Origin: a phage
Sequence record: PZ445427.1
Length of the DNA stretch: 64,000 nucleotides
Reading direction: 5' to 3' (one strand)
Of this stretch, positions 1 through 64,000 are shown one piece after another (position 1 is the stretch's first letter; every line of letters starts with the position of its first letter). The notes under the pieces were generated by a model. It ran no database searches. It had not been told where the DNA came from and worked only from the letters and a program-made list of their open reading frames with translations. The position numbers and the translations under genes are program-made.

Positions 1-173
1 TCATCTTCACCACAGAAGCGACGGAAGCCAGCTTCAAAGTTAGGCAAGCTACATACTTCCTCTAGATCGTACTCATCCCACAAGGATTTCCCACTAGCAG
101 TATCAGTACGGAAAGCACGAACACCACTATCTACACTCAAACCTGCACCACTAACAACGATTAGTCTACGCAT
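1..173 (-). CDS. Sir2-like NAD-dependent deacetylase, N-terminal part (gene continues left of window)
   Basis: Minus-strand ATG at 173..171; translation MRRLIVVSGAGLSVDSGVRAFR... matches sirtuin GAGxSxxSGIxxFR NAD-binding motif; TAATG overlap with upstream gene. Confidence 0.5.
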   Translation of the reverse strand, partial: MRRLIVVSGAGLSVDSGVRAFRTDTASGKSLWDEYDLEEVCSLPNFEAGFRRFCGED

Positions 174-325
174 TATACGATTCCTTGCTTGAATCCTTCG
201 ATGATATTTTGGAGCAGAATTGCTTCTTCTGGGCGAACCTTCTCTTGCTTAATAAGTATATCCAAACCAGCAATACAGGTAGCTACTCCAGCATTATACC
301 CAGCATTCCACTGCTCCATGAGCAT
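173..325 (-). CDS. hypothetical small protein (50 aa, internal Met of track ORF 173..451)
   Basis: Track ORF 173..451 overlaps 336..539 in another frame; only the part after stop of 336..539 is likely coding. Confidence 0.25.
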   Translation of the reverse strand: MLMEQWNAGYNAGVATCIAGLDILIKQEKVRPEEAILLQNIIEGFKQGIV

Positions 326-335
326 ATTTTCTAAA

Positions 336-539
336 TTACTTTTTAGATTCTGATTCAAGAAGTCCATAAAGTTTTTCCTCCAATTCCATAATACGATTTT
401 CGTAAGAAGCACGCAGCTTCTCGATGGACAAAGCACGAACTGTAACTTCATCTGAATTGATCGCTAGCTGAGCTAGATCTTCTGTTTCCATACGTCCGTT
501 GTAAATTAAGCGATATTTAAGATGTTTTACGTTTTTCAT
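336..539 (-). CDS. hypothetical protein (67 aa)
   Basis: ORF with AAGGAAC RBS upstream of ATG 539; in operon with flanking minus-strand genes. Confidence 0.45.
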   Translation of the reverse strand: MKNVKHLKYRLIYNGRMETEDLAQLAINSDEVTVRALSIEKLRASYENRIMELEEKLYGLLESESKK

Positions 540-548
540 TCTTGTTCC

Positions 549-830
549 TTAGTTCTGTACTGTAAATTCATTCTTATCACAGTGAGCATAATAATACCCA
601 TACATACGATAAATTTTAACAGCCTTAGTAGATCCTTTGGATTCTTCATAATCAATCCAGAGCCACTTGTCTTTACCTACATAATGTACCCGAAACTTCT
701 TAACTTTCTTATCATTCCATGTTGCAACAACACGACGATAATCAAATCCGCCTAACCAATCGAGAGCCTTACGTTCATCACTAGGCTCTCCAAGATGTGA
801 AACATCTACTTTAGGAAGCAATTCGCTCAT
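549..830 (-). CDS. hypothetical protein (93 aa)
   Basis: ORF preceded by GAGGAG RBS and a T5-type promoter on minus strand. Confidence 0.6.
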   Translation of the reverse strand: MSELLPKVDVSHLGEPSDERKALDWLGGFDYRRVVATWNDKKVKKFRVHYVGKDKWLWIDYEESKGSTKAVKIYRMYGYYYAHCDKNEFTVQN

Positions 831-857
831 AGCTTTCTCCTCTCAAATTTATAAATC

Positions 858-886
858 AATTATACATAAGTTTTAGCTCGAAAGCA
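858..886 (-). promoter_or_regulatory. sigma70 promoter (minus strand) TTGCTT-17-TATAAT
   Basis: plus-strand attata 858..863 and aagcaa 881..886 give minus-strand -10/-35 with 17-bp spacer; followed by ATAAATTTGAGAGGAG box. Confidence 0.6.
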
Positions 887-889
887 AAT

Positions 890-920
890 AAAATAAAAGC
901 CAGGTCGACTAGCAACCTGG
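890..920 (-). terminator. rho-independent terminator downstream of nrdD
   Basis: Stem gccaggt/acctggc (898..904/914..920) followed on minus strand by TTTTATTT. Confidence 0.6.
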
Positions 921-928
921 CTGATTCA

Positions 929-2803
929 TTATTTAGCGCGAATGTCCTGATGTTTCACTCGACCCATAACCTCATGTTGTTTGCCTGGGTTAAATGGACG
1001 AGCACCTGGATTTCCAAGATATCCGCAAACTCGACGAGTTACCTCAAGAGTCTCAGGATCATGATTGCCACAAATTGGGCATTTGAAACCATCCTCAGAA
1101 GCTATAGTTTCACCCAAGAACCCACATTCCCCACAAGAGTCTACTGGAGTATTAATACCGAAGTAATGAACTTTACTTGCAGCATAGTTAATAACCCATT
1201 CCAGTGCATCAGGGAATCGTTTCATATCCGGTAATTCCACATAGGAAATGCACCCACCAGAAGCAATAGGAGTAAAGTTAGACTCATAATCAAACTTCAC
1301 ATTTGGAGCAACCTTACGTTCTACATCAAGGTGATGGGAATTAGTGTAATATCCTTTAGCCAGAATATCTTCATGCTCTGGGAAATACTCACGGTCTAGG
1401 CGACAGAAGCGATCACATAGAGATTCAGATGGTGTAGCATACAGACTATACCCTAATTGAGTCTCTTCCTTCTTCTGATCAGCACGATCACGCATGTATT
1501 GTAGCACACGTTGAACGAACTTGATACAAGACTCAGACATTGTATCTACATCTTTACCAAACATGAGTTGCAACATTTCGTGGCAGCCAATATATCCTAG
1601 GGATACAGAAGCACGCTTGTAGAAATGATCAAATACATATTCATCTGGCCCCAGACGTAATCCAAAGGCTCCTGACATATAGAGGATGGGCGCAGCTTTA
1701 GCTTGAATGTATTTTAAGCGATCAACCCTCCACTCCAATCCTTTTAACGCGGTATCCACACGCAGCTCAAGCAGATCGAAGAATAGATCAATATTTCCTT
1801 CCGCTTCGATAGCAATTCGAGGAAGGTTCACAGAAACAACACCTAAGTTATTACGGCCAGAAGTTTCACCATCTTCCGCAGCAGCTAGGAATGAACGACA
1901 GCCCATAGAGACTTTGTAGTCACCAGTAACTTCTACAACCTTATCATAACTGATATAGTCAGGATACATACGTTCAGCAGTACATTTCATAGCTAACTTC
2001 TTGATATCATAGTTAACATCACCAGGTTTCATGTTAACACCATCACGAAGTACAAATACCAGTTTAGGGAAGATAGCTGTACGTTTATTAATACCCAAAC
2101 CATCCATACGCACTTCTAAGATTGCTTTCTGTACAAGACGTGCTTCCCAAGAAGTTCCTAGACCAAAACCAAAGGTAATAAATGGACTCTGACCATTAGA
2201 GTTGAACATCGTATTGATCTCATACTCTAGACCCTGACAGGCATCGTAAACTTCCTTCTCAGTCATTTCCGTAGCCATTACAGATGCTTTAGCTTCATCC
2301 TTAGTCCAACGTTTTGCAAACGCATGATTCTTATCATAAGACTTACGAACATAAGGAGCCAATACTTCATCTAATCGGTCTACAGAAGTACCACCATATT
2401 GATGTGAACTAACCTGAGTGATAATCTGAGCTGTGATAGCAGCCGCAGTAGTAATAGAGTTTGGCGTACTGATTTCAGCATTACCAACCTTCATACCGTT
2501 TTTCAACATATCTTCCAAAGCAACCAGGCAACAGTTAGTCATACCTAACGCAGCGTAATCAGCATCATGGAAGTGAATATCACCAATCATGTGAGCATTT
2601 CGAATCTGGATTGGCATTTCTTCCAGAATCAGATATTTACTCAATTCCCCTGCAAGCATGTCCCTTTGTGTAGGGAAACGTTCTGAGGGCTTATTGGCAT
2701 TATTAAACAGCAGCTCTTCATCTGCTGAACCTTCGATAATTTCTTTGCAGTTTCGAATCAAGGACTGCATTCCTTTATACTTTAGTTCTTCATTGCGATT
2801 CAT
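929..2803 (-). CDS. nrdD: anaerobic ribonucleoside-triphosphate reductase (class III)
   Basis: 624 aa; C-terminal glycyl-radical motif RVCGYLG and CxxC...CxxC zinc site; AAGGAGG RBS. Confidence 0.9.
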   Translation of the reverse strand: MNRNEELKYKGMQSLIRNCKEIIEGSADEELLFNNANKPSERFPTQRDMLAGELSKYLILEEMPIQIRNAHMIGDIHFHDADYAALGMTNCCLVALEDMLKNGMKVGNAEISTPNSITTAAAITAQIITQVSSHQYGGTSVDRLDEVLAPYVRKSYDKNHAFAKRWTKDEAKASVMATEMTEKEVYDACQGLEYEINTMFNSNGQSPFITFGFGLGTSWEARLVQKAILEVRMDGLGINKRTAIFPKLVFVLRDGVNMKPGDVNYDIKKLAMKCTAERMYPDYISYDKVVEVTGDYKVSMGCRSFLAAAEDGETSGRNNLGVVSVNLPRIAIEAEGNIDLFFDLLELRVDTALKGLEWRVDRLKYIQAKAAPILYMSGAFGLRLGPDEYVFDHFYKRASVSLGYIGCHEMLQLMFGKDVDTMSESCIKFVQRVLQYMRDRADQKKEETQLGYSLYATPSESLCDRFCRLDREYFPEHEDILAKGYYTNSHHLDVERKVAPNVKFDYESNFTPIASGGCISYVELPDMKRFPDALEWVINYAASKVHYFGINTPVDSCGECGFLGETIASEDGFKCPICGNHDPETLEVTRRVCGYLGNPGARPFNPGKQHEVMGRVKHQDIRAK

Positions 2804-2832
2804 TATACCCTCCTTCTCTAACTAAGACTACT

Positions 2833-2861
2833 ATTATAACTCATTCGAAGGCGGATGTCAA
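2833..2861 (-). promoter_or_regulatory. consensus sigma70 promoter for nrdD (TTGACA-17-TATAAT)
   Basis: plus-strand attata 2833..2838 and tgtcaa 2856..2861 = perfect -10 and -35 on minus strand, 17-bp spacer, about 25 nt upstream of nrdD start. Confidence 0.65.
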
Positions 2862-2912
2862 CAATATTTTACTATAACATTCTGTAAATTGATCTGAGTC
2901 AAAAAATTTTAT

Positions 2913-2941
2913 TTGCCAACCTCTATTAAAAATAGTATAAT
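2913..2941 (+). promoter_or_regulatory. sigma70 promoter TTGCCA-17-TATAAT
   Basis: ttgcca 2913..2918, tataat 2936..2941 in divergent nrdD/phoH intergenic region. Confidence 0.45.
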
Positions 2942-3053
2942 CACGCGCCCGTGTACGCGATATAAAATGATTATCTAGTACCACACATCTCCCAATAAAA
3001 GCAAGCAAATTTTTTATTTAAAAGCAATATCATAGGCTTATTTAAAATTGTAG

Positions 3054-3082
3054 TTGCTTTCTCCCGTATATATTGGTATAAT
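3054..3082 (+). promoter_or_regulatory. sigma70 promoter TTGCTT-17-TATAAT (phoH)
   Basis: ttgctt 3054..3059, tataat 3077..3082. Confidence 0.55.
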
Positions 3083-3155
3083 ATATTTGTAAGTTGATAA
3101 ACAAGATCTTTTTGTTGATCCTCTGTTAGCGAAGTACACTATAGGAGTGTTATTT

Positions 3156-3908
3156 ATGGGAAAAGCACGTCAAAAAAGAGAGAACCGCAATGGTTCAAGA
3201 AAGCGTGGCAACAAGTACGAGAGTAACGTAATTCAAGCAGATTTCTCTGGTGATTACGCCAATCCAGTTGCTAAATCCCTAGTTGGTAAAAACCGTGAGC
3301 AAAAATCATATATCAATATGATCAAGAACAACACAGTGACTGTGGGTATTGGTGAACCAGGTACTGGTAAAACCTTTATTCCATCCGTTCTTGCAGCTCA
3401 GGAACTCGTAGACATTCACTCAGATATTGAGCAAGTGATCCTCGTGCGTCCGAACGAACCTCTAGGTAAATCTCTTGGTATGCTCCCAGGTGATCTGGCA
3501 GAAAAGCTAGAGCCTTGGTTGGAACCAATAGCCGATGGCATGAAATGGGCAATCGGTGATCACGCCTACAAAGGATATGTCGAACGTCAGAAAATTAAAT
3601 TCCTGGCTATCGAACATGCCCGTGGCCGAACTTTCAACAACTCCTATGTAATTGTCGATGAAGCTCAGAATATCTCCGTTGAAGCAATGATCTGTCTCTT
3701 GACTCGTGTAGGACAAGATTGTCGTTTAATTATCTGTGGGGATATAGCGCAGAAAGACATCAAGGGTGATTCAGGTCTAGCACTTCTTATGGAAGTCTAT
3801 GAGAAGTATGAAAACTCTCCTTTCTCTATGATCGAACTGATCGACAACGTTCGCTCACCAGAGTCTAAAGCATTCTACGATATCTTTAAGGATATGGGGA
3901 AGGTGTAA
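3156..3908 (+). CDS. phoH: PhoH-like ATPase
   Basis: Walker A GEPGTGKT, PhoH-like fold; likely start ATG 3156 after AGGAG (track start 3147 is GTG). Confidence 0.8.
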   Translation: MGKARQKRENRNGSRKRGNKYESNVIQADFSGDYANPVAKSLVGKNREQKSYINMIKNNTVTVGIGEPGTGKTFIPSVLAAQELVDIHSDIEQVILVRPNEPLGKSLGMLPGDLAEKLEPWLEPIADGMKWAIGDHAYKGYVERQKIKFLAIEHARGRTFNNSYVIVDEAQNISVEAMICLLTRVGQDCRLIICGDIAQKDIKGDSGLALLMEVYEKYENSPFSMIELIDNVRSPESKAFYDIFKDMGKV

Positions 3909-3909
3909 T

Positions 3910-4152
3910 ATGGGAAACGTCGTACATCTGCACCGCAAAACTAAGATCCACCGTACTTCACTGAGTGCTGCTAATATGATTACACGTAAGGAAGGGGAAG
4001 AAAGTCCTAAGACTACCCTAGCGTGGAAAATTGTAGCCTCTAATCCAAATCGGCCTTTTAATTATAATGAACTTTCAACATCAGTAGATATTCTTCTGAG
4101 GGCGAATGCGAAAGCAAAAGTAATTAATCAAGCCGAAAAACTAGACTGGTAA
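3910..4152 (+). CDS. hypothetical protein (80 aa)
   Basis: ORF directly coupled to phoH stop (TAATATG). Confidence 0.4.
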   Translation: MGNVVHLHRKTKIHRTSLSAANMITRKEGEESPKTTLAWKIVASNPNRPFNYNELSTSVDILLRANAKAKVINQAEKLDW

Positions 4153-4273
4153 TATAGAAGGCCTGGGTATGAAAATACTCGGGCCTTTTCTATCAGAAAA
4201 TTTTATTTGCCAAATGACTGAGAATAAAGTAAACTATTTCCTAAATCCTGATAACTACAAAAAGGAAAGCCAA

Positions 4274-6604
4274 ATGAGCCATCGCATAGAAAAAGTAATC
4301 AAACGTGACGGTACTGTAGAAGACTTTGCTCCTGAAAAACTCAATGGTTGGGCAGTGTATGGCTGCAAAACAGTTGATGTAAGCTGGTCATCCATCACTA
4401 TGGCTGCTCAAAAAACTCTACCTAAAGGTGTTGTAGACTCCGACACCCTAATGGATGCGTTAATTAAAGCCGCTGAAGGTCTTATCAAAGATAACCCAGC
4501 ATATGATGTGCCAGCTAAGGAATTACGTCTTGCGCAGATGCGTAAACGTCTATATGACTCCTTCGAGCCTCCTTCTCTGCGTTTCTTCCACGATCATATG
4601 GTTAGTGTTGGAGCTTGGGAAGACATGAGTGCATGGATTAGCGATGATCAGTTTGATGCTCTGAATCAAGTTATCGATCATGATCGCGATCGTTTATTCA
4701 CCAGTGGTGGACTGAAACAGTTCTTCGACAAGTATTCCCGTCGTAATATTGCAACTGGTGAAATTTATGAAACCCCGCAGTTTGCCTACATGGGCATGGC
4801 AATGGCGATGTTATCTCAACCTAACTGGACAATCCTAGATGCAATCGACCTCTACAATGCAATGTCGCTCCACAAAATCAACGTTCCTACTCCACCTCTC
4901 GTGGGTCTTAGGAGCAGCGACCGCGGTTTTGCTTCTTGTTGTCTTGTTGATAGTACTGATACCCTCGATTCAATCGACACAGCCGAGCATATCGTCTTCA
5001 AAATGGTCGCAGCCAGAGCGGGAATCGGGTATCATCTTGAAAGCCGATCAATTGCTGATCCGGTGCGAAATGGGGCATTCCCGCATTCCGGAAAACTGCC
5101 ATATTATCGACACATTGACCGTTCAGTAAAAGCTAACACTCAGCAAACCCGTGGCGGTTCTGCTACTGTGTCTTATCCATACTTCGATCCTGAAATCATT
5201 CAGTTGATGCAGGTTAAGCAGCAACGTGCTACAGACGAGAATAAAATCGATAAGATGGATTATTCTCTGAGCTTTAACAACCTTCTGTTAAAACGTTACC
5301 TGAAAAACGAAGATATTACGCTAATGTCCTACTTCTACGCACCAGAAGTTCATGAAGCGTTTTATGGTGAAGATGAGGCTAAGTTTGAAGAAATCTACGT
5401 GGCAGCGGAGAAACGTGTGGCATCTCTTACAAAGACCGACCACGAAGGAAAAACAATTCCAGCAGCTCCTAGAATCTCTGCAAAAGAAATCCTAGATACT
5501 TGGTTACGTATCCGTATGGAAACAGGGCGTATGTATGCTCATCACATTGGTGAATCTAACCGTCATGGTAACTTCCTTGACCCGATTCGTATGACCAACC
5601 TTTGTGTTGAAATTACTCAGCCAACCCGTCCATTCCATCACATTACGGAACTGTATAAAACCCAAGATCAGTTAGACGATATGCGTCCAGAAGATATTGG
5701 TGAAGTATCTCTGTGTAACTTAGGTGGTGTTGTACTAGGCCGCATGGAATCTCTGGCTGAATGGGAGAAAACTTGCTACATCCTTCTGAAATTCGTTGAT
5801 ACAATCATCGAGATTCAGGATTACCCATTCCCAACTATGGAATACACGGCTAAGAAACGTCGAAACGTTGGTATTGGCCTGATGAACGCAGCAGGTGCAA
5901 TGGCAGCAGAAGGTTTGGCTTACGAAGGTGTTGAAGCTCGTAACTGGATTCACCGTGAAGCTGAAAAACTGTCTTACTTCCTGCACAAAGCATCTGTACG
6001 TCTGGCTAAAGAACAAGGTGCATGTGACTGGTTTAATCGTACTAAGCCATCCAAAGGAACTCTGGTAATCGACACGTACAAGAAAACTGTTGATGAACTG
6101 GTAACCGTAGGTCTAGAAATGGATTGGGAATCTCTGCGTGCAGATATCCTGAAATACGGTATGCGTAACTCTGTTCTGACTGCTCAGATGCCGGGTGAAA
6201 GTTCCTCTGTACTGCTAGGTGTTACTAACTCTATTGAACCACCTCGTAAGATTGTATCTATCAAGGGTAGTGCAGTGAATAAAGTAATTGCAATTGCTCC
6301 AGGTGCAACCGATTGGGATACATTAATGAGCTATAAACTGGCTTATGATGTAGATCGTATCGAGTGGATCAAATGGGTAGCAACCATGCAGAAATTTTTC
6401 AGTCAGTCTATCAGTACGAATATGTACTATGACTACACCAAGTTTGAGAATGAAATCATTCCTGGTCCAGTAGTAGTTCGTGATTTCATGACTGCTGTTA
6501 AGTACGGTTGGAAAACTTGGTACTACGCTAACTTCAACACTGAAAATGGTGGTGGAGCTGGTGAAGAAGCAGCAGGTTGTGCATCCGGTGGTTGTAACCT
6601 ATAA
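4274..6604 (+). CDS. nrdA: ribonucleoside-diphosphate reductase large subunit (class Ia)
   Basis: ATP-cone VIKRDG start, C-terminal CxxxxC tail; start taken at ATG 4274 after AAAGGAAA (track ORF starts earlier at 4169). Confidence 0.9.
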   Translation: MSHRIEKVIKRDGTVEDFAPEKLNGWAVYGCKTVDVSWSSITMAAQKTLPKGVVDSDTLMDALIKAAEGLIKDNPAYDVPAKELRLAQMRKRLYDSFEPPSLRFFHDHMVSVGAWEDMSAWISDDQFDALNQVIDHDRDRLFTSGGLKQFFDKYSRRNIATGEIYETPQFAYMGMAMAMLSQPNWTILDAIDLYNAMSLHKINVPTPPLVGLRSSDRGFASCCLVDSTDTLDSIDTAEHIVFKMVAARAGIGYHLESRSIADPVRNGAFPHSGKLPYYRHIDRSVKANTQQTRGGSATVSYPYFDPEIIQLMQVKQQRATDENKIDKMDYSLSFNNLLLKRYLKNEDITLMSYFYAPEVHEAFYGEDEAKFEEIYVAAEKRVASLTKTDHEGKTIPAAPRISAKEILDTWLRIRMETGRMYAHHIGESNRHGNFLDPIRMTNLCVEITQPTRPFHHITELYKTQDQLDDMRPEDIGEVSLCNLGGVVLGRMESLAEWEKTCYILLKFVDTIIEIQDYPFPTMEYTAKKRRNVGIGLMNAAGAMAAEGLAYEGVEARNWIHREAEKLSYFLHKASVRLAKEQGACDWFNRTKPSKGTLVIDTYKKTVDELVTVGLEMDWESLRADILKYGMRNSVLTAQMPGESSSVLLGVTNSIEPPRKIVSIKGSAVNKVIAIAPGATDWDTLMSYKLAYDVDRIEWIKWVATMQKFFSQSISTNMYYDYTKFENEIIPGPVVVRDFMTAVKYGWKTWYYANFNTENGGGAGEEAAGCASGGCNL

Positions 6605-6613
6605 TAAAAACAA

Positions 6614-6640
6614 GGAGATCTTCGGGTCTCCTTTTTCTTT
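6614..6640 (+). terminator. rho-independent terminator after nrdA
   Basis: ggagatc-ttcg-ggtctcc hairpin then T-run. Confidence 0.6.
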
Positions 6641-6650
6641 GAAATTTTAC

Positions 6651-6679
6651 TTGCTAATCGCTACCAGATTTGCTATAAT
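6651..6679 (+). promoter_or_regulatory. sigma70 promoter TTGCTA-17-TATAAT (nrdB)
   Basis: ttgcta 6651..6656, tataat 6674..6679. Confidence 0.6.
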
Positions 6680-6710
6680 ATTCCTGAAATAGTGAGAAAG
6701 AGGAAAATCA

Positions 6711-7856
6711 ATGACTACTTTACTAAACCTGAATTGGGATCATACTAACGCTGACCTTTTCCTGGGCGATTCTCTTGGTATCGCAGATTACGTTCGTGTA
6801 GCACATCCTGAACTTGAGCGTCTAGCACTTCTGCAACGTTCTCAATTTTGGACTGAAACTGAAATCAGTCTGGAAGCTGATAAGAAACAATGGCCAAACC
6901 TCCCGCGTGATATCCAGGAAATTACTCTCCTGAACTTAGCATGGCAAACTCAAACAGATTCTTTCATTAGTCGTGCTCCTGAGGCAGCTATTATGCCACT
7001 TGTAAGCCGTCCTGAATTGGAAGGTATGCTCAAGCAGTGGAGCTACTTCGAAGATCTACATAGCCGTGCGTATAGTAACATTATTCGTAACGTTCTGACT
7101 GACCCAGCAGAATTTATTGATTCTGTAACTAAAAACCAAGAAGCATTTGCACGTATCGCAGATTCTGTTGAACTGTTTGATGAATTGTATCTGTTAGGTC
7201 AGTATTTCCTTGCAGTACGTGATCATCAGGGTGATAATACTTATCCAGAAACTGAGTTCCCTGAAGTTAAACGTGAAACTCAGGCTAAGCTGTTAGATGC
7301 TTACTTTGCAATCTACGGTCTGGAAGCAATGCAGTTCTACGCATCTTTTGCATGTACCTTTGCTCTAGCAGAGAACGATATTCTGCAAGGTATTGCCAAG
7401 AACCTGCAACTAATTGCTAAAGATGAAGCTCTGCACACTCAAATGTCTAAAGCTATCATCCAGATTATGTTTCAGCAGTTTGATAAAGATCTGGTAGATG
7501 AAGCATTAGCTAAAGCACCAGCACAACTCCTAAAAACTCTGAAAACTGAGATTGAATGGGGTCACTTTATCTTTAAAGGCCGTAGTCTGATTGGTTTGAA
7601 CGCAGAACTGCTTGAAGAATATCTTTACTTTGTAGGACGTAACGCATTTATGCATATTGGTGTAGAATGGCCAAGCCACTTACCTGTAATTACTAAGAAC
7701 CCTATTCCGTGGATTATGAACTGGTTGGATACTACGTCTTTACAACCTGCTCCGCAAGAGATTCAGATTGGTGCGGCATACCGCGTAGGTCAGGTCACAG
7801 AAACCTCTGCTGATACTCTGAAAGATCTTGGCAACGAATTTGAGGGTATGTTCTAA
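6711..7856 (+). CDS. nrdB: ribonucleoside-diphosphate reductase small subunit
   Basis: 381 aa, ferritin-like diiron R2 fold, AGAGGAAA RBS. Confidence 0.9.
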   Translation: MTTLLNLNWDHTNADLFLGDSLGIADYVRVAHPELERLALLQRSQFWTETEISLEADKKQWPNLPRDIQEITLLNLAWQTQTDSFISRAPEAAIMPLVSRPELEGMLKQWSYFEDLHSRAYSNIIRNVLTDPAEFIDSVTKNQEAFARIADSVELFDELYLLGQYFLAVRDHQGDNTYPETEFPEVKRETQAKLLDAYFAIYGLEAMQFYASFACTFALAENDILQGIAKNLQLIAKDEALHTQMSKAIIQIMFQQFDKDLVDEALAKAPAQLLKTLKTEIEWGHFIFKGRSLIGLNAELLEEYLYFVGRNAFMHIGVEWPSHLPVITKNPIPWIMNWLDTTSLQPAPQEIQIGAAYRVGQVTETSADTLKDLGNEFEGMF

Positions 7857-8386
7857 TGATAGCAGCAATCTATGCAACTGGGCCGAATGGGGAGTTCGGC
7901 CTCAACGGTAAACTCCCTTGGGGTTCTTTCAAAGAAGAACTAGATATCTTCTACGCTACTTTGGATTCTCTAGCACCTGATAATATTATTGTAGGAGCAG
8001 GAACTTGGTTAGCCTTCCCTGAGACTCTGCAAAAAAGAATACTAGGAGATTCTGACCTATTTATTTATGCAAATAGACCACTACCTAACTCTGTAGGATC
8101 AGCCACACGCATAAGTAACATTGGATACAGTCTACCTGATTTCCTCAAGGAAGAAGTAACTGTAGTATTAGGGGGAGCAACTCTGCTTCTTGAAATGTAT
8201 GTCAAAAATCATCTAGATATGGCGTATATCTCTACTATTACTTCAGCTACACCATTATCTGCTGATGTACATCTGCATCATCACATTACTTTAACTAATT
8301 CAATGGCAACTAGAATGGACTATGTAGCAGGACAGAATGCAGATAAAACACTTTCTTTCTTACAAGAATTGGTGATATTTAAATGA
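7856..8386 (+). CDS. frd: dihydrofolate reductase-like protein
   Basis: N-terminal GLNGKLPWG and IVGAGTW / VLGGATLL motifs as in phage DHFRs; translationally coupled to nrdB and thymidylate synthase. Confidence 0.6.
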
Positions 8387-9237
8387 GGCAATATATTGAA
8401 ACTGGAAAACGTATTCTAGAAGAGGGTGTATGGGTAACGAATCCTAGAACAGGGGTTCGTTGCCTAACTATTATTGATGCAGACTTTACCTTTAACGTAG
8501 GAGCAGGAGAACTGCCGCTAGTAACTACTCGTAAAGCATTTGCTAAACAAGCAATAATGGAAATGATCGGATATCTCCGTGGGTACGACTCAGCAGCACA
8601 ATTCCGCGCTATTGGTGTTAATACATGGAATGCTAATGCAAATGAAAATATTGCCTGGCTAGGTAATCCATTCCGTAAAGGCGAGGATGATATGGGACGA
8701 GTCTATGGTGTTCAAGGACGTCATTGGACTAATTCTGATGGTATGGTATTTGATCAGTTAGCCAAAGTCTATCATAATTTGAAAAGAGGGATTGACGATC
8801 GTGGAGAAATTTTAACTTTTTGGAACCCTGGGGAATTTCGTAAAGGATGCCTACGTCCGTGTATGCATACCCATCAATTCTCTATTTTAGGTGATACACT
8901 ATACCTAAACTCTTTCCAGAGGTCTAATGATTTCTTGCTGGGCCAAGTATTTAATATGGTGCAATGTTATGCACTTCTAGCTATTATGGCACAGATTACA
9001 GGTCTTAAGCCAGGTATTGCTCGTCAAAAGATTATCAATCTTCATATCTATGAAGATCAGTATAATGTTCTGATGGAGCACAAGCAATTCGATCGTAAAC
9101 CTTTTGCATCTCCTACTTTAGAAATCAATCCAAATATCCAAACTTTGGATGATGTATTAACGTGGGTAAATAAGGATGATTTTACTGTTCGTGGCTATGA
9201 ACACCATCCTGCTATTGCATACCCATTCACAGTCTAA
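8383..9237 (+). CDS. thyA: thymidylate synthase
   Basis: 284 aa; catalytic RPCMHTHQF motif; ATGA overlap with upstream gene. Confidence 0.85.
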
Positions 9238-9242
9238 TTCAA

Positions 9243-9267
9243 ATAGCCCTTCGGGGCTATTATATTT
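9243..9267 (+). terminator. rho-independent terminator
   Basis: atagccc-ttcg-gggctat hairpin followed by TATATTT. Confidence 0.55.
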
Positions 9268-9276
9268 AAATTTCAT

Positions 9277-9305
9277 TTGCTTACTGAGTGAAATTCAAAT
9301 ATAAT
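9277..9305 (+). promoter_or_regulatory. T5-type early promoter
   Basis: ttgctt 9277..9282, 17 bp, tataat 9300..9305. Confidence 0.6.
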
Positions 9306-9329
9306 ATATTTTATAAATTGGAGACACTT

Positions 9330-9584
9330 ATGGGACTCTTTAAAAAGAAAGTTTATTTAACACAAAGTCAAGAACGCAGGTTCTTAGCTCTGTCTCAGTA
9401 TTACCATTTACCTTTCGATCATTTCATAGAACGGGCGTTAGAACAATTCCTAGAAAAGGAATTAAGGGCAATTAGACCTGAACCGCCAAGAGCACCAAAT
9501 GATGCACAGAGAGGTCATCCACGTATCCCACCTATGCCGCCAGTTCCACCAGCGACTAGGGTCATTATAGAAGGTGAAAAATAA
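9330..9584 (+). CDS. ribbon-helix-helix-like small DNA-binding protein with Pro-rich tail
   Basis: ATG 9330 after GGAGA; N-terminal KKVYLTQSQERRFLALSQYY resembles RHH beta-strand/helix; C-terminal PRIPPMPPVPP. Confidence 0.45.
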   Translation: MGLFKKKVYLTQSQERRFLALSQYYHLPFDHFIERALEQFLEKELRAIRPEPPRAPNDAQRGHPRIPPMPPVPPATRVIIEGEK

Positions 9585-9853
9585 TGTCTATTCTTTTATC
9601 TGCTTTAGAAGCAAAACAAAATACTATTGCTAGTATTAAAAAGGAAGTAATTGACTTAGAGTCACTTATTGCCGTAGAGATTGACAAAGCCATCAAAGAT
9701 AAAGAATTTAACTGTCACATCCAGGGATTGACTGAATATTCAGAAAATGCTAGAAATAGCGTCATGCAAAAACTTAGCAAACTAGGTTATGTTGTGGAAG
9801 CTAAGTATGAGCAACGTGAAGGTTTTTGGCTTGAAATTGATTGGAGCAAATAA
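9584..9853 (+). CDS. hypothetical protein (89 aa)
   Basis: ORF translationally coupled (TAATG) on both sides. Confidence 0.5.
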   Translation: MSILLSALEAKQNTIASIKKEVIDLESLIAVEIDKAIKDKEFNCHIQGLTEYSENARNSVMQKLSKLGYVVEAKYEQREGFWLEIDWSK

Positions 9854-10329
9854 TGTCGGTTTTCCACATATATACAGATGGTGCATGTAAGGGCAATCCT
9901 GGTTTAGGTGCGTGGGGATTCGTTGTCTATAATGATAATGATGATCGTATTGGCTCTAAATCTGGCTTCAGCCATAAAACTACTAATAACGAAATGGAAC
10001 TTACTGCAATTGTTGAAGTTCTTCGTTGGTCTACTAAGAAAGATAATCGTCCAGTAATTATCTACACTGATTCTGCTTACTGCAAAAATGGTATGGAAAG
10101 CTGGATGTGGTCTTGGCAGAAGAAAGGATGGAAGAAAGGAGATGGTGAAACTCCTCTTAATCTAGAACTCTGGCAAGAAGCGTTTAAACTAACTCAACAG
10201 TATATTAATTTCCATGATACTAACCCAACCTTTGTTAAGGTTAAAGGTCACTCAGGTATTCGTGGTAATGAAGAAGTTGATGCTCTATGCAATACTGTAA
10301 TTACTGAGCAAGAACTTGCTGAGATGTAA
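9853..10329 (+). CDS. rnhA: ribonuclease H
   Basis: HIYTDGACKGNPG and ELTA motifs of RNase HI; ATG 9853 overlaps upstream stop. Confidence 0.8.
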   Translation: MSVFHIYTDGACKGNPGLGAWGFVVYNDNDDRIGSKSGFSHKTTNNEMELTAIVEVLRWSTKKDNRPVIIYTDSAYCKNGMESWMWSWQKKGWKKGDGETPLNLELWQEAFKLTQQYINFHDTNPTFVKVKGHSGIRGNEEVDALCNTVITEQELAEM

Positions 10330-10349
10330 TAAATAATTTAAAAATTCAC

Positions 10350-10378
10350 TTGCTTAAAGCCCTCGAATTTAGTATAAT
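10350..10378 (+). promoter_or_regulatory. T5-type early promoter
   Basis: ttgctt 10350..10355, 17 bp, tataat 10373..10378. Confidence 0.6.
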
Positions 10379-10405
10379 ATTCGTATTGAAAGTGAGGAGG
10401 GCTTT

Positions 10406-10684
10406 ATGCGAATTTACAACTCAAATTCATTAGGATTTAAACCTTTGAGAAAACGCGCACAATCTCCGCGTCAGATCAGAAAGGCAAATATTGGTGAGCC
10501 AGAAACTAGGCTTCCACCACCTCCGGAGCAGCGTCTAGTTTATCTAGATGAAGAATTAGCCGAAAGGGAACGCAAAGCTCAAGAAGAAATTGAGCGCAAG
10601 AAACTGTGTACTGCTCCTGCATATAACAAGGGTGGTTATCAGTACGTTTCCAGTGAGGAACAAGCTAAGATGATCGGCAGATAA
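10406..10684 (+). CDS. hypothetical protein (92 aa)
   Basis: GAGGAGGG RBS. Confidence 0.55.
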   Translation: MRIYNSNSLGFKPLRKRAQSPRQIRKANIGEPETRLPPPPEQRLVYLDEELAERERKAQEEIERKKLCTAPAYNKGGYQYVSSEEQAKMIGR

Positions 10685-10700
10685 TTTTTAAAAAATTCAT

Positions 10701-10729
10701 TTGCTAAACGCTTCAAAATTTCGTATAAT
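10701..10729 (+). promoter_or_regulatory. T5-type early promoter
   Basis: ttgcta 10701..10706, 17 bp, tataat 10724..10729. Confidence 0.6.
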
Positions 10730-10767
10730 ATATCTCATAAATTGATCAACAAAAAGGAAAACAAATA

Positions 10768-11283
10768 ATGGCTAAGCAGAAAAACGCAAAAACTCAGGCA
10801 GCTCCGGCAGTTAAAACTTTCGCTCAGACCGAAGCCAATCGTAAGGCTCGTCTGGAACGTCATCTGCGTAAGCATCCTACTGATGCTCAGGCTCAGACTG
10901 CCCTGAAGTCTGCGGCTCCGGTTCGCCAGAAGCCGAAGGCCAAGAACTCTACTCGCGCAACTGCTAAGCAGATTGTGTTCATCAAGGATGAAGGTCATAA
11001 GTCTGTACCGGTAACTCTGAGCTTTAACGGCGGTGCTGAGATGTTCGCCCGCAACGGTATGGCTCTGAAAGACTACGAAAAAGCAGTCAATCAGAAGCGT
11101 AAGCCAATGGCTGACGTAATGCGTGAATCCCGTGGACAGTTTGGCTCCGTTAAACCGAATATTTTCGGTGTAGAGTATAGCCGTGACAACGTTCGCGCTC
11201 TGTGCTACGGTATCGGTATTAAGTTTACTGGTGCTTCTGATCGTAAATCCGCTAAACCTACTCGTAAGCGTAAAGCGAAGTAA
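10768..11283 (+). CDS. basic (K/R/A-rich) hypothetical protein, highly expressed codon style
   Basis: 171 aa, AAAGGAAA RBS, strong codon bias (CTG, CGT, GCT); antisense ORF 10735..11307 is spurious. Confidence 0.6.
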   Translation: MAKQKNAKTQAAPAVKTFAQTEANRKARLERHLRKHPTDAQAQTALKSAAPVRQKPKAKNSTRATAKQIVFIKDEGHKSVPVTLSFNGGAEMFARNGMALKDYEKAVNQKRKPMADVMRESRGQFGSVKPNIFGVEYSRDNVRALCYGIGIKFTGASDRKSAKPTRKRKAK

Positions 11284-11344
11284 TGATTGATGGGGCGAAA
11301 GCCCCATATACTAACTCTTTCTCTGACTAATTAAGGATATTTTT

Positions 11345-11560
11345 ATGTTCTCTAAGAAACCACGTTCCGTTACTGAAATCGTTGCTTCCTTTACCACTAT
11401 TACTGATGAACTTCAAGCTCGTATTGAAGCTGACCAGAAAACTGCTGCTGATATTCAGAAACAGCAGGAAGAACTCGCTCTGAAACTGGCTGAAACCAAT
11501 AAGAGTGAAAAATCTGCTCAAACTATTAAGGAAAATATCCTTAAACTGCTGGGCAAGTAA
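11345..11560 (+). CDS. hypothetical coiled-coil protein (71 aa)
   Basis: AAGGA RBS. Confidence 0.5.
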   Translation: MFSKKPRSVTEIVASFTTITDELQARIEADQKTAADIQKQQEELALKLAETNKSEKSAQTIKENILKLLGK

Positions 11561-11601
11561 TTTAAATCAGGGGGCGAAAGCCCCTCTTATTTGGAGAAAC
11601 T

Positions 11602-11814
11602 ATGCGTAACTTCGTTGCAAAGAATGATTTTAACCGTGCTAGCACTCACAAGTCTGCTAGAGACTACACTCGTCTTTCTAAACATGAGCTTCTAGAAGAA
11701 ATCATGGAAGAAAACTGGGATGTTAGTGAAAATGGAACAGACCTGTTTGAAGAAGAGGAACTTCCTCTGAAAGACCCCAAACAGTGGGAGTCTATTAAAG
11801 AGACAGCTCTTTAA
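11602..11814 (+). CDS. hypothetical acidic protein (70 aa)
   Basis: GGAGA RBS. Confidence 0.5.
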   Translation: MRNFVAKNDFNRASTHKSARDYTRLSKHELLEEIMEENWDVSENGTDLFEEEELPLKDPKQWESIKETAL

Positions 11815-11844
11815 TAGTTTTCTACAACAATAAAGGACATAATT

Positions 11845-12546
11845 ATGAAATTCAAGCCCTTTGGTATGCTGGACATTGAATCTCTAGGTACTCCAGGAAA
11901 TTGCGGTACTACTCATATTGCAATGCCTTCTTTCGCTTTTGTAGCGATGCACGGAATTGATAAAGATCCTGATCTGGTATTCGTTACTCTAGACGTTCAA
12001 GATCAGCTTAATGCGGGTGCTAAGGTAACTGCCTCTACTATTGCATTCTGGATGGATCAAGCTAAAAACAGTCCATCTGCGCTCCATATTATGGAGGCTC
12101 TAAATGGTCGTAATCCTAAACTGATTGCCTTCCGTGATGGTAAGCATCACTGCACTAATGACGTAGGCTCTAATTATGCTGCCTTCTCTATGGCTCAGAA
12201 CATTATGGAATTGTCTCTAGGAGATAATGCTCTGTATTACGGCAATGGCCCAGAGTTTGATATGACAATCTACTCTGCAAATACGTTCCATGCCGGAACC
12301 CATGAAGAAATAGTTCCGTGGAAATTCTGGAACTTAGGTAACGTTCGATCTTTCCGTAATCAGTGGATGCAAGCTGGTTATAGCTATAAAGATCTAGAAG
12401 CCGAAGGTGCTAGCTGGGCAAAAGCTAAAATGGAAAAGATGGACACCATTCGTTATGGAATCTATCCTGTGAAGCATGATCCAGCATTCGATGCTTTAGT
12501 TGAAAGTTATTGTGTAGCCGTCATGATCGAAAAAATCAAAATTTGA
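11845..12546 (+). CDS. DEDDh-type 3'-5' exonuclease-like protein
   Basis: Exo I motif LDIES near N-terminus and Exo III motif HDPAFDA near C-terminus. Confidence 0.5.
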   Translation: MKFKPFGMLDIESLGTPGNCGTTHIAMPSFAFVAMHGIDKDPDLVFVTLDVQDQLNAGAKVTASTIAFWMDQAKNSPSALHIMEALNGRNPKLIAFRDGKHHCTNDVGSNYAAFSMAQNIMELSLGDNALYYGNGPEFDMTIYSANTFHAGTHEEIVPWKFWNLGNVRSFRNQWMQAGYSYKDLEAEGASWAKAKMEKMDTIRYGIYPVKHDPAFDALVESYCVAVMIEKIKI

Positions 12547-12547
12547 T

Positions 12548-12576
12548 TTGCTTTCAGCTCCAAAATTCTGTATAAT
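12548..12576 (+). promoter_or_regulatory. T5-type early promoter
   Basis: ttgctt 12548..12553, 17 bp, tataat 12571..12576. Confidence 0.6.
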
Positions 12577-12616
12577 ATATTCATAAATTTGAGAGAACAA
12601 CAAAAGGAAAACAATT

Positions 12617-12799
12617 ATGCCAGTATCTAAAAACGTCCGTAAAAATGGTAAAGTAGCAAAACGTAACCTGGGTCTGCGTCGTATGGCTGAACGTCAGTCC
12701 GGCATCCAGAAAATCTTTAACGTACTGAATCGCGCCAATCCGAATATTGATAACAGTTCTGATACTGTTCTGCGCACTCTGCTCGCAATCGGTCTGTAA
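12617..12799 (+). CDS. small basic protein (60 aa)
   Basis: AAAAGGAAA RBS. Confidence 0.5.
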   Translation: MPVSKNVRKNGKVAKRNLGLRRMAERQSGIQKIFNVLNRANPNIDNSSDTVLRTLLAIGL

Positions 12800-12853
12800 T
12801 AGACCGTTTTTAAAACAAATTCAAATCTCAAACTTCATATAAGGAAGCAAATA

Positions 12854-13492
12854 ATGACTACTCGTATCTCTAAAACTCGTGCTCTGGCAACTATCAAGTC
12901 TCTGGAAGCTAAAATCCGTAAAGCTACTGAACAACAGCTTTTGATTGCTGTTGGTGAAGGTAAAGACAAGAATCAAGTTGTCGTTGGTGCTGCAATCGAA
13001 GTAGATGCTCTGTCTACTCGTATTAAAACTGATTTCCAGTCTCTGCTGGATATGATGACCCAGCGTGATCATCTGAAAGCAGCGCTGATCAAGAGCAATG
13101 CTGAAACTGTTGTAGAGATCGGTTCCCGCTCTATGACTGTTGCGGAAGCAATCGAAGCTAAGCGTTCTATGGAACTCAAAGCTCAGTTGCTGGCTAACAT
13201 GCGTAAGCAGTTCCATGCTGCTACTGTTAAGTTTAACACTCAAAAGGCTCAGTTTGATGCCAAGTATGAGCGTTTGCAGGATACCATGGCTACCCGTGAC
13301 AAGAAGACTTCCGAGGATGAAGTTAAGATGCAGCTTAACCTGCTGGAACTCAAGAACACTCCGTTCCTGATCGATCCGCTGGAGCTGGAAAAGCTGATCA
13401 AGCAACACGACGAAGAGTACCAGGACTTTGCAACCAACGTTGACTTTGTTCTGTCTGAGTCCAACGCCTCTACTTTTATCGAAGTAGAGTAA
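12854..13492 (+). CDS. hypothetical protein (212 aa), highly expressed codon style
   Basis: TAAGGAAG RBS; antisense ORFs 12821..13408 and 13249..13464 are spurious. Confidence 0.6.
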   Translation: MTTRISKTRALATIKSLEAKIRKATEQQLLIAVGEGKDKNQVVVGAAIEVDALSTRIKTDFQSLLDMMTQRDHLKAALIKSNAETVVEIGSRSMTVAEAIEAKRSMELKAQLLANMRKQFHAATVKFNTQKAQFDAKYERLQDTMATRDKKTSEDEVKMQLNLLELKNTPFLIDPLELEKLIKQHDEEYQDFATNVDFVLSESNASTFIEVE

Positions 13493-13501
13493 TAATTTAA
13501 A

Positions 13502-13855
13502 AGACTAGTAAATCGGTAGACGAAAGCCCAAGCATCTTACCTCGCAGCAGCGGTTGAAATACGAGGTTAAATAAGACCGCTGACCATACTATAAAGTATA
13601 ATCTATTGGAGATTATGTTTATTACATCAGACATTTAATCTGACACGTAAAAACAAAAGGTCGTTGGTAGTACCAACACAACTTCAAAGATCAACGCTCA
13701 AGTATGAAAGCTGAAAAGTTAAAAGCACTCAAACTTCTAACCTTCTAAAGCTAAAAGATGCAAAGTATTCGTTGATGATTCAAACCCTAGATCAAAGGTA
13801 CATGGCTCATAAGATATGGCCTGTGGCGCCTCTAGGCTGTTTATCGGTTTACTAG
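13502..13855 (+). other. ORF-free structured region closed by long-range stem (candidate ncRNA or processed 3' UTR)
   Basis: agactagtaaatcgg at 13502.. pairs with ccggtttactagtct at about 13840..13855; no ORF of 60 aa or more and no tRNA motif inside. Confidence 0.3.
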
Positions 13856-13876
13856 TCTCTCAATTTAAAAATGTAT

Positions 13877-13905
13877 TTGCTAATTAGTTTAGTTTTCTAT
13901 ATAAT
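13877..13905 (+). promoter_or_regulatory. T5-type early promoter
   Basis: ttgcta 13877..13882, 17 bp, tataat 13900..13905. Confidence 0.6.
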
Positions 13906-13935
13906 ATATTTTTAAATTGATGAGACGAGGCTATT

Positions 13936-14253
13936 ATGATTTTTCATATTCTGATTGATGATGTGCGTAACCTTCATGGAATGGACATTATCATTCGAAC
14001 CCCCGAAGCCGCTGTTGAGTTTCTGAATAAAACCGATACCACAGGTCATTTCGTTTATATGGATAACGATCTGGCTGTAGATGGTATGGAAGGTTATCAA
14101 ATTCTTCGTTTACTCCTAGAATTTGGTCAGAGACCCAAGAAAGTGGTACTAGTAACCTCGAACCCAGTAGCTAAAGAGACCATGCGTAATGATCTCTTAG
14201 ACGAAGGGTATCAAGAAAGCCCTAATCGTATTGAGTACGATTGGCCGGAGTAA
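13936..14253 (+). CDS. CheY-like receiver-domain protein (orphan)
   Basis: ILIDDV acidic pocket, YMDNDLAVDGMEG around the putative phospho-Asp, VVLVTSNP; 105 aa. Confidence 0.4.
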   Translation: MIFHILIDDVRNLHGMDIIIRTPEAAVEFLNKTDTTGHFVYMDNDLAVDGMEGYQILRLLLEFGQRPKKVVLVTSNPVAKETMRNDLLDEGYQESPNRIEYDWPE

Positions 14254-14258
14254 ATAAA

Positions 14259-14708
14259 ATGAAGGCAGCTTTGCTTTTAATAGCTGCCCTAACCTATAGC
14301 TTCAATAGTCATGCGACCTACGACTCAAAGCAGATTGATTGCATTGCAAAAAATATCTACTTCGAAGCACGAGGTGAGGGCACTAAAGGAATGATCGCAG
14401 TTGCACAGGTTACTAAAAACCGTGTTAACTCTGGTACTTTTCCTGATTCTTACTGTAAAGTAGTATATCAGTCTAACCAGTTCTCTTGGGTGGCCAAGAG
14501 ACCAAAAGTTGATAAAACCGATGAGGCTTGGCAAGTTGCTAAGAATTTAGCTAGAGTGATATACTACGTTGATTTACCACAAGATCCAACACATGGAGCG
14601 TTATACTTCCATAGTGGTAAAGATAAACCGTACTGGACAAAGAAGTTTAAGAAAACAACGAAGATTCAAGGCCATACGTTCTACAAGCCTGTGGTTAAGA
14701 AAACTTAA
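14259..14708 (+). CDS. secreted SleB-like cell-wall hydrolase (Hydrolase_2 family)
   Basis: Start ATG 14259 after GGAG gives signal peptide MKAALLLIAALTYSFNSHA; motifs NIYFEARGE, AVAQVTKNRV, YQSNQFSWV. Confidence 0.6.
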   Translation: MKAALLLIAALTYSFNSHATYDSKQIDCIAKNIYFEARGEGTKGMIAVAQVTKNRVNSGTFPDSYCKVVYQSNQFSWVAKRPKVDKTDEAWQVAKNLARVIYYVDLPQDPTHGALYFHSGKDKPYWTKKFKKTTKIQGHTFYKPVVKKT

Positions 14709-14716
14709 AAATTCGA

Positions 14717-14745
14717 TTGCTTAAAGCCTTAAATTTCTGTATAAT
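14717..14745 (+). promoter_or_regulatory. T5-type early promoter
   Basis: ttgctt 14717..14722, 17 bp, tataat 14740..14745. Confidence 0.6.
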
Positions 14746-14776
14746 ACTTTCATAAATTAATGAGAGGAAGCGAAAT

Positions 14777-14947
14777 ATGAAATCAGTTGTAATTATTGGT
14801 GTTAATACTCGTGGTATCCGTACTACGAAAACAGTTAAAACTACTAACGTTGCTGAAATTACTACAAACCCTAAGAAGTTTGATTTCGCTAAAGTCTCGG
14901 CAGTTATGACAGAACAATCTTTTAACCAAGCACTGGGAATTAAATAA
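14777..14947 (+). CDS. small hypothetical protein (56 aa, below track cutoff)
   Basis: GAGAGGAAG RBS then ATG 14777; stop overlaps next start (TAATG). Confidence 0.45.
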   Translation: MKSVVIIGVNTRGIRTTKTVKTTNVAEITTNPKKFDFAKVSAVMTEQSFNQALGIK

Positions 14948-15390
14948 TGGAAGAGAATATTCTAAATGTTTTGCGTAGGGCTTTGCAGGAATCTAAGGTT
15001 GATGGTTCTGATAAAGAAGTAGCTAAAAGCTACCAGACCATAATCGGAGATCTTCAGCGTGTTGATAAAGACTTCATTACTTCTGAACAGTTTGTATCTT
15101 ATCTAAAAGCTCAACTGAAAAGCATTAATCAGACGAAAGCTAAACTTCACGGTCAAGACCTTGATAATTATAGCTTGCAGTCTGCTCAGTATGAGTATAT
15201 ACTGAACAAATGGCTACAACAGTATCTGCCGCCTCAGTTATCTGATTCTGAGATTCGCAAATACTTTGCAGAATTAGTTAAGTTGAACCCTGGGATTACA
15301 AAAGGTATGCTGATGAAAGCGATTAAGGAAGAGTTTCCTGGTCGTTACGACGGTGGCATTGCTGCTCAGGTTGCTGGCGAATTTAATTAA
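14947..15390 (+). CDS. YqeY/GatB-domain-like protein
   Basis: 147 aa; LNVLRRALQESK ... ELVKLNPGITKGMLMKAIKEEFPGRYDG resembles YqeY family. Confidence 0.45.
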   Translation: MEENILNVLRRALQESKVDGSDKEVAKSYQTIIGDLQRVDKDFITSEQFVSYLKAQLKSINQTKAKLHGQDLDNYSLQSAQYEYILNKWLQQYLPPQLSDSEIRKYFAELVKLNPGITKGMLMKAIKEEFPGRYDGGIAAQVAGEFN

Positions 15391-15398
15391 AAATTGAT

Positions 15399-15427
15399 TT
15401 GCTAAACGCCTCAAAATTCTGTATAAT
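15399..15427 (+). promoter_or_regulatory. T5-type early promoter (very close to classical P_N25 sequence)
   Basis: ttgcta 15399..15404, 17 bp, tataat 15422..15427, then AGATTCATAAATT. Confidence 0.65.
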
Positions 15428-16286
15428 AGATTCATAAATTAGAGAACAGCGAGCCGATTACGCTGAGTGAGTTTAGTGATTCCTACTAGGATAGCTATTC
15501 CACTGAATAGAGTCGGTGAGTTGGAGACTAGTAAGTACTCTGAGAGAGGCTACGAGCTAACGCTTATTGCTATTGATAGGGAACTGAAAATCTGCGGAAA
15601 ACTCGGGAGCTGTCCCGAAATCTCGTAAACTCTTCTCTAGTTTATGTTAGTGGGGTGTCGAACTGACTTATGTGATAACACTGCCGTCCTAGTATAAACG
15701 GTAATATCAAACCGTAACTGGTGGAAGATGCAGGTTCGAATCCTGCGGTCGGAAAGAATCAGATAACTCGGGCTTATACCGGATAAGCATTCGCTGCTGG
15801 AGTACATACTATGACGGTTCAGGAGGTACGCCACCTGATCAGTATTAGGTTAGAATCGAAACAGCTAAACCACGAGGAAACCTGACGGCCTCAACCAAAC
15901 TCGGAACTCGGGATCACTGCCTAGTGTGTGCCCCGTTTAACCTGAGACTAGGCATCCAGCTTCGCATCGAAAATCGGAGGTGCGATTCTAACAGACCGCG
16001 TGAATATGAGAGTGGGAAACGCTGACATGAGAGATGTCACTAATGGTGCCCAATAGTACAGGTAATTCGCGATAATTCCTGTTGAGCGGCAGCAGTAGGC
16101 TGGGAGTCATGACCTAAGCCTAACCGAGTTCTTCACATACGGAGAACATAACCACAAAGTCACCCTGACTTAAACTGGAAGATATTGTCTGACGGAAGGG
16201 CTGCAGAGCTTAATCTGAGGGGGCTGACCCTACCTACCGTCGGGTATCTTTAAGAGCTTTTATAAGAGTTCTTAAAAATACCTAAA

Positions 16287-16361
16287 CGGGGTGTAGTCTA
16301 AGGGATAGGCAGGAGTCTTCTAAATTCCTTTATGCAGGTTCGAATCCTGTCACCTCGGCCA
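16287..16361 (+). tRNA. tRNA-Arg(TCT)
   Basis: Acceptor cggggtg/cacctcg, anticodon loop cttctaa, T-arm gcagg-ttcgaat-cctgt, CCA encoded. Confidence 0.75.
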
Positions 16362-16387
16362 ATTTTATTAACTGCTAGGAAAATAAA

Positions 16388-16588
16388 GTGAAAACACGAT
16401 ATATAGTAAAAGTAGTAGGTGAACATTCACAAGTAAATACCACCGATGTTACAGCGCTAGCATTTGAAGTAGTCTCCGGTATAGTCATATTTCATAACGG
16501 AGATATCAAAGCTCCTGAATTTGCTGTGGATGCTAGCCTGTTTATTTCTGCAACTAAAGTAACTGTAGTAGCTAACTCTTCTAAATAA
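16388..16588 (+). CDS. hypothetical protein (66 aa, GTG start)
   Basis: AGGAAA RBS before GTG. Confidence 0.45.
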   Translation: MKTRYIVKVVGEHSQVNTTDVTALAFEVVSGIVIFHNGDIKAPEFAVDASLFISATKVTVVANSSK

Positions 16589-16599
16589 TAAGGAAATAT

Positions 16600-17544
16600 A
16601 TGTTTACTAAAAACACTAAAGAACTGACTTCCGATCAAAAAGTAATTCGTACTATTAAACGTTGGGGTGTTGGTGCTGTAGTTGGTCTTGGCGCTCTTAT
16701 TCTGGCTCTCAATTCCTACACAGTTGTTCAGGATGGTACTGTTAAGACTCAAACCTTCCTGGGTAAAGTTAGCCCGAACCCTGTACTGCCAGGCTTCCAT
16801 ATTGTTAACCCATTTGCTTCTTTTGATACTTTTAGTACGAAAGATATTTCTATGAAACTGGATAAACTTCAGGTTCCTAGCCAGGATAAGTTTAAGTCTA
16901 CTGTTGACATTACCGTTATGTTGCAGTTTGATGGTGCTAAAGCTCCTATGAACCGTGTTAACGCAGGTACTCAGGATCAGGCTCTGAACAAGTACGTTGA
17001 AGAGAAGATGCTATCTACGATTCGTGAGTTTGGTAAGTCTGTACCAAAAGCACAAGATCTGTTCGACGCTAAGATTCAGGCTCAACTGCAAACTGCTATT
17101 CAGCAAGAAGTAGAGGAGTATGCGCGTCCTTATGGTTACACCGTTAAGCAAGTATTCCTTCAGGATATTACTCTGCCACCGGTAATCATGGAACAGGTAC
17201 AGAACACCAAAGTTCGTGAAGAACAAGTTAACGCTGCAAAAGCTGAACTGGCTCGTGTTGAACAAGAAGCACAACAGAAAGTTAAGCAAGCTGAGGCAGA
17301 TCGTTCTGCTCGTGAAAACATGGCAGTAGCTAACGAACGTGACGCAGATGCTAAACTGTACGCAGCTAAGAAAGAAGCTGAAGCTAACGCCGCTCTGCAA
17401 CGTACCATTACTCCTGAAATGATTCGTTGGAAGCAGCTGGAAGTTGAAATGCTTCGTGCTGAAAAATACCAAGGTGGTGTACCGCAGACTGTTGTTGGTA
17501 CTGGCTATGATGGTCAAATGATCATGGATATGCGTAACAAGTAA
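16600..17544 (+). CDS. SPFH/band-7 (prohibitin/HflK-like) membrane protein
   Basis: N-terminal TM segment then SPFH-like core (VVQDGTVKTQTF, PGFH, DITV) and long coiled-coil tail. Confidence 0.6.
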   Translation: MFTKNTKELTSDQKVIRTIKRWGVGAVVGLGALILALNSYTVVQDGTVKTQTFLGKVSPNPVLPGFHIVNPFASFDTFSTKDISMKLDKLQVPSQDKFKSTVDITVMLQFDGAKAPMNRVNAGTQDQALNKYVEEKMLSTIREFGKSVPKAQDLFDAKIQAQLQTAIQQEVEEYARPYGYTVKQVFLQDITLPPVIMEQVQNTKVREEQVNAAKAELARVEQEAQQKVKQAEADRSARENMAVANERDADAKLYAAKKEAEANAALQRTITPEMIRWKQLEVEMLRAEKYQGGVPQTVVGTGYDGQMIMDMRNK

Positions 17545-17568
17545 TAGTTACACGTAATCTTCGAACCA

Positions 17569-17601
17569 AGCCCGCGTTTCCTCCGAGAGCGCGGGCTTTT
17601 C
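17569..17601 (+). terminator. rho-independent terminator
   Basis: agcccgcg ... cgcgggct hairpin then TTTTCT. Confidence 0.6.
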
Positions 17602-17611
17602 TGTATTTAAG

Positions 17612-17654
17612 ACAAAAGAAAAGCCCCTTACCTTTCGGCAGGGGCTTTGTTTTT
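17612..17654. terminator. bidirectional terminator between convergent transcription units
   Basis: aagcccct ... aggggctt hairpin flanked by A-run upstream and TTTGTTTTT downstream. Confidence 0.6.
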
Positions 17655-17861
17655 GGTTTAGAACCATATACTCTTGTTACAGCAACCACCCATACGGGAG
17701 ACCAATCTTGACTGAAAATCTACTCTAGGGGGCAGGATAAGAGTAGGCTTAAAGGCAAACGGATTGAACACCGGTATTTGCGTAAACATTGCTGGAGAGC
17801 AACAACGTGCTACAGGCATTGGGCAGCATGATGTAGGTTTTCTACAACACATATAAACTCC

Positions 17862-18281
17862 TTAGGATTTCTCCCCATTTTGCGCTTTTGCAACTTGACT
17901 TTGACAGAAACTATTAAACTTACCCATAAGTGAAACAAGTTGCTTCCCATCCTCTGTTTTAGCGAAGTCTTCGAAAAGGGCTAGAACAGCCTGTCCTTCC
18001 GCAGATACCTGCGGTTGTTGGGTTTGTTGAGTCATCTGCTGCTGTGGTTGCATTTGCTGAGGCATCATCTGCTGAGGCACCATTTGTTGCATTTGCATTT
18101 GCGGCTGCATTTGCATCTGGTTGATGTTTCCCTGCGGGTTTTGCAGGGAATTTTGCATTTGCTGTGCTTCTGCCAATCTCTGTTGCAACTGTTGTAAGTA
18201 GGGGTTATCCAGCCCCGGAACGGGCTGCTGGGAGCCCATACTTTGATTAAATCCGTTGTTCACAAAACCATATTTACTCAT
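17862..18281 (-). CDS. Q/M-rich low-complexity protein (139 aa)
   Basis: GGGGAGGAG RBS; central QMQMQPQMQMQQMVPQQMMPQQMQPQQQ tract. Confidence 0.6.
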   Translation of the reverse strand: MSKYGFVNNGFNQSMGSQQPVPGLDNPYLQQLQQRLAEAQQMQNSLQNPQGNINQMQMQPQMQMQQMVPQQMMPQQMQPQQQMTQQTQQPQVSAEGQAVLALFEDFAKTEDGKQLVSLMGKFNSFCQSQVAKAQNGEKS

Positions 18282-18303
18282 GATGGGCTCCTCCCCTTAA
18301 TTA

Positions 18304-19299
18304 TTAAGCCGGCAGTTTAGCCTGCAGACCAGCCAGAGTCTGAGTGATAGCACCAAGACTTACAGCGATTTGGTTGATTACCTGACCGTTAGCACCGCTA
18401 CCCTGAGCGATAGCTTCACGCAGACGGCATTCGTTCAGTTCGTCCTGAATACGCGCAGTAGTTACACCAGCGATTGCAGACTGAAGTTCACAGCAGCATT
18501 CAGCGATCTGACGTTCCAGAGCGTTCTGGTTAGCACAAGCCTGAGCAGCTACAGCAGCGAACTGGTTGTTAGTCTGGATAGACTGAGCAAACATGATCTG
18601 AGCGGTATCGAACTTGTCTTGAGCACGTGCGATCTGGTTAGCAGCGAAAGCTTGATCCATTTGACGAGAAAGATCGAACTGACCCTGAATAACATTACGA
18701 GTTTCCTGACAGATCTGGTTGGACAGGTTAGCACCAGTACCGTAGATCGTAGTCAGAAGCTGTTGAGTACTAGCAGCTTGAGCAGCTCCTACACCATTTA
18801 CTGCACTCAGAACAGCACCAGTACCCTGATTAGCTTCAGTACGAGTAGTGTTGATTGCAGCTAGAATACTTGCAGTATCCTGGTTAGAAAGGATCGCATC
18901 CACAGCAGTTCCCTCAGCGGCAACACCAGCACCGCGGCCAAAACCACCGAAACCACCGAATCCGCCTGTTAATAGAGCACCGATTAGGATAGCTCCGAAT
19001 AGACCCATACCTTCACCACCGAAAGCACCATTAGCAACTGCTGGGTAACCACCCATTAGGCCAGGGAAGCCACTAGTGAATACGTTTACTGGTTCTTGCA
19101 TTTTATGTTTTCCATGTTTATGACAATGTTCATCATCGTCATCTTCTTCATCATTTTCATCGTGTTCACGATGTTCTTTTTCGTAGGCCTTGACCTTCTC
19201 CCACTTTTTCTTGTCTGATTCTTCGTGACGACGCAGTTCTGCTGCTACGCCAGCGACCGTATCAGGACTCTTAGCTACTTCTTCTGTCATTTTTGACAC
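18304..19299 (-). CDS. membrane-anchored Gly/Ala/Gln-rich protein (331 aa)
   Basis: AGGAGGTG RBS; acidic His-rich segment, TM LFGAILIGALLTGGFGGFGGFG, A/Q-rich C-terminal half; antisense track ORFs inside are spurious. Confidence 0.6.
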   Translation of the reverse strand: MSKMTEEVAKSPDTVAGVAAELRRHEESDKKKWEKVKAYEKEHREHDENDEEDDDDEHCHKHGKHKMQEPVNVFTSGFPGLMGGYPAVANGAFGGEGMGLFGAILIGALLTGGFGGFGGFGRGAGVAAEGTAVDAILSNQDTASILAAINTTRTEANQGTGAVLSAVNGVGAAQAASTQQLLTTIYGTGANLSNQICQETRNVIQGQFDLSRQMDQAFAANQIARAQDKFDTAQIMFAQSIQTNNQFAAVAAQACANQNALERQIAECCCELQSAIAGVTTARIQDELNECRLREAIAQGSGANGQVINQIAVSLGAITQTLAGLQAKLPA

Positions 19300-19351
19300 C
19301 TCCTAGTATATAGAAAATGTGTGTCTCTTTGATCACTCATCCATATCATAT

Positions 19352-19380
19352 ACTTTACATTACCCCAGCGAAAATGTCAA
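19352..19380 (-). promoter_or_regulatory. sigma70 promoter (minus strand) TTGACA-17-TAAAGT
   Basis: plus-strand tgtcaa 19375..19380 gives minus -35; -10 TAAAGT 17 bp downstream. Confidence 0.45.
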
Positions 19381-19496
19381 GGGGTCTTTAAAAATTGCCC
19401 CCGGATTTTTAGTGGGGTAACAATTTCTGGACTTCACCACTCACCTGCTACCCTTAAGTGCCCTGCGATTTTCCACTAAAAAGTTTAAAAATTCGA

Positions 19497-19525
19497 TTGC
19501 TTGAATGCTAAATTCTCTGTATAAT
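19497..19525 (+). promoter_or_regulatory. T5-type early promoter
   Basis: ttgctt 19497..19502, 17 bp, tataat 19520..19525. Confidence 0.6.
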
Positions 19526-19555
19526 ATATTTATAAATTTGAGAGAGGAATCAAAT

Positions 19556-20611
19556 ATGATTAAGACTGGTCTAGTAATTGGTAAGTTCGCACCATTAACG
19601 CGTGGTCATATTAACCTAATAAACACAGCAGCAACTATGTGTGAACGAGTTATTGTTGTAGTTAGTCATGATAATCGTTGGCTGGATAAGCAGAACACAC
19701 GTGATCAGGAAGTATTACAGTTAAAGAATCGACTTCGTTGGTTAGAACAAACTTACGCGGATATTGAGCACATTTCGGTAGAGTACATTATTGAAGATGA
19801 TATTCCTGAATATCCGAATGGTTGGCCGGAATATGCTAGAATCCTTAATGAAAATTACGGACATTTGCCTGAGATCACCATTTTCTCTAGCGAACTAGAC
19901 TATGATGCAGAATATAAGAAATATCTGCCGAAGTTTGGTCATTATATTGTAGATTCTGATCGGACTCGTGTTCCAATCTCAGCTACAATGATTCGTAATG
20001 ATCTTATGAAGTATTGGGAGTTTCTTCCTAGCGTAGTTCGTAAAGATTACGTGCGTAAGGTTGTAATCATTGGGACTGAAAGCTCGGGAAAGACTACTTT
20101 AACAAAATACCTTGCGAAGCTATACAACACTTCGTGGGTAGAAGAATATGGCCGAACGTATTGTGAAGTTGATCTAGTTGGTAACGAAAATCTACTTACC
20201 AGTGAAGATTATAGTAAAATTGCGTTCAGACACAAAGAGCTAGAGTTTGAAGCAGAACGTACTGCAAATAAGATCATGTTTGTGGATACAAATGCTTTTA
20301 TTACTGAGTTCTACCACAGACTTTATGAACATCGTAAGAATCCTGTGGTTACAGCAATTGCAAAAGAAGAACATTACGATTTAGTAATTGTTCTAGCGCC
20401 TACTGTTAAGTGGGTAGATGATGGTTTACGTATTAACTCCGATCGTTCAATTACTTCTGAACTGTTCGAGCAGATGAAGAAAGAATTTCCAAATCAGTTC
20501 CCTGAAGGGCGTACTGTTTACATCGACTCCCCGGACTACAAAGTTCGTATGGACGAAGCAGTAAACGCAGTAGACTGGCTGATTCATCACTTTAACGTTG
20601 GAGAGTTTTAA
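19556..20611 (+). CDS. nadR: NadR-like bifunctional NMN adenylyltransferase / ribosylnicotinamide kinase
   Basis: GKFAPLTRGH nucleotidyltransferase motif and IIGTESSGKTTL P-loop; start ATG 19556 (track start 19505 lies in promoter). Confidence 0.7.
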   Translation: MIKTGLVIGKFAPLTRGHINLINTAATMCERVIVVVSHDNRWLDKQNTRDQEVLQLKNRLRWLEQTYADIEHISVEYIIEDDIPEYPNGWPEYARILNENYGHLPEITIFSSELDYDAEYKKYLPKFGHYIVDSDRTRVPISATMIRNDLMKYWEFLPSVVRKDYVRKVVIIGTESSGKTTLTKYLAKLYNTSWVEEYGRTYCEVDLVGNENLLTSEDYSKIAFRHKELEFEAERTANKIMFVDTNAFITEFYHRLYEHRKNPVVTAIAKEEHYDLVIVLAPTVKWVDDGLRINSDRSITSELFEQMKKEFPNQFPEGRTVYIDSPDYKVRMDEAVNAVDWLIHHFNVGEF

Positions 20612-20612
20612 T

Positions 20613-21290
20613 ATGACTAACTATCTTGTAAATGACTTTAAAAACTGGAAACCTTTGGAATATCTGTGGCTGTTTATAGCAGTCGCCTTTATTAGTTTAG
20701 CAAACTATAATGGTACAGCTCTAGATTGGGCTACTGCAATAACCAATGTGGTTTGTGTTATTCTGGTTGCAAAAGGACGTGTTTCCAACTATATTTGGGG
20801 CTTAGTGGGTGTTCTTACATATGGTATTACAGCTTTAAACGCAGATCTTTATGGTAACGCTGCACTAAACCTGCTATACTACGTTCCTATGCAGTTTTAT
20901 GGAATGTACTTATGGCATAAAAATAAGCCAAGTAATCTGCCAGATGTTCCAACTAAGGTTCTGACTAAAGCCCAAGCTCTGCTGACTCTAGGGATTCTAG
21001 CAGTAGCCACGTTAGGGTATGGTAGTTTCTTAGCTACTACGGCTGATCCATTCCCAATGTTGGATGCATTTACTGCGGTAGGTAGTGTGATCGCTATGTG
21101 GCTTATGGTTAAGCAGTATGCCGAGCAGTGGCTGATCTGGATTGCTATTAACATTGGTACTGTGTACATTTGGCTTGTAACTGCTCAATCTACAGGTGCA
21201 TCTTATGCAATCCTAGCAATGTGGCTAGTATTCTTAGGTAACTCTATTATGGGAGCCTATAAAGGATACTTTGTACGCGTTAACAAATAA
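20613..21290 (+). CDS. pnuC: PnuC-like nicotinamide riboside transporter
   Basis: Polytopic membrane protein immediately after nadR; start ATG 20613 after GGAGAG. Confidence 0.6.
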   Translation: MTNYLVNDFKNWKPLEYLWLFIAVAFISLANYNGTALDWATAITNVVCVILVAKGRVSNYIWGLVGVLTYGITALNADLYGNAALNLLYYVPMQFYGMYLWHKNKPSNLPDVPTKVLTKAQALLTLGILAVATLGYGSFLATTADPFPMLDAFTAVGSVIAMWLMVKQYAEQWLIWIAINIGTVYIWLVTAQSTGASYAILAMWLVFLGNSIMGAYKGYFVRVNK

Positions 21291-21296
21291 AGTAGT

Positions 21297-21325
21297 TATA
21301 GCCCTCGCTTAGAGGGCTATTATAC
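21297..21325 (+). terminator. hairpin, probable terminator
   Basis: tatagccctc-gctta-gagggctat stem-loop, weak U-tract. Confidence 0.4.
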
Positions 21326-21337
21326 AGAAATTTTCAC

Positions 21338-21366
21338 TTGCTTTATATAGAAAATTTCTGTATAAT
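21338..21366 (+). promoter_or_regulatory. T5-type early promoter
   Basis: ttgctt 21338..21343, 17 bp, tataat 21361..21366. Confidence 0.6.
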
Positions 21367-21396
21367 ATATTTATAAATTTGAGAGAGGAATCAAAC

Positions 21397-21693
21397 ATGA
21401 AACGCATTGTACTTGCATTGACTCTAGTATCTACTTCTGTATTTGCTGTTCCACAACAGGAACTTTGTCAAGTTCAGGTTTGTAATAAGTTAGAACGATT
21501 TACTTTGGATATTTGGTCACACATTAAAGATAATATGGGTGAACAGTGTTTTGATATTGTTCTGCCAAAAGAGCAGGCTGTTCCTGGTGCTGTTCTTAGC
21601 TCAGAGTCACGTTGGTGGCAGGGTTCTTCTATCAACCCAACTAAGAAGTCAGTGACACGTATCAAACAGGTATATCAGTGCAATGTTCAGTAA
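21397..21693 (+). CDS. secreted hypothetical protein (98 aa)
   Basis: ATG 21397 gives signal peptide MKRIVLALTLVSTSVFA; track start 21379 is TTG inside promoter box. Confidence 0.55.
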   Translation: MKRIVLALTLVSTSVFAVPQQELCQVQVCNKLERFTLDIWSHIKDNMGEQCFDIVLPKEQAVPGAVLSSESRWWQGSSINPTKKSVTRIKQVYQCNVQ

Positions 21694-21701
21694 AATTTCA
21701 C

Positions 21702-21730
21702 TTGCTTAATGCCGAAATTTTCTGTATAAT
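21702..21730 (+). promoter_or_regulatory. T5-type early promoter driving tRNA cluster
   Basis: ttgctt 21702..21707, 17 bp, tataat 21725..21730. Confidence 0.6.
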
Positions 21731-21744
21731 ATATTCATAAATTT

Positions 21745-21838
21745 GGAAGATTAACCCTAAAGGTAAGGGAGCTGTTTGCTAAACAGCCAGTAACTGTGGA
21801 GACACGGTGTGCCAGTTCGAATCTGGCATCTTCCTCCA
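21745..21838 (+). tRNA. tRNA-Ser(GCT)
   Basis: Acceptor ggaagat/atcttcc, anticodon loop ttgctaa, long variable arm, T-loop ttcgaat, CCA. Confidence 0.75.
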
Positions 21839-21843
21839 AATTT

Positions 21844-21921
21844 GGTTCTCAAGCTCATTTGGTATGAGCCGTCGCCTCATAAGCGAAAGGTAGGTAGGTT
21901 CGAATCCTCCGGGAGCCACCA
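21844..21921 (+). tRNA. tRNA-Met/Ile(CAT)
   Basis: Acceptor ggttctc/gggagcc with G-U pairs, anticodon loop ctcataa, T-arm with one mismatch. Confidence 0.55.
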
Positions 21922-21938
21922 ATTAATTAGGAGACTAT

Positions 21939-22124
21939 ATGTCTAGATTCTACGAAATGAAGAAAGCATTAGAAGAATGTCGGTGTAAGGACTGTCATGG
22001 TGGTGGTAGGCAGGATGATGCAGAACCTGGGGATATTTTCTGTAGAGAATGGGAATGTCCTACATGTAAAGGTACTGGTATCAACCCTGAATATGCAATT
22101 TGTCTAGACATTGAGCGAGGCTAA
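21939..22124 (+). CDS. small zinc-ribbon-like protein (61 aa)
   Basis: AGGAGA RBS; CxxC...CxxC. Confidence 0.5.
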   Translation: MSRFYEMKKALEECRCKDCHGGGRQDDAEPGDIFCREWECPTCKGTGINPEYAICLDIERG

Positions 22125-22125
22125 G

Positions 22126-22464
22126 ATGGATATTTTTACTACTCCGGCAATAAACCTTTTAGGTGTTGGCTTGTTCCAAGCTACGGTGTATCGTACCGAT
22201 GATTCTACTGATGTGGTAACGTTCATCGTACCTGAGTTCTTCCTAGAAAAGTTCTTTGAAGAGTTTGAGCAGTTCCGTGAAGAACACAATGCTCATTCCG
22301 ATATGGAAGATCTAGCAGCTATGTTCCCTGCGGTTTACGGCTATATCTTTGAAGGTAATGGCCTAGATCTTAATAAATCTGAACTCGTTGAACTTAATTG
22401 GGGCATCAATTTTGAGGTTGGCTCTCCATTCCCTCGATATTTCCAGGGTTTAGAGATTCGCTAA
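22126..22464 (+). CDS. hypothetical protein
   Basis: ATG 22126 after previous stop; track start 22111 is TTG. Confidence 0.5.
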   Translation: MDIFTTPAINLLGVGLFQATVYRTDDSTDVVTFIVPEFFLEKFFEEFEQFREEHNAHSDMEDLAAMFPAVYGYIFEGNGLDLNKSELVELNWGINFEVGSPFPRYFQGLEIR

Positions 22465-22472
22465 GATTACAT

Positions 22473-22549
22473 GGGGGTGTAATCGAATTGGCATAGGTAC
22501 TGGACTTAAAATTCAGGTTTTGTGGGTTCGAATCCCACCACCCCTACCA
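22473..22549 (+). tRNA. tRNA with anticodon TAA (Leu-like, short variable loop)
   Basis: Acceptor gggggtg/cacccct, anticodon stem ctgga/ttcag loop cttaaaa, T-arm gtggg-ttcgaat-cccac, CCA. Confidence 0.5.
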
Positions 22550-22564
22550 AATTAAGGAAATAAA

Positions 22565-22686
22565 ATGAAAGCTATTAAGAAAGCACTACGTAAATTTATG
22601 TACTGTCGTTTCCATAGTATTAAGGCTTCAACTAATGGTACGACTTACGATCGCTATGATCCTAAGTTTGGCTTACATTCTAAATA
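22565..22686 (+). CDS. small hypothetical protein (40 aa)
   Basis: AAGGAAA RBS then ATG; below track cutoff. Confidence 0.3.
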
Positions 22687-22700
22687 ACTGGAGATAATAA

Positions 22701-22907
22701 ATGGCTAATCCTGAAATTACTGCACAGCGCTTTATGCTGAAAGGTATTATTGCTGAAGCAGGCATGACAGAAGAAGTTGCAGATTTTCAAAAGCAGTTCC
22801 TAAATATTCTCACTCAAGCCAAAGAGCTAGGAGAGAAAGAACATGGCGCGGCTATTATGGCAATCACATTGGTTGGGCTTGATCTGGCAGAAGAATCAGG
22901 AGTTTAA
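22701..22907 (+). CDS. hypothetical protein (68 aa)
   Basis: GGAGA RBS. Confidence 0.5.
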   Translation: MANPEITAQRFMLKGIIAEAGMTEEVADFQKQFLNILTQAKELGEKEHGAAIMAITLVGLDLAEESGV

Positions 22908-22937
22908 CTCCTCCAAGCAGAAATTTTAAAAATGTAC

Positions 22938-22967
22938 TTGCTTTTTACTTAAGATTTCTGCTATAAT
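22938..22967 (+). promoter_or_regulatory. T5-type early promoter
   Basis: ttgctt 22938..22943, 18-bp spacer, tataat 22962..22967. Confidence 0.55.
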
Positions 22968-22997
22968 AGTTATATAAATTGATGAAGGAGTTAACGA

Positions 22998-23273
22998 ATG
23001 TCAAAACGTGTTACTTCAACTGGTGTTGAAAGTGCTGTTTGTAAATCCTGGGGTGGCTGGGAAGGTGAGATTGAATGGCTTTATTTCTACGATGTAGAAC
23101 TTCTGCCGGAAGTCAAAGCTAAATGTGTGGAAGCTGGTATGGCTCCTGATGCAAAGGCTGATATCGAAATCACCATGACTAAGCTAGAAGGTCGTGTAAT
23201 TACGCTCAATGATGATTATGAAGAAGTGTTCGAGCTTCCATTCAAACTGAGTGTCACTCCTAGCTTCGAGTAA
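22998..23273 (+). CDS. hypothetical protein (91 aa)
   Basis: AAGGAG RBS. Confidence 0.55.
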   Translation: MSKRVTSTGVESAVCKSWGGWEGEIEWLYFYDVELLPEVKAKCVEAGMAPDAKADIEITMTKLEGRVITLNDDYEEVFELPFKLSVTPSFE

Positions 23274-23309
23274 CTGATATAGCACTGAGCAAGTTCTTTA
23301 AAATTTGAC

Positions 23310-23338
23310 TTGCTCAGTCCTTCAAAACTTGATATAAT
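23310..23338 (+). promoter_or_regulatory. T5-type early promoter
   Basis: ttgctc 23310..23315, 17 bp, tataat 23333..23338. Confidence 0.55.
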
Positions 23339-23403
23339 ATTTATCTAATTTGGAAACATATTTAAAAGTGTTTAAATGAGAATTTTTGAATACTTCTAAA
23401 TAT

Positions 23404-23491
23404 GGGCGTTTATTCCGTAAGTGGTAGCGGAGGGGATTGTAAATCCCTGGTCATTGCGACTCGAGTGGTTCGACTCCATTAACGCCCACCA
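23404..23491 (+). tRNA. tRNA-Tyr(GTA)
   Basis: Acceptor gggcgtt/aacgccc, anticodon loop ttgtaaa, long variable arm, T-loop ttcgact, CCA. Confidence 0.75.
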
Positions 23492-23508
23492 AATTAAAGG
23501 TAAAGGAT

Positions 23509-24000
23509 ATGTATATTGATCGGATAATTCAAGAAGCTGCAAATAGGGGTATTATACAGTTGGGTTCACCCGCTGATATAAATAAAGATCTAATATTAGA
23601 AAGCCTCACATTTGGTACAGCTAACTTTGGTCGCGATAGTAATCGTCGATATAGCTTGAAGTTATCTGCACTATCTTTTATCAAGTATAACAAAAGTATT
23701 GGAGAAAAATCCAGCTGTGGTTTTATTTACGCAATAACTAACCCAGCTTGGGATAACTATGTAAAAATTGGTATGTCTTCTGATCCTAAAACAAGATTAA
23801 GAAATTACCAAACCTATTCTCCTTTACGTGATTATAAGTTAATACATTGGTCATTCTGGTTTAATGCTAGAGAAGCGGAGAAAATGCTTCATAATAGCTT
23901 TCCTGAACGGCTTAACGAATGGGTAGTGTTAGACAGAGGTGTAGACGAAATACTTTCCGAGTTTAACAATTTATCCAATAAGCAATTTAAGTCCTGTTAG
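23509..24000 (+). CDS. GIY-YIG nuclease-like protein (T5orf172-type domain)
   Basis: CGFIYAITN ... YVKIGMSSD ... RLRNY arrangement typical of GIY-YIG/T5orf172 domain; sits inside tRNA cluster; stop overlaps tRNA-Glu. Confidence 0.5.
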   Translation: MYIDRIIQEAANRGIIQLGSPADINKDLILESLTFGTANFGRDSNRRYSLKLSALSFIKYNKSIGEKSSCGFIYAITNPAWDNYVKIGMSSDPKTRLRNYQTYSPLRDYKLIHWSFWFNAREAEKMLHNSFPERLNEWVVLDRGVDEILSEFNNLSNKQFKSC

Positions 24001-24067
24001 ACAAACTGGTAAAGTCACTACCCTTTCAAGGTAGGATTTGCGGGTTCGATCCCCGCACAGGACGCCA
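23991..24067 (+). tRNA. tRNA-Glu(TTC)
   Basis: Acceptor gtcctgt/acaggac, anticodon stem ctacc/ggtag loop ctttcaa, T-arm gcggg-ttcgatc-cccgc, CCA. Confidence 0.7.
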
Positions 24068-24075
24068 ATTTCTGC

Positions 24076-24152
24076 ATTCCTAGAGTGTTACTGGACAGCA
24101 TGTCGGTCTCCAAAACCGTACGGTCTAGGTTCGAGTCCTAGTAGGTTTGCCA
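24076..24152 (+). tRNA. tRNA-Trp(CCA), acceptor stem imperfect
   Basis: Anticodon loop ctccaaa, T-arm ctagg-ttcgagt-cctag, CCA; 5' acceptor pairs only 5 of 7. Confidence 0.4.
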
Positions 24153-24158
24153 ATATTT

Positions 24159-24233
24159 GCACCTTTAGCTGAGATGGATTAGCGCTTGCCTGAAGAGCTT
24201 GAGAGGTTCGTTCAATTCGAACAGGGTGCACCA
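24159..24233 (+). tRNA. tRNA-Phe(GAA), weak anticodon stem
   Basis: Acceptor gcacctt/agggtgc, anticodon loop ctgaaga, T-arm gttcg-ttcaatt-cgaac, CCA. Confidence 0.45.
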
Positions 24234-24252
24234 ATTAATCAATATAAGGCTT

Positions 24253-24633
24253 ATGGAAACAAAAACGTGTAATAAGTGTGGAAATACATTTCCCTTGAGT
24301 ACGGACTACTTCTTTAAAAGTGGTAAGCAAGTCTCAGGAAAACAAAAATGGAAACCTATGTGCAAACAATGCGAAAGTATATCTCGTATTGAATACTATA
24401 ATAATACAATTGCCGAGGTTTTTCCTGACTTACATTGTGCTATTTGTGGGTATAACAAGTGTCCACAGGCGATTGATTTCCATCATTTAGAGCAGGATGA
24501 TAAAGAGTTTAATATTAGTGAAGCTAGACGGGGTACGTTTAACAAAGAAAAACTAATAGAAGAGCTTGAGAAATGTGTACCTTTATGCTGTAGGTGTCAC
24601 AGAGAATATCATGCTGGAGTTATTGAGCTTTAA
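24253..24633 (+). CDS. HNH endonuclease-like protein
   Basis: CAICGY...HHL...N...CCRCHREYH HNH/zinc motif; start ATG 24253 (track start 24199 overlaps tRNA). Confidence 0.65.
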   Translation: METKTCNKCGNTFPLSTDYFFKSGKQVSGKQKWKPMCKQCESISRIEYYNNTIAEVFPDLHCAICGYNKCPQAIDFHHLEQDDKEFNISEARRGTFNKEKLIEELEKCVPLCCRCHREYHAGVIEL

Positions 24634-24647
24634 ACTGAAAAATGTAG

Positions 24648-24676
24648 TTGCTTAAATCCTTAAAGTTCTGTATAAT
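24648..24676 (+). promoter_or_regulatory. T5-type early promoter
   Basis: ttgctt 24648..24653, 17 bp, tataat 24671..24676. Confidence 0.6.
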
Positions 24677-24704
24677 TATTATATAAATTGAACTGGAGAA
24701 CTAG

Positions 24705-24893
24705 ATGAAAGCACCTAAACCGAAATTAGTTAAGTTCGACTGCTGTGACACTGAAATCTTATTTACTAAGTTTGGTGAATTTAAGATGTGTGAATGTGGA
24801 ACATGTGGTTATGATCATGGTGATGGATATTATTGCAGAACCCTCGGGCCTTCTGAACTAATCCACTTCTCATGGCCGGAAAGTAAAGAATAA
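24705..24893 (+). CDS. small Cys-rich protein (62 aa)
   Basis: GGAGAA RBS; CCxxC...CxCGxC. Confidence 0.5.
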   Translation: MKAPKPKLVKFDCCDTEILFTKFGEFKMCECGTCGYDHGDGYYCRTLGPSELIHFSWPESKE

Positions 24894-24895
24894 TA

Positions 24896-24971
24896 CGACC
24901 GTTGGCTGAATGGCTTAGGCGGAGGCCTGCAAAACCTCCTTATGTGAGTTCGAATCTCATGCGGTCGTCCA
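24896..24971 (+). tRNA. tRNA-Cys(GCA)
   Basis: Acceptor cgaccgt/gcggtcg, anticodon region ctgcaaa, discriminator U, T-loop ttcgaat, CCA. Confidence 0.6.
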
Positions 24972-24978
24972 AATTTTA

Positions 24979-25061
24979 GGGTCGTTAGCCAAGCGGTTTG
25001 GCGGTGGACTGTTAATCCATGTCGAAAGACAACGTAGGTTCGAATCCTACACGGCCCGCCA
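24979..25061 (+). tRNA. tRNA-Asn(GTT) with unusually long variable arm
   Basis: Acceptor gggtcgt/acggccc, D stem gcca/tggc, anticodon stem gtgga/tccat loop ctgttaa, 13-nt variable arm (gtc-gaaa-gac), T-arm gtagg-ttcgaat-cctac, CCA. Confidence 0.6.
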
Positions 25062-25164
25062 TATTCTGTGTAGAGTTAAGTAAACCGGTAGCCAACCAGC
25101 TATCATTGCTGATATCGAATTCAGTCACAGATACCATTTTTCATTAACAACTGAGGAAATAGAT

Positions 25165-25350
25165 ATGACAACTCGTGCAATTGCTCGACTAGAAGCTGAT
25201 CGTGATAGTCTGATTAATAATATTAAGGTTTGGGATCAAGAAATTGAAAACCAAAAACTGACATTAATTCAAGATATGCAACAACAGAATGCCCGTCGTG
25301 AAGCTCTAAAAGAGGTTGAGGAAGCTATCGAAAAACTCAAAACTGAGTAA
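25165..25350 (+). CDS. hypothetical coiled-coil protein (61 aa)
   Basis: GAGGAAA RBS. Confidence 0.5.
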   Translation: MTTRAIARLEADRDSLINNIKVWDQEIENQKLTLIQDMQQQNARREALKEVEEAIEKLKTE

Positions 25351-25359
25351 ATAAATTAT

Positions 25360-25436
25360 GCGATCGGGGCTGGCTTGGTAATGGTACTCCCCTGTCACGG
25401 GAGAGAATGTGGGTTCGAATCCCATCGGTCGCGCCA
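25360..25436 (+). tRNA. tRNA-Asp(GTC)
   Basis: Acceptor gcgatcg/cggtcgc, anticodon stem ctccc/gggag loop ctgtcac, T-loop ttcgaat, CCA. Confidence 0.75.
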
Positions 25437-25442
25437 AATAAT

Positions 25443-25518
25443 ACATCCATAGCTCAATGGTTAGAGCTACCGCCTCTTAAGCGGAGGGTTCTAGGTTCAA
25501 GTCCTAGTGGGTGTACCA
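25443..25518 (+). tRNA. tRNA-Lys(CTT)
   Basis: Acceptor acatcca/tgggtgt, D stem gctc/gagc, anticodon loop ctcttaa, T-arm ctagg-ttcaagt-cctag, CCA. Confidence 0.65.
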
Positions 25519-25519
25519 A

Positions 25520-25731
25520 ACATCAGAGCAGCGTGATGTACTGCAAAGACCCAAAGTCCGGGGTGGACTTCTTGATTCAAAGGAGCAGGCATTAATTATC
25601 ATTCTAGCGTGGTGGAGAGGGGACACCAGCTTGCCGAGGGTAGAAGCTCGTTCGATTCGAGTGAAAGAATGGTTCTCGTAAATCCGCACAAGTGATAGTA
25701 GGTTCAAGTCCTACCTAGATTGACTCATTAT
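25520..25731 (+). other. unresolved tRNA-like region (two T-arm-like hairpins without canonical acceptor stems)
   Basis: gctcg-ttcgatt-cgagt at 25646..25662 and gtagg-ttcaagt-cctac at 25698..25714; no 7-bp acceptor partner found by eye. Confidence 0.3.
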
Positions 25732-25805
25732 GCGTTCGTAGTTAAAAGGTATAATTTTTGGTTGCCAACCAGAAGTTGAGGGTTCGATTCCCTCCGACCG
25801 CACCA
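25732..25805 (+). tRNA. tRNA-Gly(GCC)
   Basis: Acceptor gcgttcg/cgaccgc (1 mismatch), anticodon stem tttgg/ccaga loop ttgccaa, T-arm gaggg-ttcgatt-ccctc, CCA. Confidence 0.65.
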
Positions 25806-26053
25806 AATTTAGGTTTCTGCTTCCTAGAGAACTGACTCCTAGATAAACAAGGCGATGAGTTTCCGGCCGGTTCTAGTCGCTGAAAATCCTCCCGACCAGG
25901 TAGGTGTAAGTAAACGAAAGTTTACTTATTAAGTAAGTCCGACACATCGGCGGGTGTGTTCTAGTACTTAAAGAAGGTCTCGCAAACTTTCTCGCTAGCA
26001 TGAGTTGATAGCTCGGTGACTTACCTAATAAGTAAATTTATTAAAAAATGTAG

Positions 26054-26082
26054 TTGCTATTTAGCTTAATTCTCTGTATAAT
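26054..26082 (+). promoter_or_regulatory. T5-type early promoter
   Basis: ttgcta 26054..26059, 17 bp, tataat 26077..26082. Confidence 0.6.
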
Positions 26083-26114
26083 ATATTTTATAAAGTGAGT
26101 TAACAAAGAATATT

Positions 26115-26192
26115 CTCCGTGTAGCTCAGTTTGGCCAGAGCGTTTCGTTTGGGGCGATAGGGTCGGGGGTTCAAATCCTCCCACGGAGACCA
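26115..26192 (+). tRNA. tRNA-Pro(TGG)
   Basis: Acceptor ctccgtg/cacggag, anticodon loop tttgggg (G37), variable gggtc, T-loop ttcaaat, CCA. Confidence 0.7.
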
Positions 26193-26198
26193 AACAAT

Positions 26199-26276
26199 TG
26201 CGGGTTAGATCTCTGGTAGAGATCGCTAGTCTCATAAGCTAGAAAGAGGTAGGTTCGATTCCTACACCCGCTTCCA
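26199..26276 (+). tRNA. tRNA-Met/Ile(CAT)
   Basis: Acceptor tgcgggt/acccgct with 1:72 mismatch, anticodon stem ctagt/gctag loop ctcataa, T-arm gtagg-ttcgatt-cctac, CCA. Confidence 0.6.
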
Positions 26277-26297
26277 ATTTAATAGAAGGATTTCGAA

Positions 26298-26462
26298 ATG
26301 AAATTATTTCGTTTAAAAGTAAGTGATCTACGTTCTAGCAAAGATCGTAAGAAGTATCCACTAGCCCATTACGGTAAAGATGAAAATGAAGTGATGGCGG
26401 AATTTGGTATTAATCATCCTTACTTGAAAGTTCACTCTATTAAAGAAGTATACATGTATTAA
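26298..26462 (+). CDS. small hypothetical protein (54 aa)
   Basis: AAGGA RBS; between tRNAs; below track cutoff. Confidence 0.35.
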   Translation: MKLFRLKVSDLRSSKDRKKYPLAHYGKDENEVMAEFGINHPYLKVHSIKEVYMY

Positions 26463-26464
26463 AT

Positions 26465-26542
26465 TGACCGTTAACTCAACTGGATAAGAGTACCGAGCTT
26501 TTACCTCGTAGGTTCTGGGTTCGAATCCCAGACGGTCAACCA
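26465..26542 (+). tRNA. tRNA-Lys(TTT)
   Basis: Acceptor tgaccgt/acggtca, anticodon loop cttttac, T-arm ctggg-ttcgaat-cccag, CCA. Confidence 0.7.
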
Positions 26543-26559
26543 ATTTAAAGGAATTTGTT

Positions 26560-26877
26560 ATGAATATTAACAAAGTTCTAGGAACAATATCAGAAATGTC
26601 TGGTAGAGCTGGAAAACGCTTTACTGAATTATGTATTAAAAATCAAAAAGTACCAGAACATCAATGTCATTATTGTCGAGACTGTGAACAATACCATGAA
26701 ATGTGTGTGGTTGAAGATTGGGTCTGGGATCAGATAAGAAAAGAACAATCCAAAGATATTGTTCTATGTTTTACTTGTATGGAACGACGTTTAGGACGTA
26801 AAATTACTCTTAAAGATCTTAAACATGTTCCCTGTAACGCTCCTTACTTCATTGGTTTTAGAATGGAGAGATTTTGA
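26560..26877 (+). CDS. Cys-rich zinc-ribbon-like protein (105 aa)
   Basis: AAAGGAA RBS; CHYCRDC and CFTC motifs. Confidence 0.55.
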   Translation: MNINKVLGTISEMSGRAGKRFTELCIKNQKVPEHQCHYCRDCEQYHEMCVVEDWVWDQIRKEQSKDIVLCFTCMERRLGRKITLKDLKHVPCNAPYFIGFRMERF

Positions 26878-27010
26878 TGATAATCTGGTTTTACTTAATG
26901 AAACAAAAAGTCAAGCAGTACAACGTATTTTCTGCTGATTTTACTATTGGAATGTTCTTAGCGGGATTATGTGAGTTTCTGTTTGAAGCCTACATCATAG
27001 GAAGTCTTTT

Positions 27011-27084
27011 GCTCGGTTAGTTTAATGGGAGAACCCCGTCTTTACACGGCGGTTGCGATAGTTCGATTCTATCACCGAGTACCA
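27011..27084 (+). tRNA. tRNA-Val(TAC)
   Basis: Acceptor gctcggt/accgagt, anticodon stem ccgtc/ggcgg loop tttacac, T-arm gatag-ttcgatt-ctatc, CCA. Confidence 0.7.
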
Positions 27085-27103
27085 ATTAACTCAAAATAAG
27101 GAA

Positions 27104-27463
27104 TTGCAAATGCAATTATCAAGCAAGGTTCAAGGCTATTTCGGGCATGTAACAATGGAGTTCGCTATCTCTAAAGGTTGGGACTTCGAACAAGATCTAG
27201 CTGAATTCTACAAAGATATTGATCTGAATGTACCGTACATAGGACTCTCTACTGGTCAAGAGATCACAGAAGGCGATGTGTTCAAGGCAAGTCAAGGTGA
27301 GGTAACACCTAGTTTTGCCGAGTTCTGGTTAGGTATTACTTTGAAAGAAGATGCACCGGATGGTGGTGTGGTTATGCAGAGTATGCACTCTGGAAGCTCT
27401 GACTACCTTTTCGTTAGTGACGTTAAGGAAATACAAGAAATCTGCAAAAATGTACTTGCTTGA
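27104..27463 (+). CDS. hypothetical protein (119 aa)
   Basis: AAGGAA RBS. Confidence 0.55.
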   Translation: MQMQLSSKVQGYFGHVTMEFAISKGWDFEQDLAEFYKDIDLNVPYIGLSTGQEITEGDVFKASQGEVTPSFAEFWLGITLKEDAPDGGVVMQSMHSGSSDYLFVSDVKEIQEICKNVLA

Positions 27464-27484
27464 TGCTTAATTTCTTGTTATAAT
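27456..27484 (+). promoter_or_regulatory. T5-type early promoter
   Basis: ttgctt 27456..27461, 17 bp, tataat 27479..27484. Confidence 0.6.
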
Positions 27485-27727
27485 ATTTATATAAATTGAT
27501 GGGGAGAAATCCTCATCAAAGTTCACTAAGGTATTAGCTCGACCTAGGACTGGCTGCCAAAAAGCACGATCCCTACGACTTGGGAGAAGTTCTAGATTAG
27601 TCCACTAGATTCAGTGGCAACTGAATAGTGTATCGGGTTTGTGAAGAGCGGTTATCCTCTACTGGCTAATGTCTGAGGGTAATACGCACACCGAGCTAAT
27701 AGCCTTAGTAAACTAGAAGGAATATCT

Positions 27728-27991
27728 ATGTTTGATCTTAAAGATATGGCTAAGAAACTAATGTCGCAACGTTATCAACAAAGAACCCTCCATAAACGAG
27801 TTTCCGATATGAAGAAACGTTGCAATAATGCTAAGTATTATAATAGTCTTAATAAACTATCTGATGTAGATCTTGCTAAAACTGAAGCAATATATAATCA
27901 CTTAGTAGTAGAATCTGATATAGTGAATAAAGATATTGCTAGGCTAGAAGCTCAGATTGTAGCAACTGTTCTCGATATGTATAGAGAATAA
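27728..27991 (+). CDS. hypothetical protein (87 aa)
   Basis: AGAAGGAA RBS; preceded by about 240-nt ORF-free leader. Confidence 0.5.
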   Translation: MFDLKDMAKKLMSQRYQQRTLHKRVSDMKKRCNNAKYYNSLNKLSDVDLAKTEAIYNHLVVESDIVNKDIARLEAQIVATVLDMYRE

Positions 27992-28000
27992 ATAAATTTT

Positions 28001-28079
28001 GGGGAATGGGTCTGCATGGAGTGGACACCTCGCTTGCACCGAGGACATCAGAACGGTTCGATTCCGTTATTCTCCACCA
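28001..28079 (+). tRNA. tRNA-Ala(TGC)
   Basis: Acceptor ggggaat/attctcc with G3-U70, anticodon stem cctcg/cgagg loop cttgcac, T-arm aacgg-ttcgatt-ccgtt, CCA. Confidence 0.65.
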
Positions 28080-28085
28080 AAATTC

Positions 28086-28161
28086 GGGGTCATAGGTTAT
28101 TTGGTTAAACTTACTGCCTTGCAAGCAGTGGAACTCAGTTCAATTCTGAGTGACTCCACCA
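28086..28161 (+). tRNA. tRNA-Ala(TGC) second copy (divergent sequence)
   Basis: Acceptor ggggtca/tgactcc with G3-U70, anticodon stem actgc/gcagt loop cttgcaa, T-arm ctcag-ttcaatt-ctgag, CCA. Confidence 0.6.
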
Positions 28162-28180
28162 AACAAATTAAGGAAATAAT

Positions 28181-28399
28181 ATGGTATTCTTAGCAGCCTC
28201 TGTAGTTCTTGCAGCTTTAGCACTAGCTATCTATTTTAGAACTATTAAAGATTTAGCTAAAGAAAAGAAAACTTTCTTTACTGATTATTCTTGGGGCGCT
28301 CCATATACCGTCCGCTTTATCAGCTTAGAAGCTATGCTGATAATGGTATTCAGTGGTATAGGTTCCGTTGTTACAGGGTTACTATTTATTTCTAACTAA
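28181..28399 (+). CDS. small membrane protein (72 aa)
   Basis: AAGGAAA RBS; two hydrophobic segments. Confidence 0.5.
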   Translation: MVFLAASVVLAALALAIYFRTIKDLAKEKKTFFTDYSWGAPYTVRFISLEAMLIMVFSGIGSVVTGLLFISN

Positions 28400-28406
28400 A
28401 TAAAAT

Positions 28407-28487
28407 GGGGATGTGGCGAAATTGGCAGACGCGCTAGATTTAGGCTCTAGTCTTCGGGTGTGGGTTCGAGTCCCTCCATCCCTACCA
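28407..28487 (+). tRNA. tRNA-Leu(TAG)
   Basis: Acceptor ggggatg/catccct, anticodon stem ctaga/tctag loop tttaggc, long variable arm, T-loop ttcgagt, CCA. Confidence 0.7.
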
Positions 28488-28661
28488 AACATTGGATTAA
28501 CTCATGATGAAAACTCCTATAACTGATATCTGGTTAGCTGTTAATACATTAACTAAAGAGTATGTGTTTATAGAGTATGGTCAGAGGTATGACCAAAAGA
28601 TGTATAATCTCATACTTCCAGTATCCGCTAATGAAGTTTATGATTTAATCCTGAGATCTAC

Positions 28662-28752
28662 GGAAGAGCAAATCGATTAGGTGACGAAAACCGCTTGGAA
28701 AGTGGCTGACTGGTAAAACGGCTTGAGAGTTCGAATCTCTCTTCTTCCGCCA
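28662..28752 (+). tRNA. tRNA-Ser(GGA)
   Basis: Acceptor ggaagag/ttcttcc, anticodon loop ttggaaa, long variable arm, T-arm gagag-ttcgaat-ctctc, CCA; 91 nt. Confidence 0.55.
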
Positions 28753-28774
28753 AACAACTTACTAGGAAACTAAT

Positions 28775-29131
28775 ATGTCAGAAGTGACAATCTATAATGA
28801 AATGCTTGGCAAAATTTTTACTAGTGTATGCCAAGACCAAGATACTCTTATCTTCATTTGTACTGATGGTAAGAACTATAAGTTTTATCATGAGCAGGAC
28901 TGCTGTGAAGATGTTCATATAGATGATATTATTGGTGATTTACATGACCTTTTAGGTTATCCAATCATAGAAGCAGAGGAAGTAATCACACACGCTACAG
29001 AAGATTGGGATTCAGTAACCCATACATGGTATAAGTTTGCCACAGCTAAAGGCTGTGTAACCGTTAAATGGCATGGTTCTAGTAATGGTTATTACTCTGA
29101 ATCTGTAAACTTTGTAATATACGAACAATAG
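28775..29131 (+). CDS. hypothetical protein (118 aa)
   Basis: AGGAAA RBS. Confidence 0.55.
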   Translation: MSEVTIYNEMLGKIFTSVCQDQDTLIFICTDGKNYKFYHEQDCCEDVHIDDIIGDLHDLLGYPIIEAEEVITHATEDWDSVTHTWYKFATAKGCVTVKWHGSSNGYYSESVNFVIYEQ

Positions 29132-29219
29132 AAGATAGGACGTAGTGGTACGTAACCGGTCTTGAAAACCGGCCCGCTGTAGTGATATGGTGATGGTTCG
29201 ACTCCATTATCTTCTGCCA
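29130..29219 (+). tRNA. tRNA-Ser(TGA)
   Basis: Acceptor agaagat/atcttct perfect, anticodon stem ccggt/accgg loop cttgaaa, long variable arm, T-loop ttcgact, CCA. Confidence 0.75.
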
Positions 29220-29356
29220 AATCTTGAAGTATGCCGGAATCGGTAGACGGGGCTTCCTAAAGGGCGTAAGGGGAACATCCACTCCTCATAAGATACCCGA
29301 AAACGAGGCTGAGATAAATGGTCTATCTCGTGAAGGTTCAAGTCCTTCTGCTTCTT
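29220..29356 (+). other. unresolved tRNA-like structured region
   Basis: Hairpin gagata-aatggtc-tatctc followed by T-arm-like gaagg-ttcaagt-ccttc; no canonical acceptor stem found. Confidence 0.3.
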
Positions 29357-29577
29357 GATATTCAATGGCTCAAAGAGTAACGGTGCACCTTTCTAGAGAA
29401 TTTCCTGGGCGAGAATCCAGGTGTAATCAACTAGTTGTTAGTGTGATGAGTTTCGGAGAGCCGCCACAATTGAAAATTCGTACTCGTCTTGAGCTTCGTG
29501 CAATAGAAGATAACTTGATTAGTATTCTAGAAAATGCTATTTGAGGATGGTTTCGCTAACCCTGCGAGTTTTCAATT

Positions 29578-29654
29578 GTGGCTATATCATAATTGGTTAA
29601 TGATCCTGATTGTGAATCAGGCCTATGTGGATTCGAGTTCCACTAGCCACCCCA
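29578..29654 (+). tRNA. tRNA-His(GTG)
   Basis: Acceptor gtggcta/tagccac, anticodon stem cctga/tcagg loop ttgtgaa, T-arm gtgga-ttcgagt-tccac, CCA. Confidence 0.75.
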
Positions 29655-29660
29655 AATATT

Positions 29661-29735
29661 GCGTCCTTATTTCAACGGAAAGAATGTAAAGCTACGAACT
29701 TTACGATCGGGGTTCGATTCCCTGAGGATGCACCA
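29661..29735 (+). tRNA. tRNA-Arg(ACG)
   Basis: Acceptor gcgtcct/aggatgc, anticodon stem taaag/cttta loop ctacgaa, T-arm cgggg-ttcgatt-ccctg, CCA. Confidence 0.7.
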
Positions 29736-29759
29736 ATTAACTTAAACAGGAAAATAATA

Positions 29760-29960
29760 ATGGCTGATTTCTGTAAAGAATGCTCTATCGATATGTGGGG
29801 CAAAGATACACAAGATCTTTCTGGTCTTATCACTGAAGCCGAGGTTAAAGAGGGCTACGGTGCTGTAGTAATCTGCGAAGGTTGTGGTATTATCCGTGTT
29901 GATCATGAAGGCAAACGCCTTGAAGAACCTGAGCCAATCGCAACGGTTCCTGTAGAGTAA
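29760..29960 (+). CDS. small zinc-ribbon-like protein (66 aa)
   Basis: ATG 29760 after AGGAAAA; CxxC...CxxC; track ORF 29625.. overlaps tRNAs and is rejected as start. Confidence 0.5.
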   Translation: MADFCKECSIDMWGKDTQDLSGLITEAEVKEGYGAVVICEGCGIIRVDHEGKRLEEPEPIATVPVE

Positions 29961-29968
29961 AGAATTAT

Positions 29969-30044
29969 TGGGATGTAGATCAATTGGCAGATCGTCGGCC
30001 TCTGACTCCGAAGGTTCCACGTTCGATCCGTGGCATCCCAGCCA
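29969..30044 (+). tRNA. tRNA-Gln(CTG)
   Basis: U1-A72 acceptor tgggatg/catccca, anticodon loop ctctgac, T-arm ccacg-ttcgatc-cgtgg, 3' end CCCAGCCA. Confidence 0.7.
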
Positions 30045-30050
30045 AACAAT

Positions 30051-30126
30051 TGGAGAGTAGTGTAACGGTTAGCACAACGGCCTTTGACTCCGTTAATGGT
30101 AGGTTCGATTCCTCCTTCTCCAGCCA
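30051..30126 (+). tRNA. tRNA-Gln(TTG)
   Basis: U1-A72 acceptor tggagag/ttctcca, anticodon loop ctttgac, T-loop ttcgatt, CCA. Confidence 0.65.
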
Positions 30127-30132
30127 ATTTAT

Positions 30133-30207
30133 GCGTGATTAGTTCAGTGGCTAGAATAACTGGCTTCCAACCAGTAGACACGAGTTCGACTCTCGTATCC
30201 CGCACCA
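30133..30207 (+). tRNA. tRNA-Gly(TCC)
   Basis: Acceptor gcgtgat/atcccgc (1 mismatch), anticodon stem actgg/ccagt loop cttccaa, T-arm acgag-ttcgact-ctcgt, CCA. Confidence 0.7.
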
Positions 30208-30223
30208 AATATAAGGAAACGTT

Positions 30224-30466
30224 ATGGACGTTTTTGAGTTTCGTAATAAAAGCCCCAATAGGCGCGTTTTGATTATTGGTGAAACATATCGAGCTTATGA
30301 GCAAGAAGATGGTTCGGTTTTACTAAACGATGAAAAGCAAGGTTATAGCTTTTATCCAGAAGAAACGTATGAAGAATTTCGTACCAAGTTTCTCTTACCA
30401 GACTGGCTAGCAGTAGCCGAGCAACGAGAATCCGAAGATGGCAGAAAACCTAAAATTAAAGGTTGA
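30224..30466 (+). CDS. hypothetical protein (80 aa)
   Basis: AAGGAAA RBS. Confidence 0.55.
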   Translation: MDVFEFRNKSPNRRVLIIGETYRAYEQEDGSVLLNDEKQGYSFYPEETYEEFRTKFLLPDWLAVAEQRESEDGRKPKIKG

Positions 30467-30612
30467 CAAACAAAAGAAATACGTTGAGGTTGAATTAGGC
30501 GAAGAACGCTTAAAGCTATCCTTCGAGTTTCTTCAGCAGTTGGCGATGACAGTAATGTCTGATAAGTCTCCTGTATTTGAGAAAGAAATCCCGTTGAAAT
30601 GACGGGTTTATT

Positions 30613-30687
30613 GCTCCTAAAGCATTGCTGGCGATGCAGTTGCCTTGTAAGCATCTGAACCGGGTTCGATTCCTGGTGGGAGCACCA
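30613..30687 (+). tRNA. tRNA-Thr(TGT)
   Basis: Acceptor gctccta/tgggagc, D stem gcat/atgc, anticodon loop cttgtaa, T-arm ccggg-ttcgatt-cctgg, CCA. Confidence 0.7.
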
Positions 30688-30702
30688 AATTTAAAAATTC
30701 AT

Positions 30703-30731
30703 TTGCCTTCTCTCTTATTTCTTGTTATAAT
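30703..30731 (+). promoter_or_regulatory. T5-type early promoter
   Basis: ttgcct 30703..30708, 17 bp, tataat 30726..30731. Confidence 0.55.
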
Positions 30732-30761
30732 ATTTATATAAATTAATGAGAGGGAAACCAA

Positions 30762-31055
30762 ATGAAACGTTATCTTTCTGTCGTATTCCAAACGGGTGGT
30801 CAACGCTACACTTACGAATTTCCTGAGTCTTGGAAAATCAAAGAGGGTGATCAAGTTGTTGTGTTAACACCTCGTGAAGGCTTCAAAGTAGTAACGGTTA
30901 AACAAGTATTTCCAAAAGATCACGAACCATCTAAGTCTCTTAACTATAAGATGATTCATGGTCTGGTACGAAAAGTACCTAGAACAGAAGTCGAAGTAGA
31001 TAAAACTGGAGAAGCTAAATACCAGTATACCTCTTACTTAGACGAAATGATGTAA
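30762..31055 (+). CDS. hypothetical protein (97 aa)
   Basis: GAGAGGGAAA RBS. Confidence 0.55.
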   Translation: MKRYLSVVFQTGGQRYTYEFPESWKIKEGDQVVVLTPREGFKVVTVKQVFPKDHEPSKSLNYKMIHGLVRKVPRTEVEVDKTGEAKYQYTSYLDEMM

Positions 31056-31056
31056 T

Positions 31057-31132
31057 GCTCCGATAGTTCAAACGGTTAGAACAGGCGACCGATAATCGTC
31101 AAATCTTGGTTCGATCCCAAGTCGGAGTACCA
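31057..31132 (+). tRNA. tRNA-Ile(GAT)
   Basis: Acceptor gctccga/tcggagt, anticodon stem ggcga/tcgtc loop ccgataa, T-arm cttgg-ttcgatc-ccaag, CCA. Confidence 0.6.
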
Positions 31133-31138
31133 AATTAT

Positions 31139-31211
31139 AGTTAGTTGGCAGAGTGGTTATGCACCTCCTTCATACGGAGTGACTACAGTGGTTCAAATCC
31201 ACTACTAACTA
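31139..31211 (+). tRNA. tRNA-Met/Ile(CAT), CCA not encoded
   Basis: Acceptor agttagt/actaact perfect, anticodon loop ttcatac, T-arm agtgg-ttcaaat-ccact. Confidence 0.6.
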
Positions 31212-31583
31212 CTAAACAGAGGATCAGGTCATTGTACCAGATCCTGCTGAGAAGAGAGTCCACATTCTATAAATGGCCGGGCGTGACAGCAGGAAGTAGA
31301 CTGCAACTCCATGCTATCCAGGAGTATAAATGTAGAAGCTAGGACTTTAGATAGCCATTGTCTTAGCGTGAGCAATCACGTAGTTGCAACAGACCTGGAA
31401 GATCGCAACGTTAAAATCAAAGTTCCAGTGCTTATTTATCTAATCGAGACCATCAATCTCACCGGAATGCTAGCACCCCAACAGTAGCTAGTGATTAGAT
31501 AATAAGCAAGCCTGCCTTCCAGTTTTTATCTTGCTTCTGGGTTAACAAAAAGCTGAGCCAAATTCTAACATCAGGGAGATCTA

Positions 31584-31952
31584 ATGAAAGCATATCAAAG
31601 TCTTAAGTCTGGCGTAATTAACATTGTTCATAACAATCAGATCATTCAACTATATTCTAAAGATGGTGAACTTAAACAGAAAGTTCTAGTCGAAGATCTA
31701 GAAGGTATCACACCTCACTTTGACCCTGAGGCCTTTCGCATTGTAGATGTGGAAGTGGTTCCTCAAGTCGAGGGTGGTCAGCACCTAAATGTCAATGTGT
31801 TAAGCCGTGATCAGCTTTTGGATGCACAGAAACATCCTGAAAAATATCCTCAGTTGACCATCCGTGTCTCTGGCTATGCTGTTCGATTTAACGCATTGAC
31901 GCGTGAACAACAGAACGACGTTATTAGTCGTACATTTACTCAGGCGATATAA
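31584..31952 (+). CDS. grcA: autonomous glycyl radical cofactor (GrcA/YfiD-like)
   Basis: 122 aa; [11 protein letters not shown] and [32 protein letters not shown] closely match the GrcA / pyruvate formate-lyase C-terminal glycyl-radical domain. Confidence 0.8.
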
Positions 31953-32033
31953 TGGGGTTTGGATACGATTTCTCCCAGCTACGCAAGGTAGTCGAGCAAA
32001 CTCCATTTATCTCCCAAGTTTTAGGAGAAATGT

Positions 32034-32333
32034 GTGGATCGAGCATTAAGACGCCATCACCGGCAACGTGTGAAAAACAACCGAAAGAAGTATTGGACAG
32101 TATTCCCTCATGAAGAAAGTCCTAAGCGGTTAGGCATTATTACTACCACGCCTTGCATCTGTTCTTGTTGGATGTGTGGGAATCCTCGCAAATACTATAA
32201 GAATAGTAAAGCAGGTATGAAAATCTCGGAGATTAAAAAGATGGATGCAATGATTATGGGCACCACCTTTACAGGTGGTATCTCTGATGAATTCGACGGT
32301 TTTGTAACTCAAGATATTGTTGAAATTATCTAA
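32034..32333 (+). CDS. hypothetical protein (start uncertain)
   Basis: Track ORF; overlaps an alternative 53-aa ORF at 31952..32113; no clear RBS. Confidence 0.3.
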   Translation: MDRALRRHHRQRVKNNRKKYWTVFPHEESPKRLGIITTTPCICSCWMCGNPRKYYKNSKAGMKISEIKKMDAMIMGTTFTGGISDEFDGFVTQDIVEII

Positions 32334-32342
32334 TTAATAATA

Positions 32343-32378
32343 AACCCCAGCTATTGAATAAGTAGTCTGGGGTTTTCT
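32343..32378 (+). terminator. rho-independent terminator
   Basis: aaccccag ... ctggggtt hairpin then TTTCTT. Confidence 0.6.
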
Positions 32379-32397
32379 TGTATGTAGGATTTTCGAA

Positions 32398-32583
32398 ATG
32401 AAAATTTTTAAAGTGAACTATAGAGGCCTGTGGTTAGGTGGTACAGCTATTGTTGTTGCGGAAACTGCGGAAGAAGCAATCGAACTGGCTAGAAACCATA
32501 GAAGTTCTATAGAGTTCGAAGATGCGAGGGTAGAAGAACTCCCAAGCAGTGGGGTAGTATACAACGACAACGGAGATTACTAA
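32398..32583 (+). CDS. hypothetical protein (61 aa)
   Basis: Track ORF, weak RBS. Confidence 0.4.
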   Translation: MKIFKVNYRGLWLGGTAIVVAETAEEAIELARNHRSSIEFEDARVEELPSSGVVYNDNGDY

Positions 32584-32641
32584 TGTTATATTTTGAAGTT
32601 CGTCCACATTAAGTTAATTCAAAAGACTTAATGGAGGTAAT

Positions 32642-32989
32642 ATGAGCCGTACTTATCGTAAACAATCTGGTGATCAGTGGTGGAAATCAAAAGCTAAGTA
32701 TACTCAGGAGTACACTCTCCTCAAAGGTAGTGGCTACTGGATTCGAGTTACTTACGCTAAATCCTGGGATGAAGTAGAGCAGGAAATGAAGGAAGCAACT
32801 ATCCGCAACGAGAAAAAGGATGGTTACAACTGGGATTCTGTTAGCAAGAATGTTAAGTGGCATTCTAACAAAATGGTTCGTCAAGGGAATCGTCAAGAAC
32901 TCCACCGTGTAATGAGAGATCCAGAAAATTACGACTATAATCGCGACCATGACATGCGTAAGCGTGGTTTATGGTGGTGCTACGACTAA
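32642..32989 (+). CDS. hypothetical protein (115 aa)
   Basis: GGAGG RBS. Confidence 0.55.
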   Translation: MSRTYRKQSGDQWWKSKAKYTQEYTLLKGSGYWIRVTYAKSWDEVEQEMKEATIRNEKKDGYNWDSVSKNVKWHSNKMVRQGNRQELHRVMRDPENYDYNRDHDMRKRGLWWCYD

Positions 32990-32995
32990 GGAAAT

Positions 32996-33493
32996 ATGGA
33001 AACCTGGAAAGACATAACAGGTTTTGAGGGTAAATACCAGATATCTAATAAGGGGAATGTCTCTAGTTATTTATCTGGTAAAATTCTCAAACCCCAAGTA
33101 AATAGACAAGGGTATCTTGTCATCAACCTATATTATGAAGTAGGTAAAGCTAGAAAATTTAGGATACACAGACTTGTAGCTGAGCACTTTATACCTAATC
33201 CAGATAATAAACCCTTCGTTAATCATCTGGATGGTGATAAGTCAAATAATGACGAGGATAACCTAGAATGGAGCACCTCGGAAGAGAATAATAGACATGC
33301 CCGTGAAAATGGTTTAGCTAATTGGGCGAAAGGGGAACAGCATGGTAGGTGTAAACTATCTGATGCAGATATCTTTTGGATAAGAAGTCATTATCAGCCA
33401 AGAAACCGAGAATTTGGTCAAGCTGCTTTAGCTAGGATGTTCGGTGTAAGTCAACCTCACATATCGTATATAATTAACGGGCATAAAAGGTAA
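32996..33493 (+). CDS. HNH homing endonuclease (NUMOD4 + HNH)
   Basis: GFEGKYQISNKGNV NUMOD4 motif and HRLVAEHFIPNP...NHLDGDKSNN...NLEW HNH motif; C-terminal HTH-like tail. Confidence 0.85.
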   Translation: METWKDITGFEGKYQISNKGNVSSYLSGKILKPQVNRQGYLVINLYYEVGKARKFRIHRLVAEHFIPNPDNKPFVNHLDGDKSNNDEDNLEWSTSEENNRHARENGLANWAKGEQHGRCKLSDADIFWIRSHYQPRNREFGQAALARMFGVSQPHISYIINGHKR

Positions 33494-33509
33494 AAATGAA
33501 ATAATTCAT

Positions 33510-33538
33510 TTGCTAAAGAACCTCTTTATTGATATAAT
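33510..33538 (+). promoter_or_regulatory. T5-type early promoter
   Basis: ttgcta 33510..33515, 17 bp, tataat 33533..33538. Confidence 0.6.
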
Positions 33539-33569
33539 ATTTATATAAATTGATAGAGAGGGCTTTGAA

Positions 33570-33851
33570 ATGAAAACTCGCCTAGACTGTGCTGTTCATG
33601 TACTTGAGCATGATATTGTTGGGACTTGTATGTCTTATCATGAAGCAGGTAAAATGATTGTTAAACGTGTTGCTGATGTTTGTAGTTTGAAAATCACCGA
33701 AGATGAAGCAGACGAACTGCTTGGACAGGCAATAGAGAAAACAGAAATTTTCTTGTGCGATTCTTGTTCTTGGTGGTGTGAAGCTCACGAACATTCTTTC
33801 AATGATTATGATGTATGCCGTGACTGTAAAGAGGACGATGAAGATGAATAA
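33570..33851 (+). CDS. Cys-rich acidic protein (93 aa)
   Basis: AGAGAGGG RBS. Confidence 0.55.
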   Translation: MKTRLDCAVHVLEHDIVGTCMSYHEAGKMIVKRVADVCSLKITEDEADELLGQAIEKTEIFLCDSCSWWCEAHEHSFNDYDVCRDCKEDDEDE

Positions 33852-34143
33852 GTTTATTATTGCTCTGGTAATTTCAGCAGTCAGTTTCGGTTCTCTGGCA
33901 TCTACCAAAGTTTCTATGAAAAATGGTAATGTTAAAGTTCAGCAGAATGGCATTACCACCGAATATGGTAAAGTACGTGATGTAAAAGAACGTAATGGCA
34001 AAGTAGAAATATATACTAATAAAAACTTCTCTACTCCGGCTGTTACTGTTAGTAAACGTGGTGAAATCACTACTCAACGTACTAATAGTTCTGATTCTTT
34101 TACTTGCCGTTATGACTGCGGCTTTGAAGGTGAAGATGAGTAA
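33844..34143 (+). CDS. secreted protein with signal peptide (99 aa)
   Basis: ATG 33844 gives MNKFIIALVISAVSFGSLA signal peptide; track start 33778 rejected. Confidence 0.5.
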   Translation: MNKFIIALVISAVSFGSLASTKVSMKNGNVKVQQNGITTEYGKVRDVKERNGKVEIYTNKNFSTPAVTVSKRGEITTQRTNSSDSFTCRYDCGFEGEDE

Positions 34144-34555
34144 TTTAGACCCTAGAATTAAACATGCAGTTGAAGAAATCCAAGATCAAATCGATGAGGA
34201 TTTCACTGTTTGGTCAAGATTTGGTAATGGTGAAGGTTGTCAGCTTTATAGCATGAAAATGGGTATCTCGATTGAACTTAGTATCAATCCCGAGGGTAAC
34301 GTAGAAGCCCAACCCATGTTCAGTGTTCCAGGCTTCTCTGGATTTGTTATGGGCATGAAACTATGTCTACCAAATAAACATCTTTACCGTGTTATCTGTC
34401 AGCTAGAAACAATTAAACATTTCTTGCCAGAAGATAACATTAATGACTACTATCATGAAGTTGTAGCAGCTTACATGATGAAAGAACGCAAACGTCGGAG
34501 AGCAGAACGTGAAAGAGCTAAATCTCAACAGTCTAGTACAGATTCCAGCAACTGA
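34136..34555 (+). CDS. hypothetical protein (139 aa)
   Basis: ATG 34136 (MSNLDPRIKHAVEE); track start 34058 is upstream in overlap. Confidence 0.5.
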   Translation: MSNLDPRIKHAVEEIQDQIDEDFTVWSRFGNGEGCQLYSMKMGISIELSINPEGNVEAQPMFSVPGFSGFVMGMKLCLPNKHLYRVICQLETIKHFLPEDNINDYYHEVVAAYMMKERKRRRAERERAKSQQSSTDSSN

Positions 34556-34805
34556 TGCTGTACTAGACTTCCTCAAGCAGGAACATATTAAGTTCTGGAC
34601 TAACTATGCAGAACAGTACGAAGAAACTTCTAGTGCAATAACATTCGCGGATAAACGAATAGCTGAGTATACAGATCCTAGAGTTAAAAATGGTATGATT
34701 ACCTTACCACTTTGGGATGTAATGGAAAAGTTTGGTAAAGATTTGTGCCCAGGTTGTATACCATTGTTTGTTACTATTCTAATTGACGAAAAGGATCTTA
34801 AATGA
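34509..34805 (+). CDS. hypothetical protein (GTG start, uncertain)
   Basis: Track ORF begins with GTG overlapping previous gene by 47 nt. Confidence 0.3.
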   Translation: MKELNLNSLVQIPATDAVLDFLKQEHIKFWTNYAEQYEETSSAITFADKRIAEYTDPRVKNGMITLPLWDVMEKFGKDLCPGCIPLFVTILIDEKDLK

Positions 34806-35086
34806 TTATCTCTCCATTTGCTTTGTGGTTTGTTATTGGTGCAGTTGTCGCGATTTACAGTCTGATTGATGATCTGTATATCTCTAAAAATAAAGATGTT
34901 ATTCTTTATGTTATAAACAAATATCGTCCGCCAGAATTAGCAGAATTTGACGATGAAAAGATGTTCAAATTCATTATGTCAGGTATGCTTATTATGGACA
35001 CCTTGTTCGGGCCAGTAGCTACTTATTTCTTCTTCCGTAAAACTCGTAAGATGAAAAAGTTCCGTGCTGAAATGCAGAGCAAGTAA
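34802..35086 (+). CDS. membrane protein (94 aa)
   Basis: ATGA overlap start; two hydrophobic segments. Confidence 0.5.
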   Translation: MIISPFALWFVIGAVVAIYSLIDDLYISKNKDVILYVINKYRPPELAEFDDEKMFKFIMSGMLIMDTLFGPVATYFFFRKTRKMKKFRAEMQSK

Positions 35087-35202
35087 AGAACTCGCGTAGG
35101 ACCGAGTTGCGTCACCTGCAACTGTTACGGATAAGGGAGTCGTGCCCCTTAGTGCGGTAAGTGGTGAGTTGGTCGCTGACCTCAACTTTAACTGGAGATA
35201 TC

Positions 35203-35550
35203 ATGAGCTTTATTTTATTTATTGTAGCAGCATGGTTTATTATTGGTTTAGGCTATGCTATTGCAGTTATTCGTCATCTGGATGAATATTCTGCTGAATG
35301 GTTTATTAAGTACCTACGTTTAGACGATCAAGAACACGAGTTCGACAGTGCTGAGGAAAGACAGGCTGTCCAGTCAATGACTCCCAAAGAATGCTTGCTT
35401 TACATGCGTGTAATTGGTTTCTTTGGACTGTTGGTAGCGGGGCCGCTAGGTCTTACTATTGCTCCCTACAAAGAAGTTGTTGACGACATTAAACTATGGA
35501 GAACCGCTGGATCGCTACGTCGTGCTAGAGAATTAAGTAAACAAGAGTGA
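35203..35550 (+). CDS. membrane protein (115 aa)
   Basis: ATG 35203 after GGAGA; track start 35161 is upstream alternative. Confidence 0.5.
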   Translation: MSFILFIVAAWFIIGLGYAIAVIRHLDEYSAEWFIKYLRLDDQEHEFDSAEERQAVQSMTPKECLLYMRVIGFFGLLVAGPLGLTIAPYKEVVDDIKLWRTAGSLRRARELSKQE

Positions 35551-35585
35551 TGATAATCACCTCCTAGCAAGAATAATAATGACAA

Positions 35586-35620
35586 AGCCCAGCCTGCAAT
35601 TTTGCGACTGGGCTATTTTT
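35586..35620 (+). terminator. rho-independent terminator
   Basis: agcccag ... ctgggct hairpin then TTTTT. Confidence 0.6.
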
Positions 35621-35635
35621 GTAATAAAATTTCAG

Positions 35636-35664
35636 TTGCTCAGATGCCACAAGTATTGTATAAT
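35636..35664 (+). promoter_or_regulatory. T5-type early promoter
   Basis: ttgctc 35636..35641, 17 bp, tataat 35659..35664. Confidence 0.55.
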
Positions 35665-35695
35665 ATGTTTATAGATTGAGGCAAAAGGATAATTT

Positions 35696-36394
35696 ATGAG
35701 AATCATTTCAAAGTTCAATGATGTATACGATTTGCAGAATAGTTTATTTGATCCAGATCGTGTCTGGGAGCGTAAAACTGAAGAGCTGCTAGTAAAAGTA
35801 ACTGACGATGTAGAAAAGAATATCGTTCATAATCGTCAGGTGTTTCGTGAGGGTTCCTTATCCTTCCGTGGTGACTTCGAATACTCAGTAAATCCACTGT
35901 TTATTGCAGGCGAAGTTTACTGGTTACATGAACTGTCCTGCTGGCATCCAGCATTCAGTTTCAAAACGTTCAACATCGATGCTGTGTTCGATAAAATGGA
36001 AGAAATGGGATTACATGCCCGTTCTTACTTACTAGATAAGAATCGTGGTGATGTTCGTGAAACCATGCGAGATATGTTGGTTGAAGCAAAACCTAAAGCA
36101 GAACGTATCTTATCTGAACTGCGCGTACCAATTGCATATGTGAAAGGTATTAAGAAGAACGATAACGATGATGTTCGTAACTTCGTAATTCAGACAAACA
36201 TTCGTTTCCATCAGTCAGGTATTCCGTGGCAGGAAATTGAAAGTAACTTATACCGTTTACACCAAGTTCTCGAACAGTATATCTTCGGTGTACTAGGAAC
36301 TGGTGAGCCTGATATGATTACCGTATCAGATAAAGACAGGTTAGCAGCACATGGATTTGATACAAAAACTTCTTTCAGGAATATGGCAAGGTAA
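35696..36394 (+). CDS. hypothetical protein (232 aa)
   Basis: AAAAGGA RBS. Confidence 0.55.
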   Translation: MRIISKFNDVYDLQNSLFDPDRVWERKTEELLVKVTDDVEKNIVHNRQVFREGSLSFRGDFEYSVNPLFIAGEVYWLHELSCWHPAFSFKTFNIDAVFDKMEEMGLHARSYLLDKNRGDVRETMRDMLVEAKPKAERILSELRVPIAYVKGIKKNDNDDVRNFVIQTNIRFHQSGIPWQEIESNLYRLHQVLEQYIFGVLGTGEPDMITVSDKDRLAAHGFDTKTSFRNMAR

Positions 36395-36800
36395 GTGGTA
36401 TATCCTGGGAGCTGGTCTTGCGATAGGTATCGGATTCGGTGCTTATCACTTAGTAAATAAGGTTGAAACCCTAGCTGGGGATCTTGCAATTGCGACTAAA
36501 AAGATCTCCACTCTAGAGACTTCCCTTAATAAGGTGAAAACTGAGAGTGAACTTCGTGAGACTCGAATGAACCAGTATTTCACAATGAATAATATTTCGC
36601 AAGCAGATCTAGACAAAAAGATTAAGCAGTTAGATAAAGCTCTTAGTCGTCAAGATGTTATCGCTGCAAAGCCTGGATTGGTAACATTAATTGCTAAAAA
36701 GCAGAATAAAGAGTTCGAGGAAAGATTAGCATGTTTAACTGGAAACTTGGAGTACTGCTCGCAGCCGCAATCACAATCACAGGCTGTGCAGAAGAAATAA
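36351..36800 (+). CDS. membrane-anchored coiled-coil protein (i-spanin-like)
   Basis: N-terminal TM WYILGAGLAIGIGFGAY then coiled-coil; overlaps next gene. Confidence 0.4.
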   Translation: MDLIQKLLSGIWQGKWYILGAGLAIGIGFGAYHLVNKVETLAGDLAIATKKISTLETSLNKVKTESELRETRMNQYFTMNNISQADLDKKIKQLDKALSRQDVIAAKPGLVTLIAKKQNKEFEERLACLTGNLEYCSQPQSQSQAVQKK

Positions 36801-37084
36801 AACCAGAGCCATCTCATGAGTTAAAGCAAGCTCATGTTGACTGGCCTAAAGGACTTCAGCCGTGTAGCTTTGATTTCAAATTCGAAAAGAAATTAGCTAC
36901 AAATGGTGAAGATGGCGTAGTAGTTGTTGTACCTTACAAAGATTGGAATGCAAAAGCAAAATGCGAGGAAGCAGTTTACTCTTACATTTCACGACTGACC
37001 GGTATGGTTTGCTTCTATCGTCAAGATTTACAAGAAAAACGTTGCTTAGTTTACTATCCACCCATTACAAATAGGAAAGATTAA
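36731..37084 (+). CDS. lipoprotein (o-spanin-like), overlapping upstream gene by 70 nt
   Basis: GAGGAAAG RBS; signal peptide with lipobox LLAAAITITGC. Confidence 0.45.
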   Translation: MFNWKLGVLLAAAITITGCAEEIKPEPSHELKQAHVDWPKGLQPCSFDFKFEKKLATNGEDGVVVVVPYKDWNAKAKCEEAVYSYISRLTGMVCFYRQDLQEKRCLVYYPPITNRKD

Positions 37085-37836
37085 TGTCAGTATTAGTCGG
37101 TTTACATGGTGAGGCTGGTGCGGGAAAAGATACCGTTGCAGAATTAATGATTGACTGGTGTAATGACACGTTCCCAACGTGTTTATCCCGTCGTTATAGT
37201 TTTGCTAAACCCGTTTACGAACTTGCATCCGTAATCCTCGGGGTAACCCCAGAGTTTCTGGGAGAGCGCAGGGGAAAAGAGATTGACCAATGGTTTACAG
37301 TCACACAATCTCAATTGGAGCGAGCTAGAGACGTATGGTTTAAGTATGGTATCGATAAGTTTGAGGACTTCTCGTACGTTTGGCCGATATTTGAAGGAAA
37401 ATACCTTGATCCTCAGCAGTTAATTGGGCAAGCTGATGATGCGCTGTATAGCGTATTTATCTCCCCAAGAAAAATGCTACAGCTTGTAGGTACTGAGTTA
37501 GGAAGGCAGCTGGTGCATGAACGCATTTGGCTCATAATTCTGGAGCAATCCATCGATAAAGACGACCCAGACGTCGCAATCGTTACCGATGTGCGTTTCC
37601 CCAATGAGGGAGAGCTAATCATGGAAACCAATACTCTAGATATGGATTCCATGCTTATTAAGGTTGAATCTGGTATTACTAATAAGTATCGCATCGAGAC
37701 AGATCATCCGTCTGAAAGCGGTATTCCTGAAAAATACATTTCTCATAAATTTGAGAATACCTTCAACGGACTTGATGCACTTCGTACCGATGTGTACCAC
37801 TTCTGTGACTTAGAGCTAGAACCACTAGTTGGATAA
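37084..37836 (+). CDS. dnk: deoxynucleoside monophosphate kinase
   Basis: GLHGEAGAGKDT P-loop and overall similarity pattern to phage dNMP kinases (T4 gp1 type). Confidence 0.65.
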   Translation: MSVLVGLHGEAGAGKDTVAELMIDWCNDTFPTCLSRRYSFAKPVYELASVILGVTPEFLGERRGKEIDQWFTVTQSQLERARDVWFKYGIDKFEDFSYVWPIFEGKYLDPQQLIGQADDALYSVFISPRKMLQLVGTELGRQLVHERIWLIILEQSIDKDDPDVAIVTDVRFPNEGELIMETNTLDMDSMLIKVESGITNKYRIETDHPSESGIPEKYISHKFENTFNGLDALRTDVYHFCDLELEPLVG

Positions 37837-37848
37837 TTAAGGATCACT

Positions 37849-38448
37849 ATGACTAATAAGAAAGAAGAAAAGACTAACCTGTTTCACACTGTTCGCCAAT
37901 CTAACGAATATACCTTTTTCTTTGATGAAGAATTAGGCTCACCGGATGAGTATCGTGATCTATCAATGATACTGATGCAGGCTGGTGAAGATGATGAAAT
38001 TAATCTGATGATTAATGGGCCTGGTGGTTACGTTGATACTGCTGCACAACTATCTAACCTAATCGCTAACTGTCGTGGAACGGTTATTGGACACCTGCTC
38101 GGTCCTAGTGCTTCTGCTTACTGCACAATCTTCCTGTCTTGCCATGGTTGGGTTGTACATCCACATGCTACGCTTATGGGACATACGTTCTCTGGCGGAT
38201 TCTGTGAGAAAGGTCAAGAAATCAAGAAAGCCTATGAATCTTACAACCAGTTTGTAGAAGATATGATGCTCGATGTTTACTTCCCGTTCTTCTCTATTGA
38301 CGAGATCGAGGACATGGTAAAAGAGAATAAGAATATCTACCTCAACAGCAAAGAAATCAATAAGCGTATTGAAATTTTGGCGAATTATCGCAAAGAGCAA
38401 TATAGTAAAGCTCAAGCTCCACATCCAGAAGAACATGGAGAAGTGTAA
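37849..38448 (+). CDS. ClpP-family serine peptidase-like protein
   Basis: LMINGPGGYV and GPSASAYC resemble ClpP/S14 core motifs. Confidence 0.45.
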   Translation: MTNKKEEKTNLFHTVRQSNEYTFFFDEELGSPDEYRDLSMILMQAGEDDEINLMINGPGGYVDTAAQLSNLIANCRGTVIGHLLGPSASAYCTIFLSCHGWVVHPHATLMGHTFSGGFCEKGQEIKKAYESYNQFVEDMMLDVYFPFFSIDEIEDMVKENKNIYLNSKEINKRIEILANYRKEQYSKAQAPHPEEHGEV

Positions 38449-38457
38449 GTAGTTTTA

Positions 38458-38489
38458 AGCCAGAGTTTAACGACTCTGGCTTTTCTTTT
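38458..38489 (+). terminator. rho-independent terminator
   Basis: agccagag ... ctctggct hairpin then TTTCTTTT. Confidence 0.6.
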
Positions 38490-38551
38490 GCCTAAAATTC
38501 TTCTTGACAACGACAAAAAATTATGCTCCAGAAGTGATCTTTAAAAACACG

Positions 38552-38580
38552 TTGTAATTTTCCTCTAGAATTAGTATAAT
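38552..38580 (+). promoter_or_regulatory. sigma70 promoter TTGTAA-17-TATAAT (lysis cassette)
   Basis: ttgtaa 38552..38557, tataat 38575..38580. Confidence 0.5.
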
Positions 38581-38604
38581 GGTAATGGTTAGAGGAGGTT
38601 ACAA

Positions 38605-39261
38605 GTGGAAAAGTTTCTACAACTATTAACGGTACTGCTCCAAGAAGCGAAAGATCCAGCTTCGCTACTAAAACGTCTGCTAACTATCTTAGTTGCTGTC
38701 ATTATTTTCTTGTTTGTAAGTAACACTAGCGAGGTGATGTCATTTTTAAAGACTTTCTCCACGTCTGCGGTTTTACAGGATGTTCAAACCCAAAGGATAG
38801 ATAACTTTCCTAATGTAGCACGAGAAAAGAGCATGGTTCTTTTCTCTCAGACGGGTGCGGATGCTGTTTTTGTAGTCAAGTATAAACCCGATGCTATAAA
38901 CGATTATTCGAACATTATTGCATGGGAAAGCAATGCGCAATTGGATAGGGCTGACTTGGCCGATAAAGCAGTAAACAAGACGTCTGAACTTTATAGACGT
39001 CACCTGGAAGGCTTTAACTACGCTTCGGATTTAAGTGTAAAAGTAAATAAATATATGGGGTCAAATATACCCGCGTTTAAGAACGTTACTTTTAATTACG
39101 TCTATACTTGTCCGTATTTCAACCTAAATAATATCTATGCTGGATACATAGGTATTGCCTGGAAGGATAAACCCGTAGATACAGCTGACTCGGAACAATT
39201 TAAGGAGTACTTAACAAAGCTTTGCTCACCGCAGCAAAGATCATTAGGTAGATCTATATGA
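38605..39261 (+). CDS. holin (T5-type)
   Basis: GTG start after AGAGGAGG; 218 aa with single N-terminal TM; immediately upstream of and overlapping endolysin. Confidence 0.7.
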   Translation: MEKFLQLLTVLLQEAKDPASLLKRLLTILVAVIIFLFVSNTSEVMSFLKTFSTSAVLQDVQTQRIDNFPNVAREKSMVLFSQTGADAVFVVKYKPDAINDYSNIIAWESNAQLDRADLADKAVNKTSELYRRHLEGFNYASDLSVKVNKYMGSNIPAFKNVTFNYVYTCPYFNLNNIYAGYIGIAWKDKPVDTADSEQFKEYLTKLCSPQQRSLGRSI

Positions 39262-39671
39262 GTTTTAAATTTGGTAAAAATAGCGAAAAACAATTAGCAA
39301 CTGTTAAGCCCGAGCTACAAAAGGTAGCTCGTAGGGCTTTAGAACTATCCCCATATGATTTCACAATCGTACAAGGTATTCGTACAGTAGCACAAAGTGC
39401 CCAAAACATTGCTAATGGTACTTCATTTTTGAAAGACCCTAGCAAAAGTAAGCATGTAACTGGAGACGCTATCGATTTTGCACCATATATTAATGGTAAG
39501 ATTGATTGGAAAGATCTGGAAGCATTTTGGGCTGTTAAGAAGGCTTTTGAACAAGCTGGTAAGGAACTTGGTGTCAAACTTCGTTTTGGTGCCGACTGGA
39601 ATAGTTCTGGTGATTATCATGATGAGATCGATCGTGGTACTTACGACGGTGGTCACGTAGAATTAGTCTGA
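39258..39671 (+). CDS. lys: endolysin, L-alanyl-D-glutamate peptidase (M15-type)
   Basis: 137 aa; Zn-binding H...D...H pattern (SKHVTGDAIDF ... GGHVELV) as in T5 Lys. Confidence 0.8.
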   Translation: MSFKFGKNSEKQLATVKPELQKVARRALELSPYDFTIVQGIRTVAQSAQNIANGTSFLKDPSKSKHVTGDAIDFAPYINGKIDWKDLEAFWAVKKAFEQAGKELGVKLRFGADWNSSGDYHDEIDRGTYDGGHVELV

Positions 39672-39681
39672 TAATAAATCA

Positions 39682-39705
39682 AGGCGGGGTAATTCCCGCC
39701 TTTTA
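39682..39705 (+). terminator. rho-independent terminator
   Basis: aggcggg-gtaatt-cccgcct then TTTT. Confidence 0.6.
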
Positions 39706-39746
39706 AAGCAAAGGGGGCTTTAAAAACTTAATGATAGGAGAAAGCC

Positions 39747-40163
39747 ATGTTTGCAGAACTATTCACCATGATATTACTAGGAATATGGAAAATAAGCCTA
39801 GTAGTTTTCATCTTAATGATAATTCTCACTGTTGTCGCACTAGTTACCCAAAATGATACATTAAAGAAAGTCGTTCATGGGCTAGAGTATATAATTATGG
39901 GCACATTCGGCGTTTGCAAATGCAACTGCCAGAGGAATACGAAATATTGTTGGCTTTGGATGGAGTTAGAGAACTGCATCACAGTAGCCCTGGCTGTCTC
40001 ATTCGGTATGATTCTTATGGCCCTTACTCTAGCATTGATACCACTGATGTTAGCTGGGGGAGTCACGGCTTATTTCACCCTTTTCTCCCCTATACTTATG
40101 TATTCAATATATCCAATAACTATGTACTTAGTTAGGAAGAGATTCCCACATCAAGCACACTAA
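39747..40163 (+). CDS. polytopic membrane protein (138 aa)
   Basis: AGGAGAAAG RBS; four hydrophobic segments. Confidence 0.55.
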   Translation: MFAELFTMILLGIWKISLVVFILMIILTVVALVTQNDTLKKVVHGLEYIIMGTFGVCKCNCQRNTKYCWLWMELENCITVALAVSFGMILMALTLALIPLMLAGGVTAYFTLFSPILMYSIYPITMYLVRKRFPHQAH

Positions 40164-40175
40164 TATAAAAAAGTA

Positions 40176-40204
40176 GTTGACTTTCCGCTGAAATTTTTAT
40201 ATAA
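40176..40204 (+). promoter_or_regulatory. T5-type early promoter
   Basis: ttgact 40176..40181, 17 bp, tataat 40199..40204. Confidence 0.6.
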
Positions 40205-40238
40205 TATTTGTATAAATTGAATCAGAGGAGTTTCACAA

Positions 40239-40649
40239 ATGTCAGATCGTTACTATACTCAGATGGCTAACCATTACAATATGGCTCCGTATGAATTGAA
40301 CATCGCATTACGTGACCTCGATTCACCAGAGCGTGCAAAACTTGAGAAAAAGGCGGGAATTCGTATGTCTAGCAATGGCAAGAAACTTACTCGTATTGAC
40401 TTAAATACCATGCTAATGGAAGAGCTTGGCGTGAATATTGAAGGTCAGAAGTTGCCTCTCAATGTTCTTGAAACGATGCTGGATATAGTCAAAAAGAAAA
40501 CCTATAAGAAAGTACAAGTACCGGAAGGCAGGCTAAAAGCCCCTTATCAGGCTGCTGTATCTGAGTGCTTAGGTGCTACCTTAGATCTTAGCACTGCAAC
40601 TGTTAAAGTGATGAAGGCATTTTTGGAGGCCATTAATAAACATGAGTAA
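40239..40649 (+). CDS. hypothetical protein (136 aa)
   Basis: AGAGGAG RBS. Confidence 0.55.
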   Translation: MSDRYYTQMANHYNMAPYELNIALRDLDSPERAKLEKKAGIRMSSNGKKLTRIDLNTMLMEELGVNIEGQKLPLNVLETMLDIVKKKTYKKVQVPEGRLKAPYQAAVSECLGATLDLSTATVKVMKAFLEAINKHE

Positions 40650-40932
40650 ATTAGTATATCTATTAAAGGGATCTACCTGCAATCCGTGCAAAATGTTCGA
40701 GCCTGTATTTGATAAAGTAGTACAGGACTACAGTCTAGAAGTTCATAAAGAGACTGATAACACAGAACTTATGCAGAAATTTGGCGTTCGTCAGGTTCCT
40801 GTAGTAGTTTTAGCAGATCGTCTCCCGAATGGTCGTGTGGAAGCCAACCACATTCTGATTGGTCGTCAGCTTCGTAAAGAAACTATGCACGATGCAATCA
40901 AAAACTTCCTGGAAGATAATCCAGAAGATTAA
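40642..40932 (+). CDS. thioredoxin/glutaredoxin-like protein (CNPC active site)
   Basis: N-terminal GSTCNPCKMFEP CxxC motif in thioredoxin-fold context. Confidence 0.55.
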   Translation: MSKLVYLLKGSTCNPCKMFEPVFDKVVQDYSLEVHKETDNTELMQKFGVRQVPVVVLADRLPNGRVEANHILIGRQLRKETMHDAIKNFLEDNPED

Positions 40933-40940
40933 TAAATCCA

Positions 40941-40970
40941 ACCCAGATCTTAGCTGATCTGGGTTTTTTA
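40941..40970 (+). terminator. rho-independent terminator
   Basis: acccagatc ... gatctgggt hairpin then TTTTTTATT. Confidence 0.65.
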
Positions 40971-40974
40971 TTAC

Positions 40975-41003
40975 TTGCTTTCTGCTAAAAATTTTGATAT
41001 AAT
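40975..41003 (+). promoter_or_regulatory. T5-type early promoter
   Basis: ttgctt 40975..40980, 17 bp, tataat 40998..41003. Confidence 0.6.
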
Positions 41004-41034
41004 ATATGTATAAATTGATGAGAGGAGTATCACA

Positions 41035-41415
41035 TTGAATTACGCATATCTTATAATACATAACAACGTGGTCTGTGGTACTCGTGCTGTAGAGATGGGA
41101 ATCACAGAAGAAAAGTATAAGTCACTGCCTGAAAAGGAGCAAGAATATTATGTTGAGCAAGCTGCTTGGGAATATGCTGAAGTTTATCCCGAAGAACGTG
41201 AAGGCCGTGTTACTATTGTTGTTGCTCTGGGGCTGGTGGGCTGTGATACCGAAGTTGATACAGATCTAGAAACACTTGAAGAATGGGAAGAGCTGGATAT
41301 TGCAGAGCAAAATGCTATTATCCGTGAATCTTTCTGGGAAGCAGTAGACTGTCACGTTGTATTTGAGCCAAACGATACAGAAGCTGAAAAACACACTAAT
41401 TGGATGACTCGATAA
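41035..41415 (+). CDS. hypothetical acidic protein (TTG start)
   Basis: GAGAGGAG RBS 6 nt before TTG 41035. Confidence 0.45.
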   Translation: MNYAYLIIHNNVVCGTRAVEMGITEEKYKSLPEKEQEYYVEQAAWEYAEVYPEEREGRVTIVVALGLVGCDTEVDTDLETLEEWEELDIAEQNAIIRESFWEAVDCHVVFEPNDTEAEKHTNWMTR

Positions 41416-42278
41416 TGAAAAAAGAATTTAACCTGCATGAAATGTTAGTAGTACCAGATGATGTTAACCTGTTCTTCGTAGGAGATATTCACGGCTGTAA
41501 TGATATGCTGGAAGATGCTCTTAAACTAGCAGGGTATAAAGAGAAGCGTGATTATGTTGTCTGTGTTGGCGACCTAATTGACCGTGGCCCGCAGAACTTA
41601 CAGGTTCTAGCCAAATTCTTATATAACCCACGCTTCCGTAGCGTTCGTGGCAACCATGATCAGTTTATGATTGCTGGTGACTATGCCAACTGGATGTATA
41701 ATGGTGGAATGTGGGCAATGAATGATCTGGATACCGATACAATTAAAGGTATCGCAGAAGATATGGCAGTTAAAATGCCAGTATTCATGACTGTACTCCA
41801 TCGTGGCAAGAAATACGGTGTTGTTCATGGTGGAATACCATTCCAATATAAAGATGCGGGATTCGATGTACATACACCTAATTGGGACGATATTATTGAT
41901 CATATCGCTGCAAGTGAAAATGATCCTAATGATCATCCTAGTTATTACATTGAGCCATATCTATGGGATCGTGATGTAATTCAGGAAATTGGTTTTCATC
42001 TGTCTAAGCAAGGTGCAGAGCACCCCTATTTCCAGCGTTATACAGGATTTAAAGATGAACTGACTGTGGAAGTGCCAGAAGTTGAAAGTGTAGATTTCGT
42101 ATTCCATGGTCACACTGGTGTTCCTTACCCAATTCTGTACAAGAACCGTGTTTATCTCGATACTGGCGGTGTTTTCAACGGGCAGTTGACGGTTGCGCAA
42201 GTTAATGATGAAGCTGGTAAGATTATGACATTTACCACTGACAAAGATGATAGCTGTGGTGTACAGAGGATTCTATAA
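41415..42278 (+). CDS. Ser/Thr protein phosphatase (calcineurin-like, lambda-PP type)
   Basis: GDIHGC, GDLIDRG, RGNHDQ motifs; ATG 41415 overlaps upstream stop. Confidence 0.8.
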   Translation: MKKEFNLHEMLVVPDDVNLFFVGDIHGCNDMLEDALKLAGYKEKRDYVVCVGDLIDRGPQNLQVLAKFLYNPRFRSVRGNHDQFMIAGDYANWMYNGGMWAMNDLDTDTIKGIAEDMAVKMPVFMTVLHRGKKYGVVHGGIPFQYKDAGFDVHTPNWDDIIDHIAASENDPNDHPSYYIEPYLWDRDVIQEIGFHLSKQGAEHPYFQRYTGFKDELTVEVPEVESVDFVFHGHTGVPYPILYKNRVYLDTGGVFNGQLTVAQVNDEAGKIMTFTTDKDDSCGVQRIL

Positions 42279-42646
42279 TGGAACGTGAAGAACGTTATGT
42301 AGTTATAAAGCTGTCTGATATTGAGAAAGCCCTAGAATTAGGGCATATCACTCAGAGTAACTTTACCACTTTGGAACATATCTTGTCCAAACTATGGTAT
42401 AGTCGAGCACAACGTGGTAAAGAAGATCTCAAAACCGTCGTGGTAGAGCATGATTGGCCAGAGTACGAAGAAGTCTGGAAAATGCTAGAGAATCGTGTTG
42501 GTTTTGAGCAAGCACGACAGGAAGAACTTGACAAAGGATATCAAGAAGCGAAAGAGCACCATGAGGTTTATGATGAAATATTCAAACTTCGTGGTATTAG
42601 TAGTTATTGTCAGGGTTGGAATAAATATGCGGAGGAAGTTCTGTAA
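42278..42646 (+). CDS. hypothetical protein (122 aa)
   Basis: ATGA overlap coupling. Confidence 0.5.
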   Translation: MEREERYVVIKLSDIEKALELGHITQSNFTTLEHILSKLWYSRAQRGKEDLKTVVVEHDWPEYEEVWKMLENRVGFEQARQEELDKGYQEAKEHHEVYDEIFKLRGISSYCQGWNKYAEEVL

Positions 42647-42852
42647 TGAAGAGATTACTACTAGTATCAGTACTAATACTAGCTGGATGTGATCCTTATG
42701 ATAATAGTATGAGATTCACCGCAGAAGATACTAGACACTTGTGTGATGTAGCTGGAGGTGAGCTGGATAATTCCAGCATCCAAATTGGACTCACAAAAGG
42801 TATATTCTACGATAGTTATACTATTACCTCAACTTGTGTAAGGAATAAGTAA
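42646..42852 (+). CDS. small lipoprotein (68 aa)
   Basis: Signal peptide with lipobox LILAGC. Confidence 0.5.
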   Translation: MKRLLLVSVLILAGCDPYDNSMRFTAEDTRHLCDVAGGELDNSSIQIGLTKGIFYDSYTITSTCVRNK

Positions 42853-43442
42853 TGAAAGTTAAATTCTGGTCGGATTTGCACCTAGACCATCCTGGAACTC
42901 TTCGCTTCCGTCCGTGGTTTAAGAACATGAAAGAGCACGATGAATATATCCTAGATACTTTGTCCAAGCACATTGGCAAGCGTACAAAACTTGTATTGCT
43001 AGGAGATATTGCCGTGGGGCGTGAAGGGTTGGCTAAATTGAAGTCGGTTATCCACAATGTGCCTAACCAATTAATCATGGGCAACCACGATGCTGAACGT
43101 CAGGGTCTGCGTATTAAAGATCTTGTAGACGTTTATGATGATATTCAGGCTCTAGGTAAGCAAACAGGTGGTGGCAAGAAGTTTTGGCTGTCACACTGTC
43201 CATTGCACGAAGCAGAACTTCGTGGTAAGCTAAACATTCACGGACATGTGCACACCAATTCTGTGCGTGACCCACGTTATATCAACGTCTCTTTTGAGAT
43301 GAGCAAGACTCCTATTCCTCTAGAGGATATTGTGTCTGGCAAGTTCACAAGCTATGATAAAGTGGTTAACTGCACTACTGGTGAAATACTCCAAATCGAT
43401 GAAGATGTGGCGGCGGTATTGAGAGGAGATATCAATGTTTGA
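42852..43442 (+). CDS. metallophosphoesterase
   Basis: DLHLDH, GNHD, GHVH motifs. Confidence 0.7.
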   Translation: MKVKFWSDLHLDHPGTLRFRPWFKNMKEHDEYILDTLSKHIGKRTKLVLLGDIAVGREGLAKLKSVIHNVPNQLIMGNHDAERQGLRIKDLVDVYDDIQALGKQTGGGKKFWLSHCPLHEAELRGKLNIHGHVHTNSVRDPRYINVSFEMSKTPIPLEDIVSGKFTSYDKVVNCTTGEILQIDEDVAAVLRGDINV

Positions 43443-43537
43443 TTTTGATGGCATGGCTCGTGAGATATTTATAGCAATAGGTATAGTAGTTCTTATCTCT
43501 TTCTTTACGGGCCTAGGCTTAGGCCTTTTATTTTAAA
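43436..43537 (+). CDS. small hydrophobic peptide (33 aa)
   Basis: ATG overlapping upstream stop; single TM-like segment; below track cutoff. Confidence 0.25.
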
Positions 43538-43544
43538 ACTTCAT

Positions 43545-43573
43545 TTGCTAAAATGCTTAGTTTTCTGTATAAT
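43545..43573 (+). promoter_or_regulatory. T5-type early promoter
   Basis: ttgcta 43545..43550, 17 bp, tataat 43568..43573. Confidence 0.6.
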
Positions 43574-43603
43574 TACTTTATAAATTGATGAGAAGGAATC
43601 AAA

Positions 43604-44035
43604 ATGCAAAAGATTGATAAAGCACTCTTAATCGCAACAGCAGATAAGTTTGAGCAAGTTAAAGCTACTTTTAAGGCAGTCTTTCAGTCCTATGTTCAAG
43701 ACAAATCGAACCCGATTTCTGAGCGTTTGATGATGTGGGAATGTTTTGCTTGCAATGCTCTGCTAATTTCCGATTATAAGGGAGAAGTATCTGAGGAATT
43801 GCATGAGATCTTTATTAATGAGGATACTCCACGCTATCAGTTAGTGAACTTCCAAGATCTAGCTGAGCAAGTTATTCCTGATGATCTTTGGGACAAGTAT
43901 TACGGTGATCCTGAAGAAGATGGTATGGAACCTGAGAAGTGCATCGAACTGATCTGTAAGGATCACCCTGAAATTGCTGAGAAATTTGAGCTAGTATTTG
44001 CTTCTGAGTTCTCAGGTTTCGTTAACGATTGGTAA
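43604..44035 (+). CDS. hypothetical acidic protein (143 aa)
   Basis: AGAAGGAA RBS. Confidence 0.55.
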   Translation: MQKIDKALLIATADKFEQVKATFKAVFQSYVQDKSNPISERLMMWECFACNALLISDYKGEVSEELHEIFINEDTPRYQLVNFQDLAEQVIPDDLWDKYYGDPEEDGMEPEKCIELICKDHPEIAEKFELVFASEFSGFVNDW

Positions 44036-44051
44036 GTAAATAAAAAATTCA

Positions 44052-44080
44052 GTTGCTTTTAGCTTTAAAATTCTGTATAA
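44052..44080 (+). promoter_or_regulatory. T5-type early promoter
   Basis: ttgctt 44052..44057, 17 bp, tataat 44075..44080. Confidence 0.6.
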
Positions 44081-44113
44081 TAAGTTCATAAATTAATGAG
44101 AGAGGAAATTCTA

Positions 44114-44365
44114 ATGGAAAACATGACTAAAACTGAAATGGCTAACGTTCTGGCAATTCTCCTCGATATGCAGGGTTTTGAAGGTCAGCTCATGAAGATG
44201 TCTATTCCGGCAATGAAAAAGATGTATGATTCTCTGAACAAGAATGCTATGGCATTCAACCTTGCAAAACAAGAAGCACGTTTTGCAAAAGAGCATCAGG
44301 CAACTGCGGAACGTCGTGCAGCATCTTTTGAGCGTGAAGTTAAGCAACTGAAAGGTAAAAAATAA
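44114..44365 (+). CDS. hypothetical protein (83 aa)
   Basis: ATG 44114; track start 44096 is the ATG inside the conserved promoter box ATGAGAGAGG. Confidence 0.5.
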   Translation: MENMTKTEMANVLAILLDMQGFEGQLMKMSIPAMKKMYDSLNKNAMAFNLAKQEARFAKEHQATAERRAASFEREVKQLKGKK

Positions 44366-44778
44366 TGACTTACGGCCAATTCTTCTATACACTAGGGCTT
44401 GGTGCCCTAGTTTCACTCTGTATTTCGATGGGCACGACGGGCTATATGCTTAGTCAAAGAGATGCAGATCTACCAAAACCAGTAACTAAAGAAGTATACG
44501 TTTACTCCAGTCCTGAAGTACAAGCAATAGCGGAACGTAATAAAATGCTCGCAGAAGCAAACGTTGCACTTAAACAAACAGAATTAGATGAAGCGTTATC
44601 GAAATATTCTGGGGTTGAAGTAGTAGATGCCTACAAAATGGAAGACTCAATTGAAGTCAAGCTTCAAATTGAAGAGGGTAAAAGATTCTGTAAAATGAAT
44701 GATTCCTCCTTAGTAAAAATTAAGTTTTATGAAACTATAAGCCCCTACATTAAATGTAGTAATGGAGTAACGGATTAA
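44365..44778 (+). CDS. membrane protein (137 aa)
   Basis: Overlapping start; N-terminal TM. Confidence 0.5.
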   Translation: MTYGQFFYTLGLGALVSLCISMGTTGYMLSQRDADLPKPVTKEVYVYSSPEVQAIAERNKMLAEANVALKQTELDEALSKYSGVEVVDAYKMEDSIEVKLQIEEGKRFCKMNDSSLVKIKFYETISPYIKCSNGVTD

Positions 44779-45059
44779 TGATTACAGAAATTTTAATTGG
44801 ATTGCTGGTTCTCACGACTTTAGCAGCAATTGGTGGAATCATTGGCATTCTTAATGCTAATAAAAATATGGAAGCAATGAAGGCCACCAATAATGCGCTT
44901 TGGGAAAAATATATAGCTGCTGAAAAAGATATCGAAGACACGCAAAGACGTTCAGATCTTCTTAAAGAAAAGCTAAAGAATGTTGAAGCTCTTGTTGGTA
45001 ACACTAAACTTCCTATTAAAGTCCTGCGCGCTCAGGTAATCACGGAGATTAAGAAATGA
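44778..45059 (+). CDS. membrane protein (93 aa)
   Basis: Overlapping start; N-terminal TM then coiled-coil. Confidence 0.5.
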   Translation: MITEILIGLLVLTTLAAIGGIIGILNANKNMEAMKATNNALWEKYIAAEKDIEDTQRRSDLLKEKLKNVEALVGNTKLPIKVLRAQVITEIKK

Positions 45060-45301
45060 TGTTAATTATCTTAGCTTTTTATCTGGTTATTGTTGGTGTT
45101 CTGGTTACTAAGTATCACACCTGGACTCCAAAGAACGTTGGTAAAGTAGCGCTGTTTGTTCTGCCAGTTCCTATCATCATTGTTGCTATGTTGTTCACGA
45201 TGTTGGCAGGTAAAGTGACAAAAACTGATGTAAAACGCATTGTAGACGAACTACAGCAATCTTCTGACCTGATCGAGGATATTCTGAAAGATGAAGCTTA
45301 A
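45056..45301 (+). CDS. membrane protein (81 aa)
   Basis: ATGA overlap; two TM segments. Confidence 0.5.
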   Translation: MMLIILAFYLVIVGVLVTKYHTWTPKNVGKVALFVLPVPIIIVAMLFTMLAGKVTKTDVKRIVDELQQSSDLIEDILKDEA

Positions 45302-45623
45302 TTTTAGTGAATTAACCCTGCTGGACGAGTTTCTAGGTTTTGTTACTGAACGTGGGTTTATTAACGTAGACCCCCAGACACTAGAAGTCCTTCAATCTAT
45401 CCAGAATAAAACTAAAACAGATCTGGAAGACTTATGGCGACCGCTTTCTGAGTTAACTCCTCTTAATATGAAAGTGATTGTTAAAAATATTGAAACTGGT
45501 GAAGAACGTGAGATGGTTCGTAAAGAACTAGCTAATAGTTATTCTCCAGAGTCCTTAGTGATGCATCATGACGATGAACCAGAAACACTTTGGACAGCCC
45601 ATTACGTTTGGCGTCTACCTTGA
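45291..45623 (+). CDS. hypothetical protein (110 aa)
   Basis: Track ORF in coupled gene run. Confidence 0.5.
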   Translation: MKLNFSELTLLDEFLGFVTERGFINVDPQTLEVLQSIQNKTKTDLEDLWRPLSELTPLNMKVIVKNIETGEEREMVRKELANSYSPESLVMHHDDEPETLWTAHYVWRLP

Positions 45624-45722
45624 TTGATTTAACAACTGTTACGGCAATCTTAATCTTCGGTTTAGTGGTTGCCGTTTTCATAATCATTGAGCAGGCCAAA
45701 GTAATACGGAGACTTAAAAACA

Positions 45723-45923
45723 ATGCTAAGACTTCTTAGTTCCAAGCTCTCCCAATCCATTTGGGAGTATTTTATAATTCTACCAGCTTTTATGTTAAGT
45801 TGTGCAATCATTAACATTATGTATCAAGAAGCTGGTTGGACAGTCCAAGATTTCCACATTTCACAAGTTCTTCCTTTCATGTATGAAGGCGTTATCGCAG
45901 CAATAAATGGAGTTCGTAAATGA
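45723..45923 (+). CDS. small membrane protein (66 aa)
   Basis: Track ORF; hydrophobic core. Confidence 0.45.
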   Translation: MLRLLSSKLSQSIWEYFIILPAFMLSCAIINIMYQEAGWTVQDFHISQVLPFMYEGVIAAINGVRK

Positions 45924-46387
45924 CAGCACTGCAAAGATTACAGAATTACTGGTTTGATGACCAATTTAATGATTTATTCATCCAGTTGTTTGTCGAAACG
46001 AACGGACGTTTTAACTACCGCTTCTTTAATACTTTCCATGAAACGAAGTTCTCGCATACAGAGATTAACGCAGCGATTCAAGATCTCACTGGTTCTAAGG
46101 TAATTCCTTATCGTGATGTAGATTTTGCACCTGACTGTTTTGGTTTTGAACTGTTTAAGAAAGCATATAAGTTTGGTAAGTTCGAAGATGCACGACATTG
46201 GGTTCATGACTTCTGGTATAATACCGATATCGTCCCTAGCCGTGTACTGATCCTCAACTGGATTGCTAAACAACATCCGCCGAAGGCACAATCGGCATTC
46301 CTTCCAACTGATACAGGAAATCTTTACCATGACACAAAAGAAAAATCCAGTGCTAGAGCAGATGAAGCAGTTGGAGAAGCAGATTGA
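45920..46387 (+). CDS. hypothetical protein (155 aa)
   Basis: ATGA overlap start. Confidence 0.5.
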   Translation: MTALQRLQNYWFDDQFNDLFIQLFVETNGRFNYRFFNTFHETKFSHTEINAAIQDLTGSKVIPYRDVDFAPDCFGFELFKKAYKFGKFEDARHWVHDFWYNTDIVPSRVLILNWIAKQHPPKAQSAFLPTDTGNLYHDTKEKSSARADEAVGEAD

Positions 46388-46712
46388 GGAAGGAAGCGTT
46401 GATGGACAGTCAATTGTCAATCATGCTTTTGATCTTACAGTAGGATGTGCTAATCCGCTGGTGGCAGGTGAAACAGCAGATATTCTTGGGCTTTTAATGG
46501 CAGTTGGCCAGTTAATCGAGATTACCCAAGAAGAGCTAGACAATGATGAAGAAGTAACTGTTCATGATGTTCTCGGTGCTCTAGATCTGATTGTTAATGC
46601 TTATGCCTATAAACGCCGCCACTCAATTGATGAATATCTAGTTTCTCGTGAGATTACCGAATCTCTTCTGGAAACTGCTGATATGGCCTTAAACGGCAAG
46701 CAACTTCACTAA
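46329..46712 (+). CDS. hypothetical protein (127 aa)
   Basis: ATG 46329 after AGGAAA; track start 46263 is upstream in overlap. Confidence 0.5.
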   Translation: MTQKKNPVLEQMKQLEKQIEEGSVDGQSIVNHAFDLTVGCANPLVAGETADILGLLMAVGQLIEITQEELDNDEEVTVHDVLGALDLIVNAYAYKRRHSIDEYLVSREITESLLETADMALNGKQLH

Positions 46713-46719
46713 TCCTAGA

Positions 46720-46747
46720 GGCCAGGACTTAATTGTTCTGGCCTTTC
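46720..46747 (+). terminator. hairpin, probable terminator
   Basis: ggccag ... ctggcc hairpin then TTTCG. Confidence 0.4.
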
Positions 46748-46756
46748 GTGTATACT

Positions 46757-47275
46757 ATGAGAGATAAAATAAACGAATTACTTTATGAGGAAGCACTACA
46801 ATTCCCCATAAATAGATTCACTAAATCAGATGGATCTATTAATAGAACTAAGCTCAAACAACTTCATCCAGACTTCCAGCAAGATGCACTTAATCTTATC
46901 TTTATTAGAAGAGCTGTAGAAGCACATGGTAAGTTCTTTGGATATGAAAGAGTTAAGTATAGAACAATGCAACAGCAGGTTGAGGTCTATTGTCCAGATC
47001 ATGATGGCTACTTCTTGCAAACTGCACGGTCTCACTTAGAAGGATACGGTTGCCGATTATGTGCGCATAAAGTTGTGACACGCTTAACAGAATATGGAGT
47101 GTACACCGTACCAGCACCTTTCCACAAATTTGTAGTTGACGGTGAGCACATAATTTGGTATAATAAAGATCAAAAGTTAAAACAGGAGTTAAAGAAAGAT
47201 GGAGTACGTAGTCTGGTCAAACCCCTTAGCTCTACTCTCCCACAAACTGTTCAAGACGACGTGGGGAAGGCATGA
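46757..47275 (+). CDS. hypothetical protein (172 aa)
   Basis: ATG 46757; 3' end overlaps next ORF by 77 nt in another frame. Confidence 0.45.
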   Translation: MRDKINELLYEEALQFPINRFTKSDGSINRTKLKQLHPDFQQDALNLIFIRRAVEAHGKFFGYERVKYRTMQQQVEVYCPDHDGYFLQTARSHLEGYGCRLCAHKVVTRLTEYGVYTVPAPFHKFVVDGEHIIWYNKDQKLKQELKKDGVRSLVKPLSSTLPQTVQDDVGKA

Positions 47276-47483
47276 AGTCTTTATAGATACAAATCCTTAC
47301 CCAAATAATCATCCATTAGTTCCTACATTATTTAAGGTAAAAATTGATGGTAAAGAATATTTACTAGATTCTTTTGGGCATGAGTTTGTAATAGAAGCCA
47401 TAGAAGATAATAGTATCTCTATGCGTGAAGTAATTAATAGAGCAGCCAACTTTGATAAGAGTTGGATGCTAATCTGGGGTTAA
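47199..47483 (+). CDS. hypothetical protein (94 aa), overlaps upstream ORF
   Basis: AAAGAAAG RBS-like before ATG 47199. Confidence 0.4.
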   Translation: MEYVVWSNPLALLSHKLFKTTWGRHEVFIDTNPYPNNHPLVPTLFKVKIDGKEYLLDSFGHEFVIEAIEDNSISMREVINRAANFDKSWMLIWG

Positions 47484-47484
47484 T

Positions 47485-47670
47485 ATGGAAACACTACTTC
47501 TTGTACTACTAGGTGGCTCACTCTTAACCATTCTAGGCTTGATAATTGTATGCAGTCGCCTCAATGTTAAGAATCTAGAATTAAATAGTGAGAATGAGAT
47601 TCTTAACCGAGAAATTAAACAACATAATATCGCAGCTCGTAAGCTGTTAGATAAACTGGAGAATAGATAA
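47485..47670 (+). CDS. small membrane protein (61 aa)
   Basis: N-terminal TM then coiled-coil. Confidence 0.5.
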   Translation: METLLLVLLGGSLLTILGLIIVCSRLNVKNLELNSENEILNREIKQHNIAARKLLDKLENR

Positions 47671-48281
47671 TGTTTACACAACAAACCATTAAAGTAGTTG
47701 CAGATCATGAACTCGACACATGGGATTACAGCTTTAAAGATCTGACTGCTACAGTACAGTTTAAATCTATGCAACTGTCGTTTTTGCACACTGATCTTCA
47801 AGGTTGCAAGGAATTTCAGGCTAAACTCATGAATGCTCGTGCTATCTTTGGCACAGCTCGCATCCCGGCAGATAATCTGATTAATGCACTAATCGATGCG
47901 GGGTATAAACTCATGAAGACTGAGGTGAACCGCCCTAGTACTCCAGTGACTATTCGGGATCCATGGCAGTCAGGGCCAATCGCAATGCTGAATAATTCTG
48001 ATAAAAGATTAATGTCGGATATGCACAATGTTCCTTGTGGTGGCGTGGTAAGCAATACACAATCATATAAGTTTGGGGAAGCATCTAGCGTAGACGAGTG
48101 GGATAAAGCTGGCGTTGCAATGATGGGCTTTGCAAAAGATCGCGGAGCACAAGAAGACTCCGGAGTTTCTAGGAACTCATATACTATTCGTTTGAGCAAT
48201 CCTAGCAAAGAAGGTGAGCTTGAAGAAATGTTAACGAAAGTATTCGAAGCTATTGATGCAGATAAAGCTAGAGGTCGTTAA
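47670..48281 (+). CDS. hypothetical protein (203 aa)
   Basis: TAATG coupling. Confidence 0.55.
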   Translation: MFTQQTIKVVADHELDTWDYSFKDLTATVQFKSMQLSFLHTDLQGCKEFQAKLMNARAIFGTARIPADNLINALIDAGYKLMKTEVNRPSTPVTIRDPWQSGPIAMLNNSDKRLMSDMHNVPCGGVVSNTQSYKFGEASSVDEWDKAGVAMMGFAKDRGAQEDSGVSRNSYTIRLSNPSKEGELEEMLTKVFEAIDADKARGR

Positions 48282-49171
48282 TGGGATTTTATAGTAATAG
48301 AAAGCCGAAAGGTGTAGTTGGTAAATTCGCGGTGGAAGAGAGACCTTTTCCACCGGTCGATGTAGAGAAACTACGTGAACTTCTCGAAATGTTAGAGGGC
48401 TGCCATGAACGTTGTTACTCTGAGCTTTCTTTAAACGAGAAACGTGTTGTTGAGATGTTCTGTATTCGGTCAGCTAGAACAGTTAGAGGTACTTCTCCAA
48501 AAGATGAAATAAAAGAATACAGAGTTCTAGTGATGCATGCTTGGGCACAACGTTTTGCAGTTCATTCACTTCAGGAATGGTTTAATCTTCCAGCATATAA
48601 AGACTTCCATGTTTATGAAGATGAAGTTATGAATTATAATGAGTTGTACGGTTTGTCATTTAAAAAGACAGGCTCACCAATGCATGATGCACTCAATTCA
48701 TTCCCTGATCATTATCTTCCAGTTCGTGAATACAGAGATCGTGAGGGAAATAAACCTTGCTTCACTATATGGAATAAGTCTAAGACAATATCTGATCTAG
48801 ACAATTATTGGTTCCGCACAAAAGAAGGATTCCTAGGAACAGAACCTTTACCTAAGGATCTCAAGCCTATCCTCCCACCTGTGAAACCTAAGCATGAAGT
48901 AACGATTGCTATTAATAGAATAATTCTAGGAGCAGATGATCTTACTAAACAAATCGCCGCAGTTATTGCAGTTCTGTTTGAAGGTACAAAATCTTCCCCA
49001 CGTTATGAAAAGCTAACTGATAACAAATTGCAGATACCTAACGAGTTGTACGAGAGTTCATGTAAGATCTATGATAACTTCAGTAAAGTAGATTACCCTG
49101 TGAGATCCATCAAAGAACTCATGGAGTATGCGGAGATGGGGATGAAAGGAAATCTCATGTTCGATGAATAA
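48281..49171 (+). CDS. hypothetical protein (296 aa)
   Basis: TAATG coupling; last gene before repeat region. Confidence 0.55.
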   Translation: MGFYSNRKPKGVVGKFAVEERPFPPVDVEKLRELLEMLEGCHERCYSELSLNEKRVVEMFCIRSARTVRGTSPKDEIKEYRVLVMHAWAQRFAVHSLQEWFNLPAYKDFHVYEDEVMNYNELYGLSFKKTGSPMHDALNSFPDHYLPVREYRDREGNKPCFTIWNKSKTISDLDNYWFRTKEGFLGTEPLPKDLKPILPPVKPKHEVTIAINRIILGADDLTKQIAAVIAVLFEGTKSSPRYEKLTDNKLQIPNELYESSCKIYDNFSKVDYPVRSIKELMEYAEMGMKGNLMFDE

Positions 49172-49178
49172 ACTCTAC

Positions 49179-49207
49179 TTGACGTTATGATTTCTGCATG
49201 TTATAAT
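49179..49207 (+). promoter_or_regulatory. strong sigma70 promoter TTGACG-17-TGtTATAAT pointing into ORF-free repeat region
   Basis: ttgacg 49179..49184, extended -10 tg at 49199..49200, tataat 49202..49207. Confidence 0.55.
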
Positions 49208-49213
49208 AACTCT

Positions 49214-49400
49214 ATGAAATAACATAGAATAAAGAGATCCACCCGGATACGGATGGTGGATGGGAAACTTCTATTTCCCCCGTAGCTTGTCGGAGGGCTA
49301 GGGAAATCTTCAGAAGTTTTGTACCATCTCACGCAATTCGTATCCCAGGGGTGGAGCATCTCTCACAATCCCTTGGGGATCTTATACTTATATAAAAACT
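49214..49400 (+). ncRNA. candidate structured non-coding RNA
   Basis: Promoter-proximal ORF-free GC-rich segment with multiple local hairpins (gggaaacttctatttccc; cccagggg ... cccttgggg). Confidence 0.3.
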
Positions 49401-49456
49401 AATACTGTTGAATAGATAAATTAACGTTCAAGATGATACACTTGTTGCCGCCGCTC

Positions 49457-49650
49457 TTCCTAGGATGGCACAACACTTTCTAGTAGACTCCTAAGTTTCT
49501 AGGAAAACTCACACCAACTCAGGCGGTTTTCATATTCCTAGAAACTCTAGCAATAGGCGGTTTAATACAGGGCGGTTATTTCTAGGAGACATTTTTCCAA
49601 AACACATTTCTGGAAATTGCTATCGGATTTGCACTCTGTGTTTCTAGAAA
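49457..49650. repeat. array of about 8 TTCTAG(G/A)A motifs with 3 interspersed (A/G)GGCGGTT motifs
   Basis: tcctagga 49459, ttctagta 49479, ttctagga 49498, tcctagaa 49536, ttctagga 49580, ttctggaa 49609, ttctagaa 49643; ggcggtt at 49522, 49556, 49571. Confidence 0.6.
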
Positions 49651-50222
49651 TTTATGGTCGGATTTGCACAATTGCCTAAGTTTTCATGAACACATACTCT
49701 CCTGAAAATAACAGCATTATTTCGGGCCGAAGGCCCATGATTGCCTGAGTTTTTAGAGCCACAGGAATTTTCACTTGTCAAGCTATTTTGCCCCATTTTG
49801 CTAATAAAATTTCGCATAATCTCGCCCCACGCCCAATTATCCCAAAACATCCCACATTATCCCCAAAAACGCAGCAAACTAGGCGTTGCACGCCCTTCCA
49901 GCTGCTACTTTCGTAGTTCCTCCCAAAATCTCATCGGATTCGCACTTCTCCCCAAACTCACACAATCACACACCCTCCAATCGAAGTCACAAAAATCTTG
50001 TCGGTTCTGCACACCTTAACACTTGTCGGATTTGCACATATTCTAGTAAATCCAGCTGGATTGCATCGCAGTTGCGGATTGCTGGAGTTTTTAGGAAAAT
50101 TCATTGTCGGATTCGCACACTGTAAAAATATTTCCCATCGGATTTGCACACTACCAAAAATTGTCGGATTCGCACATGCACGCTGGCACGTAATCCATGG
50201 TGGCAAATGTCGGATTTGCACA
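49622..50222. repeat. dispersed array of about 9 copies of GTCGGATT(T/C)GCACA
   Basis: Copies at about 49622, 49657, 49932, 50000, 50025, 50106, 50137, 50163, 50209 plus 2 degenerate copies near 50057..50085. Confidence 0.7.
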
Positions 50223-50257
50223 AAAGCGCAGGGCAAAATGAAAATGCCCTGCCTGCC

Positions 50258-50405
50258 GAAATGCGAATGATAATGAGATTGATTCGCATTTGAGAAGTTG
50301 AATGCGAATGATAATGATTCGCGTTTAGAAAGGGGAATGAGAATGGTTATCCTTTACAGAGTTGAATACGAATGAGTCGCATTTAGAAAGCGAAGTGAGA
50401 AACAC
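50258..50405. repeat. three tandem palindromic units AATGCGAAT-N-ATTCGCATT
   Basis: gaatgcgaatgataatga...gattcgcattt repeated at 50260, 50301, 50367. Confidence 0.6.
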
Positions 50406-50416
50406 TGTTATTTAAG

Positions 50417-50425
50417 TTATCCACA
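50417..50425 (+). promoter_or_regulatory. consensus DnaA box TTATCCACA
   Basis: Exact 9-mer; two 8/9 copies TTATCAACA at 50478 and 50490. Confidence 0.55.
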
Positions 50426-50506
50426 GGTTTATTAACAGCACGATTTGACTTGACAAAATCCTAGTGATTTTGAGGCGTTATCAACAGACTTATCAACAGG
50501 TTATTC

Positions 50507-50526
50507 TACTGTATATTTATACAGTA
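50507..50526. promoter_or_regulatory. LexA (SOS) box-like palindrome TACTGTATATTTATACAGTA
   Basis: 19/20 match to TACTGTATATATATACAGTA consensus (CTGT-N8-ACAG). Confidence 0.5.
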
Positions 50527-50555
50527 TTCCTGCGTAGTGAATAACTCTAATATAG

Positions 50556-50587
50556 CTCTAAAACGCTCTCAAACGCATTCTAACGCG
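50556..50587 (+). repeat. 31-bp direct repeat copy 1 (tctaaaacgctctcaaacgcattctaacgcg)
   Basis: Second copy at 54824..54854 with 3 mismatches. Confidence 0.6.
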
Positions 50588-50627
50588 TTTATTTTTGGAG
50601 GACGTATTTTAATAAGGGGAAATTTGA

Positions 50628-50668
50628 GGAAGGCCAGAAAAAGCGGGGCCGATAGTTGCGCCCCGTTA
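50628..50668 (-). terminator. rho-independent terminator (minus strand)
   Basis: cggggc ... gccccg hairpin; minus strand reads stem then CTTTTTCT. Confidence 0.5.
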
Positions 50669-50671
50669 TTA

Positions 50672-50866
50672 TTAGTCCGGTATTTGATGGGAGAACTCTA
50701 CGCTTTCACCGTAGGAATCTACTAGATTAGTGTAGTAACCATACTCATCATATATAAGTTTGTCATACTCTTGATTCTCACAAATTGCGCGGTTTTCTTT
50801 TGTATCTTCTACATAGAATGTATCCACGGTAACACTAGTTTTACGAATAACAATTTTATCACTCAT
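50672..50866 (-). CDS. hypothetical protein (64 aa)
   Basis: Track ORF, last gene of minus-strand operon inside IR-bracketed cassette. Confidence 0.5.
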   Translation of the reverse strand: MSDKIVIRKTSVTVDTFYVEDTKENRAICENQEYDKLIYDEYGYYTNLVDSYGESVEFSHQIPD

Positions 50867-50883
50867 AGTAACGCCCTCTTTTA

Positions 50884-51144
50884 TTAGTATTCTGTATTAG
50901 TTATAACTATAGCCGTATTTTCTAATTGTCCAGCACTTTCCGCTAAAAATGTAATATGTGCTGTATTGTTAATATAGATTGACTTATGCGCATTTCTTAA
51001 AGCATAAGCCCACCCACGGATCGCTGGCAAAATCTTGTCAAGCGATATATTTTGCGCTCTCAATTCCTTAGCGCGTACTGCCATTGCTTCATGTGCTTCA
51101 GTCAGTCCCTTAACTGTAAAAATACCGTTGCCGTGGTTGATCAT
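50884..51144 (-). CDS. hypothetical protein (86 aa)
   Basis: Track ORF, minus-strand operon. Confidence 0.5.
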   Translation of the reverse strand: MINHGNGIFTVKGLTEAHEAMAVRAKELRAQNISLDKILPAIRGWAYALRNAHKSIYINNTAHITFLAESAGQLENTAIVITNTEY

Positions 51145-51270
51145 AGTGCCATTGCTCCTAGAATGAGAATGATTATCAATATCATTGTAAAGCCATTACC
51201 AAATCGTAAACGCTGGGAATGTTTCCCAGCGGTATTATTAGATTTATGGCTTTGTGTTTTTCGCCACCAG

Positions 51271-51471
51271 CTATTCACGGTAAACGCTCCAACCGTCTAG
51301 CTTCCATTCCTCCCCCTTGCGAATATTGAAAAACCAATCATTAAAATTGTAACCATCTTCCGACATGATCACGCCGTTTTCTTTCATGTACAAAAACTCA
51401 TCGCTAGTAAAATATTGATTACTAACTTTGAAACCTTGTTTCATTTTTTCTAACGCTTCATCTTTAGTCAT
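51271..51471 (-). CDS. hypothetical protein (66 aa)
   Basis: Track ORF, 4-nt overlap with upstream gene. Confidence 0.5.
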   Translation of the reverse strand: MTKDEALEKMKQGFKVSNQYFTSDEFLYMKENGVIMSEDGYNFNDWFFNIRKGEEWKLDGWSVYRE

Positions 51472-51812
51472 TGTGCAATTTCCCGAAACGCTGTTTCAAT
51501 ACTTTCAGCGGTTGATTGAATATATGCGCCTTTCATAATCAGGCGCTCTGTACATACTTTGCGGAAAATGTCAATAAATTCATTTTCATTTTCTGCTACT
51601 AATGGCTCACCCATAACCTGTACATCACATGCGCCAAAAGTAAGAAACTGGAAGGCAAGCTCGCGAGCAACAACGGCATTAATCTTATAATGTGATTTGC
51701 CCTCATAGATATTAACCACGCCTTTATAAACTGGTGAAAGCTGATTTAAATAGCTTGCTAATAATGCCGGACGGCAATTAGTAACAAAACGATTACCCTC
51801 GTAAATAACCAT
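51468..51812 (-). CDS. hypothetical protein (114 aa)
   Basis: Track ORF, minus-strand operon. Confidence 0.55.
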   Translation of the reverse strand: MVIYEGNRFVTNCRPALLASYLNQLSPVYKGVVNIYEGKSHYKINAVVARELAFQFLTFGACDVQVMGEPLVAENENEFIDIFRKVCTERLIMKGAYIQSTAESIETAFREIAQ

Positions 51813-51921
51813 TTGTCAAGCTCCTAAAGCTGGGAAAATATCAGGTACATTTTTAAAACAAATGCAGCGAATGAGCAAACAACGCCAACGGTAGCAAACG
51901 CTAGAGCAATATATAAGGATC

Positions 51922-52134
51922 TCATAATACCCCACGAAAAGCAGCGTAAAAGGTGGCAAAGTGTTTAACCGTTTCGGCTACCAAATTTCCGCGCTTGTCA
52001 AATTTCTTTTCAGTAACACGGAAAGCGTTTTTGTTACGTGCTACATATTCGATTTTACAATCTGGACGCTCAAACGTGTTAACATCCACCAGCTTAAAAC
52101 CTTTAGAACGGGCAAGGGAAACATTCTTTAACAT
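51922..52134 (-). CDS. hypothetical protein (70 aa)
   Basis: Track ORF; preceded on minus strand by extended -10 TGTTATAAT (plus 52192..52200). Confidence 0.5.
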   Translation of the reverse strand: MLKNVSLARSKGFKLVDVNTFERPDCKIEYVARNKNAFRVTEKKFDKRGNLVAETVKHFATFYAAFRGVL

Positions 52135-52191
52135 TTGCTTAACTCCTAGAAATCAGGGAAAATTTTCAATCCACCGTTTCGGTGTAAAGGC

Positions 52192-52200
52192 ATTATAACA
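52192..52200 (-). promoter_or_regulatory. extended -10 promoter element TGTTATAAT (minus strand)
   Basis: plus-strand attataaca; no clear -35. Confidence 0.35.
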
Positions 52201-52228
52201 AAAAAGGCCGCCGATTAGGGCGACCTTT
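52200..52228 (-). terminator. rho-independent terminator (minus strand)
   Basis: Minus strand reads aggtcgccc-taat-cggcggcct then TTTTTTGT. Confidence 0.55.
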
Positions 52229-52241
52229 ACAAAACTTTACA

Positions 52242-52763
52242 TTACATATATCTGATTATTGCATCGCCGTATAGCTCGCTTTCAGATCGTAACACTTGCT
52301 CGAAACGCTGGTATTCTAGCGCCCTGTTTTCTTTTGGGAAATAGCAAGCGTTTTCTAGTGCCTTTTGATAAACATGCAATTCATTATCAAAACGCTGAAC
52401 GATCCCCAGTTCTAGCAAGGCTTTATATACTTCATCCTCACCATGACCACCATTAACAAATTGATAACTTTTCGTGAATTGCCAGCGGTACGCCGTTGCG
52501 CCCACGTCTGGATTTTCTACCATGTTGCAATCGTCACACTCGCAATCATTAGCAGACTCATCACAATTCTGACAGATTTCATGATTGCTAAAACTGGAGG
52601 CGTTTTCCATCGCCATTTCATGCAACGGCGTTTCAATATCGCCAGCGAAAAAATGTTCTACGCTTGCCCATTGTTCGCCGTGGGTATTAGTGTAACAGTA
52701 CACTAGTGCAATGATCGGATGATCAATATGTGATCCGGTTACTACGTCGCCATACTTTGACAT
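52242..52763 (-). CDS. hypothetical Cys-rich protein (173 aa)
   Basis: Track ORF; CQNCDESANDCECDDC cluster. Confidence 0.55.
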   Translation of the reverse strand: MSKYGDVVTGSHIDHPIIALVYCYTNTHGEQWASVEHFFAGDIETPLHEMAMENASSFSNHEICQNCDESANDCECDDCNMVENPDVGATAYRWQFTKSYQFVNGGHGEDEVYKALLELGIVQRFDNELHVYQKALENACYFPKENRALEYQRFEQVLRSESELYGDAIIRYM

Positions 52764-52777
52764 TAATTAGTCTCCTA

Positions 52778-53086
52778 TTAATTAGCAGGGAAATAAAGAG
52801 AATTTGCTACATCGTAAAATCCTTTATTCAAGAAAATTACGTCATCACGGACTATTTCATCCATTCCATAATCCAGCAAAGTTTCATCTACAAAAATACA
52901 TAGCCAGCCATAACCACGATCAAAGAAAGCATGATAATTATTCGCGCTTTCTACATGTTCCCATAAAAAGGGACGGCCTTGCTTTTCCCATATAGGAATA
53001 TTGCTTTGATCGTCTGAATAATTAACGTGTGGGCTATTCGGCATCTTTTCGGCTAATTGCGTCAACATGATTTGATTCAGTTGCAT
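52778..53086 (-). CDS. hypothetical protein (102 aa)
   Basis: Track ORF. Confidence 0.5.
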   Translation of the reverse strand: MQLNQIMLTQLAEKMPNSPHVNYSDDQSNIPIWEKQGRPFLWEHVESANNYHAFFDRGYGWLCIFVDETLLDYGMDEIVRDDVIFLNKGFYDVANSLYFPAN

Positions 53087-53118
53087 AATAAGTAGTCTCC
53101 TAACAATTAACAGGGAAA

Positions 53119-53145
53119 TAGTAAAGCGGGGAAATAATCCCCGCT
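53119..53145 (-). terminator. hairpin terminator (minus strand)
   Basis: agcgggga-aataa-tccccgct; same stem recurs at 56588. Confidence 0.45.
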
Positions 53146-53153
53146 AGTTATTA

Positions 53154-54149
53154 TTATTCTGTTTCGGTGTTTTGGGTAAAGGTAGAAATGTCAATACCTT
53201 TTACCATTTCATCGATCATTTCAGCAATATTGAAACTTTGTACCATTTCCAACATTGCCGCTTCCATTGCCGCGCCTGCTACCGCTTTAGCTTTCGCATT
53301 AGTCGGGGCGTACTGGTCAACCGCTACACTCAGCAGGTTAGCGATCACTACACGACCAATCGGCGTATCAATATACCCTTTAATCATAAACGGCGCTTTT
53401 TTCGCCGCTACTTTTGTGATTTGAGTCAGTGCAATTTTACCCGCTTCCAGTTTAGCAGCGTTAACAACGGCGGATTTATTAGCGGCAACGATAGAAGATA
53501 CTTTAGACATAATATTTCCTTTATTTTCAGTAGTTTGCGCATTTGCGCTTGAAGTTTGAGAGTTTACAGCCTGTTTTGTTACGTTGTCAAGCGGTAAAAG
53601 TGTAAATCCAGCGTTTGCAACGTTTGATTCATTCCCATACTCTAAATAATCGTTAGGGATCAACATGTTACCGCTAGCGCGTTCAAAACACAATACGCCA
53701 GTTGTTTCGATTGCGTCACTATCAGCACGTTTAATGGCGCTTGTCAATTCGCCCCAAATACTAGATAGTAAATCTTCTACATCGCTGGAATTAATACCAT
53801 TTACGCGAGTAGCGAAAACCATTTCCTTTTCTTGTACATTGTAACCACGGGCAATATAGCTTTTTTCGTCGTGACCTACAATGATAAAATCAATATCGCT
53901 TCCCCGCTGATTTCGCATGATGTGATAGTCACGGTTGTAAAGCACTAGAACGCGGGTAGGGTCTAGTAGTTGTGTGAAATCACTTAAACAATAATGAGTA
54001 TCATTATTATCTAAAATATCATCGTGAATCTTTTCAACCATTGCCGCCGTATGTTGTAGGCTTGCTGGACTTGATCCGTCTAGCAGGTTGCGCAAACTAC
54101 CCTTAATAATAGTGGCGTTTGCTGGTACTGCAATTCTTACAGTAGACAT
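53154..54149 (-). CDS. hypothetical protein (331 aa)
   Basis: GGGAGACAAAGA RBS; first gene of cassette. Confidence 0.6.
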   Translation of the reverse strand: MSTVRIAVPANATIIKGSLRNLLDGSSPASLQHTAAMVEKIHDDILDNNDTHYCLSDFTQLLDPTRVLVLYNRDYHIMRNQRGSDIDFIIVGHDEKSYIARGYNVQEKEMVFATRVNGINSSDVEDLLSSIWGELTSAIKRADSDAIETTGVLCFERASGNMLIPNDYLEYGNESNVANAGFTLLPLDNVTKQAVNSQTSSANAQTTENKGNIMSKVSSIVAANKSAVVNAAKLEAGKIALTQITKVAAKKAPFMIKGYIDTPIGRVVIANLLSVAVDQYAPTNAKAKAVAGAAMEAAMLEMVQSFNIAEMIDEMVKGIDISTFTQNTETE

Positions 54150-54396
54150 TTCTTTGTCTCCCTCGTTAATCGGTGAGTGAATGATATAGATAATTGTTCG
54201 CTAGGGGCAAGAAAAAAGAAAAGGTTTTTTATTTCTTGCTTACTGCCTGTTTTTATGATAACCGCGCGTTTTCTATTTCTAGCTCTCTGTAAGCGTACAC
54301 AAGGCTTTATTATAGTAAGGGGTAATGCTGAAAAACCGCTTAGAACGCGTTTTAGGCCGCTTAAATTTGATTGCGGTTGTTACTGCTACCATTCTA

Positions 54397-54416
54397 CCCT
54401 GTATATTTATACAGTA
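54397..54416. promoter_or_regulatory. LexA (SOS) box-like palindrome (core CTGTATATTTATACAG identical to 50509..50524)
   Basis: ccctgtatatttatacagtagg. Confidence 0.5.
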
Positions 54417-54436
54417 GGATAACCTGTACATAAGTC

Positions 54437-54445
54437 TGTGGATAA
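54437..54445 (-). promoter_or_regulatory. consensus DnaA box (TGTGGATAA)
   Basis: Exact reverse complement of TTATCCACA. Confidence 0.55.
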
Positions 54446-54485
54446 GTCGCCAAAACGTCGCCTATTACGTCAAGTTATTTTGTGC

Positions 54486-54494
54486 TGTGGATAA
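54486..54494 (-). promoter_or_regulatory. consensus DnaA box (TGTGGATAA)
   Basis: Exact reverse complement of TTATCCACA; 8/9 copy at 54770. Confidence 0.55.
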
Positions 54495-54823
54495 CTTTGT
54501 GAATAACCTAAATGATAGTGGTTCTCACTTAGCCGATAGTTTCTTATAGTTATTATTTCTCTTTAATTTATAAATATATTATATAATATGAAATAGTTAG
54601 TTGGCTAATAGGTTTTTAGAGTATTAATAGTCTGCTAACTGTTTCGGCTGTTACAATCCACCAGCGTGATTATCATCCTAGCGATTGTTAGTCTACTAAT
54701 GCTCTGATGCACGTCCAGACTTATTTGTCAATGAAAAATAACAGCAGAAAATACTTTTTTGAAAAATCAAGTGGATAACTCATTAAATTTCATTTTTGCT
54801 TTTTGTATAAGTTATTAACAGGG

Positions 54824-54854
54824 TCTAAAACGCTCTGTAACGCATTCTAAGCGC
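54824..54854 (+). repeat. 31-bp direct repeat copy 2
   Basis: tctaaaacgctctgtaacgcattctaagcgc. Confidence 0.6.
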
Positions 54855-54921
54855 CTCAAAGGAAAAGATAGGCAATCATAAGGGGTACACCGAGAAAACC
54901 TCACCACGAGGATTTTAGATT

Positions 54922-54949
54922 TTGTCAAGTAGGGCAAAGCAAATATAAA
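54922..54949 (+). promoter_or_regulatory. candidate sigma70 promoter TTGTCA-16-TATAAA
   Basis: ttgtca 54922..54927, tataaa 54944..54949. Confidence 0.35.
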
Positions 54950-55180
54950 TGAAAAAATTACTTGCTAAAATGGTTGTTTTGGTGTTATTCGCGCGCCTGT
55001 TTCATTAAATTTAGTGCGCCGCTGGACGTTTGCGGGTAGTGGTTTTCTTTACGTTTCTTTACAAAAATACGCTTGCGCCATTTTCGGGAATAACCTATTA
55101 TTTATCTCGTAGGACGGCAAGACGGAAACGAAAGGCCAGACTACAACGGCGGGGAAGTTTACCGCCATGCTCTTTAAAAA

Positions 55181-55206
55181 CTAGGGAACATCTTAAAGCC
55201 TATCGG
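55181..55206. repeat. 26-bp inverted repeat, left copy (partner 55468..55495)
   Basis: ctagggaacatcttaaagcctatcgg vs reverse complement of ccgataggttttaagatgttccccgtag; flanked by 12-bp direct repeat gctctttaaaaa at 55169 and 55501. Confidence 0.6.
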
Positions 55207-55240
55207 CGGTAAACTTATACATTATAAGGAATCGACGATA

Positions 55241-55459
55241 ATGATCAAATCAAAAAACGCTTTAGTGATTAGTGCAAAACCTGCTAGCCCACTGGATAGC
55301 AGAACAAAAAATTTGTTGACAGTAGCGCAACGATCTGTAAAATACAGATTCAAGCAATACAAGAAAGGCAAGCAACAAGGGCTGGAAATGGTGTGGCGTA
55401 ATATAATGATTGATTTATATAACTCACATCAAATCGAAAAAAGTTTAAAAAACGCTTGA
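55241..55459 (+). CDS. hypothetical basic protein (72 aa) bracketed by inverted repeats
   Basis: Track ORF; lies exactly between the 26-bp IR copies. Confidence 0.45.
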   Translation: MIKSKNALVISAKPASPLDSRTKNLLTVAQRSVKYRFKQYKKGKQQGLEMVWRNIMIDLYNSHQIEKSLKNA

Positions 55460-55484
55460 CACGCTAGCCGATAGGTTTTAAGAT
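55456..55484 (+). promoter_or_regulatory. candidate sigma70 promoter TTGACA-17-TAAGAT
   Basis: ttgaca 55456..55461 overlapping right IR copy. Confidence 0.4.
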
Positions 55485-55495
55485 GTTCCCCGTAG
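55468..55495. repeat. 26-bp inverted repeat, right copy
   Basis: See 55181..55206. Confidence 0.6.
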
Positions 55496-55623
55496 TAACT
55501 GCTCTTTAAAAATTTGGATAACGGTAATGTTTAGGCTAACTCCTAGCGGATTATAATCTAATAGCGTTTCAAAGTATCGAGGCGCTATTGTGGAATAATC
55601 CCCAATAAACCGGAGTATTAAAA

Positions 55624-55875
55624 ATGCAAAACGTTATTACCGCGCCGAAAGTAGGTCAATCTGTATTCATTCCTTTTGTAACTAAAACGGATGAATTAAC
55701 CGGAAAAGCCGAACGTATTAAAGGTGCGGCGCTTGATCCCTTTGATAAGATTGAAGCGGTCTATGCGGAAACGGAACGCAGTAACCACGGCAAGCCTATT
55801 TATAACGTCCGTGTTAAATCTGGCGACGTTGTAAAAATCATTCAGAAAGATGATAAATGGCAAGCTATCGCATAA
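55624..55875 (+). CDS. hypothetical protein (83 aa)
   Basis: GGAGTATTAAAAATG initiation region (motif shared by several genes in this block). Confidence 0.55.
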   Translation: MQNVITAPKVGQSVFIPFVTKTDELTGKAERIKGAALDPFDKIEAVYAETERSNHGKPIYNVRVKSGDVVKIIQKDDKWQAIA

Positions 55876-56161
55876 ATTAATGCGCCTTACATATCATGCT
55901 TAGTTAGGCAATAAAGATAACTCGAAATATTCCTAGCGTGAACGGAATAATAAACAGCGTATAAATACAATGTTGCCTTATTAATTCTCTGGCAAGCCGG
56001 ATAAGGTGAGAATATAAATATATTCGGGAATTAATAAACCGCTTGAAACTGGAAATAAAAATAAAATGTTTCCGTTATATATTCTAGCTAATAGAATATA
56101 TAGCGATTAACATTTAGTTAATCATAATCCCTTAATTAATAATTGAATGGAGTATTAAATT

Positions 56162-56578
56162 ATGTCTAACGTTAAAACCGAAAAAACCGCAAAATTCTCT
56201 TGGAACGAAGAAAACACCGAAAAGGCTGTTTCTATGTATTCTGAAATGGTCGCTAAAAGCGGAATTGAATTTGCTAACAGTGACGGCCTGAAAGAAATTG
56301 CCGCCGCCGTTGGCGCTGCAAGCCCTGTTTCTGTACGTTCTAAACTGACAAGCGCAAAAGCGTACCAGAAAAGTGATAAACCGCGTAAAGTTGGCGGCGG
56401 GTCTAGTGTCCGTAAAGCTCACTATGTGCGCGTTATGGCTAAACATGCCATTGATGCTGGCGTTATCAAAGACGCTGATGATCTGGCAAGTCTGGAAAGT
56501 GCAAAACTGGAAACGCTGGAAGCCGTAGCGCAATTGTTAGGCGTAGCGGAGGAAGTAAAACAGGCCGCAGGTGAATAA
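56162..56578 (+). CDS. hypothetical protein (138 aa), possible A2-like pre-early DNA-binding protein
   Basis: GGAGTATTAAATTATG; position immediately upstream of the A1-like gene; identity is positional inference only. Confidence 0.35.
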   Translation: MSNVKTEKTAKFSWNEENTEKAVSMYSEMVAKSGIEFANSDGLKEIAAAVGAASPVSVRSKLTSAKAYQKSDKPRKVGGGSSVRKAHYVRVMAKHAIDAGVIKDADDLASLESAKLETLEAVAQLLGVAEEVKQAAGE

Positions 56579-56587
56579 ATTTTAATT

Positions 56588-56612
56588 AGCGGGGATTATT
56601 CCCCGCTATAAT
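56588..56612 (+). terminator. hairpin, probable terminator
   Basis: agcgggga-ttatt-ccccgct then ATAATTT. Confidence 0.45.
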
Positions 56613-56636
56613 TTCCCTTTGACCGGAGTTATTAAA

Positions 56637-56864
56637 ATGATCTTCTTCCCTAGTGAAGCGTTTATTTTAGGTTTATTTATAGTTGCCGCTATATTTATAT
56701 TTAATTACGGCAAATATATAATCTCTATTATCGGCATTAATTCAGCTTATGCCGCTGATATGTTTAAACGTCAAGCTAATAAACAAAAATATCTAGCGAT
56801 TATATTTTTAACGCTGGCTATTAGTTGCGGTTTTAGTTCTAGTCTTATGCCAATTCTAGAATAA
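56637..56864 (+). CDS. small membrane protein (75 aa)
   Basis: ATG 56637 after GGAGTTATTAAA; two TM segments; track start 56619 is upstream. Confidence 0.5.
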   Translation: MIFFPSEAFILGLFIVAAIFIFNYGKYIISIIGINSAYAADMFKRQANKQKYLAIIFLTLAISCGFSSSLMPILE

Positions 56865-56972
56865 TATTGCAAATTATAACGCCTTTTAAATTGTCCTCAC
56901 TTCAGGCAAGGCGTTATATTTGGCAATATTGCCAGTATTAATATTTATCCCTTTATAGGAGTTGATTTAGTT

Positions 56973-58637
56973 ATGAATATTTCCGCAGAAAAACAAGCTC
57001 AAATTCTGAAAATGGCCGCAGATTTTAACTTCTACGGTAAGCGTTTACGCGCTACTAAATTGGAAGTTTGCGACGATATTTCAAAAGCTGTTTATGATAC
57101 GCCGAAACATTCGACCGCAATTTGTGACTGGTTGGAAGCAAATAAGCCAGCGAAACCGAAAGCGGCAAAAGCTGAAAAGGCGATTAAAAATGATGATCGC
57201 CCCGAAGCGGCGGGGATTGTTTCTAGTACCGTCGAACAATGGGAAGTTAAATCCGGTCGCCGTTTTATTCTAACGTCGATTCAAAATAATACTTTCCCGC
57301 ATAAAAACTTTTTAGCAAGTCTGGAAAAATTCGCTGAATATTGCGGCGCTGAATTGCTGGTTAGTAAATTCATTTATAATAAAAATGGATTCCAGAATGG
57401 GGAAGGTAGCGACGGCATCAAATACGATCCCGCATTTAATAAATATATTTGCGAGAAAAACGTATTTTTAAATAATCGCCGCTTTGCTTTCATGGCTGAA
57501 ATTAACGTTTTACCAACGGCAGATTATCCGCTTTCAGGATTCGCAGAAACCGCCACGGCTTTAAATATTGAAGGGCTGGCAATCGGTCACGCTAAAATCA
57601 CCGCTGAAAGTGTACCAGCGTTAAAAGGTGAAGTAGTGCGCCGTATGTATTCAACCGGAACGGCGACACTAAAAAACTATATCCAGCAAAAGGCGGGACA
57701 AAAAGCCGAGGCTTTACATAATTTCGGCGCTTTGCTGGTAGAGTTTGACGACGACGGAGAATTTTATTGCCGCCAGCTTGAAACAATGGACGAAAGCGGA
57801 ATGTTCTACGATTTGAACGTGTGCGCTATCGCTACCGGATGTTATGAAACATCGGGCCATGTTCTAGGCTTGCAATATGGCGATATTCACGCCGAAAAAT
57901 TAGATGATGAATGCGCCGTTGCTTCATGGGCTAGTGAAAACAGCTTGCTTGATATTCTCAAGCCTAAATATCAATTTATTCATGATGTGCATGATTTTAC
58001 ATCGCGTAACCATCACAACCGCGCTAGTGGTGTATTCCTTGCTAAACAGTACGCCGCCGGACGTGATAAAGTTATTGATGATCTTATCGATACTGGACGC
58101 GTTTTAGAGTCTATGGAGCGTGATTTCTCTCAAACAATCATTGTGGAATCCAACCATGATTTAGCTCTTTCACGCTGGCTAGATGATCGTAACGCAAACA
58201 TTAAAGACGATCCCGCAAACGCGGAATTGTATCACCGTCTAAACGCTGCGATTTACGCCGCTATTGCTGAAAAGGATGATACCTTTAACGTTCTAGATTA
58301 CGCCTTGCGTAGTGTCGCAGGTTGCGAATTTAACGCTATTTTCCTGACGACAGACCAATCATTTAAAATCGCTGGCATTGAATGCGGCGTACACGGTCAC
58401 AATGGCATTAACGGCAGTCGGGGCAATCCTAAGCAGTTTAAAAAGTTGGGACGCCTTAACACTGGTCATACTCATACGGCTAGCATTTACGGCGGCGTTT
58501 ATACCGCTGGCGTGGCGGGGTCGCTTGATATGGGCTACAACGTGGGCGCGTCAAGCTGGACGCAAACGCATTTAATTACCTATGCAAACGGGCAACGTAC
58601 TTTGATTGATTTCAAAAACGGTAAATTCTTTGCATAA
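56973..58637 (+). CDS. A1: calcineurin-like metallophosphoesterase nuclease, T5 A1-like pre-early protein
   Basis: 554 aa; full set of metallophosphoesterase motifs (GDIH, IHDVHD, ESNHD, GVHGHNG, TGHTHT); TAGGAG RBS; assignment to T5 A1 rests on size, motif set and gene context. Confidence 0.5.
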   Translation: MNISAEKQAQILKMAADFNFYGKRLRATKLEVCDDISKAVYDTPKHSTAICDWLEANKPAKPKAAKAEKAIKNDDRPEAAGIVSSTVEQWEVKSGRRFILTSIQNNTFPHKNFLASLEKFAEYCGAELLVSKFIYNKNGFQNGEGSDGIKYDPAFNKYICEKNVFLNNRRFAFMAEINVLPTADYPLSGFAETATALNIEGLAIGHAKITAESVPALKGEVVRRMYSTGTATLKNYIQQKAGQKAEALHNFGALLVEFDDDGEFYCRQLETMDESGMFYDLNVCAIATGCYETSGHVLGLQYGDIHAEKLDDECAVASWASENSLLDILKPKYQFIHDVHDFTSRNHHNRASGVFLAKQYAAGRDKVIDDLIDTGRVLESMERDFSQTIIVESNHDLALSRWLDDRNANIKDDPANAELYHRLNAAIYAAIAEKDDTFNVLDYALRSVAGCEFNAIFLTTDQSFKIAGIECGVHGHNGINGSRGNPKQFKKLGRLNTGHTHTASIYGGVYTAGVAGSLDMGYNVGASSWTQTHLITYANGQRTLIDFKNGKFFA

Positions 58638-58689
58638 TTAAATTTAATCGGCGGTTGAAATATACCGCCATTAATAAAAGGTTTATTAA

Positions 58690-58968
58690 ATGGCTAGTAA
58701 AATTAATATATCTATCCCTGATAGCAATTGTTTAGAAGATATTGCATGGTCTGAAATGTCTTTTGATAGTTGCGTTTATTTAGTTACCCGTGGAATGTAC
58801 GCGGGAATGTATGCCGTATGGGATAGTAATATTGGCGAAAATATGATCTTTTTCGGAAAAGATTCTATTCAGGTAATGACAGGCGATTACCTTAATCAAG
58901 AAAGGAAAGACGGCGACGAAACATATTTTCGTAAAACTGATTTATCTTTAAATGTATTTTTTCAATAA
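58690..58968 (+). CDS. hypothetical protein (92 aa)
   Basis: Track ORF. Confidence 0.5.
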   Translation: MASKINISIPDSNCLEDIAWSEMSFDSCVYLVTRGMYAGMYAVWDSNIGENMIFFGKDSIQVMTGDYLNQERKDGDETYFRKTDLSLNVFFQ

Positions 58969-59000
58969 ATCCCGTAATTAAATAATCTGGAGTCATAAAC

Positions 59001-59393
59001 ATGAAACAACAAAATATTCCTTTTGACCGCGCTACTTCTTCCATCGTTCTAGTTTATTCTAACGGCGAACGTTATCACGTTGAAGCGGGGCAAGTTAATT
59101 TCGATTTGCTAAATTATAATGACGCTTTGCAGGTTACTACCTTTGCTTATGATACCGGCAAAGTGGCAAGCCATACGAAAGCAAAAGGCGTTTACGCTGA
59201 TACTTTGACAGTGCAAACAATCATTATTGATGCGCTTAAATCCGGTCTAGCGTTTGCAGTTGTTAAGCCGTGTCCGGTCTGCAATCCCGAAGCTAGCGCA
59301 ATGGTTTATACTTGCGCGGGGATTCGTTCTAGCGTACATGGTGAAGATCTTAGTTTTATTGGTGACGCGCTAGCGTATGGCCTCACTAACTAA
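59001..59393 (+). CDS. hypothetical protein (130 aa)
   Basis: CTGGAG RBS. Confidence 0.5.
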   Translation: MKQQNIPFDRATSSIVLVYSNGERYHVEAGQVNFDLLNYNDALQVTTFAYDTGKVASHTKAKGVYADTLTVQTIIIDALKSGLAFAVVKPCPVCNPEASAMVYTCAGIRSSVHGEDLSFIGDALAYGLTN

Positions 59394-59480
59394 TAGTTAA
59401 TTGAACATTGCCAGCTAATCTAATATAATTAGCTGGCAAGATTGAATTAACCTAAATCCCTTAAATGGAGAATGTAACAA

Positions 59481-60215
59481 ATGAATCAAGTCAACATGAA
59501 TATTACCCGCACTTTCCCGCATATTTCCCGCGTTATGATTTGGGATTTAGACGGAACGATTATAAATTCTTTCCATCGTGTAGCGCCTTGCTTTGATGAT
59601 AACGGGAATTTAGATTTAAATAAGTATTCTCGCGAAGCCTGCAAACATGATTTAATTATGCAAGATTCTTTATTGCCGTTGGTTGAATATATGCGCCAAT
59701 GTATGAATGATGCAAATACATTAAATATAATTTGTACCGCGCGCTTAATGTCTAAAAGCGATTATTTTTATTTACGCAAACAAGGCTTGCGAGGGCGCGG
59801 AAATAGTAATATTCGCGTATTTTCCCGCGATACATTACATAAATACTTTGATGCAAATAAGGTTAGCGAAATATATCACAGTAAAGACGCTGTATATAAA
59901 TCTTATTACTTTGAACTGTTTAAACAGCTATATCCTAACGCTGATTTTACAATGATTGATGATCATAAAGGTGTATTATCGGCGGCGGCAAGTGCTGGAT
60001 TTAAAACGCTGGACGCTCAAGCCGTTAATGATATCCTATCAATCGGCGTAACATTGATCGGTGAAACCTTTATTGATGAATCGCTTGATGATGATAACGA
60101 TTATCAATTCCTAGCCGAACGTTTAAAAATGTGTTGGGAAGGTATGACCGAGGAAGAACGCGCGGAATATAGTACCACTCCGCAACAATTCATTGATAAA
60201 TTAAAAGTTGCCTAA
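59481..60215 (+). CDS. dmp: HAD-superfamily 5'-deoxyribonucleotidase (T5 Dmp-like)
   Basis: 244 aa; HAD motif I IWDLDGTIINS; TGGAGA RBS; last gene of the pre-early-like block. Confidence 0.55.
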   Translation: MNQVNMNITRTFPHISRVMIWDLDGTIINSFHRVAPCFDDNGNLDLNKYSREACKHDLIMQDSLLPLVEYMRQCMNDANTLNIICTARLMSKSDYFYLRKQGLRGRGNSNIRVFSRDTLHKYFDANKVSEIYHSKDAVYKSYYFELFKQLYPNADFTMIDDHKGVLSAAASAGFKTLDAQAVNDILSIGVTLIGETFIDESLDDDNDYQFLAERLKMCWEGMTEEERAEYSTTPQQFIDKLKVA

Positions 60216-60227
60216 CAATTAAAAATA

Positions 60228-60264
60228 AAATAGTCACACTGTGTAATGATAACATGGTGTGACT
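60228..60264 (+). terminator. 10-bp perfect hairpin after dmp-like gene
   Basis: atagtcacac ... gtgtgactat; no clear U-tract. Confidence 0.35.
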
Positions 60265-60378
60265 ATTAGCTTGCTAAGTACCGGGGCGGTAATGAGACTC
60301 ATTCTCATCTAGGGAACCTCTGGGCACACCTTCATGTGTAATCTTATGAGATTTCGAGAATTGGTAATTAGCGCTAAC

Positions 60379-60624
60379 TTAGGAGGAACACCGGTCTACC
60401 GGCTTGTCTCCTGATTCTGACATACGAAATCTCCTCCGCGATGCCCGAGATCCATCCGACCACTCTCGCTCAAACTCCTCCCGTTTCTCCGCAAACTTCC
60501 GCTCCCTTTCCGAAAGCTCCCGCGATACTCCCGCAATATATTCACGATGCTTATTAATCGCCCCGAGTGTTCCGAAGATTCCCGCAAGCACCCTGATAAT
60601 AAAGATAGCTACAAAGCTAAACAT
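60379..60624 (-). CDS. small membrane-anchored charged protein (81 aa)
   Basis: Track ORF; N-terminal TM then ERERKFAEKREEFERE. Confidence 0.45.
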   Translation of the reverse strand: MFSFVAIFIIRVLAGIFGTLGAINKHREYIAGVSRELSERERKFAEKREEFEREWSDGSRASRRRFRMSESGDKPVDRCSS

Positions 60625-60811
60625 CTAATTCCCTCTCAAGTTGGTGAATACGTGCCCGATCATTACGTTGGGAGTCCAGTAACTTATCCATATTAATATT
60701 CAGTTGGGTGACTTTATCCTCTAGCCGCTGTATACGATTACGATGTGACGTCATATATCCAACAATCCAGACAAGCCATACTACAAGTGTAATAAGTCCT
60801 AGCCAATCCAT
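60617..60811 (-). CDS. small membrane protein with coiled-coil tail (64 aa)
   Basis: Track ORF; 8-nt overlap with downstream gene. Confidence 0.45.
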   Translation of the reverse strand: MDWLGLITLVVWLVWIVGYMTSHRNRIQRLEDKVTQLNINMDKLLDSQRNDRARIHQLERELDV

Positions 60812-60916
60812 TATTTGTCTCCCCGCAGCTTACGTTCTATACGAGCTAAGTGGTTATCTAGAATGCACTGTCCGATAATTACCACAACTAGTAAAGCAAT
60901 AATTACTACTTCCATT
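60812..60916 (-). CDS. small hydrophobic peptide (34 aa)
   Basis: ATG at 60916 on minus strand; MEVVIIALLVVVIIG...; below track cutoff. Confidence 0.25.
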
Positions 60917-60987
60917 ATAACCACCCCGCCATAGCTGCTAACCAAAAGAGTACAAAGATAAAGAATAACACAGTCCCGAATCCGAAA

Positions 60988-61302
60988 CTATTTATCCAAC
61001 TTTCGTACACTTCCCCGCGTCTGTTCTTTCTTCTGTTGTCGTCTGACATCTCTTTGCTTCTCCTGTAGTCCTGGTATTTGGAATATCCTAGCAATTGCAC
61101 GAACCATTATGACCGTCCCGATAAGATCCATTACTTCATCGAAGCCGGATTCTTCTAGTAAGAAGGATGTTCCCATCACATCTTCCATTGTATCTTCTAT
61201 GACGTCTTGAATGATTTCGTTAATTGCATCATGTATTGCTTTAGTCCTGGGATCTATTTCAAAGTTAACAGGTTCCTGAAAGGCCTTTTCTTCATCTTGC
61301 AT
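60988..61302 (-). CDS. hypothetical acidic protein (104 aa)
   Basis: Track ORF; overlaps alternative ORF 60915..61100 in another frame. Confidence 0.4.
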   Translation of the reverse strand: MQDEEKAFQEPVNFEIDPRTKAIHDAINEIIQDVIEDTMEDVMGTSFLLEESGFDEVMDLIGTVIMVRAIARIFQIPGLQEKQRDVRRQQKKEQTRGSVRKLDK

Positions 61303-61376
61303 TGTGTTTGCTACCTGTACCTCATCCCAGAAATAAAAATTTTTGTTTACTTCGAGATCTTTTTACTTTATACTAA

Positions 61377-61643
61377 TTACAAGTGACCAGATTGTTCTAG
61401 TTTAAATTTGCAATCGCCATATTTGAGGTCAAACTGTGACAAATCCCACCACCCAAACTTAGTGCGTAACTGAGTTTTAGGGAATCGGTAGCCCACAGTA
61501 CGTGCTTCTCGAATATCTAAAGCATAGTGTTCTTCACCAACATGACCATAAGACTTCACGTATGCCTTACAGAATGGCTCGGGAGCTGGTACACAACCAG
61601 TCAACACTACTGCTGCAACTACGATAGCTAATAACTTTTTCAT
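61377..61643 (-). CDS. lipoprotein (88 aa), possibly Llp-like receptor-blocking lipoprotein
   Basis: Signal peptide with lipobox VVLTGC; divergently transcribed from adjacent receptor-binding-protein-like gene, as T5 llp is from oad. Confidence 0.45.
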   Translation of the reverse strand: MKKLLAIVVAAVVLTGCVPAPEPFCKAYVKSYGHVGEEHYALDIREARTVGYRFPKTQLRTKFGWWDLSQFDLKYGDCKFKLEQSGHL

Positions 61644-61726
61644 AATCGTTCCTCTGTTTAATTTATAAATATATTATAGCAAAATAGAGGGATCTAAGCA
61701 AATACATTTTTAAAGAAGGAGATTGT

Positions 61727-63508
61727 ATGAGTTTTTTCGCAGGAAAATTTAGTGATGGTAAAACTGTATTATCGCTAAACGCTGCTAATGGTGGTGATAC
61801 TGGTGAACACTACTCTCCAAATACTAATAGTATCTTTCACTCAGATATGCCTTTCGTCCTGGTTGATGGGACTTATGAAGCGGCTCTAGGTAATGCAGGT
61901 AATGGATACTTTGTTACTCAGATGCCTTGGGATATTATAAATATTAAATCCAATGATCCGGGTAGAGTTATATTAACTGCTATTGAGATTAATGGTACCC
62001 ATAGAGGATTCCTCAATGGTACTCAATCTCAGGTTGGTAGCTATTTAACTCTTGCGGAGGATCCAGGTTTTAGAGCATTCGCTCAAGTAGGCTTAAGTTC
62101 TGCTTTTGCAATCGGCGATAGTCTAGCACACGGTACTTATATTTATAATAGTGGATTAGGACATGAAGAGTCTATAGCCAGACAAGGTACTGGCGGAACA
62201 ATTATACAATCATCAGATGTGGGTATAGTGAGACCTGGGGGTGTTCCGGTAGGGGAAGCGGTTGCCAGAGCATATGAAATGCTTGGATTTCCTAGAGGAA
62301 CTATTAATGTACCTATAAATGCCGGAGATTTAAACTATTGGGATCCTAACTGGCAGGCACCTATTGGTTCTGCCGGTAGAGGTCATGATCATTTCTACGT
62401 ATGTAACTCAAATATTCGCAGCTATATAGGTAAGAAAAAAGAAATACCGGCAAATGTAAATCATATCTATTCCTCCCCTACTTTTCCTTATCTATATACC
62501 TGTAGAGGTTCGGCTAGTAATATGGGTTCTCAGTCTGTTAACACTGTTTATATTCAGGACTGGTATAATATTACACCTACTAAGGTTATCTGGTATGTTT
62601 TAAACCTACGTTACTCTAATGGTAATATGGTGGTTTCTGGTAATCCATTTACTGGTTCTGATATCCTTATCTCTCCATCTAACTTTACTATTAAAGGGGT
62701 AAGTTTACCTAACTCTGGTTATAAATTTATTAATCAGAATGCCTTTGGTAATCTAGGTTATCGTTCAGATATGGAATATATAGGTAATAATGCTGCGTAT
62801 ACTGGGGTTTTTGGGGATACTACTGCGCGATGTGAATTCATTGGCTCTAGCAATGGTGGATTATGGTCTCCAGTTAACTATGGGGGTGCTGCCTCTCAGA
62901 TTAGTTTATATAAGTTTGGTGCAGGTAAACAATGGTATGTAGATACTAATAGTAATTCCATAGGAAATGAACATGGTCCAGTTTGGAGTCCCTCTACAGT
63001 TCCACTACGATTATTCCCTGGTAACGTTGCTAGTACTTATGTTGGGGATGATATAAATCCATCTTACCCAGCGGCAGGCAACTATTATCAGCCTTTAGCT
63101 ACTGTATGGTTGGGTCTGCCTAATGCTCATTCTACTATTATACTAACCACTGAAGTTATTATGGGTAATATTAATACTGCTGGAATGCCTGTGCGTACTT
63201 ACGGAGGTAGTGCTTGGCAGGTACAAGGTAGACGGCAACAAAGTTATACTGCTGGTGATGGTATATTTCATCAAATACTAACATTGCCTCCAGGATATCT
63301 AGTACCATATCATAGTACTACAGCATATAGTTATACACAGGAATGGGCGAGCCGACCAGATAGTATGATTTTTAGAAGGAATGGTTATATTTATACTATT
63401 AAAAACCTTGGTAATGGCAACGTTGAGTTGGGTGTTATTATCCATGCTGCAGAAGCAGCTGCTATCTTCTTACCAAGACTACGTGTAACAGTTCAACGCC
63501 TAACCTAA
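61727..63508 (+). CDS. tail receptor-binding protein-like (pb5/Oad-like), 593 aa
   Basis: GGAGA RBS; large Gly/Asn/Ser/Tyr-rich beta-type protein; position next to lipoprotein gene; identity by context and composition only. Confidence 0.45.
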
Positions 63509-63518
63509 AGGAGGATAT

Positions 63519-64000
63519 ATGGCAAATGATGTATTAGTTCCCGATCTCATGTCTCCCGAAGGCATGGATGTTATTGAAGCCTATTTACAGTGTAGTAGCG
63601 ACGTTCCTGCCGCCGCTCGTAGTCTTGGTATGTCCGAGATTGCATTTCGTGATATAATGAATCGTGGAGAAGTTAAAAACTATCTCAACGATATATTTAT
63701 GGAAAGCGGCTTCCGTAACCGTGACCGTTTATTCGGAGTTCTTGATGAAGTTATCAAGCGTAAGCTGGAAGAACTTGAAGAAACTGGCATGGGTTCTGAC
63801 CAGGATATCATGGATATTCTCTGGAAGGCGCATAAGATGAAGATGGAAGAAATGAAAATGATGGTAGAACTGGAGAAAGTGAAGGCAGCAGCTCGTACTC
63901 CGGCTAACCAGACTAACATTCAGAATAATATTATTGCTGGAAGTGGTGACGAAAACTATATGAATCTTATTACCGCTCTAGCAGGAGGGGGTAAGAGATA
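63519..64000 (+). CDS. HTH-containing protein, 5' part (terminase small subunit-like); continues beyond window
   Basis: AAAGGAGGA RBS; N-terminal [16 protein letters not shown] helix-turn-helix then coiled-coil. Confidence 0.35.

What the first reader, a model, noticed from the sequence alone, without database searches (positions are those of the whole stretch)
21745..31211. tRNA set covers all 20 amino acids but includes atypical members
Thirty tRNA genes were modelled by eye; together their anticodons cover every amino acid, which supports the calls overall. Oddities worth checking: tRNA-Asn(GTT) at 24979..25061 with a 13-nt variable arm (normally restricted to Leu/Ser/Tyr); two divergent tRNAs both with anticodon TGC and G3-U70 (28001 and 28086); three CAT tRNAs (21844, 26199, 31139), one with a 1:72 mismatch as in initiators; a TAA-anticodon tRNA with a short variable loop (22473).
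Basis: seen in the sequence. Interest (0 to 1): 0.4.

Follow-up and report, generated by a model that had tools for sequence, protein, structure and literature searches.

The report
T5-like phage tRNA array with odd members
This is the well-known tRNA gene cluster of a T5-like Salmonella/E. coli phage; its odd-looking tRNAs are real, and one of them, an asparagine tRNA carrying an extra arm, belongs to a widespread, largely phage-borne tRNA type that I could not find described.

Summary
There are 28 tRNAs in 21745-31212, plus a degenerate Ser(GGA) at 28662-28752 and Arg(UCU) at 16287, making 30, and all 20 amino acids are covered.

The window is an Epseptimavirus, about 96% identical to Salmonella phages ZBSTP12, S116 and BSP22A. 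This is the classic T5-type tRNA-rich early region, already annotated in relatives and studied as a codon-supply and anti-defence module.

- **CAT tRNAs:** by synteny with the T5 record they are Ile2, initiator-like fMet and elongator Met.
- **Ala(UGC) genes:** the two are separate lineages, and both carry G3·U70 and A73.
- **Leu tRNAs:** they have lost or shrunk the variable arm but keep A73 and a Leu-type D-arm. E. coli LeuRS does not need that arm.
- **Asn(GUU):** it has a covarying 3-4 bp variable-arm hairpin, often closed by a GNRA loop, with tRNA-Tyr-like geometry, and it keeps G73 and the host Asn anticodon arm. T5 itself has an unrelated class I Asn.

I found 104 distinct long-arm Asn tRNAs. 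They were about 16% of sampled viral matches, against 30 matches across 185,579 species genomes. The array is known; the long-arm Asn looks like an undescribed structural variant. Its charging is inferred, not shown.

The parts
16287..16361 (+). tRNA-Arg(UCU), outlying member of the set
   Evidence: ARAGORN; Rfam 49.3 bits
21692..21730 (+). T5-type early promoter (A-tract, TTGCTT, 17-nt spacer, TATAAT) in front of Ser-Ile2
   Evidence: regex scan; the T5 record annotates promoters at equivalent places
21745..21838 (+). tRNA-Ser(GCU), class II with a 6-bp variable-arm stem
   Evidence: Rfam 48.4 bits
21844..21921 (+). CAT tRNA no. 1: probable tRNA-Ile2 (lysidine type), A73, C5:G68, C29:G41, U50.C64 mismatch in the T stem
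   Evidence: 86% identical and syntenic to T5 tRNAI2(CAU) next to Ser3(GCU)
22473..22549 (+). tRNA-Leu(UAA) with class I shape: 5-nt variable loop, A73, G1.U72, 3-bp D stem with loop GAATTGGCATA as in E. coli leuZ
   Evidence: Rfam 57.4 bits; 324 phage records at >=95% identity
22928..22967 (+). T5-type early promoter
23300..23338 (+). T5-type early promoter upstream of tRNA-Tyr
   Evidence: a strong tRNA-Tyr promoter in T5-like phages is described in PMC11555353
23404..23491 (+). tRNA-Tyr(GUA), class II
23991..24067 (+). tRNA-Glu(UUC)
24076..24152 (+). tRNA-Trp(CCA); acceptor stem has two U.U mismatches (2:71 and 3:70)
   Evidence: Rfam 36.3 bits
24159..24233 (+). tRNA-Phe(GAA)
24638..24676 (+). 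T5-type early promoter
24896..24971 (+). tRNA-Cys(GCA)
24979..25061 (+). tRNA-Asn(GUU) with a long variable arm (GTC-GAAA-GAC + AAC), G73, encoded CCA, and the same anticodon loop and lower stem as E. coli asnT (GGACTGTTAATCC)
   Evidence: Rfam 59 bits
25064..25136 (+). homologue of T5 'RNA3' (annotated there as putative tRNA-like RNA)
   Evidence: 97% identity over 73 nt; T5 annotation
25360..25436 (+). tRNA-Asp(GUC)
25443..25518 (+). tRNA-Lys(CUU)
25600..25724 (+). homologue of T5 'RNA2' (annotated there as tRNA-like stable RNA, function unknown)
   Evidence: 88% identity over 125 nt
25732..25805 (+). tRNA-Gly(GCC)
26043..26082 (+). T5-type early promoter upstream of Pro-fMet
26115..26192 (+). 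tRNA-Pro(UGG)
26199..26276 (+). CAT tRNA no. 2: initiator-like tRNA with U1.U72, G2:C71, C3:G70, G4:C69, A11:U24, but U73 and only G30:C40 of the three anticodon-stem G:C pairs
   Evidence: one nucleotide different from T5 'tRNAfM, initiator tRNA fMet'
26465..26542 (+). tRNA-Lys(UUU), a different lineage from the T5 Lys(UUU); anticodon loop CUUUUAC
27011..27084 (+). tRNA-Val(UAC)
27446..27484 (+). T5-type early promoter
27532..27644 (+). homologue of T5 stable RNA 'RNA2H'
   Evidence: 96% identity over 113 nt
28001..28079 (+). tRNA-Ala(UGC) lineage A: G3.U70, A73, G8, 7-nt variable loop, long D loop
   Evidence: Rfam 36.3 bits
28086..28161 (+). tRNA-Ala(UGC) lineage B: G3.U70, A73
   Evidence: Rfam 59.6 bits
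28407..28487 (+). tRNA-Leu(UAG) with the variable arm shrunk to 9 nt (U-C(UUCG)G-GU); A73; D arm and anticodon arm close to E. coli leuW
28662..28752 (+). degenerate tRNA-Ser(GGA), the 30th gene; good acceptor and T arms and encoded CCA, weak D and anticodon stems
   Evidence: identical to the annotated tRNA-Ser of BSP22A; fold; not called by ARAGORN or Rfam
29130..29219 (+). tRNA-Ser(UGA), class II
29223..29366 (+). homologue of T5 'RNA1' (annotated there as tRNA-like stable RNA)
   Evidence: 81% identity over 145 nt
29471..29576 (+). homologue of T5 stable 'RNAIII', directly abutting tRNA-His
   Evidence: 96% identity over 106 nt
29578..29654 (+). tRNA-His(GUG), C73; the nucleotide at -1 is U, not the G-1 that E. 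coli tRNA-His carries (E. coli comparison from memory)
29661..29735 (+). tRNA-Arg(ACG)
29969..30044 (+). tRNA-Gln(CUG)
30051..30126 (+). tRNA-Gln(UUG)
30133..30207 (+). tRNA-Gly(UCC)
30613..30687 (+). tRNA-Thr(UGU)
   Evidence: 97% identical to the T5 Thr(UGU)
30693..30731 (+). T5-type early promoter
31057..31132 (+). tRNA-Ile(GAU)
31139..31212 (+). CAT tRNA no. 3: elongator tRNA-Met (U4:A69, A5:U68 and U29:A41 as in E. coli metT); the only gene here without encoded CCA (reads CTA; T5 has CCA)
   Evidence: syntenic with T5 tRNAM(CAU) next to Ile1(GAU)

Best explanation
The region is the tRNA-rich early region of a T5-like phage (Demerecviridae, Epseptimavirus). About 30 tRNA genes sit on one strand in tight groups with 5-8 nt spacers. 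Nearly all encode their own CCA. They are interleaved with small ORFs and T5-type stable RNAs and are driven by repeated strong sigma-70 early promoters. Together they give the phage a near-complete set of adaptors.

As shown for T5 and its relatives, such a set does two things. It supplies A-ending codons that this 40% G+C phage uses far more than its host does. It also replaces host tRNAs destroyed by defence nucleases.

The atypical members are working tRNAs whose bodies have drifted, or been swapped between phages, as far as the host synthetases' identity rules allow.

- The Leu tRNAs have lost or minimised the variable arm, which LeuRS does not need, and keep A73 and the Leu-type D arm.
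- Ser and Tyr keep their arms, which SerRS and TyrRS need.
- Both Ala genes keep G3.U70 and A73.
- The three CAU tRNAs divide into Ile2 (lysidine type), an initiator-like tRNA and elongator Met.
- The Asn tRNA keeps what AsnRS reads, the GUU anticodon and G73, along with a host-like anticodon arm. It belongs to a separate, widespread, mostly phage-borne lineage that carries a Tyr-type extra hairpin.

Shown here: the gene calls, the structures, the conservation and covariation, the synteny and the codon bias. Inferred: expression, charging specificity, and any selective value of arm gain or loss.
For: **Identity of the locus.** The region is 95-96% identical over 81-88% of 9.6 kb to Epseptimavirus genomes. 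The gene order matches BSP22A (30 annotated tRNAs) and T5. Six T5 stable RNAs map to the intergenic gaps. Seven T5-type promoters lie on the tRNA strand.

**Function.** T5 tRNA-Lys, Thr and Asn neutralise PARIS/AriB (PMC11464382 and PMC12409363). T5 tRNA-Tyr counters retron Eco7 (PMC11555353). T5-like phages are described as encoding an almost complete tRNA set (PMC10644984). Ten of the 12 A-ending codons read by the phage's U34 tRNAs are enriched relative to E. coli: AGA 7.5x, CUA 4.8x, GGA 2.9x, UUA 2.2x and others. AUA, the Ile2 codon, is enriched 3.5x.

**Leu.** A73 and D loops resemble E. coli leuZ and leuW. E. coli LeuRS needs A73 and not the long arm (PMC9976931). Streptomyces LeuRS charges a natural type I tRNA-Leu (PMC6614811). 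In 1670 tRNAs from viral arrays, 67 of 151 Leu are <=77 nt, 0 of 97 Ser are, and 3 of 61 Tyr are.

**Asn.** The variable-arm helix covaries: all 4 pairs show changes on both sides, 96.6% of cells are paired, and the whole cloverleaf is 98.9% paired against 34-45% when the partners are slid. I found 104 unique sequences, 54 distinct stems, 50 of 90 GNRA loops and G73 in 101 of 104. The minimum-free-energy fold gives the five-helix structure. Bacterial Asn identity is the anticodon plus G73 (PMC9976931).

**CAT trio.** The determinant table is, together with the T5 record's annotation.

**Ala.** G3.U70 and A73 are present in all three lineages.
Against: - No expression, modification or aminoacylation data exist for this phage. 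I found none for the long-arm Asn or the short-arm Leu lineages. The PARIS experiments used T5's own Asn, which is class I and unrelated in sequence.
- G73 plus a long arm, together with G1:C72, G2:C71 and C11:G24 in this phage's copy, are also features that SerRS uses. Some serylation of the Asn tRNA is therefore not excluded.
- The initiator-like tRNA lacks two of the three anticodon-stem G:C pairs and has U73, so it may initiate poorly.
- Ser(GGA) and Trp score weakly and may be impaired. The T5 record notes that several T5 tRNAs did not yield suppressors.
- The Ile2 versus Met assignment rests on a few determinants and on the T5 annotation. Overall identity to the E. coli references does not discriminate (0.58-0.68).
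Confidence: 0.8

Rival explanations
1. The long-arm 'Asn' tRNA is not an asparagine tRNA in practice. Its long arm and G73 make it a SerRS substrate, or a dual-identity tRNA, so AAC/AAU codons would be partly read as Ser. This would parallel nematode nev-tRNAs and bacterial allo-tRNAs.
For: It has a class II-type arm and G73. The window's copy also has G1:C72, G2:C71 and C11:G24, which are conserved in E. coli tRNA-Ser (rules from PMC9976931 and PMC7609411). Precedents exist for variable-arm tRNAs with class I anticodons charged according to their body: nev-tRNAs (PMC4033280) and allo-tRNAs.
Against: The arm geometry is Tyr-like, not Ser-like. It has a 3-4 bp stem and 3-4 unpaired nucleotides on the 3' side. 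Ser tRNAs in the same arrays have 4-7 bp stems and 0-1 unpaired nucleotides there. Seventy-five of 104 family members start with U1, as E. coli tRNA-Asn does, rather than the G1:C72 of tRNA-Ser. The anticodon arm is kept host-Asn-like. The gene sits at the position where T5 has its ordinary Asn gene, and each examined phage has one Asn gene. Proteome-wide Asn-to-Ser errors would be costly.
Confidence: 0.07
2. The atypical members (long-arm Asn, Ala-28001, Trp, Ser(GGA), armless Leu) are decaying or non-functional copies carried along in a fast-evolving, recombination-prone array.
For: Rfam scores are low for Ala-28001 and Trp (36.3 bits each). Ser(GGA) gets no call at all. A marginal tRNA-like remnant lies at 15683-15754. 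T5 carries an annotated pseudo-tRNA-Gln and tRNA-like RNAs. The array is mosaic between relatives.
Against: The Asn and Leu(UAA) genes score 57-59 bits. They are 100% conserved in many genomes and more than 95% conserved in 267 and 324 records respectively. The Asn arm shows compensatory changes across more than 50 distinct stems. Identity elements are retained: G73, A73 and G3.U70. Each is the only gene for its amino acid or codon in the set, and UUA and CUA are 2-5x enriched in phage genes.
Confidence: 0.08
3. The reshaped variable arms are themselves counter-defence adaptations. Under this reading the Leu arms were lost to escape nucleases that cut class II variable arms, and the Asn arm was gained to block or distract nucleases that attack tRNA-Asn or tRNA-Tyr.
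For: Defence nucleases do cut variable arms. Retron Eco7 PtuAB and Septu cleave the variable loop or stem of tRNA-Tyr, and T5 tRNA-Tyr is reported to resist because of its distinctive variable loop (PMC13096335). AriB cuts tRNA-Asn at 40/41, next to where the arm emerges. The window's Asn keeps the host's U36-AAUC|C41 site unchanged, so sequence escape has not occurred at that site. The long-arm type is strongly enriched on viral arrays.
Against: No experiment bears on it. I could not establish which Asn type the PARIS-sensitive T5 relatives carry. Arm loss in Leu is equally explained by relaxed constraint. GNRA-capped hairpins may simply be stable neutral insertions. This reading adds to the main explanation rather than excluding it.
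Confidence: 0.25

Closest known systems
tRNA gene region of bacteriophage T5 (GenBank AY543070) and other Demerecviridae
   Same: The gene order, strand, promoter type and CCA-encoding genes in tight groups are the same. So are the interspersed small ORFs and homing-endonuclease-like genes and the stable RNAs RNA1, RNA2, RNA2H, RNA3, RNAIII and RNAIV. The Ile2/fMet/Met trio, Thr, His, Asp and Cys genes are the same or nearly so.
   Different: Several positions hold other lineages: Asn (long-arm here, class I in T5), Lys(UUU), the Gln genes, Ala (A+B here, C in T5) and Leu(UAG) (9-nt arm here, 85-nt class II tRNA in T5). This phage also has genes absent from the stretch of T5 examined (record positions 20000-40000): Leu(UAA), Lys(CUU), Gly(GCC), Arg(ACG) and Arg(UCU).
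Phage tRNAs as counter-defence (T5 Lys/Thr/Asn versus PARIS AriB; T5 Tyr versus retron Eco7; the anticodon-loop mutation hypothesis)
   Same: The phage family and array are the same. Lys(UUU) here also departs from the host UAAU motif in the anticodon loop and stem.
   Different: Published escape is by base substitutions in the anticodon stem-loop or by overexpression. Here the Asn keeps the host anticodon arm and differs by a whole extra helix, which those papers do not discuss.
Nematode nev-tRNAs and bacterial allo-tRNAs (variable-arm tRNAs carrying class I anticodons)
   Same: They combine a long variable arm with an anticodon outside Leu/Ser/Tyr.
   Different: nev-tRNAs and allo-tRNAs are charged according to their Leu-, Ser- or Ala-type body and cause or permit recoding. 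Allo-tRNAs have 8/4 or 9/3 acceptor/T-stem architecture (from memory). The phage Asn has a normal 7/5 cloverleaf, the Asn discriminator, a host Asn anticodon arm and a Tyr-type arm.
Type I (short variable loop) tRNA-Leu of Streptomyces coelicolor, and mitochondrial tRNA-Leu(UUR)
   Same: These are tRNA-Leu species without the long arm that the cognate LeuRS still leucylates. Identity rests on A73 and D-loop or tertiary elements (PMC6614811; PMC9976931).
   Different: Those are cellular or organellar. Here, and in 67 of 151 Leu tRNAs from the sampled viral arrays, the armless form is phage-borne and must be read by an enterobacterial LeuRS.
E. coli initiator tRNA-fMet (metZ/W/V)
   Same: It shares the 1:72 mismatch, G2:C71, C3:G70, G4:C69, G5:C68, A11:U24 and the CAU anticodon.
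   Different: The mismatch is U.U rather than C.A. The discriminator is U73 rather than A73. Only G30:C40 remains of the three consecutive G:C pairs. The variable loop has 6 nt.

Membership tests
T5-like (Demerecviridae) tRNA-rich early region | Nucleotide homology and synteny with T5/Epseptimavirus tRNA regions | tested here: met
   95-96% identity over 81-88% of the query to Epseptimavirus genomes. The tRNA order matches BSP22A and T5.
T5-like (Demerecviridae) tRNA-rich early region | T5-type strong early promoters and T5 stable RNAs interspersed with the tRNAs | tested here: met
   Seven promoters on the + strand. RNA1, RNA2, RNA2H, RNA3, RNAIII and RNAIV have homologues; RNAI was not found.
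Bacterial tRNA-Asn (class I) | Anticodon GUU and discriminator G73 (the AsnRS identity set) | tested here: met
   G73 in 101 of 104 family members. Rule from PMC9976931.
Bacterial tRNA-Asn (class I) | Short (4-5 nt) variable loop | tested here: not met
   13-nt arm with a 3-bp stem and a GAAA loop. E. coli asnT and T5 Asn both have 5 nt.
Bacterial tRNA-Asn (class I) | Charged with asparagine by AsnRS | not testable with these tools
   Needs an aminoacylation assay.
Class II tRNAs (Leu, Ser, bacterial Tyr) | Base-paired variable arm of more than 10 nt | tested here: met
   Met for the Asn tRNA. The helix covaries. Its geometry matches Tyr.
Class II tRNAs (Leu, Ser, bacterial Tyr) | Anticodon and discriminator of Leu, Ser or Tyr | tested here: not met
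   GUU anticodon. G73 is unfavourable for LeuRS and TyrRS (PMC9976931).
Bacterial tRNA-Leu | Discriminator A73 and a Leu-type D arm (3-bp stem, G18G19 placement) | tested here: met
   Both Leu genes have A73. Their D loops, GAATTGGCATA and AAATTGGCAGA, compare with E. coli GAATCGGTAGA and AAATTGGTAGA.
Bacterial tRNA-Leu | Long variable arm | tested here: not met
   5 nt in Leu(UAA) and 9 nt in Leu(UAG). This arm is not an E. coli LeuRS identity element.
Bacterial initiator tRNA-fMet | 1:72 mismatch, G2:C71, C3:G70, G4:C69 and A11:U24 (formylase determinants) | tested here: met
   The rule for 1:72 and 11:24 is in PMC9976931. The 2:71-4:69 determinants are from memory of the work of RajBhandary and colleagues.
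Bacterial initiator tRNA-fMet | Three consecutive G:C pairs 29-31:39-41 in the anticodon stem | tested here: not met
   The stem is CUAGU/GCUAG, so only G30:C40 is present. The T4-like phage homologues do have GGG/CCC.
tRNA-Ile2 (lysidine, CAU) | CAU anticodon with Ile-type body determinants (C4:G69, C29:G41, A73) | tested here: inconclusive
   The tRNA at 21844 has C29:G41, A73 and C5:G68, but U4:A69. The homologous T5 gene is annotated Ile2.
tRNA-Ile2 (lysidine, CAU) | C34 converted to lysidine by TilS | not testable with these tools
   Needs modification mapping.
tRNA-Ala | G3.U70 wobble pair and A73 | tested here: met
   Both 28001 and 28086, and the third lineage in T5 and EH3, carry them.
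allo-tRNA / nev-tRNA (recoding variable-arm tRNAs) | Body identity elements of Ser, Leu or Ala that override the anticodon; non-7/5 stem architecture for allo-tRNA | tested here: not met
   Normal 7/5 cloverleaf, Tyr-type rather than Ser- or Leu-type arm geometry, and no G3.U70.

The most novel reading that the evidence does not exclude
The long-arm tRNA-Asn is one member of a large, essentially phage- and tRNA-array-borne family of class II-shaped asparagine tRNAs. They have a Tyr-type, often GNRA-capped variable arm. Their origin may be a tRNA-Tyr-like ancestor changed by A36U and A73G. In the novel reading, the arm is maintained because it alters how tRNA-targeting defence nucleases or other host factors handle the molecule.

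This would be part of a wider rule in which phages add or delete variable arms wherever synthetase identity rules allow. Leu loses the arm, Ser and Tyr keep it, and Asn, and occasionally Cys, Trp and Thr, gain it.
Probability: 0.3. Interest if true: 0.7.

Novelty: new variant of a known kind. Interest (0 to 1): 0.45.

Why it matters
The array itself adds nothing new. It is the T5-type tRNA region, currently studied as a codon-supply and anti-defence module.

What may matter is the pattern behind two of the oddities. Textbooks reserve the long variable arm for Leu, Ser and bacterial Tyr. Here an Asn tRNA with a covarying extra arm is conserved in hundreds of sequenced enterobacterial phages, both T5-like and T4-like. 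It recurs in over a hundred distinct forms on viral tRNA arrays and is very rare in cellular genomes. Leu tRNAs on the same arrays frequently lack the arm.

If these tRNAs are charged as their anticodons suggest, they are natural experiments. They show which tRNA body features host synthetases, EF-Tu and the ribosome really require. Variable arms are now known targets of defence nucleases (retron Eco7, Septu), so they may also mark a second axis of the phage-host tRNA arms race, beyond anticodon-loop substitutions.

There is a practical side too. Annotation pipelines and tRNA-seq references should expect class II-shaped Asn and class I-shaped Leu in phages.

Tried and rejected
1. **BLAST of the three CAT tRNAs against 5,426 E. 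coli genomes.** The aim was to see which host tRNA each resembles. There were no hits at E<=0.1: the queries are too short and divergent for that database size. I replaced this with fetched K-12 reference genes and a determinant table. Overall pairwise identity (0.58-0.68) did not discriminate.
2. **Origin of the long-arm Asn from its D-arm nearest neighbours among 1,500 array tRNAs.** The result was inconclusive; Ser, Ile, Cys, Tyr and Leu all tie often. Only the arm geometry points to Tyr.
3. **Covariance model of the long-arm Asn.** It matches every tRNA, so its 150-row alignment mixes families. I did not use it for counts and used the seed alignment and explicit parsing instead.
4. **Generic promoter and terminator scan.** It found no enrichment over shuffles. 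A T5-specific pattern was needed.
5. **Literature searches for a described long-arm phage tRNA-Asn (and text searches).** Nothing was found. The library lacks most subscription-journal papers, including the 1980s T5 tRNA papers, so absence is weak evidence.
6. **The lead that PARIS-sensitive phage Bas34 might carry the long-arm Asn.** Bas34 is SelmaRatti, a Tequintavirus, and its Asn type was not determined.
7. **A selenocysteine or suppressor reading of the class II tRNAs.** Rejected. The tRNA-Sec hits for Tyr and Ser(UGA) fall below the gathering score and reflect class II shape only. UAA is the anticodon, which reads UUA/UUG; it is not the stop codon.

Full report

Yes. ARAGORN finds 29 tRNA genes in the window, all on the + strand. 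Twenty-eight lie between 21745 and 31212, and Arg(UCU) lies at 16287. Each coordinate and anticodon in the finding is reproduced exactly.

Rfam's tRNA model detects all 29. It reports 26 of them at gathering thresholds with default filters. His (58.6 bits), Ala-28001 (36.3 bits) and Tyr appear with permissive filters. Tyr scores best as the class II tRNA-Sec model.

A thirtieth gene, Ser(GGA) at 28662-28752, is missed by both programs. It is sequence-identical to a tRNA-Ser annotated in Salmonella phage BSP22A. All 20 amino acids are covered within the stated range.

**2. What the locus is.**

The 9.6-kb stretch is 95-96% identical to Epseptimavirus genomes: Salmonella phages ZBSTP12, S116, BSP22A, Stitch and others. 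In total 625 phage records match. The tRNA order is that of BSP22A and, with substitutions, that of phage T5 (AY543070).

The T5 record also annotates stable RNAs of unknown function in the gaps between tRNAs. Six of them have homologues here:

| T5 RNA | Window coordinates | Identity |
|---|---|---|
| RNA3 | 25064-25136 | 97% |
| RNA2 | 25600-25724 | 88% |
| RNAIV | about 25938-25989 | 81% (partial) |
| RNA2H | 27532-27644 | 96% |
| RNA1 | 29223-29366 | 81% |
| RNAIII | 29471-29576 | 96% |

Seven promoters of the T5 early type (A-tract, TTGCTT, about 17 nt, TATAAT) lie on the tRNA strand, at 21692, 22928, 23300, 24638, 26043, 27446 and 30693. The tRNAs sit in groups separated by 5-8 nt. Twenty-eight of the 29 ARAGORN genes encode their CCA, and so does Ser(GGA). 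This is therefore the long-known T5-type tRNA-rich early region.

**3. What it does.**

This part comes from the literature plus one calculation.

- T5-like phages are described as encoding an almost complete tRNA set (PMC10644984).
- T5 tRNA-Lys(UUU), Thr(UGU) and Asn(GUU) together neutralise the PARIS nuclease AriB (PMC11464382 and PMC12409363).
- T5 tRNA-Tyr counters retron Eco7 (PMC11555353).
- A bacterial Schlafen cleaves T5 tRNA-Ala(UGC) among other tRNAs (PMC13056530).

I compared 41 long ORFs of the window with 25 E. coli K-12 genes. The A-ending codons read by the phage's U34 tRNAs are enriched in 10 of 12 cases: AGA 7.5x, CUA 4.8x, GGA 2.9x, UUA 2.2x, CCA 2.1x, ACA 2.0x, GUA 1.9x, CAA 1.7x, GCA 1.4x and UCA 1.2x. 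AUA, the codon of a lysidine-type Ile2, is enriched 3.5x. Codon supply and replacement of nuclease-depleted host tRNAs are therefore both plausible here. Neither was tested for this phage.

**4. The three CAU tRNAs.**

Synteny with the T5 record assigns them.

- The gene at 21844, which follows Ser(GCU), corresponds to tRNAI2(CAU).
- The gene at 26199, which follows Pro, corresponds to 'initiator tRNA fMet' and differs from it by one nucleotide.
- The gene at 31139, which follows Ile(GAU), corresponds to tRNAM(CAU).

A determinant table against E. coli ileX, metT and metZ agrees with this.

- **26199:** it has U1.U72, G2:C71, C3:G70, G4:C69, G5:C68 and A11, as metZ does. It differs in having U73 and only G30:C40 of the three anticodon-stem G:C pairs. 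I therefore call it initiator-like rather than a full member of that family.
- **31139:** it shares U4:A69, A5:U68 and U29:A41 with elongator metT. It is the only gene here without an encoded CCA; it reads CTA where T5 has CCA.
- **21844:** it shares C5:G68, C29:G41 and G30:C40 with ileX, but has U4:A69. The Ile2 assignment is probable, not proven.

**5. The two Ala(UGC) genes.**

T5-like phages carry three unrelated Ala(UGC) lineages.

- Lineage A: window 28001, BSP22A and Proteus phage Stubb.
- Lineage B: window 28086, BSP22A and EH3.
- Lineage C: T5 and EH3.

All have G3.U70 and A73, the AlaRS identity set. Different phages hold different pairs, so the array is mosaic. Keeping two bodies with one anticodon fits redundancy against body-specific nucleases. 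That is an inference.

**6. The Leu tRNAs.**

Leu(UAA) is 77 nt with a 5-nt variable loop. Leu(UAG) is 81 nt, with its arm reduced to U-C(UUCG)G-GU. Both keep A73 and a Leu-type D arm very close to E. coli leuZ and leuW.

For E. coli LeuRS the discriminator A73 and D/T-loop tertiary elements are decisive. The long arm is dispensable (PMC9976931). Streptomyces coelicolor LeuRS charges a natural type I tRNA-Leu (PMC6614811). The short Leu(UAA) is at least 95% identical in 324 phage records.

I ran ARAGORN on 150 fetched loci, which gave 1670 tRNAs. All 97 Ser tRNAs are long. Fifty-one of 61 Tyr are at least 81 nt. By contrast, 67 of 151 Leu are 77 nt or shorter, and most of those have A73 (45 of 57 unique sequences). 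The arm is lost where the synthetase does not need it and kept where it does.

**7. The Asn tRNA.**

This is the most unusual member. Its layout is GGGTCGT-TA-GCCA-AGCGGTT-TGGC-G-GTGGA-CTGTTAA-TCCAT-[GTC GAAA GAC AAC]-GTAGG-TTCGAAT-CCTAC-ACGGCCC-G-CCA. The bracketed part is the variable arm. The minimum-free-energy fold gives exactly this five-helix structure.

Its anticodon loop and lower stem (GGACTGTTAATCC) are those of E. coli asnT, and it has the Asn discriminator G73.

T5's own Asn gene sits at the same place in the array. It is a 78-nt class I tRNA of unrelated sequence, so the two are alternative alleles. The T5 type occurs at >=95% identity in about 134 phage records. The long-arm type occurs at that level in 267 records. 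At lower identity it is also found in Proteus phage Stubb and in T4-like phages of Klebsiella, Enterobacter, Serratia, Cronobacter and Aeromonas.

The arm covaries between these phages: GTC/GAC, GTTC/GAAC, ATCC/GGAT and GTCA/TGAC. In a 15-sequence alignment all four arm pairs show changes on both sides and 96.6% of cells are paired. The whole cloverleaf is 98.9% paired, against 34-45% when the partners are slid.

**8. How widespread the long-arm Asn is.**

I scanned for the host-type Asn anticodon arm followed by a T loop at long-arm spacing.

- Across one genome each of 185,579 bacterial and archaeal species it gave only 30 stretches. None was enterobacterial. Nine of them lie inside arrays of 10-36 tRNAs, for example in Micromonospora.
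- Parsing gave 104 distinct long-arm Asn tRNAs with 90 distinct arms and 54 distinct stems. Fifty of the 90 loops are GNRA, and 101 of 104 tRNAs have G73.
- In a scan without a length restriction, the first 120 viral stretches split into 101 with class I spacing and 19 with long-arm spacing, which is 16%.
- Ninety-nine of 120 long-arm loci hold five or more tRNAs, against 39 of 101 class I loci.

The denominator for cellular genomes was not measured, so the enrichment is clearly large but not quantified.

**9. What kind of arm it is.**

I compared arm geometry for tRNA families in the same arrays.

| Family | Median arm length | Stem | Unpaired on 5' side | Unpaired on 3' side |
|---|---|---|---|---|
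| Long-arm Asn | 15 nt | 3-4 bp | 0-1 | 3-4 |
| Tyr | 14 nt | about 3 bp | 0-1 | 3-4 |
| Ser | 18 nt | 4-7 bp | mostly 1 | 0-1 |
| Leu | 13 nt | mostly 3-5 bp | mostly 0 | mostly 1 |

The Asn arm therefore matches Tyr and differs from Ser and Leu. Tyr (GUA) and Asn (GUU) anticodons differ by one base, and the Tyr and Asn discriminators are A73 and G73. A Tyr-to-Asn identity switch is a possible origin. A nearest-neighbour test on D-arm sequence was inconclusive.

**10. Mechanistic reading, and what is inferred.**

Bacterial AsnRS identity is the GUU anticodon plus G73 (PMC9976931), and the family keeps both. G73 disfavours LeuRS and TyrRS. The Tyr-type arm geometry, and U1 in 75 of 104 members, argue against SerRS.

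I therefore judge the tRNA to be asparagine-accepting (inference, about 0.8). Partial serylation is not excluded. The window's own copy has G1:C72, G2:C71, C11:G24 and G73, which tRNA-Ser also has.

Why the arm is kept is unknown. Defence nucleases are now known to cut variable arms: retron Eco7 and Septu cut tRNA-Tyr there (PMC13096335). AriB cuts tRNA-Asn at 40/41, next to where the arm emerges, and the window's Asn retains the host sequence at that site. An anti-defence role for arm gain in Asn and arm loss in Leu is thus a live hypothesis, but untested.

**11. Comparison with what is known, and novelty.**

The array is already known and is annotated in near-identical genomes. The CAU trio, the stable RNAs and many irregular T5 tRNAs are documented in the T5 record. 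Type I tRNA-Leu has a bacterial precedent.

I found no description of a class II-shaped tRNA-Asn. I searched the library five times. I also checked the phage-tRNA papers and reviews of tRNA identity and non-canonical tRNAs. That library lacks most subscription-journal papers, so prior description cannot be ruled out.

The nearest described things are nematode nev-tRNAs and bacterial allo-tRNAs. Those are charged according to their Leu-, Ser- or Ala-type bodies, which is not what the features here suggest.

I rate the finding as a new variant of a known kind, on account of the Asn tRNA and the arm-gain and arm-loss pattern. Interest is moderate.

Noticed in passing
window 28662-28752: A degenerate tRNA-Ser(GGA) that neither ARAGORN nor Rfam calls, even at E<=1. 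It has good acceptor and T arms, an encoded CCA, and weak D and anticodon stems. It is identical to the annotated tRNA-Ser of BSP22A and occupies the same array position as T5 tRNAS2(GGA), which the T5 record says did not yield a suppressor.
   Followed up: partly
window 15683-15754: A marginal tRNA-like element (Rfam 29.3 bits against a gathering score of 29). It has a good T arm, but its acceptor strands do not pair, it has no CCA, and no tRNA is annotated there in BSP22A. It is probably a tRNA remnant about 530 nt upstream of Arg(UCU).
   Followed up: partly
window 25064-25136, 25600-25724, 25938-25989, 27532-27644, 29223-29366, 29471-29576: Homologues of the T5 stable RNAs of unknown function (RNA3, RNA2, RNAIV, RNA2H, RNA1, RNAIII). 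Some carry T-arm-like hairpins. T5 RNAI gave no match, which leaves 29367-29470 unassigned.
   Followed up: partly
window 29577-29654: tRNA-His has the E. coli-type acceptor stem GUGGCUA and C73, but the nucleotide at -1 is U. E. coli tRNA-His carries a G-1 that HisRS normally requires (E. coli rule from memory). The T5 record annotates its His gene one nucleotide longer than ARAGORN does.
   Followed up: no
window 24076-24152: tRNA-Trp(CCA) has two U.U mismatches in the acceptor stem (2:71 and 3:70). It does not fold into a cloverleaf as its minimum-free-energy structure (z-score +0.31).
   Followed up: no
window 31139-31215: The elongator Met gene is the only tRNA here without an encoded CCA. 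It reads ...ACTAACT-A-CTA, where T5 has ...A-CCA. BSP22A and EH3 show the same change, so this tRNA would depend on the host CCA-adding enzyme.
   Followed up: partly
window 23509-24000 and 28775-29131: The ORF at 23509-24000 carries a T5orf172 domain (Pfam E=5e-9), and its 3' end overlaps the first bases of tRNA-Glu. The ORF at 28775-29131 is a DUF7448 protein (E=3e-26). The other small ORFs between the tRNAs have no Pfam match.
   Followed up: partly
window 2901-49170 (+ strand): Twenty-six matches to the T5-type promoter pattern lie on the + strand, against two on the - strand. This is consistent with one long early transcription block running through the tRNA region.
   Followed up: no
L046:9035-9115 and L100 (Cys), L084 and L146 (Trp), L052 and L115 (Thr), L021, L055, L058, L059 and others (Ile-UAU): Other class I families on viral tRNA arrays also sometimes carry hairpin variable arms, often GNRA-capped: Cys 6 of 50, Trp 6 of 60 and Thr 7 of 71. 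Thirteen Ile tRNAs, eleven with anticodon UAU and two GAU, are 83-94 nt; the UAU ones share a recurring CAGAT(T/A)A motif in the extra arm. The sample was selected for long-arm Asn, so these frequencies are not unbiased.
   Followed up: no
L040:114-200 (Azoarcus sp. L1K30): This 'long-arm' match is a class I tRNA-Asn with a tandem duplication of GTAGGTC in the variable region, not a hairpin arm. At least one of the 30 cellular hits is therefore a different phenomenon.
   Followed up: no
L005:3210-3286, L006:3576-3652, L003:9092-9168: T4-like and other T5-like phages carry initiator-like CAU tRNAs that start with U1, have a 1:72 mismatch, and have U73 (A73 in Proteus phage Stubb). The T4-like ones keep GGG/CCC in the anticodon stem and the T5-like ones do not. 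An initiator-like tRNA with U1 and a 1:72 mismatch thus seems to be a recurrent phage type.
   Followed up: no

Follow-up and report, generated by a model that had tools for sequence, protein, structure and literature searches.

The tRNA gene cluster of bacteriophage T5 encodes the HNH homing endonucleases F-TflI/II/IV, dated to 2004 in the account cited here (PMC2330249, citing PMID 15456135), and T5-like genomes differ from one another chiefly in their homing endonuclease genes (PMC10644984). T5-like phages are also rich in T5orf172 homing endonuclease genes (Barth et al. 2023, PMC10448857). In ICP1 and other phages, genes of this family are variably present and lie at the edges of recombined segments; in the survey of T5orf172 genes, 87% carried CapR, DUF723 or DUF4397 zinc-finger DNA-binding domains, and the genes lay near essential ones (PMC10448857).

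Two further systems are relevant. SegB of T4 and T6 is a GIY-YIG-superfamily nuclease encoded among tRNA genes; its ORF ends at the point where the next tRNA starts, and tRNA processing is thought to limit expression. Through SegB the tRNA region is inherited preferentially, and the T6 gene shows linkage to tRNA-Tyr (PMC2330249, PMC13096335). I-HmuI of Bacillus phage SPO1 (174 aa) combines a NUMOD4 N-terminal region with an HNH_3 core, and its gene is carried by a group I intron that interrupts the DNA polymerase gene.

The present study characterised three nuclease ORFs (ORF1, ORF2 and ORF3) in a window comprising the whole 64,000-nucleotide stretch of DNA analysed (PZ445427.1), which belongs to a T5-like Salmonella/E. 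coli phage (Demerecviridae, Epseptimavirus-like). The T5 F-Tfl and other tRNA-region nuclease ORFs share with ORF1-3 the early tRNA cluster setting, the phage family, the free-standing organisation and the tRNA strand, and, as ORF1 does, run into the following tRNA gene. Sequence identity is limited to 40% between ORF1 and T5 ORF065, and 28-33% between ORF3 and two T5 HNH ORFs, with no ORF2 homologue in the T5 region examined; the T5 genes are non-orthologous and occupy other insertion sites, the T5 Tyr|Glu and post-Phe sites being empty. ORF1 resembles SegB by description, in its location among tRNA genes and its overlap with the next one, but is assigned by Pfam to T5orf172/MUG113; five T5-like taxon or phage names did not occur in the supplementary files examined from the SegB survey. 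With the surveyed T5orf172 genes ORF1 shares the Pfam family, variable presence and position at the edges of recombined segments, whereas its cysteine-free helical N-terminal region and its position between tRNA genes set it apart from most of them (PMC10448857). ORF3 has the same N-terminal region and core as I-HmuI in 165 aa, but it is intergenic, and the C-terminal DNA-binding part of I-HmuI is not alignable with the weak helix-turn-helix of ORF3.

Results

Organisation of the locus

The features of the locus, with the evidence for each, are as follows:

23295..23352, + strand: early-promoter repeat copy upstream of tRNA-Tyr (repeat family D4/D5)
23404..23491, + strand: tRNA-Tyr(GTA), allele 'W' (ARAGORN, alignments, per-tRNA identities)
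23499..23983, + strand: present/absent segment of ~485-492 bp at the Tyr|Glu junction (comparison with empty sites)
23509..24000, + strand: ORF1, T5orf172-type GIY-YIG endonuclease, 163 aa (Pfam, PHROG, invariant residues, AF2, Foldseek)
23991..24233, + strand: tRNA-Glu, tRNA-Trp and tRNA-Phe, co-transcribed, between ORF1 and ORF2 (ARAGORN)
24253..24633, + strand: ORF2, HNH endonuclease with an N-terminal CxxC...CxxC zinc ribbon, 126 aa from ATG (PHROG, invariant residues, AF2, Foldseek)
24638..24712, + strand: early-promoter repeat copy, TTGCTT-17-TATAAT (sequence, repeat family D3-D5)
32642..32989, + strand: DUF7295 gene immediately upstream of ORF3 (Pfam DUF7295, 5.6e-56)
32990..33498, + strand: 509-bp insertion relative to Stitch and AZ23, whose empty site is 6 bp (alignment, BLAST map)
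32996..33493, + strand: ORF3, I-HmuI-like NUMOD4 + HNH_3 endonuclease, 165 aa (Pfam, PHROG, PDB 1U3E)
33500..33574, + strand: early-promoter repeat copy, TTGCTA-17-TATAAT at 33510-33538 (promoter scan, repeat family)

The window contains 29 tRNA genes, the last of the cluster ending at 31212, and ORF1-3 lie in its early tRNA region, which is non-essential. ARAGORN placed tRNA-Glu at 23991-24067 and tRNA-Phe at 24159-24233. The repeat upstream of tRNA-Tyr is the positional homologue of T5 promoter P19 (22686-23361 aligns to T5 7312-7987, with T5P19 annotated at 7921-7990) and begins the transcription unit containing ORF1 and ORF2. The second repeat starts 5 nt past the ORF2 stop and is homologous to T5 promoter P18 (aligned to T5 8693-8770, T5P18 being annotated at 8688-8757), while the third begins 6 nt beyond the ORF3 stop codon.

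Identity of the nuclease genes

ORF1 matched only two Pfam families, T5orf172 (PF10544; E 4.8e-9, 37.1 bits, cutoff 20) and MUG113 (PF13455; 36.2 bits, cutoff 22.3), and not the classical GIY-YIG family; its PHROG match was phrog_5032 (4.9e-52). Residues G71, Y74, K86, G88, R96 and E137 of the catalytic motif are invariant among 15-17 homologues, down to 30% identity, and the nuclease core spans approximately residues 70-140. The AF2 model (pLDDT 87.6) has the predicted GIY-YIG alpha/beta fold: Foldseek returned Slx1 GIY-YIG chains with probability 0.75-0.99, but weak E-values (0.15-1.4), at an rmsd of 3.4-4.7 A across 66-86 columns, and HIGLE and UPF0213 also matched. The stop codon TAG (23998-24000) corresponds to U8-A9-G10 of tRNA-Glu, 10 nt into the tRNA gene. 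This arrangement is not specific to endonuclease genes, as at 12 of the cluster's 13 ORF-to-tRNA junctions the two features overlap or are separated by no more than 10 nt.

ORF2, starting 19 nt past tRNA-Phe, gave no Pfam match at an E-value of 1 or below and no sequence match in PDB, while it matched the 'HNH endonuclease' families phrog_2255, 3106 and 35854 (E from 1.7e-30, for phrog_2255, to 6e-15). The motif CxxC...HH...CxxCH..H is invariant among 10 homologues (C62, C65, H77, H78, C112, C115, H116, H120). The top Foldseek matches of the AF2 model (pLDDT 87.2) were all HNH nucleases, namely Hpy99I (probability 0.96), Cap5, Gme HNH and VcaM4I, although these matches were weak (E of at least 0.014, TM 0.28-0.35).

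In ORF3, a NUMOD4 domain (PF07463; 2.4e-16, 60.1 bits, residues 2-46) precedes an HNH_3 domain (PF13392; 5.7e-10, 39.1 bits, residues 57-100) and, by Pfam, the weak C-terminal helix-turn-helix. The ORF matched phrog_59 (1.2e-55) and, over residues 3-129, I-HmuI (PDB 1U3E; E 7.9e-25). Its 'VNHLDGDKSNN...EEN' aligns with 'VDHKDGNKDNN...KIN' of I-HmuI, with the catalytic His and metal-binding Asn aligned; the residue preceding the catalytic His is Asn in ORF3 (VNH) and Asp in I-HmuI (VDH).

A preliminary description of the window had placed a T5orf172-type GIY-YIG gene overlapping tRNA-Glu, an HNH gene adjoining tRNA-Phe and a NUMOD4-HNH gene at these positions, and had named domain searches as the test of its proposal. 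All three ORFs are there, on the + strand, and profiles and conserved residues bear out each assignment, as does the fold for ORF1, with weak structural matches to HNH nucleases for ORF2. That all three genes flank tRNAs is correct for ORF1 and ORF2; ORF3 begins 1.78 kb downstream of the last tRNA, outside the cluster.

Distribution and insertion sites

Among the 631 phage records matching the region, which formed the comparison set and represent one genus-level group, ORF1 occurs in 40, ORF2 in 2 (one phage) and ORF3 in 13. Presence is sporadic at fixed sites among close relatives, as would be expected of mobile endonuclease genes in the comparison that the preliminary description had proposed, with intact and precise empty sites for ORF1 and ORF3. 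No record is on more than one of the three carrier lists, and none has near-identical copies of two of the genes.

The empty site of ORF1 is Tyr-AATTTAA-Glu, a 7-nt spacer found in Stitch, JNwz02, T5 and 12 IMG/VR loci; because AATT(T)AA occurs on both sides, the ends of the inserted segment can be placed only to within a few nt. Across 23300-24199, which includes ORF1 and tRNA-Tyr, Glu, Trp and Phe, identity to S114 is 98-100%, and it falls to 78-86% in the bounding sequence. S124 carries a diverged homologue at the same site (orf86, 43% identity).

ORF2 takes the place of a T5 ORF067/Stitch71-like small gene downstream of tRNA-Phe, and is a cassette replacement rather than a simple insertion. 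Together with its flanks (24065-24881) it shares 96% identity with S124, against 83-91% in the adjoining sequence of that phage, and Rutana has a diverged HNH homologue (89% identity) at the same site, 3' of tRNA-Phe.

The ORF3 insertion falls precisely at the junction of the DUF7295 stop codon (TAA) with the promoter that follows, so that ORF3 appears free-standing in an intergenic spacer rather than within a group I intron. The gene is 99.4-99.8% identical in carriers with a surrounding region of ~95-96% identity, and 31500-33599 is ~100% identical to JNwz02. In Stitch, which is without ORF3, divergence is raised on either side of the site. The DUF7295 gene is strongly diverged from non-carriers (84-91% to Stitch, or unalignable, against 96-100% further out), and this region is a candidate co-conversion tract or target-site region.

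Each nuclease gene thus lies in a block 96-100% identical among carriers with more divergent flanks, a pattern suggestive of co-conversion of flanking DNA. It is no more than suggestive, since mosaicism extends over the whole region, also away from the nuclease genes (S114 shows patches of low identity at 25200, 25500 and 25900-26000), and identity boundaries are therefore not unique to these genes. Other tRNA junctions harbour paralogues, namely T5 ORF065 (Cys|Asn), S114 orf93 (before Lys-ttt), an SLAM_phiST45 HNH gene (before Ala) and a Kpn9-P3 gene (Tyr|Asn). The region can also be deleted: a 7.4-kb stretch is missing from AZ21 and AZ23, where one deletion endpoint falls within ORF1 and leaves only nt 1-186 of it, so presence/absence could partly reflect deletions. 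The truncated and rearranged copies also include 160-aa variants.

Discussion

On this evidence, ORF1, ORF2 and ORF3 are very probably three independent free-standing homing endonuclease (selfish nuclease) genes. We infer their cleavage activity, target sites, homing and expression control as follows. During co-infection by two related phages, each enzyme would cut or nick the gene-less allele near the insertion point, and recombinational repair from the carrier genome would copy the nuclease gene and some flanking DNA, including, for ORF1 and ORF2, the adjacent tRNA alleles. Because each gene sits in a gap between functional units, insertion would be non-polar: ORF1 occupies a tRNA|tRNA spacer 4-5 nt past a CCA end, with its own ribosome-binding site and a TAG borrowed from tRNA-Glu. 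ORF2 and ORF3 each follow the last gene of a transcription unit and precede an early promoter. ORF1 and ORF2 share their transcription unit with tRNAs. Cutting of the transcript by RNase P at the start of tRNA-Glu would strip ORF1 of its stop codon and so probably keep expression low, an idea already put forward for the segB gene of T4 and the F-Tfl genes of T5.

An unlikely alternative is that ORF1, and perhaps ORF2, acts like SegB, cutting in the tRNA cluster to promote the spread, swap or amplification of tRNA alleles, chiefly tRNA-Tyr; the nuclease would then be maintained because it aids escape from tRNA-cleaving immunity. Both retron-Eco7 PtuAB and Septu target tRNA-Tyr; Septu inhibits mainly Demerecviridae and is escaped when SegB amplifies tRNA-Tyr (PMC13096335), and their own tRNA-Tyr lets T5-like phages evade retron-Eco7 (PMC13096335; PMC10644984). 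In agreement with such a role, ORF1 and its homologues in Klebsiella phage Kpn9-P3 (53% identity) and S124 (43%) all lie directly 3' of tRNA-Tyr. No other tRNA of the cluster differs as much between close relatives as tRNA-Tyr, which has at least five alleles: allele 'W' is 64-65% identical to those of Stitch and JNwz02, phages otherwise 96% identical, whereas 22 of 28 tRNAs are at least 97% identical to both relatives. All 40 ORF1 carriers have allele 'W', and the TyrW-ORF1-Glu1 haplotype of the window unites flanks found separately in other records. However, the same allele, present in 119 records, occurs without ORF1 in ~79 of them, more than 90% of relatives, T5 included, lack ORF1, and several further tRNAs also have divergent alleles. 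The window contains neither a duplicated or amplified tRNA-Tyr nor repeats joining tRNA-Tyr to the 3' end of ORF1, and by Pfam ORF1 belongs to T5orf172/MUG113 and not to the classical GIY-YIG family, its likeness to SegB being one of description.

Slightly less probable still is that ORF1-3 are inactive relics of past invasions, tolerated while no longer cutting, with patchiness arising from random loss by deletion. Homing endonuclease genes are expected, under the general model, to decay once fixed, and the dispensability of the region, the AZ21/AZ23 deletion and the truncated and rearranged copies would fit such decay. Against it, ORF1-3 are full length relative to their homologues and retain all catalytic and zinc-binding residues, clean insertion sites and functional-looking ribosome-binding sites; gene identity among carriers is 96-100%, exceeding that of the surrounding sequence for ORF1 and ORF3.

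That the three genes encode housekeeping nickases, making T5-type virion DNA interruptions or serving replication or packaging, is highly improbable and close to refuted by distribution: T5-like virion DNA does contain specific nicks (PMC10644984) and I-HmuI, a homologue of ORF3, nicks DNA in a strand-specific manner, but nicks are general to T5-like phages, each gene is missing from most of their genomes, T5 included, and all three lie in a dispensable early region. The earlier suggestion that these genes nick DNA is accordingly plausible for ORF3 only, by homology to I-HmuI, while the patchy distribution of ORF1-3 argues against a role in the canonical T5 genome nicks.

Read as homing endonuclease genes, ORF1-3 are real but ordinary features, already documented in T5-like phages, and these exact genes have already been deposited. 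Support for their proposed role in driving tRNA-cluster plasticity is only circumstantial, coming from mosaic blocks that include tRNA alleles and from the AZ21/AZ23 deletion endpoint in ORF1. One lead is worth pursuing: the recurrent occurrence of the ORF1 family just 3' of the hypervariable tRNA-Tyr.

Nuclease genes of the tRNA region

The early tRNA region is a classical feature of T5-like phages, and here it comprises 29 tRNA genes, all on the plus strand, within 16287-31212 (ARAGORN). A 12.5-kb stretch around three nuclease genes was matched by 631 phage records, the best being JNwz02, ZBSTP12, S116 and Stitch (Salmonella/Escherichia phages, Demerecviridae, genus Epseptimavirus) at ~95-96% identity, with coverage of at most 87% in every matching record. 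The preliminary description had reported three homing-endonuclease-like genes in this region, and all three exist as described:

23509-24000, plus strand: ORF1, T5orf172/GIY-YIG nuclease gene, 163 aa (Pfam T5orf172 and MUG113 above curated cutoffs; phrog_5032)
24253 (ATG) to 24633, plus strand: ORF2, zinc-ribbon HNH nuclease gene, 126 aa (three PHROG 'HNH endonuclease' families, best 1.7e-30)
32996-33493, plus strand: ORF3, I-HmuI-like NUMOD4-HNH nuclease gene, 165 aa (NUMOD4 and HNH_3, weak C-terminal helix-turn-helix)

Support for the GIY-YIG and HNH folds, on which that description had made its claim depend, was retained in the domain check, and the three products are credible nucleases with intact active sites. 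Residues G71, Y74, K86, G88, R96 and E137 of ORF1 are kept in homologues down to 30% identity, and residues ~70-140 of its AlphaFold model (pLDDT 87.6) superpose on the GIY-YIG core of Slx1 (Foldseek probability 0.75-0.99, rmsd 3.4-4.7 A), with HIGLE and UPF0213 matching too. The Pfam search of ORF2 returned no family match; C62/C65, H77/H78, C112/C115/H116 and H120 are kept across its homologues, and the top of the Foldseek list for its model (pLDDT 87.2) held only beta-beta-alpha-metal nucleases at modest E-values, namely Hpy99I (probability 0.96), followed by Cap5, the Gme HNH nickase and VcaM4I. By sequence similarity, ORF3 is clearly homologous to I-HmuI, a homing endonuclease that nicks DNA (PDB 1U3E; E 7.9e-25). 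When nine T5/S124/S114 nuclease ORFs were used as tblastn queries, ORF1 and ORF3 were the only endonuclease genes recovered in the window, besides one short tRNA-derived match (25381-25440), and none of the ORFs at 13-22 kb and 34-44 kb was an obvious endonuclease.

Distribution among related phages

The three genes are distributed sporadically and independently. Among the 631 matching records, megablast located ORF1 in 40 (95-100% identity), ORF2 in two, both of phage S124 (96%), and ORF3 in 13 (99.4-99.8%). These carrier lists share no record, so the genes assort independently, and this genome alone among the records seen holds all three. GenBank copies are annotated as 'Intron-associated endonuclease 1-like' (ORF1, S114, 100% identical), 'HNH endonuclease' (ORF2, S124, 96%) and 'HNH endonuclease IV' (ORF3, JNwz02, 99.8%); two of the three genes carry the label 'hypothetical protein' in many deposited relatives. 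Very probably, ORF1, ORF2 and ORF3 are three independent free-standing homing endonuclease genes, whose products would presumably cleave specific targets and promote homing. Separately, among the records carrying ORF3, the T5-like MG065642.1 ('Campylobacter phage A148') is 95.5% identical to the window, and its stated host looks doubtful.

Insertion sites

The empty ORF1 site, found in Stitch, JNwz02, T5 and 12 IMG/VR contigs, consists of tRNA-Tyr, a 6-7-nt spacer A(A)TTTAA and tRNA-Glu; the gene-less Stitch junction reads CACCAAATTTAAGTCC. In the window the distance from tRNA-Tyr to tRNA-Glu is 499 nt. The left junction of the insertion is CCA-AATTA followed by AAGGTAAAGGATATG, and the right junction is the original spacer and tRNA-Glu, so that the last five codons and the stop of ORF1 are encoded by pre-existing spacer/tRNA sequence. 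A scan of IMG/VR for tRNA-Glu yielded only 15 loci, fragmentary and all with the empty site. Over 23300-24199, which spans tRNA-Tyr, ORF1 and tRNA-Glu, Trp and Phe, identity to S114 is 98-100%, against 78-86% in the sequence adjoining on the left. A SegB-like repeat or amplification structure was not found around ORF1. A BLAST alignment with the 3' end of the Stitch-type tRNA-Tyr reaches 23973; the apparent remnant of this tRNA at the 3' end of ORF1 was attributed to chance, as only 8 of the 15 positions past the shared spacer match. In AZ21 and AZ23 a 7.4-kb deletion extends from inside ORF1 (window 23694) to the spacer between tRNA-Ile and tRNA-Met (window 31128). It starts at nt 186 of ORF1, leaving a truncated 63-aa ORF1, and the AZ23 breakpoint (2686/2691 in its comparison locus, L023) has ~4 nt of microhomology (CAAA).

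At the ORF2 site one cassette has taken the place of another, and no simple insertion is seen. ORF2 starts 19 nt 3' of tRNA-Phe, with an AAGG ribosome-binding site ahead, and occupies the interval between tRNA-Phe and an early promoter that is homologous to T5 P18; in Stitch, JNwz02, S114, chee24 and T5 this interval holds a 90-aa ORF similar to T5 ORF067, and a second small ORF, 3' of this promoter, is also absent from the window. Identity to S124 is 96% over 24065-24881 and 83-91% in the neighbouring S124 sequence, and phage rutana encodes an 89%-identical protein at the equivalent place. Elsewhere in the cluster, a 281-bp segment missing from Stitch (window 27715-27995) encodes an 87-aa ORF (27728-27991) just 5' of the first tRNA-Ala; the corresponding position in SLAM_phiST45, NBSal005 and others holds an unannotated HNH gene, ~52% identical to ORF2, which abuts tRNA-Ala.

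ORF3 had been described as tRNA-flanking, a placement which does not hold, since it lies 1.78 kb past the last tRNA. It belongs to a clean 509-bp insertion (32990-33498), to which 6 bp correspond in Stitch and AZ23; the inserted DNA sits precisely in the gap from the TAA ending a DUF7295 gene to the following promoter's -35 box. Compared with the carrier JNwz02, identity is ~100% over 31500-33599. Compared with the non-carrier Stitch, identity is 84-91% over the 330 bp 5' of the site, where parts cannot be aligned, and 93-94% over the 200 bp 3' of it, with 96-100% further out; co-conversion tracts or target-site divergence would give such a pattern. The adjoining DUF7295 gene (32642-32989) is itself extremely diverged between phages in its 5' half, with indels of 12-30 nt, and conserved in its 3' 140 bp. 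Further upstream, the product of 31584-31952 is 122 aa long and has a glycine-radical domain at its C-terminus (Pfam Gly_radical, 4e-18); it looks like a glycyl-radical spare-part protein of the stand-alone kind, and relatives' annotations name it either pyruvate formate-lyase or ribonucleotide reductase subunit.

Transcription units and tRNA-overlapping stop codons

A ~60-nt early-promoter repeat (AAAAAT..TTGCTT-17-TATAAT-ATTTATATAAATTG) occurs seven times in the region, its copies corresponding to annotated T5 early promoters:

21692, 23300, 24638, 26044, 27446, 30693 and 33500: early-promoter repeat copies, each ~45-75 nt

The promoters by ORF1 and ORF2 were located through homology to annotated T5 promoters and through this repeat family; a sigma-70 scan missed the T5-type early promoters adjoining the two genes because their -35 box is TTGCTT. 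ORF2 and ORF3 end 0-6 nt ahead of a repeat copy and ORF1 lies in a tRNA/tRNA spacer, which places all three genes at boundaries of functional units, where insertion would be non-polar. One transcription unit, from a P19-like to a P18-like promoter, contains ORF1, ORF2 and tRNA-Tyr, Glu, Trp and Phe. The repeats could also act as recombination substrates within the tRNA cluster.

The TAG stop of ORF1 (23998-24000) lies 10 nt inside tRNA-Glu. A stop inside a tRNA was considered as a hallmark of endonuclease genes and rejected, since at 12 of the window's 13 ORF-to-tRNA junctions the two genes overlap or lie at most 10 nt apart; the 10-nt overlap itself recurs between a 48-aa ORF and tRNA-Val. 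Most tRNAs of the cluster have U8-A9-G10, read as TAG, which ends any ORF that runs into a tRNA in this frame after 10 nt. Overlaps of the same length join S114 orf93 (T5orf172) to tRNA-Lys, the ORF1 homologue of a Klebsiella phage to tRNA-Asn, and an S124 HNH gene to tRNA-Asp. This stop serves nuclease genes from two superfamilies as well as one or more unrelated small ORFs.

Stop overlaps at U8-A9-G10
Window: 23991-24000; 27011-27020
Comparison locus L027: 920-929
Comparison locus L026: 1677-1686
Phage S124 (L004): 4765-4774

The tRNA features of the T5 record AY587007 are shifted by 68 nt relative to ARAGORN positions, which creates spurious ORF/tRNA overlaps; T5 tRNA coordinates were re-derived with ARAGORN, and after this correction the T5 nuclease ORFs run into the next tRNA as well. 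At the T4 segB junction, tRNA processing has been proposed to restrict nuclease expression, and a personal communication extends this proposal to the F-Tfl genes of T5 (PMC2330249). By analogy, we infer that tRNA processing may limit expression of the ORF1 nuclease.

The ORF1 family and tRNA-Tyr

Members of the family were located in four lineages.

ORF1-family lineages and the tRNA junctions they occupy
Window type: Tyr/Glu
S124 orf86 (43% identity): Tyr/Glu
Klebsiella phage Kpn9-P3 type (52-53% identity): Tyr/Asn
T5/chee24 ORF065 (40% identity): Cys/Asn

In all four the gene starts 4-5 nt past a CCA end, a ribosome-binding site coming after CCA-A(A)TTA, and in three of them tRNA-Tyr lies directly 5'. 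Both ARAGORN and the existing annotation give the S124 tRNA adjoining the ORF1 homologue (L004 2112-2204, 93 nt) as tRNA-Arg(GCG). It is a tRNA-Tyr of the rutana type whose D-arm carries a 12-nt GGCGAC tandem expansion, and it probably represents a damaged tRNA-Tyr.

Against the 96%-identical relatives Stitch and JNwz02, tRNA-Tyr of the window is 64-65% identical, 22 of the 28 tRNAs being at least 97% identical to both; on these alignments no other tRNA differs nearly as much between near-identical phages. T5-like phages have five or more tRNA-Tyr alleles.

Copies of tRNA-Tyr
Window: 23404-23491
Comparison locus L002: 2965-3055
T5 (L020, AY587007.1 24957-43436): 8089-8176
Comparison locus L024: 860-940
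Comparison locus L026: 1108-1194

Divergent alleles are also found for tRNA-Lys-ttt (78%), Ala1, Asn, Pro and Phe, most of which adjoin nuclease-gene sites of other phages.

The window tRNA-Tyr allele is present in all 40 ORF1 carriers. Exclusive linkage was rejected, as ~79 further records have this allele with an empty site. In chee24 and S126 the allele stands beside another tRNA-Glu allele. Occurring elsewhere without ORF1 and with a different Glu partner, it makes the window haplotype look recombinant, with ORF1 at the junction, in keeping with a published account in which the borders of genetic exchange between phages are marked by nuclease genes (PMC10448857). The earlier suggestion that nuclease genes shape tRNA-cluster plasticity gains circumstantial support from these sequence comparisons, though the tRNA region is mosaic away from the ORF1 site too, and divergent alleles are found for several other tRNAs.

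Relation to known systems

It is established that the tRNA region is the most variable part of T5-like genomes through free-standing homing endonuclease genes. The free-standing HNH endonucleases F-TflI, -II and -IV were described in the T5 tRNA cluster in 2004 (PMID 15456135, as cited in PMC2330249 and PMC10644984), differences between T5-like genomes are reported to stem mainly from homing endonuclease genes (PMC10644984), and an abundance of T5orf172 homing endonuclease genes has been reported for T5-like phages (PMC10448857). In T4, SegB is a GIY-YIG homing endonuclease within the tRNA cluster (PMC2330249); its homologues are broadly associated with tRNAs, and T6 SegB amplifies tRNA-Tyr, leading to escape from Septu (PMC13096335). 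Given these precedents and the GenBank copies of all three genes, the present finding is correct and already known in kind. Its main value lies in annotation, as all three genes can be named with confidence.

That members of the ORF1 family recurrently lie next to a hypervariable tRNA-Tyr is a lead worth following, because PtuAB-type defences restricting Demerecviridae cleave tRNA-Tyr. In a far-reaching reading, which we consider improbable, the phrog_5032 lineage would be specialised for tRNA/tRNA spacers and would preferentially target the tRNA-Tyr locus, where cleavage and the gene conversion that follows would create and spread the unusually varied alleles of tRNA-Tyr in T5-like phages; it would then be a T5-family counterpart of SegB, shaping escape from tRNA-Tyr-cleaving defences (retron-Eco7 PtuAB, Septu). 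Five T5-like taxon or phage names were sought in the accessible part of the supplementary files of the SegB survey, and none was present there. If the ORF1 nuclease does mobilise tRNA-Tyr alleles, selfish-gene homing would be tied to counter-defence in a second, unrelated phage family.
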